A stretch of 63,952 nucleotides of DNA, filler included, from Octopus bimaculoides (Eukaryota): the NCBI RefSeq assembly GCF_001194135.2. It is 7 parts of 7 records of this genome, joined end to end, with 100 filler letters (N's around TTAATTAATTAA, not from the genome) between each part and the next. Parts side by side here need not be neighbours in the genome. Positions count along the whole stretch, not along the records: positions 9,818 to 20,237 come from NW_026296920.1; positions 20,338 to 33,716 come from NC_068984.1; positions 33,817 to 39,157 come from NW_026307674.1; positions 39,258 to 54,488 come from NC_068986.1; positions 54,589 to 59,859 come from NC_068994.1; 2 more parts are not named here. One strand, 5' to 3'. The notes below the pieces were generated by a model that worked only from the letters and a program-made list of their open reading frames with translations, searched no databases and was not told the DNA's origin. Of the stretch, positions 1-63,952 are shown one piece after another. Position 1 is the first letter of the stretch, and every line of letters begins with the position of its first letter. A program made the translations under genes and the position numbers.

Positions 1-17
1 TATATATACATATATAC

Positions 18-177
18 GACAGGCTTCTTTCAGTTTCTGTCGACCAGATCCACTCAAGGCTTTGGTCGGCCCGAGGCTACAGTAGAAGACACTTGCCCAA
101 GGTGCCACACAGTGGGACTGAACCCGGAACCATGTGATTGGTAAGCAAGCTACTTACCACACAGCCACTCCTGCGCC
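18..177 (-). mobile_element. tRNA-derived SINE (here family C)
   Basis: Minus strand starts GGCGCAGGAGTGGCTGTGTGGTAAG (A-box-like), contains GGTTCCGGGTTCAGTCCC (B-box-like) and ends in (TA)n. Related copies at ~21.0 and 61.8 kb. Confidence 0.85.
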
Positions 178-667
178 CTTAATTATTAATTCATAATCTT
201 TTTACCTTATGGTATATTTTTTTGCATGTTATTCCTCATGATATTATTGTAAACGATAATATCCTTACATATATGTTTATCATTTATTATTTACTTGGAC
301 CAGTTTTTTGAAATTTGCTGTGGCATTAAAAATAATCATCACGCACACTGTTGAGATGGTCAGTTTCTATGACCCCCTGGTCACTAAGACTAGCTGATGA
401 GAACTAAGTGGCATTTTCCCAAAATTTGAAACCGTGACGATACGGGTGTGTCTGGCTTTACAATTTTCGATTGTTTTCGTTATTGGTACGTAGGCTTAGA
501 ATTCCTGCTCACTCCCACGATTTCAATTAATGTGTATCAATGAAATTTGTGGTTGTGGTCATTTTGTCATTTCCTAATTTAGCGTGCTGGTACTATTTGT
601 AGCATCCCTAATTATTGATATATATATATGTGTGTGTGATTGTGTAGGTATGTATAATACATGCATA

Positions 668-1544
668 TGAGGTGTGACCAATAAGTATCCGGACTCTTGC
701 CATAGTAACGGAGCTAAAGCACGAAGAGGAAAGATGCTTCGCACAGATTGACCTTGAGCTCTGCTGTGCAAGTGTTCTAAGCTTTAACATTTAGCTCACT
801 TTCGCTGCCTTAACCACTGGGCCATTGTTTACAGCAAGGCTTGGAAGGAAGGTATGTAGCGTGTGATCATCGTATTGACCATGACTGAGAAAATTGTCAT
901 GGCGATACCTGCTCAGAGGCCTATGCAAATTTACAGAAAGTGCATGGGGGCAGTGTATGAGCTGCACACAAGTGTGCGAGTGCTTCAGACGTTTCCATGA
1001 TTTCAGTGGTTCAGACGTCTCCGAAAAATATCGATATTGACAAAAGTTCTGGGAGACTTGCAACCAAAAGAACTGATAAAAACATTGCAGATGTGCGGGC
1101 AGCTGAGAGGTTAAATCGTTAAATCAATATCCGTGAGATATCAGAGGATGAGCAGATTAGTTACGGTTCAGTTCATTATAACTGAAGATTTGGGTATGAG
1201 TCGCGTGTTTGCTAAGTTTCTGCCAAAATTGCTTTCAGCTGACCAAAAAGATACCCGGATTTCAGTTGCACAAGGTCTCTTTGACTGTGTCAACCTTTTG
1301 AAAACTTTGCGGAAGGCTTTGAGCAGGTATCACCAAGCTCTTGGCAAAATTTGATGCAAATTCTCTGCTAAACTTCTCTGTCACAGAGAAGCACTGCCGT
1401 AAGCAGTGGAAGAGAGCTAGAAAGCTAAAACTTAGTGCGCATGCACCGAAGAGTTCAAGGTGAATCTGTGCTGAGTGGCTTTATTCTGCATGCTTTAGCT
1501 TTATTACTATGGCAAGAGTCCGGATAATTATTGATCAAACCACG
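668..1544 (+). mobile_element. Internally deleted mariner element
   Basis: ~40 bp TIRs sharing TATCCGGACTCTTGCCATAGTAA, with TA on the left. Decayed transposase N-terminus including LGMSRVFAKFLPKLLSADQKDTRISVAQ; no catalytic domain. Confidence 0.85.
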
Positions 1545-1578
1545 TGTATGTGGATATGTATACATGTATATATATATG

Positions 1579-1635
<57 letters not shown>

Positions 1636-3954
1636 NNNNNNNNNNNNNNNNNNNNNNNNNNNNNNNNNNNNNNNNNNNNNNNNNNNNNNNNNNNNNNNNN
1701 NNNNNNNNNNNNNNNNNNNNNNNNNNNNNNNNNNNNNNNNNNNNNNNNNNNNNNNNNNNNNNNNNNNNNNNNNNNNNNNNNNNNNNNNNNNNNNNNNNNN
1801 NNNNNNNNNNNNNNNNNNNNNNNNNNNNNNNNNNNNNNNNNNNNNNNNNNNNNNNNNNNNNNNNNNNNNNNNNNNNNNNNNNNNNNNNNNNNNNNNNATA
1901 TATATACACACACGCATAGTTCATGTATTTTATTCTTCTAATACGCCACCAGCATTTTCTTTATTAAAGTTTAGAGTTACAGTTCAAAATGTTATTGAAT
2001 TTAATGAGGAAACGATATAACATAAAAAGTATTCGACTTGTAGAATGCTTTTAAATATCAACTTCTTATTTTTGATTTAAAAAACACATAAATTGAATGA
2101 AATACTTACTGAAGTTACATCTTTTCATCAAGGCATATAATATGCTATTCTGTTTTATTGAATAATTTAAAAGTGAAGATGTATATTTATTTGAAATTTA
2201 AAAGAAAATTGAAATGTATGTCGGCCAGTAATATACATACCATTCATATCATCTATGGTGTTTGCATTCTTTATCTATTTATGTAGGTAAGACCAAGATT
2301 ATAGGTATAGGAGACGACTGAGACTTTATACCAATCATACCTTATCCAATAGCTTTGCGTCATAGAAAACTGATATGATTTCAGCAGGAAATACTACTAG
2401 CATTTTAGATACCGGACATTATATAGAGAGTTCTCACAATCACCATTGTCACCGTTCGTGTCATCGGACAGCTGTGAAAACTGTTATGTTTGAGTAAACA
2501 AAATATCCTTAAGATTGTGTGTTAGCGCTGCCATGAAATTATATTTCTGGAAGATTGTACTAATTATAATTGACAATGTTTTTCCTATGATTTAAAGTTT
2601 AACATTGTGACTTTTACCTTGGTGTATAATTTTCGACAGCCAAATCTGAAACCATAGTTCGGTAAGAGTTCAAGTTATTTCATTTGAGTTATATGAATAT
2701 TTTTCTCGAGAAAAGGAATGGGACACACTAGGTAATTTCATTGCCCTTAAGATGACATTATTGCACTCCTGATGATAATAAACTGCACACGGTTAGAAGT
2801 GAAATATTCCGCAACTAATTACGATTGAAAGTTTCTTTTCGTTGCTTCTATCGTTGATGATTTTGGGATAATAATATCTTTTATTGAACAAAAATTTAAG
2901 TATCATGTTATAGAAGTATATTAAATAAGTAGTAATCTCTTATTTTAGCAATTATCTTTTTGCAATACAATGTATCGTAACATTGAAATTGAGAGCAGTA
3001 TGGTAAAAATGTAACGTAAAAGTCTATATAGTATAGAGTATATAATTTCATAAAGTAATATCATACCGATTTGAGTGGTTCGAACATATTCTAACCTATC
3101 TATAGTTGAAACAAAATTTACGATCTGCTTCAAGGCATCCATAACCTTTCATATTTCAATATAGGAATTTTATTAACTATGTCAGGTGTTGGAATGTGCA
3201 AGATACATTGTTCGCTCAGCTTTGTTGCAATGGTTCCATTTAAAGCTGGAATGTAATGATTAATAATATAATGAAAATGATGTAATACGCCTACGTCCGC
3301 ATAGATGTATATATGTGTAGATGTACATATATGCATATTTATGTGTATATCCATCCCTATATATATATGCATACATTACTTATACACGTATATTTACTGA
3401 CAGTAACGGATCATTTTCGTGTTCTAAAATCATCACCTAACAGAATAATAGATTATATACTGCTATGATACCCGAATGAGATGTAGGGTTTAAAATTTAA
3501 ATATCAATTTTAGCATCAACCTAACAAGTGCTGGTGGTACCGCGACGTGTGAAATACTCTAAACGCGTCCAGCTCCTTCTCTTCGTGAAAGTAATTCACA
3601 AATTACACACAAAAAAGAAAACAATAAGAGTTAGTACTCATTGCGTATTAATATGATAACTTAGTAAAATTAATCCAAAACTGATATAAATGAAATCCAT
3701 GCAAATCTCAAAACTGATATGAAGTAATAGGTATCATTGAAATAAAATAAATTATAGAAATTGGTATAGAACTTCTACGAATCACTTCATACGCTAGTGT
3801 GAAAATAATCGATGTGCTTATCCGGGATTACCGAGAATACGACGAAGCAAACGAGTATGCCTGGAAGAATATTTGGTAAGATTTAGGCCTTTTCCGATCG
3901 AGCTATTACCTTTTTTTATGCCGAATAACTGTCGAGGGCTCCTGACCTAATACT

Positions 3955-4135
3955 TAGGATGTTGCACTCACGATCGCGAGATTCTGGTTCCAATTCCAGG
4001 AGAATGGTTGCGTTTTGTTGTTAAGCAAAACATTTCGTCTCGCGTTGCTCTGCGGTCACTTCGACATCTTACATGTTGTACACCGTGCACCTGTTCAGGT
4101 AGTGTAGATTTCATGGAGAGAACGAGATAATGTAC
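3955..4135 (+). mobile_element. Degenerate SINE-like repeat
   Basis: B-box-like GGTTCCAATTCC followed by a SINE-like body; A box not clear. Confidence 0.5.
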
Positions 4136-4412
4136 AGCACAAACATTTCAACACTATAAACAAATCATTTGTGCAGGTTTCTCAACAAGAAATTGCAGAA
4201 CCGTCTTTCTCGGACTACGAGAGACTACCATTTCTCCGAATAATTTGTCTAATAATTTGTAGCGGATGATAAAAGAAATTCTCTGAAATTTCCCGTCATT
4301 ATGTAGAAAGTATAGGATACTTTATAACTTAATTATAACCAGTAAAAGGAAAAAGGAAACGAAATAAATAACACAGATACAAAAAATGAACAATGCACCG
4401 ATATGGCTTTGT

Positions 4413-4794
4413 TGTTGGCACTCCGTCGCTTACGACGTCGAGGGTTCAAGCTGATCTGATCAACGGAACAGCCTACTCGTGAAATTAACGTGCAAGTGGC
4501 TGAGCACGCCACAGACACGTGTACCCTTAACGTAGTTCTCGGGGATATTCCGCGTGACACAGTGTGACAAGGCTGATCCTTTGAATTACAGGCACAACAG
4601 AAACAGGAAGTAAGAGTGAGAGAAAGTTGTGATGAAAGAGTACAGCAGGGTTTGCCACCATCCCCTGCCGGAGCCTCGTGGAACTTTAGGTGTTTTCGCT
4701 CAATAAACACTCATAACGCCAGGTCTGGGAATCGAAACCGCGATCCTATGACCGCGGGTCCTCTGCCCTAACCACTGGGCCATTGCGCCTCCAC
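4413..4794 (-). mobile_element. Full-length ~380 bp tRNA-derived SINE with 10 bp TSD
   Basis: Head GGCGCAATGGCCCAGTGGTTAGGG (A box) and GGTTTCGATTCCC (B box). TSD ATGGCTTTGT at 4403-4412 and 4795-4804. Confidence 0.9.
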
Positions 4795-5464
4795 ATGGCT
4801 TTGTAGGTAACAGATAAAACAAAAGAAATTGTTTGTGTACTAACATTGTTTATTTCGATACTGTTGAGTATATCTATACATTTTAGCCAACACTATATCG
4901 AACTAAATTTTAGCCAACATATTGTAGCTAGGGTTTTAGTTAACTCTCTATGTAAGAGATAATTACGCAAAATTGTATATATTTCATTTAATTCAGACCA
5001 TGATGATATTGGCTATCTATTCAGTATCTCTGTATTTTAACAGGAAACTCTTCCACTGATGAAATGCCAACACAGAATTAAAGATATTCTGCTTGATACC
5101 TCTTTTTCTCTTTAGTCAAGATTTTGTATATACAGAAAAGGTGTTTATATATTTAATAATATATAGTGCTGGCGAAAATCTATGCATATACTCTGGAGTA
5201 TGAAATAACATTAGAACAATCTAAAGATAAAGCACTGAAGACATCAGGAATAAAACCAACAGACGAGTTTACAATTCATGCTTTCAAAGCACTGCACAAA
5301 TATGTATGCATGTCTAATCCCTCATTCACCGACTTCTCTTCTTCTTACTGTAATAGTAATTTATATCTTTATGCTTTTTTTCTATATGTAATCGGACATA
5401 AAATTTTTGTGTATGGCTGAGTGAATTACTCTTCCAGTTAGATAAGTTTCAAGTTGTTACTCAC

Positions 5465-5790
5465 CAAACATGAGTAGCATGAAGTTATGAGCTAATACAC
5501 AGGGCTGGAAAACTTATAGAATCTCAGTTTGGAGATGATGCTCAGTAATGCTCAGTGGGTGATCGATGCAACAGCGAGGCTGTGTCCGTCCGACAGGGAC
5601 ATCAACACCGGCAGTGGTAGCAGCAGCAACAACAACTTGTAATAGTAGCAACAGCAGTGTTAACGGTACCAGTAGCAGCAGCAGCAGCAGTGGTGGCAAC
5701 ATATATAGTCAATTGAAAGAAGACAGAGAAAAAGAAAAAAGAAAGCAACAAACAATTGTGTGTGCGCAGCACAAGCAATGAGATTGCGTG
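5465..5790 (-). other. Candidate first exon of an unidentified host gene (5' boundary uncertain)
   Basis: Non-transposon sequence ending ATG CTA CTC ATG TTT G|GTGAGT (donor at 5464-5459). A CT-rich tract lies further upstream at ~6100-6180. Confidence 0.4.
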
Positions 5791-5889
5791 TGTGGGGAAG
5801 ATGTGTGTGTGTCAGTGTGCGTATGAGTGTGTGTGGAAGTGTATGTATACACACTCACATATATATATATATATGTATANNNNNNNNNN

Positions 5890-5921
<32 letters not shown>

Positions 5922-6965
5922 CGTGTATATATATATGCGTACATATATGTGTGTTTGTGTGTGTTGTATATCTGTGTGTTCTTTGTTTGTTCGTGCGTGT
6001 GTACATGTGTGTGTGTGTGTGTGTGTTTGTAGAACAGAACATCACATATTCGAGTAAATGAACGCTACCAATGATTGATTACATAATAATGATGCGCATG
6101 TGCTGAAGAAGGTGGAGAGAGAAAGAAAAAAGAAAGAGAGAAAGACGGAGAGAGGGGGAGTGAGAGGGAGAGAGTAGAAGTTGGCAATAAGGCTGTATGT
6201 GTACGTAAAGATTGTGAAAACTGATGATCCAGTGTAATGCGTGTTGTGGAATATAGCAAGTGTTGAGGGAGGACTAAGAATGAGACGCTGAGAGAAAAGT
6301 CCTCGTCTAAGTGGTAACTGAGAGAAGTTTACTAGAAGTAAAACTGGAAAGTAGAAGTCTTGAGCTTCGACCTAGTTTGTGCTATTCATAAAGATCTAAC
6401 CTACCCAACGTATTCTGTTCTGTATCAGATAAGGTTTGCACTATTCCAAATGTAATTATAACATACACTTACATACACAAATACATAAATAATGGAAGTA
6501 CATGCACACACCTATGCACATGTGTGTATGTATGAGTGTTTATATATGCATATGTTATTGAAAATGCACTTTAAAGTAAATGAGGGAAATGAAGAAGCCG
6601 ATCATGCATGAAAGGCTGCACTAAATTTGGTGGTCGAATAAAAAAATTCATCAAATGCCAAGTAACCGACAATTACAAATAATTTTCGATACTTGTATAT
6701 CATTGCCAATTGATTTCCCTCATGCACTTTACATAAAAAACCACGCACACATGCACATAGGTGCGAGCCTATCTACATATATAAACATATGTATACGTGC
6801 AGATATGTATAAATTGTATGTTAGAGAAAGTAATTAGAATTATACAGTTTACTGTATCCGACATACTGGGGAAAATAAAATAAATGGATTATAATTCTAG
6901 TTTTGATTTCTGAATGCAGTTCAGTCTTTCATTCCTACTTCTTTCCTTCGCTTCGTAAAGTACAA

Positions 6966-6996
<31 letters not shown>

Positions 6997-7185
6997 TGTA
7001 TGTATGTATGTATGTGTGTATGTATGTATACGTGCAGATGTGCATGTTTTGCTTTATATATATATTCTCATGCATATAGTTGCATATCTAGAAACGCTCA
7101 TATATATTTAGATGATAAACTTCTAGAATGTTTATCATTTATATGTATGCATGTATGTATGTATGTATGTATGTATGTATGTATG

Positions 7186-7217
<32 letters not shown>

Positions 7218-8066
7218 NNNNNNNNNNNNNNNNNNNNNNNNNNNNNNNNNNNNNNNNNNNNNNNNNNNNNNNNNNNNNNNNNNNNNNNNNNNNNNNNNNN
7301 NNNNNNNNNNNNNNNNNNNNNNNNNNNNNNNNNNNNNNNNNNNNNNNNNNNNNNNNNNNNNNNNNNNNNNNNNNNNNNNNNNNNNNNNNNNNNNNNNNNN
7401 NNNNNNNNNNNNNNNNNNNNNNNNNNNNNNNNNNNNNNNNNNNNNNNNNNNNNNNNNNNNNNNNNNNNNNNNNNNNNNNNNNNNNNNNNNNNNNNNNNNN
7501 NNNNNNNNNNNNNNNNNNNNNNNNNNNNNNNNNNNNNNNNNNNNNNNNNNNNNNNNNNNNNNNNNNNNNNNNNNNNNNNNNNNNNNNNNNNNNNNNNNNN
7601 NNNNNNNNNNNNNNNNNNNNNNNNNNNNNNNNNNNNNNNNNNNNNNNNNNNNNNNNNNNNNNNNNNNNNNNNNNNNNNNNNNNNNNNNNNNNNNNNNNNN
7701 NNNNNNNNNNNNNNNNNNNNNNNNNNNNNNNNNNNNNNNNNNNNNNNNNNNNNNNNNNNNNNNNNNNNNNNNNNNNNNNNNNNNNNNNNNNNNNNNNNNN
7801 NNNNNNNNNNNNNNNNNNNNNNNNNNNNNNNNNNNNNNNNNNNNNNNNNNNNNNNNNNNNNNNNNNNNNNNNNNNNNNNNNNNNNNNNNNNNNNNNNNNN
7901 NNNNNNNNNNNNNNNNNNNNNNNNNNNNNNNNNNNNNNNNNNNNNNNNNNNNNNNNNNNNNNNNNNNNNNNNNNNNNNNNNNNTATATATATATATATAT
8001 ATATATATCAAAAATTAAAATTAAATCAAGTTTTACACTATATAATATATAAATATATAATTATGC

Positions 8067-8210
8067 TTTTATATGTTTCAGTAATTTGACTGCAGCCATG
8101 CTGGGGCACCGCCTTTAGTCGAGAAAATCGACTCCTGGACATTCTTTGTAAATCTAGCACTTATTCTATCGGCCTCTTTTGCCGAACCACTAACTTACGG
8201 GGTAAAAACA
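8067..8210 (-). mobile_element. SINE family B (CR1-like tail), partial
   Basis: Reverse complement of the GGCGGTGC(T/C)CCAGCATGGC..CAGTCAAAT.ACTGAAAC tail also seen at 25.1 kb. Confidence 0.8.
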
Positions 8211-8527
8211 TAGACACACATACATACACACACACACACACATATATATATATGATAATATGATAATAATATTAGGGATAAAAATCCAAATTTACAGGTA
8301 AAAACTTAATTAAATTCAATTTATCAAAAATTAAAATTAAATCAAGTTTTACACTATATAATATATAAATATATAATTTGGAGGAAAGAACCAAAGTTCT
8401 TGAACTCATCCATGAAAATTCACAGTCACATATAGAAAAATTTTATAAGTAAATACACTAAAAAGAACTATAATAAAATACAAAGTAATAATCATAATAT
8501 TTATATATATATATATGTATACATATA

Positions 8528-8777
8528 TTGGGTTGGTGCATAATCATTGCGTCCTTTTTTCGACAAACTTTATTCAACAAAAGCAATAATGACGTGTAAC
8601 AAAAGCATCTTTAAATGATTATTCCGGAGCATATACACCATCTACTTCATTTATTACTATCCATTTGCTTGGCAGACCGCCAGACCGTCATTTAAATATG
8701 TTTTTATTAAACATTGTTATTGTTCTTGTTGAATAAAATCTGCTGACAAAAGCCGCAATTATTGTGCGCCAACCCAG
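8528..8777. mobile_element. 250 bp mariner-derived MITE
   Basis: TA TSDs; termini TTGGGTTGGTGCATAATCATTGCG and its near reverse complement; imperfect inverted arms extend ~90 bp. Confidence 0.85.
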
Positions 8778-9096
8778 TATGTATATATCAAAAGGATATG
8801 TTATAACACTATCCCACATATGCAAAAACAGCCACACCAACAACCCAACATAGCTCTATCATCAGCTGCCTCACGGATGTCATTATGGTTTCGTAATCTG
8901 GGCAGTACCATTCAATCCGGCAGCGTAAAGAGCACTAAAACAAATGGTGTTTCGGAACAAACATACTAAAAAACAAAACACACAACTTTCAAACACATCT
9001 ACGCTATGTACAATCAAATGTAGGCAAGATTAAACACTAACTTTGAATTTAAACTACAACGAGAAACACATAAATCTCTCTATATATGTATCTATT

Positions 9097-9128
<32 letters not shown>

Positions 9129-9397
9129 TGTATGTATGTATGTATGTATGTATGTATATATATATATATATATATATACGTGTGTGTGTGTGTATNNNNN
9201 NNNNNATAAATATATATATGTATATATACATTTTTATATATATAATATAATATAATATAATATATATATATATATATACGTCAAGAAATAATTATTGTTT
9301 CTTTCAAGAGACGAAGAGAAATGAGGAAAGAATAATCTAACATTGGTCATAGAACAAACATTAAAATGAGTTAACGACTCATATATATATATATATA

Positions 9398-9717
9398 TGA
9401 CGACCGCTCCATCGTGACAGACGATAGCCATCCCATCAACAATCCACACATATCATCACGCAGTACAATCACTCCGTTGGTGAGCCCTCAAGTGACTTTG
9501 AAGTCCGGCTGCTGAGCGACAAGGTCTACAGCACAGATGACAAATGTTCAAGCCTCTCGATCCTTGCCCGCTGGTATCTGATTCTAAGGAAACGCTTCTG
9601 TGAACCAGCATATGTCTCTTAAGTCCGGGTATTGTTTTACAAACCTTGTGACATATGCCACAGGTCGCAGAAGGCGGTTGGTATTTAGGGTGTCTGGAAT
9701 TTCTACCCTCATGTGTT
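9398..9717 (-). mobile_element. 3' end of an RTE-clade LINE with two C2H2 zinc fingers
   Basis: Open frame 9716-9456 (86 aa, no Met, cut by gap) contains CGICHKVCKTIPGLKRHMLVH and CHLCCRPCRSAAGLQSHLRAH. A short 3' UTR then ends in (TA)n. Confidence 0.75.
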
Positions 9718-11314
9718 NNNNNNNNNNNNNNNNNNNNNNNNNNNNNNNNNNNNNNNNNNNNTTAATTAATTAANNNNNNNNNNNNNNNNNNNNNNNNNNN
9801 NNNNNNNNNNNNNNNNNGTGTGTGTGTGCGTGTGTGTGTATTTGTATGTGTGTGTGAAAGGAAATTATTTTATTTCATTCTTTCGTTTGAAGAAGCAAAG
9901 TTGTCAGCTCGACATATATAGGATCATATGATTGTTCGTTAATTTCCGTAAAATTCTTTTGATTTCTTTATGCTTTGAAAAGAGCAGACATTGAAAAAGC
10001 GACATTTGCTTTGAAGTGAAAGGAGAATGTAAAAGAGAGGAGAAAGTGAAAGATGTACGTGTATATGAAATGGTCGTATGTGCGTGAGAGAGAGAGAGAG
10101 AGAGTGAGTGAGTGAGTGAGTGAGTGAGTGAGTGAGTGAGTGAGTGAGTGGGTGAGTGGAAGATGTGTGTTGTGATGTATGAATTATTTTGNNNNNNNNN
10201 NNNNNNNNNNNNNNNNNNNNNNNNNNNNNNNNNNNNNNNNNNNNNNNNNNNNNNNNNNNNNNNNNNNNNNNNNNNNNNNNNNNNNNNNNNNNNNNNNNNN
10301 NNNNNNNNNNNNNNNNNNNNNNNNNNNNNNNNNNNNNNNNNNNNNNNNNNNNNNNNNNNNNNNNNNNNNNNNNNNNNNNNNNNNNNNNNNNNNNNNNNNN
10401 NNNNNNNNNNNNNNNNNNNNNNNNNNNNNNNNNNNNNNNNNNNNNNNNNNNNNNNNNNNNNNNNNNNNNNNNNNNNNNNNNNNNNNNNNNNNNNNNNNNN
10501 NNNNNNNNNNNNNNNNNNNNNNNNNNNNNNNNNNNNNNNNNNNNNNNNNNNNNNNNNNNNNNNNNNTTTTAATACAATATGTATGTGTACATTTTCATAA
10601 ATTTTTATCCCAGTAGAATTCTACGCATGCATGAATAAGCAACTTTCTTTATTATAATACAGATGTGACTAATTCGGAGAAACATTACCTTCATTATTCA
10701 CACATCATCAGTCTCGTAATCGAATATTGTAATTTTGGCTGAAATTGAAAGTGTGATACTATTTTCACTTTCTAATGAAACCTAGTCGTTGTAACTTTCA
10801 ATATCAGCGCCTTTAACTATTGGTTGGTTGGGTGGAGGAAAGTCACATATATATTCTAAGACACACACACAGACATACATTAAAGCACACCTCAAGCTTA
10901 TCTCTGTCCCTGTGTATGTCTGTCTGTGTCTTTAGAAGTGTGTGTGTGTCTATCTGTCTGTCTGTGTCTTTAGATGTGCGTGTGTCTCTGTGTGTGTCAG
11001 TTGTCACAAAAATGTATATATACTGACAGACACAAACACCGTCACACACACATACTTGTCAGTCATCGACCTGACGTACGTAACGAACGCGCGAACACAT
11101 ATAGAAAGTGTGACGTCATCGTCGTTATTGTGGTGGCGGAGGTGGTAAAAGATGTTTACGATAGGTGACTAAAAGAAAAATGATAATCTTAAATTTTTGC
11201 AATGCAAATAAGTGAATGAAAATATAGCTTAGTTGGTAGCCAAAAGCTTACTGAATCTTTTGATACCCCATACGTCAAAAACGGCAACTCGGTTTTGGAA
11301 TGCATAAGGAACAT

Positions 11315-11362
<48 letters not shown>

Positions 11363-11386
11363 ACTCTCTTTTATATATATATATAT

Positions 11387-11457
<71 letters not shown>

Positions 11458-12160
11458 CGGATAACATAATATTATATAACAGACAATTATTAAAAAACCA
11501 TAAGAGGCCAACAAATTGTTTCGACATATATATTTTTCTAATTTTTTAGGGTTAACCAGATTTGAAGTTACTAGATGAAGTTATTTAATGAATCGACAGA
11601 AATCATTAATACAAACCAAACAAGCAGCAAGTACTGTTCTCGATGAACTAATCTATATTATTATTTACAAAATTAGGGACCATATATGGTGCATATCCAA
11701 GCTCTATCAATACTCTCAGAAGTATACAAACAACATTGTTGTAATAAGAATACAATTTATAACCTATACAATACTATAATAATGACTATTTTGGTTATTA
11801 AGTTTATTTAGTAAGTCAAATGAAACTATTTTTAATATCATTATTATTCTTATAATTATCATCAATTAATTAATAAATGGAATAAGTTTATTTATACACC
11901 TATTCATTTAGTATAATGAAGACATCTTATTTGTGATATGTAATTAATATTAAATACTAATATAATGATAAATTTAACAGTAACTACATGAAAATGTACT
12001 AAAATGAAGCAATTCAGAATTGGTCCACTAATAATCAATTTTTTAATTAAATTATTATATAGATTGAGATGACAAAACTCAAATATACATTTATCTTCAC
12101 ACACAGACACACACACATACACCCACATATATATACATACACATATATATATACATACAT

Positions 12161-12229
<69 letters not shown>

Positions 12230-12671
12230 CACATATATATATATACTTAATACATATATACACACACACGCGCACTTATACATGTACACACATACAAAAA
12301 ATGTGTGAATAACAATCCTTATTTAAGTAACTTCAAATCTGGTTACCCCTAAAAAATTAGTAAATTTGATTTCCATTATTATAGCCCCCAAAATATATAT
12401 ATCTATGGGATATTTTGGTTATCGCCTTAAGTCTATATTAACACTTATTAAGGAATTCTCCCTACGATAATTTAAGTAAACAAGGAAAACAATTTTATTT
12501 GGCTTCTATTCATATCTACTATGGTATTATTCCTCCGAGAAAATAATAAATATAGAAGACTATTATTAGTTAATTTACATAATAATGTTTTATACCAGTT
12601 AATTTAAAGTAAATAAAGGAATTGTTGTATTGATGATGTAATTGTAAATATACTTTTTGTTGAAGTTATAC

Positions 12672-13490
12672 ATAGAACCACAAATAGTAAGAGACCTGGG
12701 CATCAACATTTGTAGTGATGCATCATTTCACGTGCACATTGTCAAGTTGATAGCAAAGTGCAGACAACTGGCAGAGTGGATACTGAGGACATTCCGAACA
12801 AGGGATCAGAAAGTCATGTTGACTCTATGGAAGACATTTGTTCTGAGCCGCCTAGACTATTGCTCTCAGTTGTGGTCACCACACAGTGTCAAGCGGACAG
12901 CAGAACTCGAGGCAATTCAGCGTCACTATACTAAAAAGCAAAAAAGATCGCCACAGTCCAACAGATGAACTACAGGGAGCGACTGAAGGCACTAGGTCTC
13001 TACTCCCTGGAGCGCAGGCGGGAGAGATATGTAATAATATACATATGGAAGATACTGGAAGGACTGGTATCAAACTTTGGCATCAAGTACTACACGAATG
13101 CCCGCACAGGTCGCCACTGCATCGAACCAAGAACGAGGTACTGCAACAGCCTCGGTTTCAGGGGACCTCAGCTCTTTAATGCCCTGCCAAAACATTTGAG
13201 AGACCTGCAAGACATGGATATAGAGGTCTTCAAGACAAAACTCGACGCTTTCCTCTCCACGATAACCAGACAAACCAACGGCTCGAAATGAGACACAGTT
13301 TAGAGCAGCGATGTCAAAATCTCTTATATACCAGATGTGCCATCAAAACTCTTGATTGGACTATATCAGGTGGAGGATAAGAGCCATGCAAGGAACGTGA
13401 AGAGAGCACAGCATAAAGACGGAAAGTCACGGTGGTGCTCCAGCATGACCACAGCCACTTGGCTGAAACCCATAAATAAATAAATAAAAA
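12672..13490 (+). mobile_element. 5'-truncated CR1-like LINE (post-RT region and 3' UTR)
   Basis: RDLGINI...LSRLDYCSQLWSP and YRERLKALGLYSLERRRERY...FKTKLDAFL in two frames (one frameshift); (TAAA)n tail. Confidence 0.9.
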
Positions 13491-13810
13491 TAGGAGAAAA
13501 CTTAGATACTTAATTATATACATTTATATACACACATATCTTATTGCTGTATGTTGTGGTGACAAGGGACTATCTTGGACATGAAAGGGTTTCGATTGGT
13601 ATGTGTTTGAGATGTAATGAAGAGAATTTCGACGGTTGTGGATTGCACTTACTTGGTTGTATCGTCCGTTAAAGTGTTTTTGTTGTTTTTTAATTGCAAT
13701 TGATGTATGATTGAATAGATAACGTTCACGCTCATAATACAGAGAAATTTGAATTAATTTTTGCAATCTAGTCGTCCTTTCACACGGAATTTCGTCTATC
13801 TTTAAACCAT

Positions 13811-13908
13811 GACCCTGAAGTGACTTTATATATATAAGGGAAATGTTATTATGTATGTGTATCAGAAAAAATATATGTAAGTATGTAAATCGAAACAATT
13901 TGTTGGCC
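13811..13908 (+). ncRNA. Degenerate type I hammerhead motif
   Basis: GACC-CTGAAG(-)TGAC-[AT-rich]-ATC-GAAACAATTTGTT-GGCC. The core lacks one A and stem I has a mismatch. Confidence 0.35.
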
Positions 13909-14725
13909 TCTTATGTTTTTAAATAACTGTTAATTTATATAATATTATGTTATATTATATTCATAGTATATCAAGCAATATTATAACATAAATAAATTAT
14001 TGGATTGTCAATAGTATCTCTCTATTTAATTTAGATGTATATATATTAAATTGAATGCGACGCATCCATTTTCAAGTAAGTTTTTGTTCACCTTTTTTAT
14101 GCGACTCTCAACTGTATACTGTTTTCTTGCGTCATCCCTCTCTAATTCCTTTTTCTTCCCTCCCTCCTTCATCGTTATCTATCTGTCTCTCCCCCTTTTT
14201 CACTTTTTCTTTCTATCTCTCTCTCGTTGCTCATACGTGACCATCGTCCATCTTTCTTTTCCTCACATGATCATCTTTGTTTTCTTGCACGAACGTTTAT
14301 AAGAACAGGCGTGTTTTTCACTCTCTCTTCTATCTTTTCTCTTTTCAAAAAAAAAATGTTTCTGCTAGCGTTCACTAATTTCTTCTCGTTCTGGTCTAAT
14401 GACCCCCCCCCATGTTTGTTCTCGTTCAGTTTTCTCGTATGTCTCCACTATCATTTTTGTTCCCAACTTTGACCCTCCATAAATCCTAAATGTTATTCTA
14501 GAAATTATGACAGCAACTGTCTTTGAAGATCCATTGTCAATATTGTCGTTGAATGCTCGAAATGAGGAGTAGATAAACAGCTGACAACTGGTGAAAGGTC
14601 CTTTCTCTGTGTTTACTTGTCCTGTTTTCCATTTTTTTCTTGTTTACGTATTTCACTCATTTTTCCCTCGTTTTTTTTTCGTATTTCATACTATTTGCAC
14701 CGTTGGTGATGTCCTGTGCCCATAT

Positions 14726-14764
<39 letters not shown>

Positions 14765-14774
14765 NNNNNNNNNN

Positions 14775-15309
14775 CCTTCGGTATGTAAGCACCATTATCG
14801 GTGAGGAACTTATTTAAAAGTTCATATATATTTATAAACATAATTAAGGGATCAGCAAACATTTGCTTCACCATATACCGAAGTTCAGAAATAGCAGCTA
14901 AAAAAGCTGAGACTCCAACAGATAGCATTACTTGTAACTCACAAAGGCAAAAACAAGAAGAAAAAACAATGAAAACTAACCATTCCGAAGTTAATCGTAG
15001 ACGCGTTTCTGGATTATGAGTGATAATACTCAATTTCCTTCATCAATACGATATTCCAGTAGTAAATTCGACCATGCTAGCAAACTGAAAGCATAACCGA
15101 ATCTACCTCGGTCAGCCAGTCTACTATCTTCTCCTCAAGAAATTACCATGTGCGTCACAAGCGATACCGCAGAGAATTTGCGTTTACTACCAGGGAGTGA
15201 ATAATTATTACAAATTAAAAGGGTGAAGGTTTATCAATTTATTAATTTATTAATAAATCAACAATTAATAATTTTTACCAAGCCCTTCGGTATGTAAGCA
15301 CCATTATCG
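14775..15309 (-). mobile_element. Penelope-like ~509 bp unit with terminal direct repeat
   Basis: CCTTCGGTATGTAAGCACCATTATCG at 14775-14800 and 15284-15309; contains an HHR motif. Confidence 0.6.
14994..15052 (-). ncRNA. Type I hammerhead motif (C3 mutated to T)
   Basis: ATCGTA-TTGATGA-A-GGA-AAT-TGAG-TATTATCA-CTCA-TAA-TCC-A-GAAACGCGTC-TACGAT: 6 bp stem I, palindromic stem III, GUC site. Confidence 0.75.
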
Positions 15310-15311
15310 TA

Positions 15312-15500
15312 TTGTACAGACAAAAAGGTGATATTTCGAACGCAGTACGGACGTGAAAACAGCAGAAAGATTGGGTATTATTAACCTCACTTATAAGACG
15401 GGAAAATAGTTGCCAACAAACAGCCACGAGGCTCGAACTTGCACCACTCGGATACCGGATGAGGACTCCACCGTTAAACTAAACTGTCCACTGACAACAG
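15312..15500 (-). mobile_element. tRNA-derived SINE (family D), left copy
   Basis: Head GGACAGTTTAGTTTAACGG, B-box-like AAGTTCGAGCCC; body homologous to 15610-15782. Confidence 0.7.
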
Positions 15501-15609
15501 CCTCTCTTAAATTAAGCGCTAAATACATAACTTTTCTTTGGAATGCAGCAACAACAAATGTAAACAAACTTATATTTTGTTTTTAGAAGCGTCTGTATAA
15601 TACAGGAGA

Positions 15610-15782
15610 TTGTTGTCGGCGGGCAGTTTAGCTTAATGGTAAAGTATTCAGCCGGTATTCGACAGGTGTGGGCTCCAGTTCCGTAGTTGTCTGTTGACCA
15701 ACTTTTTCCGTCTTATAAGGGTAATTACACCCAATCTTTCTGCTATGTTGCGCTCGAAATATTACCTTCTTGTCTGTACAAT
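15610..15782 (+). mobile_element. tRNA-derived SINE (family D), right copy
   Basis: Head GGGCAGTTTAGCTTAATGG; shares CCGTCTTATAAG, ACCCAATCTTTCTGCT and TTGTCTGTACAAT with the left copy. Confidence 0.7.
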
Positions 15783-15989
15783 GGTTTACCAGTAACTTTA
15801 TGTGTGTGTGACAGAGAGAGGATACACATGTATTAACATGCATATGTAAAAACATATGGGACACTCTCACAGGATCCCTGTAGTCTTCGTAGTTGCTAGC
15901 CATTTTGCTTGCTGCCAGTCTTACATTTAGATACTTCTGGTTTTTGTACATCTTTTTTTTTTTTCAGGCGCAGTTCATGACCCGAATAA

Positions 15990-16214
15990 GGCGGCGAACT
16001 GGCAGAAATGTTAGCACGCCAGGTGAAATGCTTAGCGGTATTTCGCCCGTCTTTAATGTTTTGAGTTCAAATTCCGCCGAGGTCGACTTTACCTTTCATC
16101 CGTTCGGTGGGGGGATAAACTAAGTACCAGTTGCGTACTGGGGTCGATCTAATCGACTGCCCCCACCTACCCCCAAAAATTTCGGGCCTTGTGCCTAGAG
16201 TAGAAAAGTAGAAA
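15990..16214 (+). mobile_element. CORE-type tRNA-derived SINE (family A)
   Basis: GGCGGCGAACTGGCAGAA head, GAGTTCAAATTCC B box, central GAGGTCGACTTTACCTTTCATCC...ACTGGGGTCGAT, tail CGGGCCTTGTGCCTAGAGTAGAAAAG. Confidence 0.85.
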
Positions 16215-16634
16215 AGAAAAGACGTCATGACCTGAGTATCTTGGATCCAAATTCAGCGGCGACCTTTTTACTTACAGTGATAAGTATATCATACACGCCT
16301 CCAGAAATACCTTCGTTTCTTCAATTTCCTTGCTCATGGGGACAAGATGAACTTTATGTGGGCATAGCTGTAATTCCTTCGGTCATACGTGCGGCTGTAT
16401 CCTTCATTGAGTCCTGACCGGGTCTAAGAGATGGAATGTTCTTCCTACCATACTATATGTCATCAATGCTCACCACATTTTCCCGTCTTTTAAAGGGATT
16501 TTCTAAACTGTTTTCACAGCCACCCTGCGTTCGAGAATTCCTTTATTTGCTGTCGACTACCGAGCGACGGCGGCGGTGGTGGTGGTGGTGGCAGCGGCGG
16601 GGATAGCGTTAAACTGGTCAATGGATTAAGTCGG

Positions 16635-16815
16635 TCAACGGATTAAATCTAACACATAAAGAGTCGGGAGTTGAGGCACCCCGTCCGATTCGCTACTCAT
16701 TCTGCTGGTCCATTGCCCTAGAAGGATGAAAGATAAAGTTGACTTGATGGAATTTGAACTCAGAATCCAAGGCATTTTGGCCGCTGCTATAACGACTCTG
16801 CCATTTTGATGCATG
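16635..16815 (-). mobile_element. Degenerate family A SINE
   Basis: GGCAGAGTCGTTA...CTGAGTTCAAATTCC...ACTTTATCTTTCATCC on the minus strand. Confidence 0.65.
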
Positions 16816-16839
16816 CTGCTGCGACTATTTGTACTGTTG

Positions 16840-17985
16840 TTGTTGTTGTCGTTGTTACTGCTGCTGTTGCTGCTGCTGTTGTTGTTGCTGTTCTTCTTCT
16901 TCTTCTTCTTCTTCTTCTTCTTCTTCTTCTTCTTCTTCTTCTTCTTCTTCTTCTTCTTCTTGTAATTTAACCCCAAACTAGCCTCGTTCAAACACACCTA
17001 TGATTTACAACCAAATTCCAGATCCCAGACTTTTTGTATATCTAGAACTACATTGACTAAAATTTCCTTCCTCTTTTAAGACTGTAGGATGGGATTTGAG
17101 AAAATTTGGCTATTTCTCCCAATTTTTCAATTGCAAAGATCCTACATCGTTTTCGTTCATTTTTCTTATTATTTGGTTGGTGGGGATGCTTATGTTGATG
17201 TTGCTATTGCATTGGAATCCAACCGTAACCACCTCCACATCTATATGGGATGGTGAAAACAGCATTATTTCTTTTAAGAGGTTAGAGTATTATTTGAGTG
17301 AGATTTGACTGCTCTTTCTAACAAGTCGTCTGGCCACGTACAAGGACCCTTGTTGATGTTGCTATTATCGTCAGTCTTGATGCTATTGTTGCTATTGTTT
17401 TTAATGTGATTATTACTTTCATTGTTGCTATTGATGTTGTTCTTCCTACCTATGTTGTTAATATAGTGTTATCGATACTCTTGCGGCTGTTATTATCGCT
17501 GTTGCTATTTTTGCCCTTATTTTTACATTCTTAATGTTGCTATTGTTGTTCCTACTTATGTTGCTAACATTATTATCGATGCTCTTGTAACTGTTATCGC
17601 TGTTGTTATTTTATCCTTTTTTTTGTTGCTATTTTTACCTTCTTTACTGTTACTATTGTTGCTATTGCTATTCTTGCTGTTCCTATTTATGTTGCTAACA
17701 TATCGCTATCGATGATGCTCTGTTGCTATTTTTGCTCTTATTTTCGCCTTCTTCACTGTTGTTGTTGTTGTTTATGTTGCTAGTGTTACGTTGTTATTCC
17801 CACTGTTGTTGCTATAACTGTTATTTCTGATGCTAATGTTGTTGTTATTCCTATTTATATTATTATTGTTATGCTGTGATCGACGCTATTGTCGTTGCTG
17901 CTGCTCGTATTTTTGCCGTCGTTGCTGCTGTTGTTTCTGTTTTTGCTGCTGCTGCTGCTGCTGCTGTTGTTGTTTACACTATTGT

Positions 17986-18017
<32 letters not shown>

Positions 18018-18245
18018 ATGCTGCTGATACTGCTGTGGTTGCTACAGTCAGTGTGGTTAGTATTAATTATATGATGTCATGCAATCATTGTGGAAACTTA
18101 AATGGTCGTGTTTACGCTTTGTATAGAGACACACACACACACACACACACGCACTCGTGCGCGCACACACACACACACACATATGTGTTGGAAGCAGACA
18201 CATATGTGCATATACAAATATTAGAGAGACGCACATATTATAAAC

Positions 18246-18283
<38 letters not shown>

Positions 18284-18810
18284 CACAGACATATGGATTG
18301 CACATGTGGACATAAAAACACGTCTATATAATCGTAGACGCAGATATTAGAAATGCACACGTGCACTCATACACTCTCACTCACACATTGTAAACACACA
18401 CATATTATAAACATACAAACACTGAGTATATAAGCACGCACACACACACACACATAAACATCTATACAAATTATACATACACACATACACACATGCACAC
18501 ACACACACGCAAACATACACTCGTGCACAGACATACATGAGTATGCACAAGCACAAACAAGAAGAAAAGTAGATGAATGACTAATATTGTATGTCCATAG
18601 AAATACTTAGGAACACACACGCACACACACACACACACACAAACACACACAAACACACACAAACATACAACACATCGTTTACTCGCACACACACATAAAC
18701 ACACACAAACATACGACACATCGTTTACTCGCACACACACATTTACACATGCATACACACAACCCACATCGCACTAAACACAATACTAAACACACACTCA
18801 CACACACTTC
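16840..18810. repeat. Block of simple repeats: (TTG/CTG/TTC)n, decayed (TGT/TAT/GCT)n and (CA)n, with intervening unique sequence
   Basis: Direct reading; explains the poly-K, poly-L, poly-C and poly-A ORFs in the track. Confidence 0.9.
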
Positions 18811-19339
18811 TACAACACATATGGAACACCTCACAGCGGTCCCTCAATCTACTGGAAATAGCAACCAAATTCTTTCAAATAACAACCCCACCGTCTTAAC
18901 AGGAAGGTCACATTGCCTAGTGTGGTCCTAGAAATACAGAGATATGTCTAGATATGTGACTATATGCATGAGAATGCATACATAAAACATACAAATCTGC
19001 ACATACATACATACATACCCTGTTGTTGATGTTGAAATTCCAATGAAGGTGCCTTGGATCTGGGTTAGAAACCGGTTCTTTCTCTATTGGCAAGAAATCT
19101 TGAAATAAACTGAATAATGACATACATACATACATACATACATACATACATACATACATACATGCATACATACATACATACATACATACATACATACATA
19201 CATACATACATACATGCATACATGCATACATACATACATACATACATACACACATATCGCTAGATTCGAGTGTGTCTCCAAATTTAGCTGACTCAGTAGC
19301 GAAAACTGCGGAAAGCATCTAACTCAAAAACATTTTAAA

Positions 19340-20110
19340 ATTGCAATTCGCAAAAAAATTTGCTACTTTCTCGAAATTTTCGTTGAGCGACAGACTATTC
19401 CAACAAGAGCGAGAAAAAGTCCGACCGATCAAATGTTTAAAGTTATCAACGATGTCGCTGGAGAGCACATGGAATCATGTGATGTTAATTACTGGAATGT
19501 TAATACTCTTATACACCCAGCCGCTATTACTCTTAAAGAACACCTAGGAGAAATCTACAGTAAACAAGTAACGAAATTACTAAACGGAAACAACCTAGAT
19601 GGAAAACAAAACTTGAAGAAAACATCAATAACGTGCGCCGCCATATCGGATGGTTAACTACAACAATAAAATTCAAGGAGAAAATGAGTTTACATCTCAC
19701 TAACTCTACCTTAGACAAAAATTAATGTAACTTTATGGCAACTCTTCACACCGAGCTCTTGAGGGAAAGTTAATCATTTTAAAACATGAACTCAGGACGG
19801 TGAGCGAGAAACTTCGCTATCGAATGCGAATTTTTGAACGAGCCAGTATCAATTGCAAATTTGCTTCCAACCCACAAACATTATACAGAGAGATGAGAAA
19901 GGAAAACATTACCATTAAGAAAGATCCCTCCTAAGAAGATCTACAATAATTGAATCACTAGGTTTTGTTAGTAAATGCTTAAAGAAGAATCTGGATAATT
20001 TGAGATTTTCAGAAAGAGAAATCGACCGGCTAATTCGTACATTACAAGTGCAATCTATGAGTGGAACAATAAAAATATGCAAGACTTTACTCAAGTTCCA
20101 AATGTGGATT
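19340..20110 (+). mobile_element. Decayed R4/Dong-like LINE: N-terminal part joined to the C-terminus
   Basis: LIHPAAITLKEHLG; LKHELRTVSEKLRYRMRIFERASINCKFASNPQTLYREMR; then IIIESLGFVSKCLKKNLDNL...QSMSGTIKICKTLLKF. Confidence 0.7.
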
Positions 20111-20522
20111 TGTCTGTGTTAACTACATCCCAAAGATGGAGCCTTGTATCTTTGTTGCAAACCGGCTTCCTCCTCAGTGGAAGATTTATGATAATTAAAA
20201 GATAGAGGAGACATAAATATATATATATATATATATANNNNNNNNNNNNNNNNNNNNNNNNNNNNNNNNNNNNNNNNNNNNTTAATTAATTAANNNNNNN
20301 NNNNNNNNNNNNNNNNNNNNNNNNNNNNNNNNNNNNNCATGTATATATACATATGTAATATGTACATAGTATAGAAATATGTATCTATTAAACTTATTGT
20401 CGGTTCACCGTGGACTGAACGGCGAATACATCCTCAGGTTTTAAACCAAACAAAATGTACAAGTGAGAAATGGGTCCTACCGAATACATTCGCTTTCATT
20501 CAGTTTTTTATTGGTTTCAAAT

Positions 20523-20721
20523 TTTGGCACAAGGCCAGCAATTTCGGGGGTCTTGTTAAGTCGTTTACATCGACCCCAGCACTAAATTGGTACTTATTTT
20601 ATCGACCCCAAAAAGTTGAAAGGCAAAGTCGACCTCGGCAGTTTGAACTCAGAAAATAAAGACGGATGAAATGCTGCTAAATATTTTGTCCGGCGCGCTA
20701 ACGATTCTACAAGTTCACCAC
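20523..20721 (-). mobile_element. Family A SINE
   Basis: Reverse complement of the 15990-16214 pattern, including the GCACAAGGCC tail. Confidence 0.85.
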
Positions 20722-20984
20722 CATCATTCAGTCTTATATTAGCATTTATTGTAATGATGCATTTTGCTTTGTTGCACAAACACGAATTTATGCATGCATC
20801 ATTACAAAAATAAATGAATCTATTGTTTTCGATGATGAGTATTGAGCTTTCGATCTTTGAATAACTGTGTAAATGGCTGATTATACCACAGTCTCATTCG
20901 TCCTTAACCTAATCCTGAAGCTGAATCAGTGAGACACGGTATGTGACAAATATATACTTTTGAACGACAAATATACTCTGTCTG

Positions 20985-21310
20985 ACAGGCTTCCGAACAG
21001 TTTCCGTCTATATAATTTCACTCACAAGCATCAGATCGCATGAGGCTATGGGGAAAGACACTACGCAATGGGATTGAACTCAGGACTTTGTGATTGCGAA
21101 GCAAAGTTCACAAATATACGCAAAAAGACGTATTCTTTATTCCTTTACTTGTCTCAGCCATTGGATTGCGCCCACGCTGGGGCAACGCATTGACAGGTTC
21201 AATGGAAAAAATCGACTCCTGTAACTACACTTTAAAAAAATTTTGTACTTATTCTATCGATCTCCCTTTCGCCTACCACTAAGTTAAATGGACGTAAATA
21301 AACCAATACT
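20985..21310 (-). mobile_element. Adjacent degenerate family C (~20985-21110) and family B (~21140-21310) SINEs
   Basis: ACGCAATGGGATTGAACTC matches family C; TACTTATTCTATCGATCTC..CCACTAAGTTA matches family B. Confidence 0.65.
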
Positions 21311-22326
21311 AGTTGTCTAACGGTAGGAAGGATTCAAACACAAAGATACGNNNNNNNNNNNNNNNNNNNNNNNNNNNNNNNNNNNNNNNNNNNNNNNNNN
21401 NNNNNNNNNNNNNNNNNNNNNNNNNNNNNNNNNNNNNNNNNNNNNNNNNNNNNNNNNNNNNNNNNNNNNNNNNNNNNNNNNNNNNNNNNNNNNNNNNNNN
21501 NNNNNNNNNNNNNNNNNNNNNNNNNNNNNNNNNNNNNNNNNNNNNNNNNNNNNNNNNNNNNNNNNNNNNNNNNNNNNNNNNNNNNNNNNNNNNNNNNNNN
21601 NNNNNNNNNNNNNNNNNNNNNNNNNNNNNNNNNNNNNNNNNNNNNNNNNNNNNNNNNNNNNNNNNNNNNNNNNNNNNNNNNNNNNNNNNNNNNNNNNNNN
21701 NNNNNNNNNNNNNNNNNNNNNNNNNNNNNNNNNNNNNNNNNNNNNNNNNNNNNNNNNNNNNNNNNNNNNNNNNNNNNNNNNNNNNNNNNNNNNNNNNNNN
21801 NNNNNNNNNNNNNNNNNNNNNNNNNNNNNNNNNNNNNNNNNNNNNNNNNNNNNNNNNNNNNNNNNNNNNNNNNNNNNNNNNNNNNNNNNNNNNNNNNNNN
21901 NNNNNNNNNNNNNNNNNNNNNNNNNNNNNNNNNNNNNNNNNNNNNNNNNNNNNNNNNNNNNNNNNNNNNNNNNNNNNNNNNNNNNNNNNNNNNNNNNNNN
22001 NNNNNNNNNNNNNNNNNNNNNNNNNNNNNNNNNNNNNNNNNNNNNNNNNNNNNNNNNNNNNNNNNNNNNNNNNNNNNNNNNNNNNNNNNNNNNNNNNNNN
22101 NNNNNNNNNNNNNNNNNNNNNNNNNNNNNNNNNNNNNNNNNNNNNNNNNNNNNNNNNNNNNNNNNNNNNNNNNNNNNNNNNNNNNNNNNNNNNNNNNNNN
22201 NNNNNNNNNNNNNNNNNNNNNNNNNNNNNNNNNNNNNNNNNNNNNNNNNNNNNNNNNNNNNNNNNNNNNNNNNNNNNNNNNNNNNNNNNNNNNNNNNNNN
22301 NNNNNNNNNNNNNNNNNNNNNNNNNN

Positions 22327-22372
<46 letters not shown>

Positions 22373-22638
22373 TGTTTGTATGCATATGTACATATTTAAG
22401 CATGAATGTAAATATACATATATATATATGTATACATATATGCATGTATGTATGTATATGAACATATTTAAGCATGTATGTATATATACATATATGTGAG
22501 TGTGTATATATATATATATATATATATAACTTTATATATATAACTTTATATATATACATACACTCATAATTATATGTGAAAAACATACTAATATATATAT
22601 ATACAGGTATATATACACGTACACATACATATGCGTGT

Positions 22639-22679
<41 letters not shown>

Positions 22680-23001
22680 CGGTATATATAAATATAATTA
22701 TGATATTTGTTTATATATAGTATATGTATAAACATATTATTGTAGAATTAAAATACACATAAATGTATACAAATATGTATGTATATATGTATGGATGTAT
22801 GGATGGATGGATGGATGGATATATGCTTGTATACATGTATGTATGTATGTATGTATGTATGTATCTATCAATCTATTTATGTATCTATGTATGCATATAT
22901 GTTTGTTTATTTCTAGGTATGTATAGATCCAGGCAATATGAACATATACATACATACATACATACATATAGATATAGATATAGATAGATAGACAAATAGA
23001 C

Positions 23002-23065
<64 letters not shown>

Positions 23066-23719
23066 TAAATGAAATTAAAATTAAATAAGATATGATACAA
23101 TTATTTGAAATTAGTTTAATACTTACCAGCTTCCAATGTCTTGTCAAACTTCATGACTGTACTATATAAGATCGGTTCCACGTTAGTCAGTAATTTCTCT
23201 GTATATACGCATAAATGTGTGTATGTATGTACGTATATATATATAATATATATATAATATATATATATATATAAATCTATATTTTTATATACCAATATTT
23301 ATTGTTGGTATACATATTTATAAGTGCGTGTGTATTCATATAGAAGTAACTTGTGTTGTAAACTTCTCCCCCTCTTTATACATGCATATATATATTATTT
23401 ATATGTATGTAATATAAGTATGTATCTATATCACAGTATGGATATGATTTTAATGTGTCACACCAGAATCACTGTGCTTATCTATCTATCTATATACACA
23501 AATATATATGTCTACAGTCACTTTTTGCAGCTCTTTTTCTCTTTCCTGCAGCCTCTCTTTTTCCTCCTTGTGTATGCAATGTCTTTGAATGTGTATGTGT
23601 CTTGATCTCAATATGTATGCGAATACGAATACGTATATACCTGTGTATTTGTATAGATATGGCTATATATATTTTTTGCGCGACGTTTTTTTTGTATTTA
23701 TCTCTAGCTATAAGTGCGA

Positions 23720-23754
<35 letters not shown>

Positions 23755-23811
23755 TGTGTCTGTGTGTGCGTGTGTTCGCGTGAGTGTGTGTGTATTATGT
23801 CTTTTTATATT

Positions 23812-23844
<33 letters not shown>

Positions 23845-25104
23845 TGAACGGTGTTGGAATATTCTTGAGATTGTAAATATATATATAGTTTTGGGGTGAA
23901 ACTTATTCCAACGGGTCAGTTTCTTTCTTTGTTGTCTTTAAGTAAGGCGTCGGCGTTCCTTGCCAAATAGAATACTTTTATTTATTGTGTATAGAGCTGC
24001 TTAAGGCTGACCCCTTTCAACCCCTTTTTATTTTTTTATTTTTTCGTTGACCCCCTTTCAATTACTTTTTTTTTTTTTGCGGGGTAAAATATGCCTTTCA
24101 GTTCTTTTGTGCACGCTTCATTTTGGTTGTGTTACCGTACGTCTCTCTATGTATACTGCTTCTTATAAAATTTTTCCGACACTTATTTCAGTCACCTGAA
24201 CATGGTCATACTGGGGCACATATTTTATACGAATCTTTGCTGGGTTTATATCGCGTCTGGCATTTTTGCGTTTAGTTAGTTATTTCATCGTCTGCGAGAC
24301 GAGTGAAGGCAAAGTTTTTTAAGAATTATAAATATATATATATATATATACGTGTTTGTGCGCAAGTACTTGCTTGTGAGTGTTTATATAAATATACCTA
24401 TAAACACGCGCACACGCACACACATGTATATATATATATATATAAATATATAAATGTCTATGCATACAATTGTGTATATATGTATGTGTATGTGTGTTAT
24501 GTTGTGCGTGGGAGATTGTGTGCGCTTATATCATATACATTTAGGTAGATTGGTAGATAGCTAAGGGTATATGTATGTGGTATGTCGTGTACGTTGCTGT
24601 TTTTATTAGTTTCTATGTGTGTGTATGTGTACTTATACAGGTGTGATATTACTCTGTGTTATGGTGCCAGTTGTGGGCAAGTTGTCTCCGAAATGTACAC
24701 AGCACACACAAACGGTGTATAATTGCACTAGTGAACTTCCACTAGATGTCTATACATATATATATATACATATGTATACAACTTGTAAATACATATATGC
24801 GCTGTATATTTACTTGTTACAGAGTGCTTGTTAATGCGCGTGCCTCTGTGTGTGTGTATGCGTGTGTTTTTGCTTTGTGTGGGAGTATAAGTTACAATGC
24901 TTTATGGAATGTGTGTTTGCTGTGAATTTGTCTCTTTTCTTTATTCGATATGTGTGCAGCGGGGGAGGGTGAAGGCGTGTGAGTATGTGTGGGATGTGGG
25001 TGTGGGTGTGCCCGTTGCCAACAAATAGATGATTTATTGATTACGAAACGCAATAGTCATGTAGAATTTTATATACATATATATGTATATATATATATAT
25101 ATAT

Positions 25105-25218
25105 ATAGAATAAGTACCAGGCTTACAAAGAATAAGTCCTGGGGTCGATTTGCTCGACTAAAGGCGGTGCTCCAGCATGGCCGCAGTCAAATGACTGAAA
25201 CAAGTAAAAGAGTAAAAG
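25105..25218 (+). mobile_element. Family B SINE, 3' half
   Basis: ATAGAATAAGTACCAGGCTTAC...GGGGTCGATTTGCTCGACTAAAGGCGGTGCTCCAGCATGGCCGCAGTCAAATGACTGAAAC-AAGTAAAAGAG. Confidence 0.85.
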
Positions 25219-25659
25219 AAAGTAATATATATATATATANNNNNNNNNNNNNNNNNNNNNNNNNNNNNNNNNNNNNNNNNNNNNNNNNNNNNNNNNNNNN
25301 NNNNNNNNNNNNNNNNNNNNNNNNNNNNNNNNNNNNNNNNNNNNNNNNNNNNNNNNNNNNNNNNNNNNNNNNNNNNNNNNNNNNNNNNNNNNNNNNNNNN
25401 NNNNNNNNNNNNNNNNNNNNNNNNNNNNNNNNNNNNNNNNNNNNNNNNNNNNNNNNNNNNNNNNNNNNNNNNNNNNNNNNNNNNNNNNNNNNNNNNNNNN
25501 NNNNNNNNNNNNNNNNNNNNNNNNNNNNNNNNNNNNNNNNNNNNNNNNNNNNNNNNNNNNNNNNNNNNNNNNNNNNNNNNNNNNNNNNNNNNNNNNNNNN
25601 NNNNNNNNNNNNNNNNNNNNNNNTAAGAAAAAACATCAACAGGACCAATACTAGTTGAG

Positions 25660-25950
25660 TAATAATAATAATAATAATGATAATAATAATAATAATGAGA
25701 AGAAGAAGAAGAGGAAGAAGAAGAGGAAGAAGAAGAAGACGAAGAAGAAGAGGAGGAAGAGGAAGAAGAAGAAGAAGAAGAAGTGGAAGAAGAAAAAGTA
25801 GAAAAGAAGAAGAAAAGAAGAAGAAGAAAAGAAGTGGAAGAAGAAGAAGAAAAGAAGAAGAAGAAGAAGAAGAAGAAGAAGAAAAGAAGTGGAAGAAGAA
25901 GAAGTGGAAGAAGAAGAAGAAGTGGAAGAAGAAGAAGAAGAAGAAGAAGA
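25660..25950. repeat. (TAA)n followed by a compound (GAA)n/GAAGTG repeat
   Basis: Direct reading. Confidence 0.95.
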
Positions 25951-26668
25951 ATTAACAACACCAGTAACTAACGCAACAAATCACAGCTACAACTACTACT
26001 ACTACTACTACTATGATGACGACGGCGGCGGCGTCAAGCGATAATTACAAAGAACGGCTTGCGAAACGGGAGCAAGCACAAATGAATTAAATTGGAAAAA
26101 CGAAGCGCTAGGAATACGTAAATTTGAATAGGAAATAATAAGAATAATAATAATGATTTCTTGATTAAGCGGCAGTAGAAGTAACAGCAGCAGCAGCAGC
26201 AGCACAAAAGACAACAACAACAACTGAACAATAACAACAGTTAAAACTATAAACAGTAATGCCGGTTATTAATAATATATAATAAAGCGGACAACGATAA
26301 TAACGATTTTATGTATCGTAGAATTTAAATGTACCTTCCAGTATTTATAAGTGAAGAGGTGAAACTAGTAGGTGCGGACATCGGTGAATGCATGTTTATA
26401 CATTTCTGATACGATATAAAATAGCAACAATAACAAACAACAACAACAGCAATAATGCTACTGTTGTTGTTACTACTACTGTTAATAATAATGATAATAA
26501 TTATGATAGTTCCAATAGTAAAGGCTTGTTAATAAAATGGTATAAGTAACGACACAGTCAAAATAAAACTTGCGAATGCAATCTGGGATGAAATAACTGA
26601 AAGATATATACACGGTGAAGCTAAATACACATGTGTATGCATATATGTATGTATGTATGTATGTATTG

Positions 26669-26897
26669 TTTCTTTACTACCCACAAGGGGCTACACACAG
26701 AGGGGACAAACAAGGACAGACAAACGGATTAAGTCGATTACATTGACCCCAGTGCGTAACTGCTACTTATTTAATCGACCCCGAAAGGATGAAAGGCAAA
26801 GTCGACCTCGGCGGAATTTGAACTCAGAACGTAGCGGCAGACGAAATACCGCTAAGCATTTCGCCCGGCGTGCTAACGTTTCTGCCAGATCACCACC
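26669..26897 (-). mobile_element. Family A SINE with an alternative tail
   Basis: Same head and core as family A, but tail TTAATCCGTTTGTCTGTCCTTG...GTGGGTAGTAAAGAAA; embedded in (TATG)n. Confidence 0.9.
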
Positions 26898-26957
26898 TTT
26901 GTTTGTTTGTTTGTATGTATGTATGTATGTATGTATGTATGTATGTATGTATGTATG

Positions 26958-26988
<31 letters not shown>

Positions 26989-27999
26989 TATATTTATACT
27001 ATATTATACTATATAAACATACATATATATTTCGTGTTTTTTATGCCTTTTGTTATTTTTTTTTAATGGTTCTAGTATTCTTTTTGTGGCATTTCATTTT
27101 CCGTTTTCCTTTTATTTTTATTTTTATTTTTTGTTTTGCCGTACGTGAGTTCGATCGGGGATGATCGTCTGTGTGTGTGTGTGCGTGCGTGTAGGTGCGT
27201 GTGTGTGTGCGTATGAGTTATTGTTTGTGCGTGAATGTCCGTGTTTGAGTGTTTGTTTTAACTTATGATAATTAAAGTGTCCTGCTGCTGCTATTGAGAT
27301 ATGTATTTCTTACGGTCATCGACTAATAATTATCAACTGACAAAATAAACAGTACTTTGCCAGACACAGAGATTCAGTCAACTCGTTCACAACGTAAGAC
27401 TGTTGGCGCGCGCTACACTCGACCAATGGCGACGGAGTATTAGGTAACAGGTGACTTCGAGGACTTTATGAATGATCAAACTTCTCCACACACTATTTTA
27501 TCATCTTAAATGACGACAGCACACATGCTCACGTATAATCAGACACAACAGTGGCGAAGGGAGCAGGGGTAGATGCATTGACACACGTGTACACAAAGAC
27601 TCACATGCTTTCGCACACAACACACACGCACGCGTGCATACACACACACACACACACACACATGCACACTCAAACAGTGGATGCACATACATACGCGCAC
27701 ACACACTACACTCACACATTCACACCCATATATAGCAGCGTTACAGTCAGGTAATTGATAGTATTAACTCAGTTGAATCTGGTGCTACAGATTTAACAAA
27801 GTAATTACTGAGATACATACACACACATGCACACACATACACATAGATACACACAGACACACTCTCACGCACACACATTCCTATTCATATATACTTATAA
27901 ACTGATAAATATATGCAATCTTTTAGCATCAAATGCTCAGCCCGTCAAAGATATCCTCTGTCCCTCTCCAGAGTGTTTTAGTTCTGGATCCCCGCTATA

Positions 28000-29450
28000 A
28001 AGATTGAAAATTTTAACAGGCATTTCACCCGAACTGAGTCACAGGAGAGTTATATCTCTGTGTGCGGACGAAGTTTTGCTCATGGTTCGAACACTTCGGA
28101 TACAGAAACAGTCGATACCATGCTCGAGGAATAATGCGAGTACATATCAAACAGGAAAAGTTGGTGGGTTTGCAACACGATGCCAGGAGAGTCAAGTGCA
28201 CGTTGAATAGCGGCAGTTTTTGTCGTTGGACCGAAGCCTGGTTAAGGTGCTTAGACTCTGGTTGGAACCGGAGCTCCAAGTGAATAGAACCTTAGAGGAA
28301 GTCACGAGCAGAGTGGCCAATCTCACTCAGAAATATCTCCAGAGGAAATAGTTCCTGAAAAATCGGGTGGAGAGGGGTTAATACTTACCTTGCTTCGGTG
28401 ATGTACCACAGCCTAAGCGTAGCACTTTGTCCAAGAAACATTTGATCAAACTGGAACACATGCTTTTCCACTTCTTATGAAAGGAACATATTCAGTTTGT
28501 CTGTTACCAATCTCCACTCAGTGATGGTCTCGGAATGTTGTCACTGATGATGCGCATTCCTTCAATGAGGCTGATGCATCTACAGAAATATCTTGATCCA
28601 CTATGATGACAACGACGAAAACGTGGGCGAATTGGTATGGCCAGCTTAGGTGCAACACGTCTTGATGCAGCTTGTCTCTTTAAATGAATGTCAATTATAG
28701 GCCAAATGAATACCGAAGGAGGGTGGTTGGCAGTTGGCATCTCGAATGTTTCCGAGCTCTCAAGTATTCTACTAACAAAACGATGTCGTTGTCGGGGAAA
28801 CAACTCTCGATTGCTGTAGAGGATTAGTTGCGGGACCGATTCTAGGCGTTGACGAGAATACTCAGAGCACTAACTTCTGGAGAATTATTTGCAGCCCTTG
28901 GCATGGCAATGCTGCAAAAGAAAGCAATGTCCATTTACTTTAAGCACTACAAGCACGAAGTGCCAACAGCCAGATCTGTCCAACATATACACAAGGTAAG
29001 GAGACCGTCCTACAAGATATATTTCAGTGCCCGTGCATTAGCGATTTGTGAACTTATGTCGAATATCTGCCGTCGTATGAGGATGAGTCCAGTTATCATC
29101 AAAGTCCAGAGAGAAAACTACGTCCATCTTCATTTGGTATGGAAGCGCAGCTAGTCCTCTTTCTAGTGGTTGCCCAGGATGAGGTTTTATGGGGGACTTA
29201 TCTGAAAGATTTTGTAATCAAGCTTTTTCCTGTCTGGTCTAGCCTTGAACTCCTTTAATTACCACATGAAGAGGAAAGTAAGGATAGAGAGGAGTCCCTT
29301 CTTTCTAATGTACTTAACAAAAGGCAGAAGAGAGTTACAAAACCGGAAGAAAGAAACTGGAAAGGGGCACTTTTGGTGCCTTGAATGTAGCAGGGAAATC
29401 GGGACTTTGTGTCAATTAAGCCGGAGTTACCTGAAGTGATCTTATAATAA
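28000..29450 (+). mobile_element. Heavily decayed L1/Tx1-clade LINE (RT C-terminal half)
   Basis: Remnant peptides EEVTSRVANLTQK, VNTYLASVMYHSL, LEHMLFHFL, SDGLGMLSLMMR..RLMHLQKYL and FNYHMKRKVRIER; many stops and frameshifts. Confidence 0.6.
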
Positions 29451-29634
29451 AATATACTCACCATGAGTCTGTAAACACAAGCATTCAGCAATGCACATGT
29501 GTGAATAACTGTGTATGATGATATAGCTCTGATATATTCAAGAATATTGTAACTATGAGTTTCATAAAAGGATTATTCTAGTCAATGGATGCTATAGCGG
29601 CTACTTTTTGAAGGATGAGCTGTGTGTGTGTGTA

Positions 29635-29692
<58 letters not shown>

Positions 29693-29841
29693 TCCAAAAT
29701 GGAGATGAACACCATTTCTCCATGTGATCGGCTTGAAAATTGTAAGATATTAAGATATGTTTCTTAGCGTGAAACCAATGGTATCCGCAATGCTTAAAGA
29801 ATGTGTGTGTGTGCATTCATATTCATATATATCATATATAC

Positions 29842-29914
<73 letters not shown>

Positions 29915-29916
<2 letters not shown>

Positions 29917-29955
29917 TCACGTGATTTCACTCTGCTATTAGTTCCTCAGTGACAG
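29915..29955 (-). ncRNA. Type I hammerhead core lacking the 3' strand of stem I
   Basis: CTGTCA-CTGAGGA-ACT-AATAGCAG-AGT-GAAA-TCACGTGA-TA, followed directly by (CATA)n. Confidence 0.65.
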
Positions 29956-30050
29956 AAGACAAGCAGCACAATAACAGCCGAATCTAATACACCTGCTTGT
30001 CGTTCCTACACCTGTCTTCGTCTTTTGTTTCTATAAGTTTGAACTATATA

Positions 30051-30536
30051 TTGAGTCATCCCATAAATAATGCGGTTTTTTAATACTTTTATTTTTCAAA
30101 ATTATGATAAACAAAGTTCTATTTTACTCTAAAATATACCCTCCTTCATTTTCTACAATGCTCGTCCATCTTTCTGGTAGACTTCCAAAGCCTTCCTTCT
30201 AAAATTCACTTGTCCGGGACGAAAAATATTCATCCAGTACTGTTCTGACCTCGTCTACAGAATTCATTAATATTCGTCACACTTTCCGTTGCGTTGTTGC
30301 CTTTATTGAACTCATAAAGCAACATATGCTGAATATGCTCCTTTGTCACTTCCATTATAGCTTTGAAAAAATAACTGTTAAAATCGAACTCCACTTTTCA
30401 AAGCTTGCACTAAGATTAGGGACACGGTAAAATTACTAGCTGCTTTTATCGCAAGTTGATGCAGGTAGTTTATCCCGCTCCCTCCGACTTATAGTTCGTG
30501 CAATTGAAAAACCGCATTATCTATGGGGTGACCCTA
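30051..30536 (-). mobile_element. 486 bp mariner deletion derivative
   Basis: TA TSDs; TIRs TTGAGTCATCCCATAAATAATGCGG / CCGCATTATCTATGGGGTGACCCTA; transposase C-terminus EGFGSLPERWTSIVENEGGYILE*. Confidence 0.85.
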
Positions 30537-30952
30537 TATATATATATATATATATATACATGGCAGTCATATTCTGGAAGTTAATCAATTTTGTAGAATT
30601 GTGCTTCTTGATTTTTCGCACAATAAGAAACTAACACTTGCTTAGGTGCACAAAAAGATAAATAGAAAATGCATCTATCATTAAAAGAATGCGGTCAGTT
30701 CTGGGACTAGGAACAATTAATAATATGTAAGCGTGTAAACTACAAATTAGTAGACAAAGTAATTTGGTATATTTTAAAACATGGTCAATCTTTACTCAAA
30801 AACAACATAAATTTAAGATATATGAGATTAAAAATTTGTGAAAATGAACTCATTACAACAAAAAACAAGAATATACATGCACACACACGTACGTATATAT
30901 GTATACATACATGCATACATATATATGATATCATACATACATAATACGTGCA

Positions 30953-30983
<31 letters not shown>

Positions 30984-32169
30984 GAATATATTATAACATG
31001 TGCATTAAAATACATTCCAGATAAAGATAGCTAATTTGTGAAAAACCACATACATTTGCTTAGATACGCAAGGAATGAGTATCACGCATATTTGTCTTTG
31101 AATAATATTATCTTTTAATATATAAGTATAAACGATGTTGTCACCGAGAGCAATTTGTTATACGTTTAAACAATGGTATTATCAAACGCAAAACTTGCAA
31201 ACCTTAAAATAACACCTATTATATAGATATGTCGTATCAGTTATATTTATGTGTGAAAATGATTTCTTACTTTGAATAATTTAGTATGTGTTCGAGCAAA
31301 GGCATTATTTAATAAAACAACTCGAAGAAAAAAATATGATCTTAAAATACAGTGAGAAAGCGATTACATCAGAATATAAGTTAGAACATATATATTCTTA
31401 TAAGGCAACACTGAAATTGGTTAAAATAAAGATATAAAAAAACGGGGGTTTCAAATTGGAATGAGGCGTACAATATTTTATGAAATGGATATGTAAAAGT
31501 GTTATCATTGAAATTAGAGGGGGTCCATAAACAATTTATTATAAATTTGACAGCGATAACATACACATATTAAAGCTTGATAAATTGTTGATTTAATGGA
31601 AACTTGTGGGTTGTAAATTCGATACTAAACAAATATATAATGAAGTAGATAAATAGTGAATTATAGTTTAAATAGATAAATGAATTAAAATGAAACTCTA
31701 GTAGAATCAAGTTCTGGTATTATCAGTTAAGTCGTATAGTTTCTCAGAAACATAATTTCAATGTAGGAATGCACTAATGATTAAGAAAACCATTAATGTT
31801 TGTGGAAATATGCTGACAGTGTTAGTTATAGAAAACTCTGAGCTCAAATTATTTCCTGTCGAAGTAAACTTAGAACTAATAGGATGAACCTGTTAGTAGA
31901 AATGCATTAATAAATTAGGCAGGTGTATGGTGATATGTTCAATAAATTATCACCTATTTGAACATTAAAATATGCTTGAAATATTTTGATATCCTAAAAA
32001 TCCGTCTGCGTGATGACAATAATTTTGAATATAGATTAAGTATCTGGAGAATGAAATATCAAATGATTTCGAGGTAAAAATCTTAGAAGAATTTTTAATT
32101 GTTAGCAAAAGGTTGTGCGAATGATAGAATTTTCTTTCATTTTAGTTTTTAACACTTTGCATATTTTTA

Positions 32170-32262
<93 letters not shown>

Positions 32263-33195
32263 CTGTGTATGTGTGTCTGTGTCTGTGTGTCTTTGTGTTT
32301 GTGTGAGTGCGTGTATGTGTGTGCATGCGTACGTGTGTGTGTGTGTATGTGTCTGTGTGTCTGTGTCTGTGTCTGTGTGAGTGTTTGTGTGCGTGCGTGT
32401 ATGTGTGTGTGCGTTTGTGTGTGTATGTGTGTGTGTGTGTGTGTGCGTGTGCGTGCGTGCGTGTGTGTGAATCTGTGTGTATGCGAGTGATTATAAAATC
32501 ATGGGGTGTACGAATTTGCTGTTAAACTTATATGCATATATGATTGGGATGAAATTGTTCAATGTGGTGCAATAAACTAATTATTTGGTCTTAAAATTTC
32601 CTTCAAATTGGTAATAGTTGGTGTTGCTATAATTAAAGTTGGATAAAAGTTTTATTGATTTCAATAAATTTTAGTTCACATAGACGAAAAAAATGAAAAT
32701 CTAATTATGTTTTAGAAGTTCGTACTATTTGTTGTTCAGTTGGGTTTGGAAAATGGTTAGCTACGGCTTTTAGCACTTGTAACTTAAAATGGCGGTTTAT
32801 ACTAAACTATATGACAGTTTCTAATTTTCCATCCAATGTGTTGAATTTGTCTTCTTGCTGTATTGTACATATTCTCTGTTTAGTTAAAATAGTAAGATAT
32901 CGTGCTGGAAACCTGTTCATTCGAATATAAGATAGATATTTTTAAGGATATATTTTAAACTAAATTCTGAATTGCGTTATGGAGATGATTCGAAAATTTG
33001 GGAATATAATAGGTTTTTTTTCTTGCAAAGGAATACCAAGAGTTGTCTTGTTTAAAAGTAACATCAAGTAAGTTGATGACTTTTAAGCGAGCTTCAATTG
33101 CATATAAAAAAGCTAACCTAAGATATACTTGTCACACACATGCACGCCTATATATATGTTCACATACATGCATACATACATACATACATACATAC

Positions 33196-33553
33196 ATCAA
33201 AATAAGCAACAAGGATATCCAGAGGTAATGCAGTACGATCGTTTCAGGTAACTCCATTTAATTGAACAATCATTACATCAATTTAAAATGCAGAACAATC
33301 CTCAGCTGCACAAAGACATAGAATTTAATTAAATTAGAACAGATGGACACATTAGTATAATTATACCTAAAATCTCCAAGAAGTTAAGGAGATAGATAAA
33401 GAACATGCTGGCTTCACTCCAGTATAGAAGTTACTAAGTTATCAAGAAGATATACATTGTTACAGACTCTGCCTGTCACTGATTTTTTTTGTTTTTGTTT
33501 CATGAAACGATCGTACTGCATTACCTCTGGATATCCTTGTTGCTTATTTTGAT
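33196..33553. mobile_element. Penelope-like remnant with a perfect 51 bp terminal inverted repeat
   Basis: 33196-33246 is the exact reverse complement of 33503-33553; 256 bp spacer; HHR in the left arm. Confidence 0.75.
33228..33311 (-). ncRNA. Type I hammerhead motif with a long, partly decayed stem II
   Basis: GTGCAG-CTGAGGA-[53 nt including the CATTTTAAATTGA/TCAATTAAATG hairpin]-GAAA-CGATCG-TA-CTGCAT; GUA site. Confidence 0.7.
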
Positions 33554-33631
33554 TTTAATCACCTTACTTTGAAATTGTATGGATAATACCGTACTAAATT
33601 CTGGTGCCTCAACTTAAGTACCATATTCATC

Positions 33632-33663
<32 letters not shown>

Positions 33664-33716
33664 CTAGCAGAAATACCCGGCTTTGCCCGGGTTAAAGAGA
33701 ATAATGAAATCTAAAA
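33664..33716 (-). mobile_element. Helitron 3' terminus (rest lost in gap)
   Basis: Minus strand ACCCGG-GCAAAG-CCGGGT hairpin, then ATTTCTG-CTAG|T. Confidence 0.7.
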
Positions 33717-33816
33717 NNNNNNNNNNNNNNNNNNNNNNNNNNNNNNNNNNNNNNNNNNNNTTAATTAATTAANNNNNNNNNNNNNNNNNNNNNNNNNNNN
33801 NNNNNNNNNNNNNNNN

Positions 33817-34848
33817 ATGACAGATCTTTCGGACTTTCAAAGAGGTCAAATTGTTGGTGCTCATATGGTAGGTGCTAGCGTAACAAAAACAGCTGAAATG
33901 TTTGGTGTATCAAGAAGTACAGTCTTGAAAGTAATGACAGGCTTTGAGAAAGAGGGAAAAACCTCCTCTCCGAAACAAAATTCTGGAAGAAAACCAAAAC
34001 TTTCAGATAGAGACCATTGGACTCTTATGCAAATTGTTAGAAAGGATCACAAAAGTACAGCTCCCAAAATTACTGCAGAGCTTAATAACCACCTCAAGAA
34101 CCCATTTTCCACAAAAACTGTTCACTGGGAGCTGCACAAAGCCAGATTTCACAGTAGAGCTGCAATCAGAAAACCACTACTTACAAAAACAAAAGTGGCA
34201 AAGCATTCAGAGTGGAGTGAAAACCTACAGAATTGGTCCCTAGAGCAGTGGAAGAATGCTATTTTCTTGGACGAGTCATCCTTTACCTTATTTCCAACTA
34301 CTGGCCAAGTATATGTGTGGAGACAGCCAAAAGAAGAATTTGACCCAGACTGCCTTCTTCCAACCGTTAAACATGGAGGAGGATCTGTGGTGATCTGGGA
34401 GGCTATATCTTGGAAATCCACTGGCCCAATGGTTTCCCTTCATGGCAGAATTAATAGTCAAGATTATTTAAGCATTTTATCTGATCAAATTCATCCTATG
34501 GTTGCCAAACTCTTTCCAGAGGGAAACGCAATCTTTCAGGATGATAATGCACCAATTCACACAGCTAAAGTTGTTAGTGAATGGCACAAGGAACATTCTA
34601 GTGAAGTTGAACATCTTATCTGGCCACCACAGTCCCAAGATCTCAATATTATTGAACATTTATGATGCATTTTAGAAAAACAAGTAAGTAGTCGATATCC
34701 TCCACCATCATCACTACAAGAACTGGAGACTGTTTTAGCTGAAGAATGGACAAAAATTCCTTTGGAAACAATTCAAACTTTGTATGAGTCCATATCTCAT
34801 AGAATTCAAGCTGTTATTACTGCCAAAGGTGGTCCTACACCATATTAA
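33817..34848 (+). pseudogene. Tc1-like transposase, 343 codons with one in-frame TGA (34663-34665)
   Basis: HTH region, FLDESSF, KHGGGSVVIW, FQDDNAPIH and WPPQSQDLNIIEHL*; after the stop, 60 more codons ending KGGPTPY*. Confidence 0.9.
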
Positions 34849-34900
34849 AATAAATTTGTTTGAAATTTTAAAGTGTTTCCATTATTTTGTCCAACCCCTG
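33817..34900 (+). mobile_element. Tc1-superfamily transposon with DD36E spacing; left end in gap
   Basis: Right TIR GTGTTTCCATTATTTTGTCCAACCCCTG|TA at 34873-34900. Confidence 0.95.
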
Positions 34901-35178
34901 TATACATAAGTATTAGTGTGAAACAGTGATGAGAAATAAACAAACTTTAGGTTAGTTCAAATGTGATGAGACATATTTTAATTTCTAAAAGGAATTTCAC
35001 TGCATTTACTGTGGAGAAAAAATTTCTTACTTGTTTTGTGCTAATACTTATGTATTTGTTTTGACTGGGTGGCCTGCAAGCATAAATTTAGACACTAGCA
35101 TTATTAAGTGATTTGTTATAAAACTACAGCTTTCTAATCAGCTCAAGCTTATCCTCTACTGAGGTACTTTTGGTATCG

Positions 35179-35219
35179 TCTACTGAAGAAAGCATAATGA
35201 GCCAGAAATGCACTAGGGG
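35179..35219 (+). ncRNA. Degenerate type I hammerhead, unit 1
   Basis: TCTA-CTGAAGA-A-AGC-ATAATGA-GCC-A-GAAA-TGCA-C-TAGG; the U of NUH appears deleted. Confidence 0.6.
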
Positions 35220-35523
35220 TCCAACAGAGGGTATCACTAAACTAATAATGGTGTGTTTACACCTTTACCATAAGTGAGAAATTTTTCTCCATGGTAAACT
35301 GTAGTGAACTTTCCTTAAATATGTCACAAACATTTCCTTAAAATACGTCATAAACATTTGAACTAACCTAAAATCTGTTTATTTCTCATGACTGCTTTGC
35401 TCTAATACTTGTATATTTGTTTTTGACTGGGTGGTCTGCAAGTGCAAATCAGTCACTAGTATTGACTGATTCATTATAAAACTACAGTTTTATAATCAGC
35501 TCAAGGTTATCTCTCTTTGGTAT

Positions 35524-35567
35524 CCTCTACTGAAGAAAGCATAATGAGCCAGAAATGCAGCTGAGGG
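35524..35567 (+). ncRNA. Degenerate type I hammerhead, unit 2
   Basis: CCTCTA-CTGAAGA-A-AGC-ATAATGA-GCC-A-GAAA-TGCA-GC-TGAGGG; the U of NUH appears substituted. Confidence 0.6.
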
Positions 35568-35960
35568 TACCACTGAGCTGACAATGGTGCATTTACTTCT
35601 TTACCATAAGCAAGGAATTTTTTTTTTCTCCACAGTAAACTGCAAATTTTCTTAAGAAGTGAAAATGTGTCGCAAACATATTTGAACTAATCTAAAGTTC
35701 GTGCATGTGCATGTGTGTATGTTTCTGTTAAAATATTGTGTTTAAGTGTTTAGATGTATTAGAAGTATTAGGTAAGTGAATAGAGATGTTAAAAGAATTA
35801 TGTGTAGGTGTAAGCACATTAAAAGGATTGTGTGAAAGTATATACATATAACATTTGTGCGTAGGTATATAGAGGTTTAAAAGATTCTATGTTGGATGGT
35901 TATATGTTGAAAGGTTTCTATGTTGAGTGTGTATATATTATGTACTTATGTAGATGCATG

Positions 35961-36739
35961 TGTAGTGAAACTACCTATCGCCATTAGATACAAAACTGCT
36001 ATCGCCATTCTTCTCAGCAACACGAGACTACGACTACTACCAAGCAGCCTCTTCACCACCAGCGTCAACACGACTTACTATGTACACCAAACTAAACCAC
36101 CGCGGCACATCTCTCTCTTCGATTCTGTTAGGTGACTTAGCTTCACCACGATAATAAACAGACAAGAGATTTCAGCCAGCGACGAACATCTGTATAACAA
36201 GAATCACGGCCCGGCATGGAAGCCACCACATCACAACTAGTGATCAGCCCTGCCACACACAGCCTCAACTNNNNNNNNNNNNNNNNNNNNNNNNNNNNNN
36301 NNNNNNNNNNNNNNNNNNNNNNNNNNNNNNNNNNNNNNNNNNNNNNNNNNNNNNNNNNNNNNNNNNNNNNNNNNNNNNNNNNNNNNTGACTCTCTTTCTA
36401 TCTGCTGTAATATCTCACATACACATGCATGTATCACTCACATACACACTTTTCTTTGTATGACGGCCTGTCTTTGATTATGTTCTTATATGTCGCATTC
36501 ACACTCTCACATACACATACATCTTTAACGCTACAATAAATATTTCTGTTATTCATCTTATACGGTTGTGGTCTTTCGTTACTGGTCATCTATGTTATCG
36601 TCGTATAACATTTTGTATATCATATCTGATATATATAATATTGTGTGTTCGACCGTGTGACACGTTTAAATAAAAGGAGTCCTCTGTTTTTCCATTCGTC
36701 ACCATTTCTCCTTTTTGAGTTCGCACGGTCGTTCCTACA
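35961..36739 (+). mobile_element. Solo LTR (probably Gypsy); strand tentative
   Basis: TGTAG...CTACA termini, 4 bp TSD CATG (35957-35960 / 36740-36743), AATAAA ~70 bp before the right end; contains a gap. Confidence 0.75.
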
Positions 36740-37849
36740 CATGTAAGCTGTACACACTCGCAACTTTTACATTACCATGTCAAAATTAATTCAATGTGAA
36801 ACAAAAACTCAGTGTAAGAATTAACATAATCACACACAAAAAAAAATCAAGGATTAATAAAATTAATATAATTATTTAAAATTTAGCAATGGTCTACATC
36901 AGCAAGCAGCAATAGAATAAATGAGTAAATACAGTTAAAATGTGTGCAGAAAGTAACTGATAAATATTATATTAAGCAGGGTTAATTGCTCTATCAAATT
37001 GTAAACACTAAAATTATGATGACAAAGATTTGGTCAATCCATTGCTAAAAGGATTTTTTAAAAACTGTTAGCTTTAGCTGCTTTAAGACTGGAGCTGACC
37101 CAAAAGTTGCTGGTATCCTGATTAAGCTAAAACTTTGTTGCCCTTATCCCTTATAATATGAATGAATGGCTTACAACCATCTGTCAAAACAAGAAGAGAG
37201 CAACATGAAAGAGAGAGTTACTAGAGGACTTTCCGTACTGAATTTAGGGTTAGAAGGGAATTTTTGTAACATACATATTTTAATGGTTTTTGTCTTTGCA
37301 TTTCAAAAACTTATTCTAAATTGTTAATGCTTAAGCCATAAAGCAATTTTGGAACCCTCAAATGGAGTACCAATACTTTGAACAAAATAAATACTTTATA
37401 AATGTTGCACATTATAAACAGTTTTAGACCCCCCCCCAAAAAAAAAAACACACTCTGCTTGCACATGGTAAATGATACAAAACATGTAATGAATGAACAT
37501 TTGACTGAGTTCAGTCAGATAAACTATAAACAGAATAAACGTGAGACCATAAACTTACTTCTGGGGATTCAAATTCAACAAAAGCAAATCCACGGTGTTT
37601 CTCTGGCAAAAGAAATTCCTATTTATATAATAATTACATAATATATTTATATAATATTCATTTCTGCATATAACAATTACATAATAAACATATTTATATG
37701 ATATTTACATAATATACATATTTATATGATATTTGCATAATATATATATTTATCATCATCATCATACCTGTTATCAAACGATCACTGAAGCCTTTCCAGG
37801 TGCTGAATACCATCTCTTCTTCCCATGTTCCCTCTTGTGTCCCTTTCCC

Positions 37850-38995
37850 AGTTTCCTGAGTTGGCACTGACAATGTAGGCACATTGAAAGGTAGGTCTAG
37901 CAAGATTGTTGAGATGCTTGAGTGGAAGCATGTTGATGTATGTTGCATCCAAGAGGTAAGGTGGAGAGGAGCTCCAGCCAGGTTCCTCACAGGTAAGACA
38001 CATAGATATAAGCTCTTGGGAAGGTAACAGCGATGGGGTAGGTCATGTGGGCATACCTCTTGCAGAGAAATGGGTGGATAAGGTCATAGAGGTAGTCAGT
38101 GTGTGATAGAGTACTCAAACTCAGGCCAGTCTTGCAAAATAGTATAGCGACAATTATCTCTGCCTATGCCCCACAAGCGGGCCTACTAAATGAACAGAAG
38201 AACCACTTTTATGATATTGTCCTGCAGGCTACCTCAAAGATGAGGTGACAATGATCCCATCTTCGTAGCTGAAAATTTCAATGGGCATGTCAGGTGGCAG
38301 CCAGGTATCTTCTATGGTATACATGGGGGCCATGGAATTGGTTCCCGAAACGAAGAGGGAACTAGGCTACTGGAGTTCTGTGATGCAAATAACCTATTGA
38401 TCTGCAACACCAACTTCAGGAAGCCAGCCAGCCAGCCACCTGATAACCTATCAATCAGGTGACTGTGCTAGCTAAATTGATTACATTCTCACTAGACAGC
38501 AAAATGCATGGTTGCTCTTAAATACAAAGACCCTCCCTGGTGAAGAGTGTACCCCCTAGCATAGACTAGTCATTAGTGACTTTAAACTCCAAACCAGAAG
38601 GATGCCAAGAAGCAGACTAATCCAGAAAAGAAGGATTTGGAAGCTTAAGGACCCTTCATATGGTCAGAGATTTAGGGACATTCTAATTGAGAAATTTGAT
38701 GAGAGAGAGGAGGAGCTATAGACTTGTGACATAGAGAGCAACTGGGAATTCTTTCTGGACAACTTGCTGAGTGCTACACACCAAAATCTACAGCTGGTGC
38801 AAAGTCCCATCCAGACCTAGACTGACAAGGTGGTGGAACAATGCTGTAGACAAGGCCATGAAAGCAATGAAACAGGCTTAGAAGGCCTAAAAGAGTGGTG
38901 GTGGCAGGGAACTGTATCAGATAGCCAGAAGGGAAGCTAGAAGACAAGTATATCTAGCCAAGGGAGGAGCAGAAAAGAAGAAGTTTGCCTATGCA
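37850..38995 (+). mobile_element. RTE-clade LINE, decayed AP-endonuclease region
   Basis: NVGTLKGRS..DVCCIQEVRWRG, ISAYAPQ, FNGHV, RNEEGTRLLEFCDANNLLICNTNFRKP, IDYILTR. Confidence 0.85.
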
Positions 38996-39040
38996 TTATT
39001 TACATTCAACAGATATTTGTCCTCATCTTGATTGTTGTTT

Positions 39041-39074
39041 ACACATTTCGGCTGATATACCCTTCAGCCTTCAG
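39041..39074 (-). ncRNA. Hammerhead remnant (core deletion, stem II intact)
   Basis: CTGA-A-GGCTG-AAGGGTATAT-CAGCC-GAAA-TGTGT. Confidence 0.4.
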
Positions 39075-39257
39075 ATACTGCAAAGAAAGGGGCTTGGAAA
39101 TGCCATTATGAAACACTGCTGGAGGATAACAATGAATGGAAGGAGGAGAATATATATNNNNNNNNNNNNNNNNNNNNNNNNNNNNNNNNNNNNNNNNNNN
39201 NTTAATTAATTAANNNNNNNNNNNNNNNNNNNNNNNNNNNNNNNNNNNNNNNNNNNN

Positions 39258-39597
39258 AAAATACAAAGACCTGGAAATAGAGATAACTCGAATGTGGAGT
39301 CTAAAAACAGAAACAATTCCTATCATAGTAGGTGCCTTAGGTATAATTAAAAAATACTCAGACAAATACATAACAAAAATACCAGGACTTACAAATATAT
39401 GTAACATACAGAAAATTGCACTACTGGGTACTGCACACATTCTACGCAAAACACTTTCAATACAGTAAACATAAAAGCACCACAGCAAACCACAGCACAT
39501 ACCCAAGGCGCACAGAGCTGCGCTCGGTAGTGAAGTGAAAGCACGTTATAAAAATAAAACTACTGAACAATAATAATAATAATAATAATAATAATAA
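39258..39597 (+). mobile_element. R4/Dong-like LINE 3' end
   Basis: KYKDLEIEITRMWSLKTETIPIIVGALG...LLGTAHILRKTLSIQ*, then 3' UTR and (TAA)n. Confidence 0.9.
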
Positions 39598-39599
39598 GG

Positions 39600-40620
39600 G
39601 CAATAGCTATAAAGTTCTCCAGCACTACACAGAAGAATATCTTCACAAATGGATTAATTGATCGACAATGTGGCGAAAATCCCCAAGTGACTGAGTACAG
39701 GTAAAACGGTTCTTTACCAAAGGGGCTCAGTAAAGGCAATCACGTGGATAATTATCAGCTTATCTCCTGCCTACCTTTGATGTTGAAGTGGATGGGAGAA
39801 ATAAAATCTAATTGTGTGTATAACTTCCTGGAAATGAATGACAAAATGCCAGTGGAACCGAAGTGGTACCGAAGGAAATCCGAGGGACAAAGATCAACTT
39901 CTAACAGGCATATTGGTAGTGAAAGATTGAAAGATAAGACATACTAATCTGGTTACGGCGTGGATCGATTATAAGAAAGCGTATGACATGGTTCGCCATT
40001 TCTGAATCTTATATAGTCTGGTGTTGGCACCGGTGTTTGATATCAGCTTAAAATTTATCAACAAATCAACGAAGAACTGAAATACAGAATTAACATTAAG
40101 TGGACAGTTTTTGACGAGGGTTAAGATCAAAAGACGCATGTATCAGGGAGACAACCTCATGCCATTGCTGTTTGTGATTTGTATGATATTCCATGATACC
40201 CCACCCACACACAGATAATAGGGAAAGTGACATGTGAGAAAACCCTTGCTAAATTTGTTGCCTTATTGATAAAGGACATGAAAAACCTCCCAATGGCAAA
40301 TACTCGAAGAGAGCTAACAGTGCCGATGTTGGCAAAGCACTTACCCATCAATGGTTAGTGGCTTCTTGCTTAAAATCAGAAGCAGAAGGGTTTATCATAG
40401 CATCCCAAGATCAATGCCTACCTACAAGAAACTACCAGGCCAACATATTAAAGGACAGCAGCTCTCCAACATGTCTTGTACGTCTACAACGAAATGAAAC
40501 CATTCAACATGCAGTCTCCATGTGAAGTATTCTTACGCCTACAGTGTATCTAAACAGACATGGGAGAGCACCATAATATATTCGCTGGGTAATCTGCAAA
40601 AACCTGGTCGAGATTATAAA
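39600..40620 (+). mobile_element. Decayed R4/Dong-like RT and zinc-finger fragments
   Basis: NYQLISCLPLMLK, GTKDQLL, AWIDYKKAYDMV, YQGDNLMPLLFVICM, LKSEAEGFIIASQDQCLPTRNY. Confidence 0.85.
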
Positions 40621-41102
40621 AGAAGAAATATCCTTTGCATGCAAGCAAGGCGGACAAAAACGTATATAAAACATAAATCTCTTTAAGTCTGGAACTATAA
40701 AATATTACAAATGTTATGAATAATCTATGTCTATAGAATAAAGTTTAAAATGAGTTTGGTTCAGCAGAATGTGAGATTTTAATGATTGTTTTGAGATTTT
40801 ACAGCGAAAGAATGTTTTTAGCTTTCGTGGTAAAATATTATTCCGCATTTCAATATTGTTATAAATAAATGTTTTTGGCAAATTGATACTCGACAAAAAA
40901 AAAGTGTTTCAAAATTCAAGTCAACGGTATCTCTTGTTTGGTAGTTGTGAGGGAGAGAATGGTGTCAGATAATTTCAAAGAATCAAGTAGGCCGGTGATG
41001 ATGAAATATCTTTTGGAACTTGATAGCAGAGTTGTGTATGATGACGGAAATGATCAGAAGAGAATGTTATCGCAGGGTAAGAACAATATATATTTCTATC
41101 AT

Positions 41103-41385
41103 TATTATTATTATTATTCAGCCTTGGGTATGTGCTGTGGTTTGCTGTGATGCTCTTATGTTTACTGTATTGAAAGTGTTTTGCGTAGAATGTGTGCAGT
41201 ACCTAGTAGTGCAATTTTCTGTATGTTATATATATTTGTAAGTCCTGGTGTTTTTGTTATGTATTTGTCTGAATATTTTTTTATTATACCTACTATGATA
41301 GGAATTGTTTCTGTTTTTAGATTCCACATTCGAGTTATCTCTGTTTCCAGGTCTCTGTATTTTGAAAGTTTTTCCATTTCTTTTA
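41103..41385 (-). mobile_element. R4/Dong-like LINE 3' end, second copy
   Basis: KYRDLETEITRMWNLKTETIPIIVG...LLGTAHILRKTLSIQ*; (TAA)n on both sides. Confidence 0.9.
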
Positions 41386-43009
41386 TTATTATTATTATTA
41401 AACGAAAGTAATTTTCATTCAGGATATGAAGACAGGTCCACGAGCAAAGCTTGCTGTAATATAGATGTCTTGCAAACAACTTGCACATGCAATTGCTACC
41501 GTGCTCCCAGTCGAGGGCTCCGCACCGGAAGCCAGCAACTGTCTGGGATCACCAGGAGGGAATGCGCGCCGTTTCAAGGCCTACCTCTCGACGGCATCAA
41601 TGCACACCGACCCTCCTCACTGATATGAAGCCCCACTTGCCAGAGCAACTGTTTATAAGATAAAGCTCAATATTTTAGCCATCGCCAATCGTCTCTTTTT
41701 TAGTCAAATCTGTCATAGGCCCCTGTGCTTCCTGAAACAAATTTCTCCACCAAGTGTGCTTAAGCCTCCTGAGATCTTTTTTCGAAGTCTACTTTTTGAG
41801 ATCTGTACAACTTTTCTAGTTACACTCCGTTATATATGTTTGGGCCAAGAACCTTTTGATGAGAGGATCTCTTTGTTGCTTGGCAAACCTTGAGTTTTGC
41901 TGCGCATGCGCATTAAATTTTAATGTTGTAACTCACAGCCGCTGTTTACAGACGTGTTCAGTGTTTAAATAAAGTTACAATTAATTGATTGTATGGATTG
42001 AAACTAACTACAAAATATAAACTCAGTATAAATAAAAAAGGAGACATGCAATGTAAGTCAATTTGATAATCAGTAATTATCAGGAAACGTTCTTATATTA
42101 TTTGGACTTCCTATGTATCATCAGCGACATCTGTTAACTAATGTTTGACTGTTGCTTCCCGGGTATGATCTACTAGTTGTAGACTTCTTTCGAATTTTTA
42201 AGGCGACAAAGCCGAACTTTTTATAGTTAGTGCACAAATTTGCAGTTTAATAATGAGCATATGTGACACACTACATAATATACAAAGCGTTAGTTCAAAG
42301 AATTGCTCAATATTCAAATACATACCGATAATGCATCAATACATATATTCACATATCTTTTGAAGGTTATTAACAAAGCGTGGTAATAATGATAAAATGA
42401 TGGTAGATGTGATAGTAGTCCCGTATTGTGGATTGGCGGATGCATGCATTGCAAAAACAAACCTAGATTTTCATTTCTGAATTGACCGCTTTTGGTTTTT
42501 GATCCTGATTAGAATATACATACAGTCTAATTTTTGTCAAAAGATGTTTAACGCTAAATCCGTCTGACTGAGTTGATTCTGTGACAGATAAAAGCACACA
42601 CATTATATCTATACTGATTTGATATGACTCAGTTCAAATCTATTAAAGAAGTGCCATCTATAACTGAGATTTTGGCTACTTTCTTCAAAGTATGCTGCAA
42701 GATACTAATTCAACATAGTAACAGCAAAAAAACTATCAAGTTCACCTCGTGGTAGATGAAGAAATGATTAGTTTGTGAATGACTTGTTTTCAAATTAATT
42801 GTCTTGGAATAGTTTCAAGAAAAGATTTTCTATCGGTACGAATGAGTGATGGACAGCTGAAGCTTTTAGAGATCTTCCAGTATGCCATATATTCAGATGA
42901 ATGGAAGTTGTTGTTTAGAAAAGAATCGAAGCATTACATAAAATGATTCCAGATCAGTTGCCTTTCAAAGTTTCATGTCTGTTAATATTGTTGTTGTTCT
43001 TGTTGCGGC

Positions 43010-43077
<68 letters not shown>

Positions 43078-43128
43078 GTTGCTGTTGTTGTTTTTACATA
43101 GCTCCTAACGCCCCGTGGGTAACACCCT

Positions 43129-43159
<31 letters not shown>

Positions 43160-45900
43160 GTATTATTAGCAAGCTTCCTTCACAATAGAATGTGATGTTT
43201 TGCTGCTTTCGTTGTTGCACAAGAGTCGCAGCGTCCAGTCCTCTGAATTGGATAAGTACCTGTTCATTGCTATTACGGAGGTCATATAGCACATTTCTAC
43301 ATGCATCATTCTTCTTCTATCATTACTTCTAGGTAGGTACAGACCATCAACATCTGCTTTTGGGTGGTGCATGTTCTTAGGAAATTAGTAGTTGGACCTG
43401 TGTAAAATTCCAGTGAATGATGTTAAAACTCTCTTGGATGGTCTACTGGGAATGCCAGTGTGTTAATGACTTCCATGCGATTTTTAGAGTTGAGTTCTGT
43501 TTTGTTGTATGAATCTTATTCTCCTGTAATATGCCTTTCTTAATTCTTCCCTTCGTGGTAGCATATTATTGTATATCATCTCCTTCGTTTATCTCCAGGT
43601 ATGTATAATTTTCTTGTGGGTCAGGCTCCTTGATCTTAGTGTCGGTATCTAATTTAATTGAAGGTATTTGCCCGAGCTTACCTCTTACAATGTTACTTTA
43701 GCACACTTATCAAGGCTAAAGCCAATCCTGGTATCATTACCGAATTGCTTAACAGGTGTTAGCGGCCCAGCAAGCTCTTCGTCATTTCTAGCAAACAGCT
43801 TCAGATAATCCATATAAAACAAATGATTTATTGGCGTGCTGTAATCTTTGAGCCCATTCCTGGTGTTCTTTAATTTGTGTGAGAATGGGATCAGTGTTAT
43901 ATAAAAAAGTAATGGGGAGAGGAAGTCACATTGAAAGATGCCTCATTTGTTGTTGATGTCGTCAGTTTAGTTAATCCCACTTGACCATGCTATCTTGTAA
44001 GAATTTGGAGGTGACAGGAGAGATCTTATATATTTCATGGGCCTTGAGTAGCCAATTATGTGGGACACTATCATATATTTTCTTCCAATTTATCCATGTC
44101 ATGCGTAAGTTCTTCGTTTTGCTCTGATAATTCTCTACAAACATTTTGCTTAAAACTAATTGATGTTTACACCCTTATGAATTCCTTTTACTGCCTTTTT
44201 GAGCTTGTGGAAGGATAGATCTCTGTTCAAGGAAAGCGTATATTCTGTCATTTAATATGTATGTGAGGATCTTGGAGGTGGTGTTGCGAAAACTTATTGG
44301 TCGATAGTTATTTGGATTGTTTGTATTCAGTTTATGATAAGAGATATGTTGTTCCATTGGTCACACAGGCAGGTATTTGCTCTGGGTTCTGGATGACATC
44401 AGTCAGAGATGCAGCGAAATTTTTGTGTAATTCTGTTAGACAATTTAGCCAGAAATTACGAATTCGGTCCAGTCCTGAGGTTTTCCATTTGTGAGACTTC
44501 CTAAGAACACATCTTAACTGTTCTATTCTTACTGCAACCCATTTCTACTCTTCAGTCTCATCCAGTTTCACTTTCTCACGCTCTATCCCGTCAGCATTAG
44601 CATGGTATTCTTTTTGATGCTCCATATCATCTTCCAGAATACTTCCATTACATTTATCCAGTCTTAGGTGCCTCATTTAACTCTATCTTACTTCTGCCAA
44701 TTTTCCTGTAAACATACTTAGTATCCGTCTTGAATATATTCTGTTGTCGATAAAATTCGATTCTTTTCTCATATCTTCTAAGCCGTTGGGCTTTCAGTTG
44801 TATTAGTTGTTTCAATCAGTCCTTAGTTGCAAGGAGGTTTATAAAATCTTTAAGTTTATATTATTGATTGATTTTTCTAGCTTGTTTTGTCTTCATATTT
44901 ATTCCTCTAGGAGGTTTATCTGGAACTGATAGATCCGCCTGCAGAGATTCGATCACTTTTTTATTGCTACATTCCAAATCTATTGACATGGTTGGTCGTT
45001 TTCTGTATCATCCCGATACCTAGTTGAGCAGTTACAACTTTCGCAGTGGATTAGATGGGGTTATTTAAGGCTGTTTGGTCATTTTCATTATAAATTAAGA
45101 TCTGTCTAAGAGCAATATTATATATCATGATTATGTTTTTTTTCTTTTATGCGATTTGAGAACTTTGCCAGTGGTTGTTTATTGATGATGTCAATAGACT
45201 CTGTCTTGCTGAGTTTTCCCACAATATTTTCTTTTTCTTCTATAATCTTCGCTTTATTATTCACCTCAAATTCTGTGTCATACCTAATCTGGTGTTCTTG
45301 AGGTAGGTCTACTTTTTCCTCTTTTCCCGTATATCTGTTCTTCAGTATTCTTTCTTGAGTTTACTTGTTGGGATATACTGCTCGCACATTGGGTTCTGTG
45401 AATTTGTTACCTATTTCATCTGCATTATTTCCATTTACCATTTGTCTACCATGAGATATTTGTGTCCTAATTTGGCTAAGTTCAGGGTTATTTAACCTTT
45501 TATTCTTAATGATGTCACCACGTACACTACTTAGATTATTTGCGTCTATATATCTGCGTACTTCATTCCCTACTAAGTTCCTCCATAAAATTTAAGTTTG
45601 TAGTATGACATTATTGTCTGGATTTAGTTAGGCTGTCTAGAAAGCTTTCAACACATTCCTAATCCACTTTATTCCATTTTATGCGTTTTGCCCTAGGTGA
45701 TGTTTTTGGTGGAGTCACTACCGGACTAGAGGTAGGGTTATTCTGGATCTGGTGACTTAGTAGATCGCTTATTAGAATTCGTTTTTTATTTCAGTATCAG
45801 ACTTTTCGACCCCAGTCTGGTTCCCCACTGAGTAATGCTGTCCTTATGTGTACCAGATGATGAAAGATTCAGCATGAGTATCGAGTTGTCATTAAGGCAT
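43160..45900 (-). mobile_element. R4/Dong-like LINE, 5' ~2.7 kb including RT, decayed
   Basis: LRKSHKWKTSGLDRIRNFWL, NYRPIS..TTSKILT, INHLFYMDYLKLFA (YMDD motif) and HHPKADVDGLYLPRS. Confidence 0.85.
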
Positions 45901-46191
45901 TGAAAGTGTAACGGGACAGTTGAGACGGGTCAGACAAGAGACGGGTCAATTGTTCAGAGTTGACATTTTGATCAGAAACCGATTCCTTGTTCTTCGAATG
46001 GATATACTTATTACATAGTGCGCTGATAGATAAAAAATTACCATTTTATTTTTTCCATTTCGGTCTCCGATTTTCGTTTTTGCGTTGTTTACTGTTTGCT
46101 TTTTTCAAATGCTGCCTTCTCAAGTTTTACGCGTTTCCTCTATTATTTAGTTTCGTTAAGTCGTTCTATGTATATATACATACATGCAAAC

Positions 46192-46226
<35 letters not shown>

Positions 46227-46310
46227 NNNNNNNNNNNNNNNNNNNNNNNNNNNNNNNNNNNNNNNNNNNNNNNNNNNNNNNNNNNNNNNNNNNNNNNNNN
46301 NNNNAAATAT

Positions 46311-46347
<37 letters not shown>

Positions 46348-47947
46348 GGTTTTGCATCCGCAAATATCACAGCTATGCACTTTCCGTAAGTATATTTTGA
46401 ATTGTATTTTTTATAAGACACATTATTTTGATAGTATATAGTATCTATTTACGCGAACAAGTCTTGTTATGCTTGAACATTTTAAATGCATGTCTTCTTG
46501 AAAGAAAACGTACGAGTATTCACAAACTGTTCGGAAAACGCATCAGTGAAATCAGGCATTTGATTTCATTGAGAGTTGAAATCAATGCCACATATATTGT
46601 GGCAGCGGCTTGTAGTTACATACACTAAGGAAATAGCAGCATATAAAAGGGAGCAATAAAATCGATGAAAACATTGAGATAGTGAATAATATTCCCTCTC
46701 TCATAACGTTTCTGGAACACAGAGATATGAAATATTCATCTCAAGTAAATTGTACAGGGATACATTAGATATCATGACTATCGCAACATTCATAATCATC
46801 ATTCTACATAATCCGGCGGTTTAATATGTCACTACTTGCTAGTAATCTGTTTATTTATATCACTGGGAAATCATATAAATCCATCAAATACATCATCGAT
46901 AGATCATAATTTTTGAAAGAAACATATATGGAAACGATTGTATGAAATGTATAGGAACATAAATATGTCGATTGGAAGAAGAAAAATAGAGCATGATGCA
47001 TCCGGTGTCTGCAAGTGTAATAAGCCCAACTATAACTCAATCACATATTGAAAGGTAGCTAAGGGTACGAGTGAAAGTTCTGATGACGACTGAAATAAAA
47101 GCACTGCACGGAAACTATCAATATTTTAAACTCACTTTGAAACTCATGATGGGTTTATCAATAACAATCTTGTGGTAATCGCAAAGACACAGACGAACGC
47201 CAATGCAACGTAATTTGTAGAACGGAAAATAGAAATATATTGGCTGTATTTAGTTATGTACTTTTGCATAGAATTGTCTTTCATCGTTATGAAAGCTGTG
47301 AAATAATTTATGTTCAGCTGATCGAGTCGATCGATCCCAGTGTGTACTGATCTATTTTTCATGACCTATGAATCTATTGAAAACAGAGACAGATGAGGTG
47401 GGATTCGTTGCTATATATCAATAGAATCTTAGTCTATGACACAGCTTTACGCTTGCTGCATACAATACATACAATATACTGACACAATTCTATTCTTAAC
47501 GGAATTAGTTATATCTAAATCTACTTTCCAGCGCTGTACTTCGAGAGTTTCTGTATGTAATATAGAGTGAAACTACAGAAGAATCATGGAATAAATTATA
47601 AATTCTTCTAAAAATACGAAACAAACGAAATTTGTTGTTTTATGATATGTATATATATATATATATATNNNNNNNNNNNNNNNNNNNNNNNNNNNNNNNN
47701 NNNNNNNNNNNNNNNNNNNNNNNNNNNNNNNNNNNNNNNNNNNNNNNNNNNNNNNNNNNNNNNNNNNNNNNNNNNNNNNNNNNNNNNNNNNNNNNNNNNN
47801 NNNNNNNNNNNNNNNNNNNNNNNNNNNNNNNNNNNNNNNNNNNNNNNNNNNNNNNNNNNNNNNNNNNNNNNNNNNNNNNNNNNNNNNNNNNNNNNNNNNN
47901 NNNNNNNNNNNNNNNNNNNNNNNNNNNNNNNNNNNNNNNNNNNNNNN

Positions 47948-47992
<45 letters not shown>

Positions 47993-49987
47993 GATAACAT
48001 TGCATTGCATTGTATTTGCCTCAAGCAATCTATATTGTATATTATTTACACGGAGACAGGTGATTTCAGTAAATATAGAAGATGTACGTAGCTAGGAAAT
48101 TCATTTAAAAGTTATTGAATATATTACAGAAATCTTAAAGTAGTTTAAGTAAAATAAAAAGAAACAATCACAAGTTATTGCGTTACATTCTTAGATTTAA
48201 TTAAGTATAGGCGATCTATATTGAATATTTCCATATCAGGAATATATTGAATATGTGCCTATTATTAGTGAAACCAACGAAACGTTTTGAAATATTTAGT
48301 GCCGTCTCTTCTAGGGTTTCAGTTATAAAACCGCTGGCATCAATATTGCCGCCTTGATGAAATGAGTCCTGGTCACGTTATTACTTTGGCTAAATCTATT
48401 ACTACGTTGATTTAAAATGTATGCTATGTATGTATGATATAAATCGTCTTTCTTTCATATTTACTTCATTGTAGGCTATGACTAAAGGAAAAGGTTCATT
48501 CATGTTTAATTCCGGTCGAACAATTGACACTATTTGCCGTTCTGGCCTTCCTCGTTAATGTGTGACATATTATGGAGTGGTATGAGGCGAAAAGCAAAGC
48601 AGTTGATTTGTTCTCCGGCACTTTTCGATTAATATTTTTGAGGACTATAGTGCATAATCATGTGAGAAATTAATATCATTCTTTCTGTTTCCTTTAACTA
48701 CAATAAGTTTATTGGTAGAATAACTCAAAACACACTCCTGCAATTATTTATAGTGTTCGTTAATTTGTCTTCTTTATAACCGCAACAAGTTTCATATCTG
48801 AATTCCAAAGACAGATAGAAAACGAAATTTATGGAATATAACTTCGGATATGAAACTATATATGAAGTTAATAAACTTAAAGGCAAATTAATACCAGTTG
48901 CATTGAAATAGCTAGTGCAAGAATACGGTGACTCCATATGGCCGGGGGTGCATGAAAGATACGGACTTCGTTACAGTCATAATAGTGTTCAAACTAAGTT
49001 TCTGTTTGAATAGAATTAGACGTTGACCGTAAGCTTACAAAGCGAAAGTACTTGCGAAAGGATATTAATACGAATCTTTTTTAATGCCTTCTATCATCCG
49101 TTGCAAAATTGTAAAAGGGAAGTCAGTCACAAAGTAACAAAAGTACCACAATGTCCTTATATATGGAAGCACACACACACACACACACACTCACACATAT
49201 GAACACTTATCTAATATGCTATAAATTTCTTAAACGTGGAGTTTGATTATATATATTCTGAGCAATTTCTTTTCAATTTATATATAATTAAGAAGATTTA
49301 TGCTCAATTTGAACTTTCTTACGATACTTCAATAATTATGGAATGATTATATTGATACGAGGATAGAGTAAAACTTTAAGGGTGCGTTCGGCTGTCATAA
49401 AACCAATTCAAAAACGTGGGATTCACTTTAAAATGGCATGCTAACATCACATTAGATGTATTCTTCGTGGTTCTGTAATGGCTATTTTCCTCTGTTAATA
49501 AAGGCAGTTGTGTCTTAAGGGAACATAAAGAAAATAATGAAACAATTCATGCGACTGGAGGCTGAGAGATTCAATCATAATAAAATTCTTTATTACTGAA
49601 GAACTCCGAAATATACTGGCAACAATCTTTTGACCGCGTTCTGACGACATTTTATGACTGAAAATGCTATTGAATAGAGCGATATTGTGAAGTTAACTGA
49701 AGTAAACCACGCTGAGATTGGTTTTATTTGCATGTGTCTTAATGTCACATTCTCTTTCTTCTATTTGTCTCTGTCTCTCCAATTCACCAGCTCTTTCAAT
49801 TCTAAGTTTACTACCTACATGTTGGCCATTTATCATGCAAACACAATACATGCCTGTAAGCATATGTGAGTGTGGTAAATATGGTTTTATGCATATATTT
49901 GTAAGAATATATCAATATTCATGGACATATTAAACAGAAGATATTTATATGAAATTCGTATACCACATCAATGCATACATACATACG

Positions 49988-50032
<45 letters not shown>

Positions 50033-50779
50033 GCATACACACACGTATATACATACGTATATGAATATATACATCCTCACTCACATATATTTAGATGTGC
50101 GTATTTAGTGTGTTCTTTTGAGTTTGTTTCTTTAATTGTCTAGCTATTCGACAAAGAGAAAGCGGATACTCAATGTAGATCGTAGAGAAATTTCTTGGTA
50201 TACTAACTAATGCGTTTGAATTTGATAGTCGTCTTTCACATCACTACGATTTTCAGACAACGCGTATAACGTCTTGCTTGTGATGAACTTCAGTACATTA
50301 TAGTAACGGTTATACTACTCAAGCCTTATCACTTATTTTAATTCGTTTTAAATGTGTGTAGCGGTTGACTATTTCTTCCAAAGTGCCAATTGGTAATTGT
50401 ATGTTGACAACGTGTTCAAAGGTTGCATCTGTGGTGTTAGTATCATTTCTTATTCCTTATTTATTTTATGCTATTTCTAAAACTCTGTTAAGTACATTTT
50501 ATGAAACTTTTGCTATTTTCTCATTATACAGCCTGTATTTTAGCAACGATTTTACTAAGCACAATGAATATTACTTCTGACATTTAATACTTTTCCAATA
50601 AACAAAAGACTTCTCTGTAAATACTGCGTTTCGCATTCAAACTGCTCCAACCTTTTAAATGTCATATTTGCTCTATATGACCGAGCATTGAGGAACATCT
50701 TTCGCCTTGAAAACAAAGATGGTTATTTTTCCACTAGCGCTGACTTAAGCCGTTCCAGCTACTCACAGTAGATCTCGTA

Positions 50780-52073
50780 TTAGGTTGGCAATTAAGTTCC
50801 CGTCGTATTTTTTTTTACTTAAATTTTTAAAAAGTTTTAATAAAAAATAACAACTAATTAATCAATAATATATTCAACCTTGTTGTTTACAACTTCTTCC
50901 CAACTTTCAACAATATTATCAACACCTCGTTGGTAGAAACCACCCGATTTTGACTCGAAGAATTGCTCCAACCAAGCTCTCAATTCTGCATTAGGATTGA
51001 ACGTAACTCCGCGCATAGCATTTGAAAGAGATCGAAAGAGGTAGAAATCTGTTGGTCCCAAATCAGAATACGGCGGGTGTGGCAGCACTTCCCAGCCATG
51101 CGTTTAAATAGCTTCCTTGGTCATATTGGCGATATGAGGGTGGGCGTTGTTGTGCAGTAGAAGAACTCCATGCTGCAGTAGAAGAACTCCAATTTGGACT
51201 TCTCTCTTGAATAGCCGTGTTGTGTCGTTCCATCTGTTGAACATAGATTTCCGCGTTGACCGTTTGGTTCTGTTCAAGCAATTCGAAATGGATAATCCCT
51301 TCCCAGTCTCACTGTACACACAGCATCGTTTTTCGCAGATGAATATCTTGTTTCACGCGTGGTGTCGCTTGTTTACCGCGGCTAAGCCATTCCTTACGCT
51401 GCTTCATATTGATGTACCGGCACCATTTTTCGTCACCAGTAACGATGCGGTAAAGAAATCGTTGCTTTTGTCCATGAGTTGAGCGGTGACGTGCAAGCAA
51501 ACCAAGGGAGATTGTGGCACGTTGATTTTTGTTGTTGTCACTTAAAGCATGTAGAACCCATGCTCCATATTCTGAACCTTTCCCATCGAGTGAAGATTCA
51601 CCTCTATAGCAGTGAAGGAGCATTCCATTTTCTCTTTCAGTTGCCTTGTCGTTTGACGAGAATTTTCGTGAAAACGTTGGTTTATTCGCTCTTAATCGAA
51701 CTAAATTGGACGGCCAGAACGAGGTGCGTCTTTGAGGTCAAAATTTCCATTTTTGAACTTGGCATACCAATCACGAGCGGTTCTTTCAGCAACGGCACCG
51801 TCTCCATACACAGCAAAAATGTCGCGAGCAGCTTTTGCGGCCTTAGAACCTTGATTAAAAGCGAAAAGGATGTGTCGGAAATACTGTCTATTCTTCACTT
51901 GGCATTACATTTTAATGATTTGAAAATAAACAAAAATTAACTAAAATTAACTAAAATGATACAAAATGATACAAAAATAGACTCCTCGAAAAAGGTATAT
52001 TCCAAAATTTAAAAACGCATTAAATTCTGGAATTAAAAAAATGAAAGCAGCAGGAACTTATTTGCCAACCCAA
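50780..52073 (-). mobile_element. Full-length (~1.3 kb) decayed mariner
   Basis: TA TSDs; TIRs TTAGGTTGGCAATTAAGTTCC / GGAACTTATTTGCCAACCCAA (19/21). Peptides RSGRP, IVTGDEKW, HNNAHPH and HPPYS-DLGPTDFYLF in shifted frames. Confidence 0.95.
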
Positions 52074-52119
52074 TATTTAAAAGTTAAAAGTCGACTAAAC
52101 CTTTCTTATTCCACCAAAC

Positions 52120-52816
52120 ATATAACAACACTTTACGTGAGTGGCGACATCCTTAATTCTGGGGTGCCGGTGTTTCTCCCGTCACTGGTCACTATTTGCG
52201 AGGCACAACCTATTTATCGTCACCAGGCACTATTCTGTCCCGAAAGGATTCATTCGTGAGACTTTACGGCAAAGAAGAGCACACATTCACTCTTTACGCG
52301 CAGTTAGATTCGCACAGTTTGCTAGGAACTATTTGTTCCACTAGGTCTGGCAGGACGTCCTCGCTGAGCTCTGCAGGTCTTCGTCGAACTCCACGGATCT
52401 TGCAGCATGTCGTCGTCGAGATTACAGCTCTTGTACAGATCATCCAGGACGTCCTCGTCGAACTCTACAGACCTTCTAGGCTGTAGTTTTCCGCTTTGTA
52501 ACCACTATTGACACTGGCTTACGCTTATTGTCAGCTGCCCATATACTGCTTTAGTATTCCTCGCACTTTAAGTTGCGCTGAGGATTTTATTGAACTCATA
52601 AAGCAAGACATAGCGATTAAGTTCCTTTGTCATTTACATTATAGCTTTGTAAAGATGAGTTTTAAAATCGATCTATAATCTTGGAAACTTGAACAAAAAT
52701 AACCTAAAATTACTACCTGATTGTATAGCAAATTGACGTGGGTTATTTATCATGCCCCCACCTCCGACGAATATTTCATGCAACTGAAAAAGCGCATCAT
52801 TTATGGGATGATCCAA
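52120..52816 (-). mobile_element. 5' half of a second mariner, same family as 30051-30536
   Basis: TIR GCATCATTTATGGGATGATCCAA|TA; TTTATTGAACTCATAAAGCAA shared with the 30.3 kb copy; RSVEFDED motif twice; RIVPGDDK. Confidence 0.75.
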
Positions 52817-53405
52817 TATATATCTATATATATACGATATAATAATAATATTTCGGACATAAAATCGTAAATTTAAAAGTGTTGGAGTTATTTTAACGAG
52901 TGGAAGTATCAAAATTTTCTGACAAAATTTTATTACGACAAACAATAGAAAATGTACTTCATGTAGGATTTGTTTTTTTTTTTTTGGTTTAGTAATTCAG
53001 GTACCATGACATCGATAATGGTTTTCGGAAGAATCGATAAATAATTCTATGTCTATATCTCCCTGTATAATCTTAATCAATATTCTCCTATGTTTCATAA
53101 CCTGTCTTACACTTCTTTCAACGTAATGATGCTAATGGTCCACGTATATGGTAGTCCTGCATGAACCGACACTAATCTCATACTTGAAGTTTCATTAGTA
53201 CATGTATGTATATANNNNNNNNNNNNNNNNNNNNNNNNNNNNNNNNNNNNNNNNNNNNNNNNNNNNNNNNNNNNNNNNNNNNNNNNNNNNNNNNNNNNNN
53301 NNNNNNNNNNNNNNNNNNNNNNNNNNNNNNNNNNNNNNNNNNNNNNNNNNNNNNNNNNNNNNNNNNNNNNNNNNNNNNNNNNNNNNNNNNNNNNNNNNNN
53401 NNNNN

Positions 53406-53436
<31 letters not shown>

Positions 53437-54443
53437 TATGTGTGTGTAGTGGGAGTGTTGTGTGTGTGTGTATGTGTGTTTATGTCACTAATGTAAACAC
53501 TTGATTTTGCTGGAGGTGTGAGACATTCTGCAATATTAGCAATTAAATTACAACTATGTGTACACTGTTTGAACACATGAGAAAAGTGAACAAGAATAAA
53601 CACAAAGAACACGTATACACTAATCGCATCGTGCACTTATTTAACTTTAGTATTACTATGGAATTACATTTATGACAACAATTCATATTCTACTCAAAGT
53701 GCATTTGAATGCTACACATACAACACACAGCATTGATAATGGAAATGTATTAACAGGATTTATCAACTTTTATGATCGGAATACATTATTACCAACATTT
53801 ACGATGCTTTTTATATTCGACAATGCAATGAGAAATGGCTTCTCTAATTTCATTAATATTGGCATTTCAGATGTATCTGTAATATGAATGGATTATGTCG
53901 ACAATTATAAACAGAAAAATTTCAATAGAATATACATAAGTACGTAGCACACACACCAACACTTCGACGCACGCAATCACAAACACACGCTCACACACAT
54001 GCACACAGACACAGACACACGTACCTATATAAACATTAGTGTATGCGGGTACTCTGAAGATACATCACAGAATGACGACCATACCCTTCATTCTTACGAA
54101 CGAGCTGTTCTTTGCCGAGGTACAGCGTTCATTCAGCCGCCACTGTGCCAAGTGTTTAGTGAAGTCATGACGCTGGAGTACAGCGGGATATGAAGCGTGA
54201 TCGAAGGAGTTCAATTGAGACAATGTTGCTTCTTACATTCATGCTGAGCGGAGTAACCCTTGAACATCAAGTGTCAGAAGCACCTAGCTATATCAAGAGA
54301 GTAACCTCAACGCACCCACAGGTGTGGCGTCCATGGTTGTGTAGTCTGGTAATGAAATATACACTATGACTCGAGTTAGCAATTCACATTCACAATAATG
54401 GGATGGGATAGCAAACCAAAAGTCCTCGGATTCCACGAAACAG

Positions 54444-54488
<45 letters not shown>

Positions 54489-54698
54489 NNNNNNNNNNNN
54501 NNNNNNNNNNNNNNNNNNNNNNNNNNNNNNNNTTAATTAATTAANNNNNNNNNNNNNNNNNNNNNNNNNNNNNNNNNNNNNNNNNNNNAATACTCTATAA
54601 TTCATAGTGTACAAATAATAATTCGTTAACAAGAATAGCATTGACAGCGACTTCGAAGTTTCCCCCAGCTAGACCACTATCGGACTGTCCGTTGTATA

Positions 54699-57600
54699 TC
54701 TATCTATATATATAAAAGAGATTTTGTGTGCGTGTTTGTGTGTGTGGGGGGGGGGTGCGTGTGTGCGTGAGTGCATGTCAGTGCGTGTGTGTGTGAGTAT
54801 GTGTGTGTGTGTGCGTGCGTGCGTGTGTGTGTTCGCGCGCGCTTATGTTTTTTATGCATTCAAAAACTGAGTTGCCGATTTTGACGTATGGAGAATCAAA
54901 AGATTCAGCAACTTCTCGGCTAACAACTAAACTTTATTTTCATTTGCATATTTGCATTACAAAAAATTAACATTATAATCTTTGCAAGTCAACTATCGTA
55001 AAAGACATTTTATATCACGACGACGACGACGTCACTTTTTTAATGAGTGTGTATGTGTCAGTCAGTGTATTGTGTCCTTGCACGTTCCTTACTCACGTTA
55101 GGCCAATGACTGACAAGTATGTGTTTGAGGGTGTATGTGTGTGTGAGTACACATACATTTTTGTGACAACACACGTCTTAGTAAATGTATGTCACTGTAT
55201 GTCAGAGTCAATGTGGTGCGAATGGATGTCTGATAATTTTTATGAAACGCGCCGATTTTGAAAGAGTTTAGTTTAATTGCCACCTGGATGTTGAAGGAAC
55301 AACACCGTTCACCTTGAAGTACCACTGTTTGGATTCTTGTTTTCATCATGGGGAGTTGCGGTTTAAGCAACTAATTTGTTGAAATATTATTCTGGTTTTT
55401 ATAAGCAGCATGAAGTTTAGCTGATTTGACAGTACTCACAACACTCGCAAATATATCTGAAAAAGAATGTTATTCAGGTTATTATGACAAATTCAGAAAC
55501 TTGGCGAAGAAGAAAGCCTCAGCGGCTGTTTCAATGTAATTTCAGAAATGTTATTCCAGTCTTTATAACCAGTTTGAAGATAATGTTTTTTAACATTCTT
55601 AGCGTCCTTGTCGTATTCCTGCTCTGCTGCTTTATCAGTGAGAGTATTCAATGCCGCGAAAACTTTTTACTGCGTTAGTCAGTATTTATTCTACAGCCTA
55701 TAACTCTACATAGATAAAATACATAGTAAGTGATGTCAAATGAATTTATGTCTTGTTACATGCATCTGTCAGTAAATGTTTTAAATTAATTTACGTTCAC
55801 AACAGTCACATATTCCTTTCTACACACTTTGTTCAGCGTTCGTTCAAAAATTGTAAAATAATAAATTATTTTTGTATAAAAATTTGAACTATACCTTCTG
55901 AATTTTCTTGGAGCTTGGCTTTCTTCGCCATCACATTCAATTCCAAATTTTATAACATTTACTACATTGTTCCAAATAAATGCTGTACTTTGCTACATTG
56001 GTGACGCATATTAATTTTGGAAGGTTCATTTACTTTTCGTTTGAGTTGCAGAAAAAGGTTTTTAAAAAGATCCCATGTATCATGGTAAGAGAAACAAATT
56101 CATAAATACGGTGTTGAATTTGGTTTCACAATGCAAAAAAGTTAAGGGCGATTTAACTGTTATTTTTAGCACATCACCGTTGGGATCTTTTTAAAAATAT
56201 TTTTCTATTACTGAAACGAAACATAAATGAATCTCAAAAAAATTTTTTATACCATAACTATGCTACAGAAAGTATATTTGCACCTATATTGACTACATTT
56301 CGTTTCGCATGAACTGCGTGTGTGTACGCNNNNNNNNNNTTTCTTTTTGTCTTTTGTTTTGGTCACCGGGTATTAAAGTAAACATCAATCATTTGAATAA
56401 TGTTTACTTTAAAGTAAACATTAACCGTAATTTTTGCTAAGTTGGTGACTTTCTGACGCTGGAATATTTCTTTCCGAAATATTCCCTAAAAAAAATTTTT
56501 TATACCATAACTATGCTACAGAAAGTATATTTGCACCTATATTGACTACATTTCGTTTCGCATGAACTGCGTGTGTGTACGCTTTGCTGTTTTCAATATT
56601 ATTAATTCTATGTGTCTGTGAGTATGTGTTCCTGCGTTCGTTACGTCTATAGTAAACTATAGTAAAGGACATTTTACGTCATTTTAATAGACCCACATCT
56701 AATGAAGTAGCCATCCTTATGGTAGGTGATCCCCATGAAAATCGTGATATTCTTATTCGTGCTCGAGATAACAGCCTTAAACCTGTTTCAGAGACTCAAC
56801 CCTCTTATTTTTTAGAATCGACAAGATGGATATCATTTCAATATTCCACAGGTTGAACCTGCAACAAGAGAGCCAATTACAAACAAAAGGCGTCGTCAAA
56901 TGACTTCTATTCTTACTAAACGATGTTAAGATCAGAATAATCAAATCAATTACACATGTATCGTGATCTATTTCAGCAATACCTGGTTGATGTGTATGCT
57001 AAAGTTGGGAGTCAGCGTCTCCTCTACTTTCGTAACGATCAGTCAAAAACAGTTAAGGTCTAAAAATTCGGCTCATCTCCAAGATGCTCTGAGGACAGAT
57101 GGTGATCTTCAAAACATGGGGCAACTTCTAATTCACCCATTATCATTCACAGGTGTTCCTCGATATATGCACCAACGAACACAAGATGCTATAATCTATG
57201 TCAGGTCATATGGTAAACCAAATCTTTTTGTCACTTTCACCTGCATTCCTAAAGGGGGGAAATAAAATCTAACCTCCATCCAGTTTTGCATCTACTGGTA
57301 TTGCAGCTACCCTCCTCAACGGAGGAAGAAATGCTCGTTCTATGTTCAAGGTCCCTCTACACCTTACAATGAAGGAATCTTAAATGTGAAACATTTCCAA
57401 AAACTCTGCAATGGCAAGTTCTCCAACAAACTTGCCTCATCATTTGAGATGAGTGTACTGTCACATCGTGGACCTCCAGAGGTACCTGACCGTACCCTCC
57501 AAAACATAAAAAGCAATCACACGCTCATGGGAGGAGTAACAGTTTTTCTTGTAGGAGATTATCGTTAAACGTTGCCAGTTCTCCCCCAAAGGATCAAAAG

Positions 57601-58570
57601 CTGATGAGGTCAATGCATGCTTAAGAAAATCGTACCTTTGGAGACATGCGAAAAAACTTCATCTTATAAACAGCGTCAGAGTACTTCTACAAGGTGATCA
57701 TACGAGCTTCTTAAGATTGGTAATGAGATAGTAACATTCAACTCAAGACTTCAGCTACATGAAATTACATGCAGTCAAATAATACTTTCTCTTAGTGATC
57801 TTATGGATAAAGTATTTCCTAATTTATCAATTACACTGATCTAAACTGACTATGTGAAATAGCTATACTAGCCCCAACTAATGAAATGGTTGATAAACTC
57901 ACTCATGAACTTCTTCAAAAGTTAATAGCTACATCAGATATGACTTTTCGTTCAACTGAAAACAGTCGATCAAGATCAGGTTGTTCAATACACTGTTGAA
58001 TTTCTGAATTTCTTAAACCCACTGGGATGCAGCCGCAGACCCATCTCACCTGTGTAATGGAACTCGCTTAATTGTTACTTCCATGATGCTCCATGTCCTA
58101 CAGGCAACAATCATAACAGGTAGTCACAAAGGAGAAAATGTCTTTATTCCAAAAGTTCCTCTCATAACTACAGGTCTTCCATTTCAGTTTAAGAATTTTT
58201 TTCAGTGTAACTAAGTTTTGGTATTTCAATTAACAAATCTCAGGGTCAATCCCTCAAGGTAGTTGGACGTGATCTTTCTACGACACATTTCTCCCACAGC
58301 TAAGTCAACTTGCTCGCGAGTTGGAAGCAGTAACAATTTATCCATTTCGAAACGAACCAAAAATTACACAATGAATATTGTTTACCCTGAGGCACTTCAA
58401 GGTTGGCAGTTTTTCAGTTCTAAATTCTATTATCGTTACAATTTGGGTATCTTTTAATAAAATATAGATATTTTGAAATAATTATGAGAATATATCTTTA
58501 TATTTCCTGTTCACTAATCTGAATAAGAACAGCGGTATATAATATATAATAATTTTATGTAGGCACCTAG
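54699..58570 (+). mobile_element. Deleted, decayed Helitron (3' end approximate)
   Basis: A|TCTATCTATATATATAAAAG 5' end. Rep remnants LFQQYLVDVYAKV and YGKPNLFVTFTC. PIF1-like helicase remnants ASTGIAATLLNGGR, VGDYR, ILAPTNEMVD, CNGTR, SINKSQGQSL and NIVYPEAL. Confidence 0.85.
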
Positions 58571-59048
58571 TTAAAGCCTGTCCACAGTGTTCGACTATCT
58601 AATGTCAACAACTGTACAGCGGTATATGTCACTAGATTTACTTCAAGAATTGCTTTGTGTCCATAGAGTTCATATAAAAAGATGAGGGAAAGAAAATTAT
58701 ATCGATTCTTTATTTTTTTTATTCAAAACCACTACAGTTGTTTCGACTCATCATGCACCTGTACCTTAGAGGTTATTCTGTACAATCCATTATCATTCAT
58801 TATAGGTGCAGATGCGTCCCATCGAATGACTTTTAAAATAAGTAGCTCGCTTTTTACATGCCGTTTCGCTTATTTTTAGTTCGTGTAGCATTCCATCCGC
58901 CTCCATAATGAATTGAGATACAATGAAAGAATTCTTCCCATATAAGCAATAAACCCATAAAAATATATGATCCAGTATACAAGGATAAAAGATTAATGAA
59001 TCATAAAATAAAATGAAATAAAATGCACATGAGATCAGAATAGAACAA

Positions 59049-59091
<43 letters not shown>

Positions 59092-59160
59092 GGTTTTTAA
59101 CTTTTAAATTTTCATATTCAAAGGAGACAGAGACTTCAAACTCGATATATCGATTTATTC

Positions 59161-59246
59161 ACCACTCTATGTTAACATTTCTGTGCCAAACTTATCCAAT
59201 GACTGGTCCATTGGATTTAGACATTTGGCACTTCTTCAGGAGTGGT
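59161..59246 (-). ncRNA. Type I hammerhead motif, left arm
   Basis: Mirror image of 59613-59698; inner stem ATCCAATG/CATTGGAT fully Watson-Crick. Confidence 0.8.
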
Positions 59247-59612
59247 TACCATCCGAACAAAACACGAAAAAACACATACATAACTATTATTAAATTCTTA
59301 AAATCCCGTTAGATTTCATCTTTGTTATTATAGGGGAGATAACTCCTTAATTTTCTATTTTTATTGCTCTCCTGTGAATATGTATGCATATGTACGTATG
59401 CATGTGTATACGAGTAAAGGAACGGGTAATATACTATAGTAAAAAGAAGTAAATAAATTAATTAATTAATCTAGTGGAAATTCACAGGAGAGCAATAAAA
59501 ATAGAAAATTAAGGAGTTATCTCCCCTATAATAACAAAGATGAAATCTAACGGGATTTTAAGAATTTAATAATAGTTATGTATGTGTTTTTTCGTGTTTT
59601 GTTCGGATGGTA

Positions 59613-59698
59613 ACCACTCCTGAAGAAGTGCCAAATGTCTAAATCCAGTGGACCAGTCATTGGATAAGTTTGGCACAGAAATGTTAACATAGAGTGGT
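59613..59698 (+). ncRNA. Type I hammerhead motif, right arm
   Basis: ACCACTC-CTGAAGA-A-GTGCCAAA-TGTCTAA-ATCCAGTG-GACCAGT-CATTGGAT-AAG-TTTGGCAC-A-GAAA-TGTTAACA-TA-GAGTGGT; predicted AUA cleavage after 59691. Confidence 0.8.
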
Positions 59699-59959
59699 GA
59701 ATAAATCGATATATCGAGTTTGAAGTCTCTGTCTCTTTTGAATATGAAAATTTAAAAGTTAAAAACCCTATAATATAAATATAAACTGTGAGAACGACCC
59801 TTAAGGAATCTAGTTAATGATCCCCTAAGGTAAGCTCTTATGCTATATTGGTAACGGTTNNNNNNNNNNNNNNNNNNNNNNNNNNNNNNNNNNNNNNNNN
59901 NNNTTAATTAATTAANNNNNNNNNNNNNNNNNNNNNNNNNNNNNNNNNNNNNNNNNNNN

Positions 59960-61100
59960 ATGTCATCCAGGTATGGGACCGCGAACTCACAATCTGCCAG
60001 CATAGTATCCATTACTTGCTGAAATATTGCTGGTGCAACCTTCACCCCAAATGGCAGTCTTTTGAAACGGTACAGACCTTTATGAGTATTAATTGTTAAT
60101 ACTTTAGCACATTCTTCGTCTACCTGTAATTGGAGGTAGGCCTCAGACAAATCTAGCTTGGAAAAAAATTTCCCACCATTGTACTTGGCAAATACTTCCT
60201 CTGGATTTGGCAGCGGACAATCATACTTTTTTAAACAGTCATTCAGCCCAGTGGAGAAGTCCGCACATACTCTTACCTCGTTCTTCTTTTTTTTTTATAT
60301 ATACCGTAGGAGCAGCCCACTCCGAGTAATCCCCTTTTTTAATTACTTCCAGGTCTTCCTATCGTTTTAATTCCTTCTCAACTCAATTCAACGCCGTAAG
60401 CGGTACATCCCTTTTCGGTTTAAACACCGGCACCGCATTTTCTTTTAACTCAAACTTTACTTTAGTTTTTTCACACATACCGAGCTCATTCGAAAAAATA
60501 TCCGGGTACATCCTTTTCAGTTTTAATTTCATTTTTTCCGATGCTTTCTCTGACACGGGCTGTGACGCATTCACCTTGTTACACAATGTATTCAGTGATA
60601 GATCCCACAGGTCGAATCTTTCCATTAAATCTGTCCCAAACAGATTCATTGTATTTTTTGATATCATTAATTTACATTTCCGCGTCCTGTTTTTAAGTTT
60701 TATTTCTGTTGAGGTTTCACCCAAGAATCAAACTCGTTCTCCTGACACACCATGGGCTATCCTAGTAGTCTTTTTATATAATGGCCTGCCTATTTTACTC
60801 CATATTGCCGTATTTATTATCGATACGTCTGAACTGGTATCTAATTGCATTTTGGTCTGCAACCCATTTATTTCTACCGACACAAATTTTCGGATTTGTC
60901 TGGTAGAATTTATTTTTGTTGAGTAGACTTTCTTTTGTTTTACCGTTTTCTTTGACTGGCATTTCGTCTGTATATGCCCAATTTTACCACACTTAAAACA
61001 GGGTTTATCTTTAAAGGGGCAATCTTTCCTCAAGTGTCGCTATCCGCAAACATAGCACCGTTTTGAATTAAAATTTTTCATTCTTTGTATACTTTCTTTA
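59960..61100 (-). mobile_element. Gypsy (Mag/K02A2.6-like) gag-pol fragment
   Basis: Two zinc knuckles CYVCG*RHLRKDC and CFKCGKIGHIQTKC; protease MQLDTSSDVSII; RT RLPFGVKVAPAIFQQ..PYLDD; frameshifts present. Confidence 0.9.
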
Positions 61101-61169
61101 CACATTTGTACATTATTCTTACTAGCTGAATTAAAATGCCAAGGAATTTGTCGTCTTTTATCTTTTACT

Positions 61170-61720
61170 TGTTTCTCTCATTACTCTGTTTGGGCACCGC
61201 CTTAAAGGGTTTAGTCCAGAGGTTCTAAACCATTTTATTTATTTATGGACCCCTTTGATTGTTATTTTATTCTGGTGGACCCCCATAGCCATTCAATGTT
61301 TAAAAGGTTTTACAGATACTTCTTTCAATTTTCCTATTTTGTTTTTCACGCATTAATGTTTGTAGGTTTAAGGTAATAAAATGTTAGAGAAAGAAACCTA
61401 GCTGTTTCTTGCAATACATACCAAAACATACATCCAAAGTCAAATTTTTTCCAGAAGCCCTCAAAATATTACTGTGGATCCCTAATTTGCTATTTTGTTG
61501 CGTGGACCCCCAAAATCTTATACTGATCCACCCCCAGGTGCCATATGGATCCCGGTTAAGAACTACTGGTTCAGTCGAATAACTGAAACCCCAATACTTA
61601 TTCTATCGGTCTCTTTTGGCCGAACCACTAAGTTATGGGGGACGTTAACAAATCCACACCGTTTGTCCGGTTCTCAAGCAGTGATGCGGAACAAACACAA
61701 AGACACATACACATTGATAC
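61170..61720 (-). mobile_element. Family B SINE interrupted by a hAT MITE
   Basis: GGGCACCGCCTTAAAGGG left of the MITE; ACTTATTCTATCGGTCTCTTTTGGCCGAACC right of it. Confidence 0.75.
61217..61568. mobile_element. 352 bp hAT-type MITE
   Basis: TIRs CAGAGGTTCTAAACC / GGTTAAGAACTACTG; 8 bp TSD GTTTAGTC / GTTCAGTC. Confidence 0.8.
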
Positions 61721-61771
61721 ATGCATAGGGACATACATGCATAAGGAAATACATACATACATATATATATA

Positions 61772-61929
61772 TGACGGTTTTCTGCACAGTTTCCGTCTAC
61801 CAAATTTACTCTCAAAGCTTTGGTCAACCCAGAGCTGTAGTAGAACTTTGCTCAAGGTGCCACGCAGTGGGATTGAACCCGGAACCGTGTGGTTGGGAAG
61901 CAAACGTCTTATTACACAGTCACGCCTGC
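61772..61929 (-). mobile_element. Family C SINE
   Basis: AAGGTGCCACGCAGTGGGATTGAACCCGGAACC matches 18-177. Confidence 0.85.
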
Positions 61930-62669
61930 AAACGTCTTAATGACAGCACCAGTGAGTCTTTTCGAAGCCTCGTTGACTGTCGGTAAAGAGAAATAAGGAA
62001 ATAATTATCTCAAGATTGCATATTTAACTTGTGTGTTTGCAAACTATCTGAGGACTTTCAGTCTGGATGATGAATTAAATATACCACCTAAGAACAGTTG
62101 GAATATCTAGAGGGCTGCAATCTTCCTGATAATTCAGTCACCACCGTCTGGAGTCTGAGTATGTGTTCTCTCCTTCCCTCCCTCCCTTCCTCCTGTCTGA
62201 AACTTAATCTTTTTATTTAAGGAATTCCTTTTTAGCAATTATTTATTTTATAAAAGCAGATGTATATACAAAATTTATTTTTTAAGCATATCGGGTTTCT
62301 CATAATTTCGTAAGTTTATGACTTGTTAATCTGTAACGCTAGTTCGTTAGCTGAAATGTGATTGAAGTGCGTAATTTTTCTTGCAAAGTCTTATAAACTT
62401 AGCGGGGAAAATAATCAAGGAACTGTGTAACTGATGTGTTTCGTTCAGTCGTAATACTAAAATCAGTCCTTGGGTAAAATAATCCAACAAATGTCAATTC
62501 GAGGAGTGGGTTGGGGGGACATCAAGCGTTACTTCCGCTAAGTGGTAGTACAGTTTTTCAACAGAAGTCCCAACAGAAAAAATAAAACAAATGCTGTGAG
62601 CGGATAAGAGAAATGATGGAATACAACGAAAATTTTAGGGGAATATGACAAAAAAGGAAGAAATTATCG

Positions 62670-62850
62670 TTTTCTCTTTATTTGTTTTAGTCGTTGAACT
62701 GCAGCCATACTGGGACACTGCTTTGAAGCATTTAGTCGAAATAAATTGACCCCAGGACTTTTTTTGTAACCACGATAATTATTCTATCGGTCGCTTTTGC
62801 CGAACCACTAGGTTACGGAGACTTAAACTAATAACGGTTGTCCAGAGGTG
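62670..62850 (-). mobile_element. Degenerate family B SINE
   Basis: CTGCAGCCATACTGGG...GACCCCAGGAC...TTATTCTATCGG..GCCGAACCACTA. Confidence 0.7.
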
Positions 62851-63276
62851 GTGGTGGACACACGCTCGCGCATTAATTTCATTCGGGCTTTAACCCTGGA
62901 GTTAAATCTTTTAAACTCGTCAACGGGTACAAGTTATCAGATCGGATTTGAAATCGGAAATCGATTGTTTTACAGATCATATTTCTTAAAATCCATAGAT
63001 ATCCACAGAATTTATATTATCATTCACAAGGAGAATGGAGTGAGCAAGTTGTTTTATTACATAACTTTACAATTTTTCATCGATATGCAACTATAGATTT
63101 CTGATGCAATTGAACTTTGATTCTTCATAGATGTATATAAAATCCATTTGCTGCCGTAGCTTGTAATTATCAACAGATTATACCACCAATTGTCGGTAGG
63201 TTTGTCGCATATCACAAGCAAAAAATAAATTAAGATAAAATAAAATAAAATATAGAATAAAATAAATTAATAAAAT

Positions 63277-63653
63277 AATCCTTTCTACTATAGGCACAAG
63301 GCCTGAAATTTGGGGGAGGGTGATAATTGATTACATCGACCCCAGAACTCAACTGGTACTTTATTTATCGACTCCGAAAGGATGAAAGGCAATGTGGACC
63401 TCGGCGAAATTTGAACTCAGAACGTAACGACGGACGAAATACCGCTAAGCATTTCGTCCAGTATGCTAACGATTCTGCCGAAATAATCCTTTCTACTGGA
63501 GGCGCAAGGCCTGAAATTAGTAGTGAGGGGACAATTCGATTACGTCGACCCTAGTGTTTCACTGGTATTTAATTTACCGAATCCGAAAGGGTGAAAAGCA
63601 AAGTGGACCTCGGCGGAATTTGAATTTAGGATATAACGACCGGCGAAATACCG
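63277..63653 (-). mobile_element. Two tandem family A SINEs (63277-63480, 63484-63653)
   Basis: Both have TAATCCTTTCTACT..GC(A/G)CAAGGCCTGAAATT tails and GGACCTCGGCG.AATTTGAA cores. Confidence 0.85.
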
Positions 63654-63952
63654 ATTTCTTTATTACCCATAAAGGGCTATACAAAGAATTTTTAAGACAT
63701 CATAAAACATAAAGACAGTACAAAACGCAAACATAAAATCGGGGTAATTAAAATAAAATGATAATATGCAATAATGAAAAAAATGAGGCGCAATGTCCAC
63801 TCGATCCCCGAAGTCGGGTGGTTACATTTATCCAGTTTTTCACTTTTACGTTCAACGTCATATAAACATTTTAACGGTTTTGTAACTCAAAAAATTAAAT
63901 CACTCGCGTTACCTTTCTTCCATTAATCATTGTTACGTCCGTCCTTAACAAC

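What the first reader, a model, noticed from the sequence alone, without database searches (positions are those of the whole stretch)
14994..59698. Recurrent hammerhead variant with an A·A mismatch closing stem II in three unrelated repeats
Seen: 15.0 kb UUGAUGA-A-GGA..UCC-A-GAAA; 35.2/35.5 kb CUGAAGA-A-AGC..GCC-A-GAAA; 59.2/59.6 kb CUGAAGA-A-GUGCC..GGCAC-A-GAAA. The stems differ completely, yet each has an unpaired A on both sides. The 33.3 kb motif has U...U at these positions and the 29.9 kb motif has a normal A-U pair. Established: positions 10.1-11.1 are normally a Watson-Crick pair (usually G-C) stacking on the tandem G·A pairs, and Penelope-associated minimal HHRs tolerate some core variants and act as dimers. 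Inference: three independent random decays to A·A are unlikely, so this may be a lineage-level HHR subclass, either active through an extended purine stack or attenuated to limit cleavage. I cannot tell whether it is already catalogued. This is the best candidate for a novel system in the window.
Basis: partly seen in the sequence, partly recalled or inferred. Interest (0 to 1): 0.75.

Follow-up and report, generated by a model that had tools for sequence, protein, structure and literature searches.

The report
Mismatch-closed hammerheads in Penelope-type repeats
Three unrelated jumping-gene repeats carry a hammerhead self-cutting-RNA motif with an A opposite an A where a base pair usually sits, but sister repeats put almost any two bases there, so this is likely a loosened position of an already known ribozyme type rather than a new A·A class, and cutting is untested.

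Summary
The motifs are real. A·A is the family state, not decay: 34 of 34 copies in family A, 32 of 32 in C, 28 of 37 in old family B. The three families share no alignable sequence. A is a Hydra-clade Penelope-like element; B (~331 nt) and C (~550 nt) are ORF-less head-to-tail units, retrozyme-like. In all three, A·A sits on a G-C pair and stem III is a palindrome (dimer type). A·A is not a fixed subclass signature. C's sister subfamily has A-U (25 of 64). One superfamily shows C·A 48, A-U 15, A·A 12, U-A 12, U·U 6, A·G 6, G-C 1 in its first 100 matches, while its stems covary. A blind 697-kb sample gave 0 A·A among 14 motifs. Mismatch-closed stem II is already in print: U·U in 14 of 26 Hydra-clade rows and C·A once (Craig 2021), one extra-A row (Cervera 2014), natural U·U (Perreault 2011). 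Verdict: a variant state of known Penelope/retrozyme hammerheads, probably slow and dimer- or protein-assisted; cleavage untested. The scan noted octopus hammerhead repeats before on other DNA, not this slot.

The parts
14994..15052 (-). Family C type I hammerhead: stem I 15052-15047 / 14999-14994, core UUGAUGA 15046-15040, A·A slot 15039 and 15010, GAAA 15009-15006, palindrome ACGCGU, predicted cut between 15000 and 14999
14775..15309 (-). Family C ORF-less unit, slightly more than one monomer (26-base terminal direct overlap 14775-14800 = 15284-15309; this copy lacks about 45 bases); retrozyme-like
   Evidence: head-to-tail pair 558 apart on C10
35176..35218 (+). Family B hammerhead copy 1, decayed: core 35183-35189, A·A slot 35190 and 35204, GAAA 35205-35208, C at 16.1
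35520..35570 (+). Family B hammerhead copy 2, decayed: core 35530-35536, A·A slot 35537 and 35551, GAAA 35552-35555, G at 16.1
34900..35700 (+). Family B old ORF-less repeat, two head-to-tail ~331-347-base units plus a short inverted 5' piece (34902-35032)
59613..59698 (+). Family A type I hammerhead: stem I 59613-59619 / 59692-59698, core 59620-59626, A·A slot 59627 and 59677, long stem II, palindrome AUGUUAACAU, predicted cut after 59691
59161..59246 (-). Family A hammerhead, inverted copy: core 59239-59233, A·A slot 59232 and 59182
59076..59783 (.). Fold-back 3' end of a 5'-truncated Hydra-clade Penelope-like element (direct copy plus inverted copy, in AT microsatellite)
33229..33310 (-). 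Comparison motif, U·U slot (33298, 33246), palindrome CGAUCG, stem II decayed in this copy; relative L207 lies 421 bases downstream of a GIY-YIG frame with a Cys linker
29915..29956 (-). Comparison motif, A-U slot (29942, 29929), palindrome UCACGUGA, 3' strand of stem I missing

Best explanation
The three motifs are hammerhead-ribozyme sequences fixed in three unrelated Penelope-type repeats, and their A·A is one state of a freely varying 10.1·11.1 position resting on a G-C pair; they would likely cut slowly, as palindrome-paired dimers, to release unit-length RNA from tandem transcripts. Shown: sequence, family fixation, element type, slot variation, stem covariation. Predicted: the double-hammerhead fold. 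Inferred: A·A stacks in register as a one-by-one mismatch between A9·G12 and the G-C pair; constraint on the slot is relaxed, so AT bias and CpG loss can settle it on A·A repeatedly; cleavage is slower than with a Watson-Crick pair and may need a second copy or the element's protein; B and C are copied in trans by a Penelope-type reverse transcriptase.
For: Family state: A·A in 34 of 34 (A) and 32 of 32 (C) copies spanning the core, 28 of 37 rows in B, 97 of the first 100 of 273 genome matches for A (counted by eye). Slot variation: C lineage A·A 37, A-U 25, A·C 1, C·A 1 of 64; 12-base-stem superfamily C·A 48, A-U 15, A·A 12, U-A 12, U·U 6, A·G 6, G-C 1 in the first 100 of 2903; 7 of the 12 multi-member clusters hold more than one slot state. 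In 34 distinct 14-base-insert motifs the slot takes 7 states while stem II pairs 3-4, stem III and stem I swap among A-U, G-C, C-G and U-A. Fold: family A's minimum-energy dimer is the double hammerhead (-70.8 vs -58.4 kcal/mol for two monomers); family C's is within 0.3 kcal/mol of the minimum. Context: family A lies about 555 bases downstream of a GIY-YIG frame (L018, L232) whose RT-thumb and endonuclease motifs read like Hydra-1_Obim and Hydra-1_Amil in Craig 2021 (compared by eye); B and C close on themselves without an ORF. Print: U·U, U·C and C·A slots tabulated; natural U·U, reported as the most active mispair; Penelope hammerheads cleave weakly as dimers or only with the element's protein.
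Against: No cleavage data. RNA-seq of three runs from one study shows low, two-strand coverage and no pile-up of ends at the predicted cuts. A·A persisted across two diverged subfamilies of A (19 of 21 rows of the second), which fits some selection, and G-C or C-G at the slot is nearly absent in one superfamily (1 of 100), so the slot may not be fully neutral. The G-C under the slot was forced by my patterns, so its invariance there is not independent; U·U families have U-A or C-G there. Family B's first stem II pair is A·C in 12 of 37 rows. No autonomous partner was identified for B or C.
Confidence: 0.68

Rival explanations
1. Double-bulge variant: the 5' A is the known unpaired H between positions 9 and 10.1 of Penelope minimal hammerheads, the G-C is the true 10.1-11.1 pair, and the 3' A is an extra base looped out between C11.1 and G12. 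Same biology, different geometry.
For: G-C lies directly inside A·A in all three families. The published consensus is CUGANGAH + G..C; the 5' base is A, C or U in 99 of 100. The one extra-A row of Cervera 2014 Fig. S3 is drawn this way.
Against: Sister subfamilies hold Watson-Crick A-U or U-A at the same two positions, which points to substitution within a pair slot. Bulge-only motifs mostly have a 2-base stem III whereas all 36 in-register clusters have a longer palindrome (Fisher p = 0.0009 on only 5 bulge clusters, targeted sample), so the two look like separate architectures. U·U families lack the G-C.
Confidence: 0.3
2. A·A-specific subclass: the two adenosines are selected to extend the purine stack under A9·G12 and define a lineage.
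For: A·A is fixed in three unrelated families here and appears over G-C in 10 of 41 clusters; 6942 vs 1867 control matches genome-wide; kept across two subfamilies of A.
Against: Those counts come from A·A-directed searches; 0 of 14 in a blind sample. Close relatives replace it. Carriers are a Hydra-clade element and two unrelated ORF-less units, not one lineage. Part of the excess looks like CpG decay of A·G.
Confidence: 0.1
3. Attenuator: the mismatch is selected because it slows cutting, keeping multimeric transcripts intact long enough to serve as more-than-unit-length templates; any weak pair will do, a strong one is disfavoured.
For: 72 of 100 mismatches and 1 of 100 G-C in one superfamily. 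B and C insertions are longer than one unit. Uncleaved RNA was the main template for a Penelope RT in vitro. Mispairs at this position lower activity.
Against: Other families in the genome carry G-C at the slot; AT bias and CpG loss predict the same skew; no rates.
Confidence: 0.22
4. Non-cleaving relic or binding signal: the fold is kept as a protein-recognition or RT-initiation element and A·A marks loss of catalysis.
For: A Poseidon hammerhead did not cleave without protein, and cleavage was dispensable for insertion in vitro. No cleavage signature.
Against: All catalytic core positions and the UH site are intact in the masters of A and C, and stems covary around them. Fragmented RNA-seq cannot show 2',3'-cyclic-phosphate ends.
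Confidence: 0.15

Closest known systems
Hydra-clade Penelope-like element hammerheads (Craig et al. 2021, PMC8557442, File S2)
   Same: Type I, 3' end of the element, palindromic stem III, one extra base on each side of stem II; U·U in 14 of 26 rows, U·C in 1; C·A over G-C in PLE-X1_cBra. Family A's protein remnants match the clade's motifs.
   Different: No A·A row in that table. Family A has a full G-UGCC..GGCA-C stem plus A·A and a 51-base stem II arm; it is not the listed Hydra-1_Obim, whose hammerhead differs.
Minimal hammerheads of Penelope-like elements (Cervera and de la Pena 2014, PMC4209133)
   Same: Core CUGANGA/GAAA/UH, unpaired H after A9, G-C next to it, palindromic stem III, dimer mode. 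One of 56 rows of Fig. S3 has AGAAA (29th in the extracted order, which would be the Cotesia bracovirus element, i.e. A·A over G-C; row match inferred).
   Different: The consensus has no base between C11.1 and G12, and most rows have a 2-base stem III; the extra base is not discussed in the text I read.
Metazoan non-LTR retrozymes (Cervera and de la Pena 2020, PMC7229834; Li et al. 2026 bioRxiv 10.64898/2026.07.22.740005)
   Same: B and C are ORF-less, low-GC, head-to-tail units with one type I hammerhead per unit.
   Different: Described retrozymes have canonical hammerheads with loop 1-loop 2 contacts, long arrays and abundant circular RNA. Here arrays are 1-2 units, insertions carry Penelope-style inverted copies, C (~550) is longer than the 220-400-base units described, and circles are not shown.
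Natural U10.1·U11.1 hammerhead (Perreault et al. 2011, PMC3088659)
   Same: Stem II opens with a mismatch.
   Different: Pyrimidine mismatch in a rare single case; that search rejected other mispairs at this position.

Membership tests
Type I hammerhead ribozyme | Core C3(U)U4G5A6N7G8A9, G12A13A14, A15.1-U16.1, H17 | tested here: met
   Family masters of A, C and the majority of B; C has U3; both window copies of B lack U16.1
Type I hammerhead ribozyme | Three helices around the core, stem I open | tested here: met
   Descriptor and folding; covariation in related families
Type I hammerhead ribozyme | Watson-Crick pair at 10.1-11.1 (canonical consensus) | tested here: not met
   A·A in register; met only if the G-C one step out is counted as 10.1-11.1
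Type I hammerhead ribozyme | Site-specific self-cleavage | not testable with these tools
   RNA-seq gave no end signal and cannot decide it
Rfam hammerhead families | Match to a curated covariance model | tested here: not met
   No hammerhead model among listed hits; the 35-kb copies were covered only
Penelope minimal/dimer hammerheads | Palindromic stem III allowing a dimer | tested here: met
   ACGCGU, AUGCAU, AUGUUAACAU; dimer folds
Penelope minimal/dimer hammerheads | Unpaired H after A9 with C11.1 directly before G12 | tested here: not met
   An extra A precedes G12 in all three families
Hydra-clade PLE (family A) | C-terminal GIY-YIG after RT, with CxxC and CxH motifs and no CCHH | tested here: met
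   L240, L242, L232; phmmer/tblastn link to Pfam GIY-YIG-positive loci; by-eye match to Hydra rows. Pfam itself did not recognise the two fragments
Hydra-clade PLE (family A) | CxCX5C linker | tested here: not met
   An in-frame AAT (poly-Asn) run lies between thumb and endonuclease in L232, L235, L240, L242; no Cys linker seen
Hydra-clade PLE (family A) | N-terminal RWK and DKT motifs; placement in an RT tree | not tested
   All fetched copies are 5'-truncated or gapped
Hydra-clade PLE (family A) | Insertion in (TA)n, inverted 5' copy | tested here: met
   Window 59076-59783 next to an AT run; inverted pairs in L011, L019, L002
Non-LTR retrozyme (families B, C) | ORF-less head-to-tail unit with one type I hammerhead | tested here: met
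Non-LTR retrozyme (families B, C) | Canonical hammerhead with loop 1-loop 2 contacts | tested here: inconclusive
   Stem II junction is non-canonical; tertiary contacts not assessed
Non-LTR retrozyme (families B, C) | Abundant circular RNA | tested here: inconclusive
   Family C: about 45 reads per million; the back-joint 15288 to 14780 also exists in genomic DNA.

The most novel reading that the evidence does not exclude
Penelope-type hammerheads with a long palindromic stem III form a distinct architecture in which the textbook 10.1-11.1 pair has become a tunable one-by-one mismatch (A·A, C·A, A·G, U·U) over a G-C that takes its job; the slot sets the cutting rate, and so the share of multimeric template, and thousands of such ribozymes per animal genome are missed by searches that demand the pair.
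Probability: 0.22. Interest if true: 0.6.

Novelty: new variant of a known kind. Interest (0 to 1): 0.33.

Why it matters
The 10.1-11.1 pair is the second most conserved pair of the hammerhead, and standard searches reject mispairs there. This genome holds thousands of motifs that break the rule, in natural series that differ only at the slot (A·A vs A-U in family C; C·A, U·U, U-A, A-U, A·A in one superfamily). That gives a ready panel for measuring how the junction tolerates mismatches and whether Penelope-type elements tune their cutting. It extends a known feature; it is not a new system.

Tried and rejected
Rfam scans: no hammerhead model hit. One family for all three repeats: rejected. 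Post-insertion decay as the source of A·A in A, B, C: rejected; it does fit one other family (A·G to A·A). Searching for an autonomous partner of B and C in fetched loci by tblastn, HMM and phmmer: none found within about 1.3 kb upstream; an RT N-terminus upstream of one C copy (L064) is separated by other sequence and was not counted. Pfam on family A fragments: nothing over cut-off. First-look candidate numbers (747, 163, 1199) are not copy numbers and were not used as such. Run search: no indexed holder on record as RNA; 14 'RNA?' contig rows are guesses and only X1 was laid. The depth dip at 14970-15007 coincides with loose ends from diverged relatives and was not read as cleavage; the back-joint was not read as a circle. 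Lunse et al. 2017 (over 150,000 Penelope-associated variants, recalled), Hammann 2012 and Nelson and Uhlenbeck 2008 are not held; any of them may already describe A·A. Paper searches for an A·A or 11.1/G12 insertion found no description (library limited to open papers). Roberts 2023 text gave no value for this pair. Earlier-findings look-ups by words and by sequence were blank. My descriptor found no hammerhead downstream of most GIY-YIG loci (many are gapped or decayed), so no clade-by-slot table is claimed.
Full report
Setting. The window is a pack of seven stretches of a 2.34-Gb, microsatellite-rich animal genome, likely an octopus (inferred from the repeats and from likeness to published Octopus elements). 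The motifs lie in three different stretches.

Observation. A descriptor (core, GAAA, three stems) finds complete type I hammerheads at 15046 (-), 59620 (+) and 59239 (-), each with A at both ends of stem II. The last two are arms of one 700-base inverted duplication. The motifs at 35183 and 35530 are present but decayed: A·C in the first stem II pair and no U16.1. The 33.3-kb motif has U·U with a decayed stem II; the 29.9-kb motif has A-U but no 3' strand of stem I. No Rfam hammerhead model matched. The descriptor is specific: 14 hits against 1.4-2.2 in shuffles and 3 in a reversed control over 697 kb chosen blind.

A·A is inherited, not decay. Searches of the own genome gave 30 loci per family. 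Both As are present in 34 of 34 core-spanning copies of A and 32 of 32 of C (duplicate loci L023 and L068 left out; 1 and 2 partial hits dropped), and A·A in 28 of 37 rows of the old family B (L032 left out as a duplicate). B's majority reads A-GGC..GCC-A with palindrome AUGCAU and site UC, but 12 of 37 rows have A·C at the first pair, at a G-to-A rate seen at some other columns too. With the slot left free, 97 of the first 100 of 273 family A matches are A·A, including 19 of 21 rows of a diverged subfamily. The three families share no alignment longer than 22 bases. In all three the pair inside A·A is G-C.

What the elements are. Family A copies run upstream into a GIY-YIG frame ending about 555 bases before the core (L018, L231, L232) and, in L242, into an RT thumb. 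By eye these match Hydra-1_Obim and Hydra-1_Amil in the supplement of Craig 2021, with the CxxC and CxH motifs that section 11 gives for the clade; the Cys linker is replaced by a poly-Asn run, Pfam does not score the fragments, and no tree was built. Family B is a ~331-base unit whose majority sequence repeats itself head to tail with no ORF. Family C is a ~550-base unit that closes on itself (a direct pair 558 bases apart). Both show inverted 5' copies like Penelope insertions. No partner RT was found for them.

The slot varies. Genome-wide patterns: A..A 6942 vs 1867 control; non-A 5' base with any 3' base 24019 vs 8696; bulge-only form 36375 vs 16124; A with non-A 22615 vs 2985, mostly one large bulge-only family and its CpG decay. 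These patterns overlap and cannot enforce pairing. Tighter ones can be read directly. Family C lineage: 37 A·A, 25 A-U, 1 A·C, 1 C·A of 64, with the A-U set forming its own subfamilies. A superfamily with a 12-base stem II hairpin: 2903 matches vs 0; first 100, counted by eye, C·A 48, A-U 15, A·A 12, U-A 12, U·U 6, A·G 6, G-C 1 (all from contig C1). In 34 distinct 14-base-insert motifs from my loci the slot has 7 states while neighbouring stems swap among pair types. Of 41 clusters from 143 high-scoring hits, 7 of the 12 with several members mix slot states (sample biased towards my patterns). In the blind sample the slot was G-C 3, G·U 3, A-U 1, A·G 1, U·U 1, bulge-only 5, A·A 0 of 14. One family has 4 A·A against 6 A·G rows, as CpG loss would give. 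So A·A is a recurrent minority state of a loose position.

Folding and expression. Family A's lowest-energy monomer is the three-way junction with both As unpaired, and its lowest-energy dimer is the double hammerhead, -70.8 against -58.4 kcal/mol. Family C's palindrome is too short for a hairpin; its double hammerhead is at -30.3 against a minimum of -30.6, and the natural A-U sister at -35.9 against -39.3. Decayed B copies do not fold as hammerheads. Three RNA-seq runs of one study (about 6% of each read) gave 619, 523 and 502 reads on C and 210, 105 and 100 on A of 11.5-12.9 million, on both strands, with no pile-up of ends at the predicted cuts. Reads show an expressed C relative with the 3' A kept and a compensated stem I. 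This shows transcription of some copies, not cleavage or circles.

Print. Cervera and de la Pena 2014 (PMC4209133; main text parts 1-2 of 4 and supplement parts 1-2 of 3 read): minimal Penelope hammerheads have an unpaired H after A9 and G10.1-C11.1, and cleave weakly as dimers; 1 of 56 rows of Fig. S3 has AGAAA, 29th in extracted order, which would be the Cotesia bracovirus element and an A·A over G-C (row match inferred, figure not seen). Craig 2021 (PMC8557442; passages, section 11, supplement part 2 and searches): File S2 lists U·U in 14 of 26 Hydra rows, U·C in 1, A·A in none, and C·A over G-C in PLE-X1_cBra, under the heading 'canonical'. Perreault 2011 (PMC3088659; passages and section 8): a natural U·U, cited as the most active mispair; other mispairs rejected from the search. 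Frangieh 2024 (PMC11167929; passages): a Poseidon hammerhead cleaved only with protein, and cleavage was not needed for insertion in vitro. Cervera 2020 (PMC7229834; passages) and Li 2026 (first fifth) for retrozymes. Passages of PMC6765202, PMC2632901, PMC11014351, PMC6155905 and PMC9901934 added nothing on this pair. Searches found no description of an A·A class. Lunse 2017 could not be read and may cover it.

Mechanism. Tandem or read-through transcripts bring two copies together; the palindromes pair into a shared stem III and each core would cut after H17, releasing unit-length RNA that a Penelope-type RT copies back, often as more than one unit with an inverted 5' piece. The slot most likely stacks as a one-by-one mismatch between A9·G12 and the G-C pair; an A there keeps a purine N7 at the A9/10.1 metal site (recalled structural knowledge, not tested). 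With A·A expected to be weaker than U·U or a true pair, cutting would be slow. Whether the mismatch is merely tolerated or selected as a brake is open.

Verdict. Observation confirmed; interpretation partly supported. New variant state of a known kind. Interest 0.33.

Noticed in passing
L232, L235, L240, L242 (family A ORF): An in-frame AAT microsatellite (poly-Asn, variable length) lies between RT thumb and GIY-YIG domain where Hydra-clade elements have a CxCX5C linker; no Cys linker is visible.
   Followed up: partly
all loci: Bulge-only hammerheads tend to have a 2-base stem III (3 of 5 clusters); all 36 in-register clusters have a palindrome of 4 or more bases. May separate two architectures.
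   Followed up: partly
G000 genome-wide: One bulge-only minimal hammerhead family (A-GGCUG..CAGCC-GAAA-CG) dominates the genome, often as inverted pairs 200-450 bases apart, with heavy CpG decay.
   Followed up: no
L124, L128, L129, L135, L139, L154, L173, L195: U3-A8 core variants (UUGAUAA) lie 180-480 bases downstream of GIY-YIG frames with a Cys linker (Neptune/Nematis-type), some with U·U at the slot.
   Followed up: partly
window 29915-29956 (-): The hammerhead stops exactly at its predicted cleavage triplet and runs into a (TACA)n microsatellite, as if the inserted RNA ended at the cut.
   Followed up: no
window 33817-34665 (+): Tc1/mariner-like transposase frame of about 280 codons just upstream of family B (name from recalled motifs); more mariner-like pieces at 51309-51737.
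   Followed up: no
window 59960-61039 (-): Fragments that read like gag zinc knuckle, protease and RT of an LTR retrotransposon (recalled motifs); only listed.
   Followed up: no
window 12648-13291, 39258-41548, 56930-57568, 9456-9717: Decayed pieces that read like a LINE RT end, a restriction-like-endonuclease non-LTR element, a Helitron, and a zinc-finger tail of an RTE-like element (recalled motifs).
   Followed up: no
window 15622-15692 (+): tRNA-like match just over the Rfam threshold (29.9 bits), probably a SINE head.
   Followed up: no
window 63273-63653: 209-base unit repeated 1.8 times, 81% alike.
   Followed up: no
L033:1-1338 (-): A 446-codon open frame resembling a metallo-beta-lactamase-fold DNA repair nuclease (SNM1B/Apollo-like, recalled) about 100 bases from a family B copy.
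   Followed up: no
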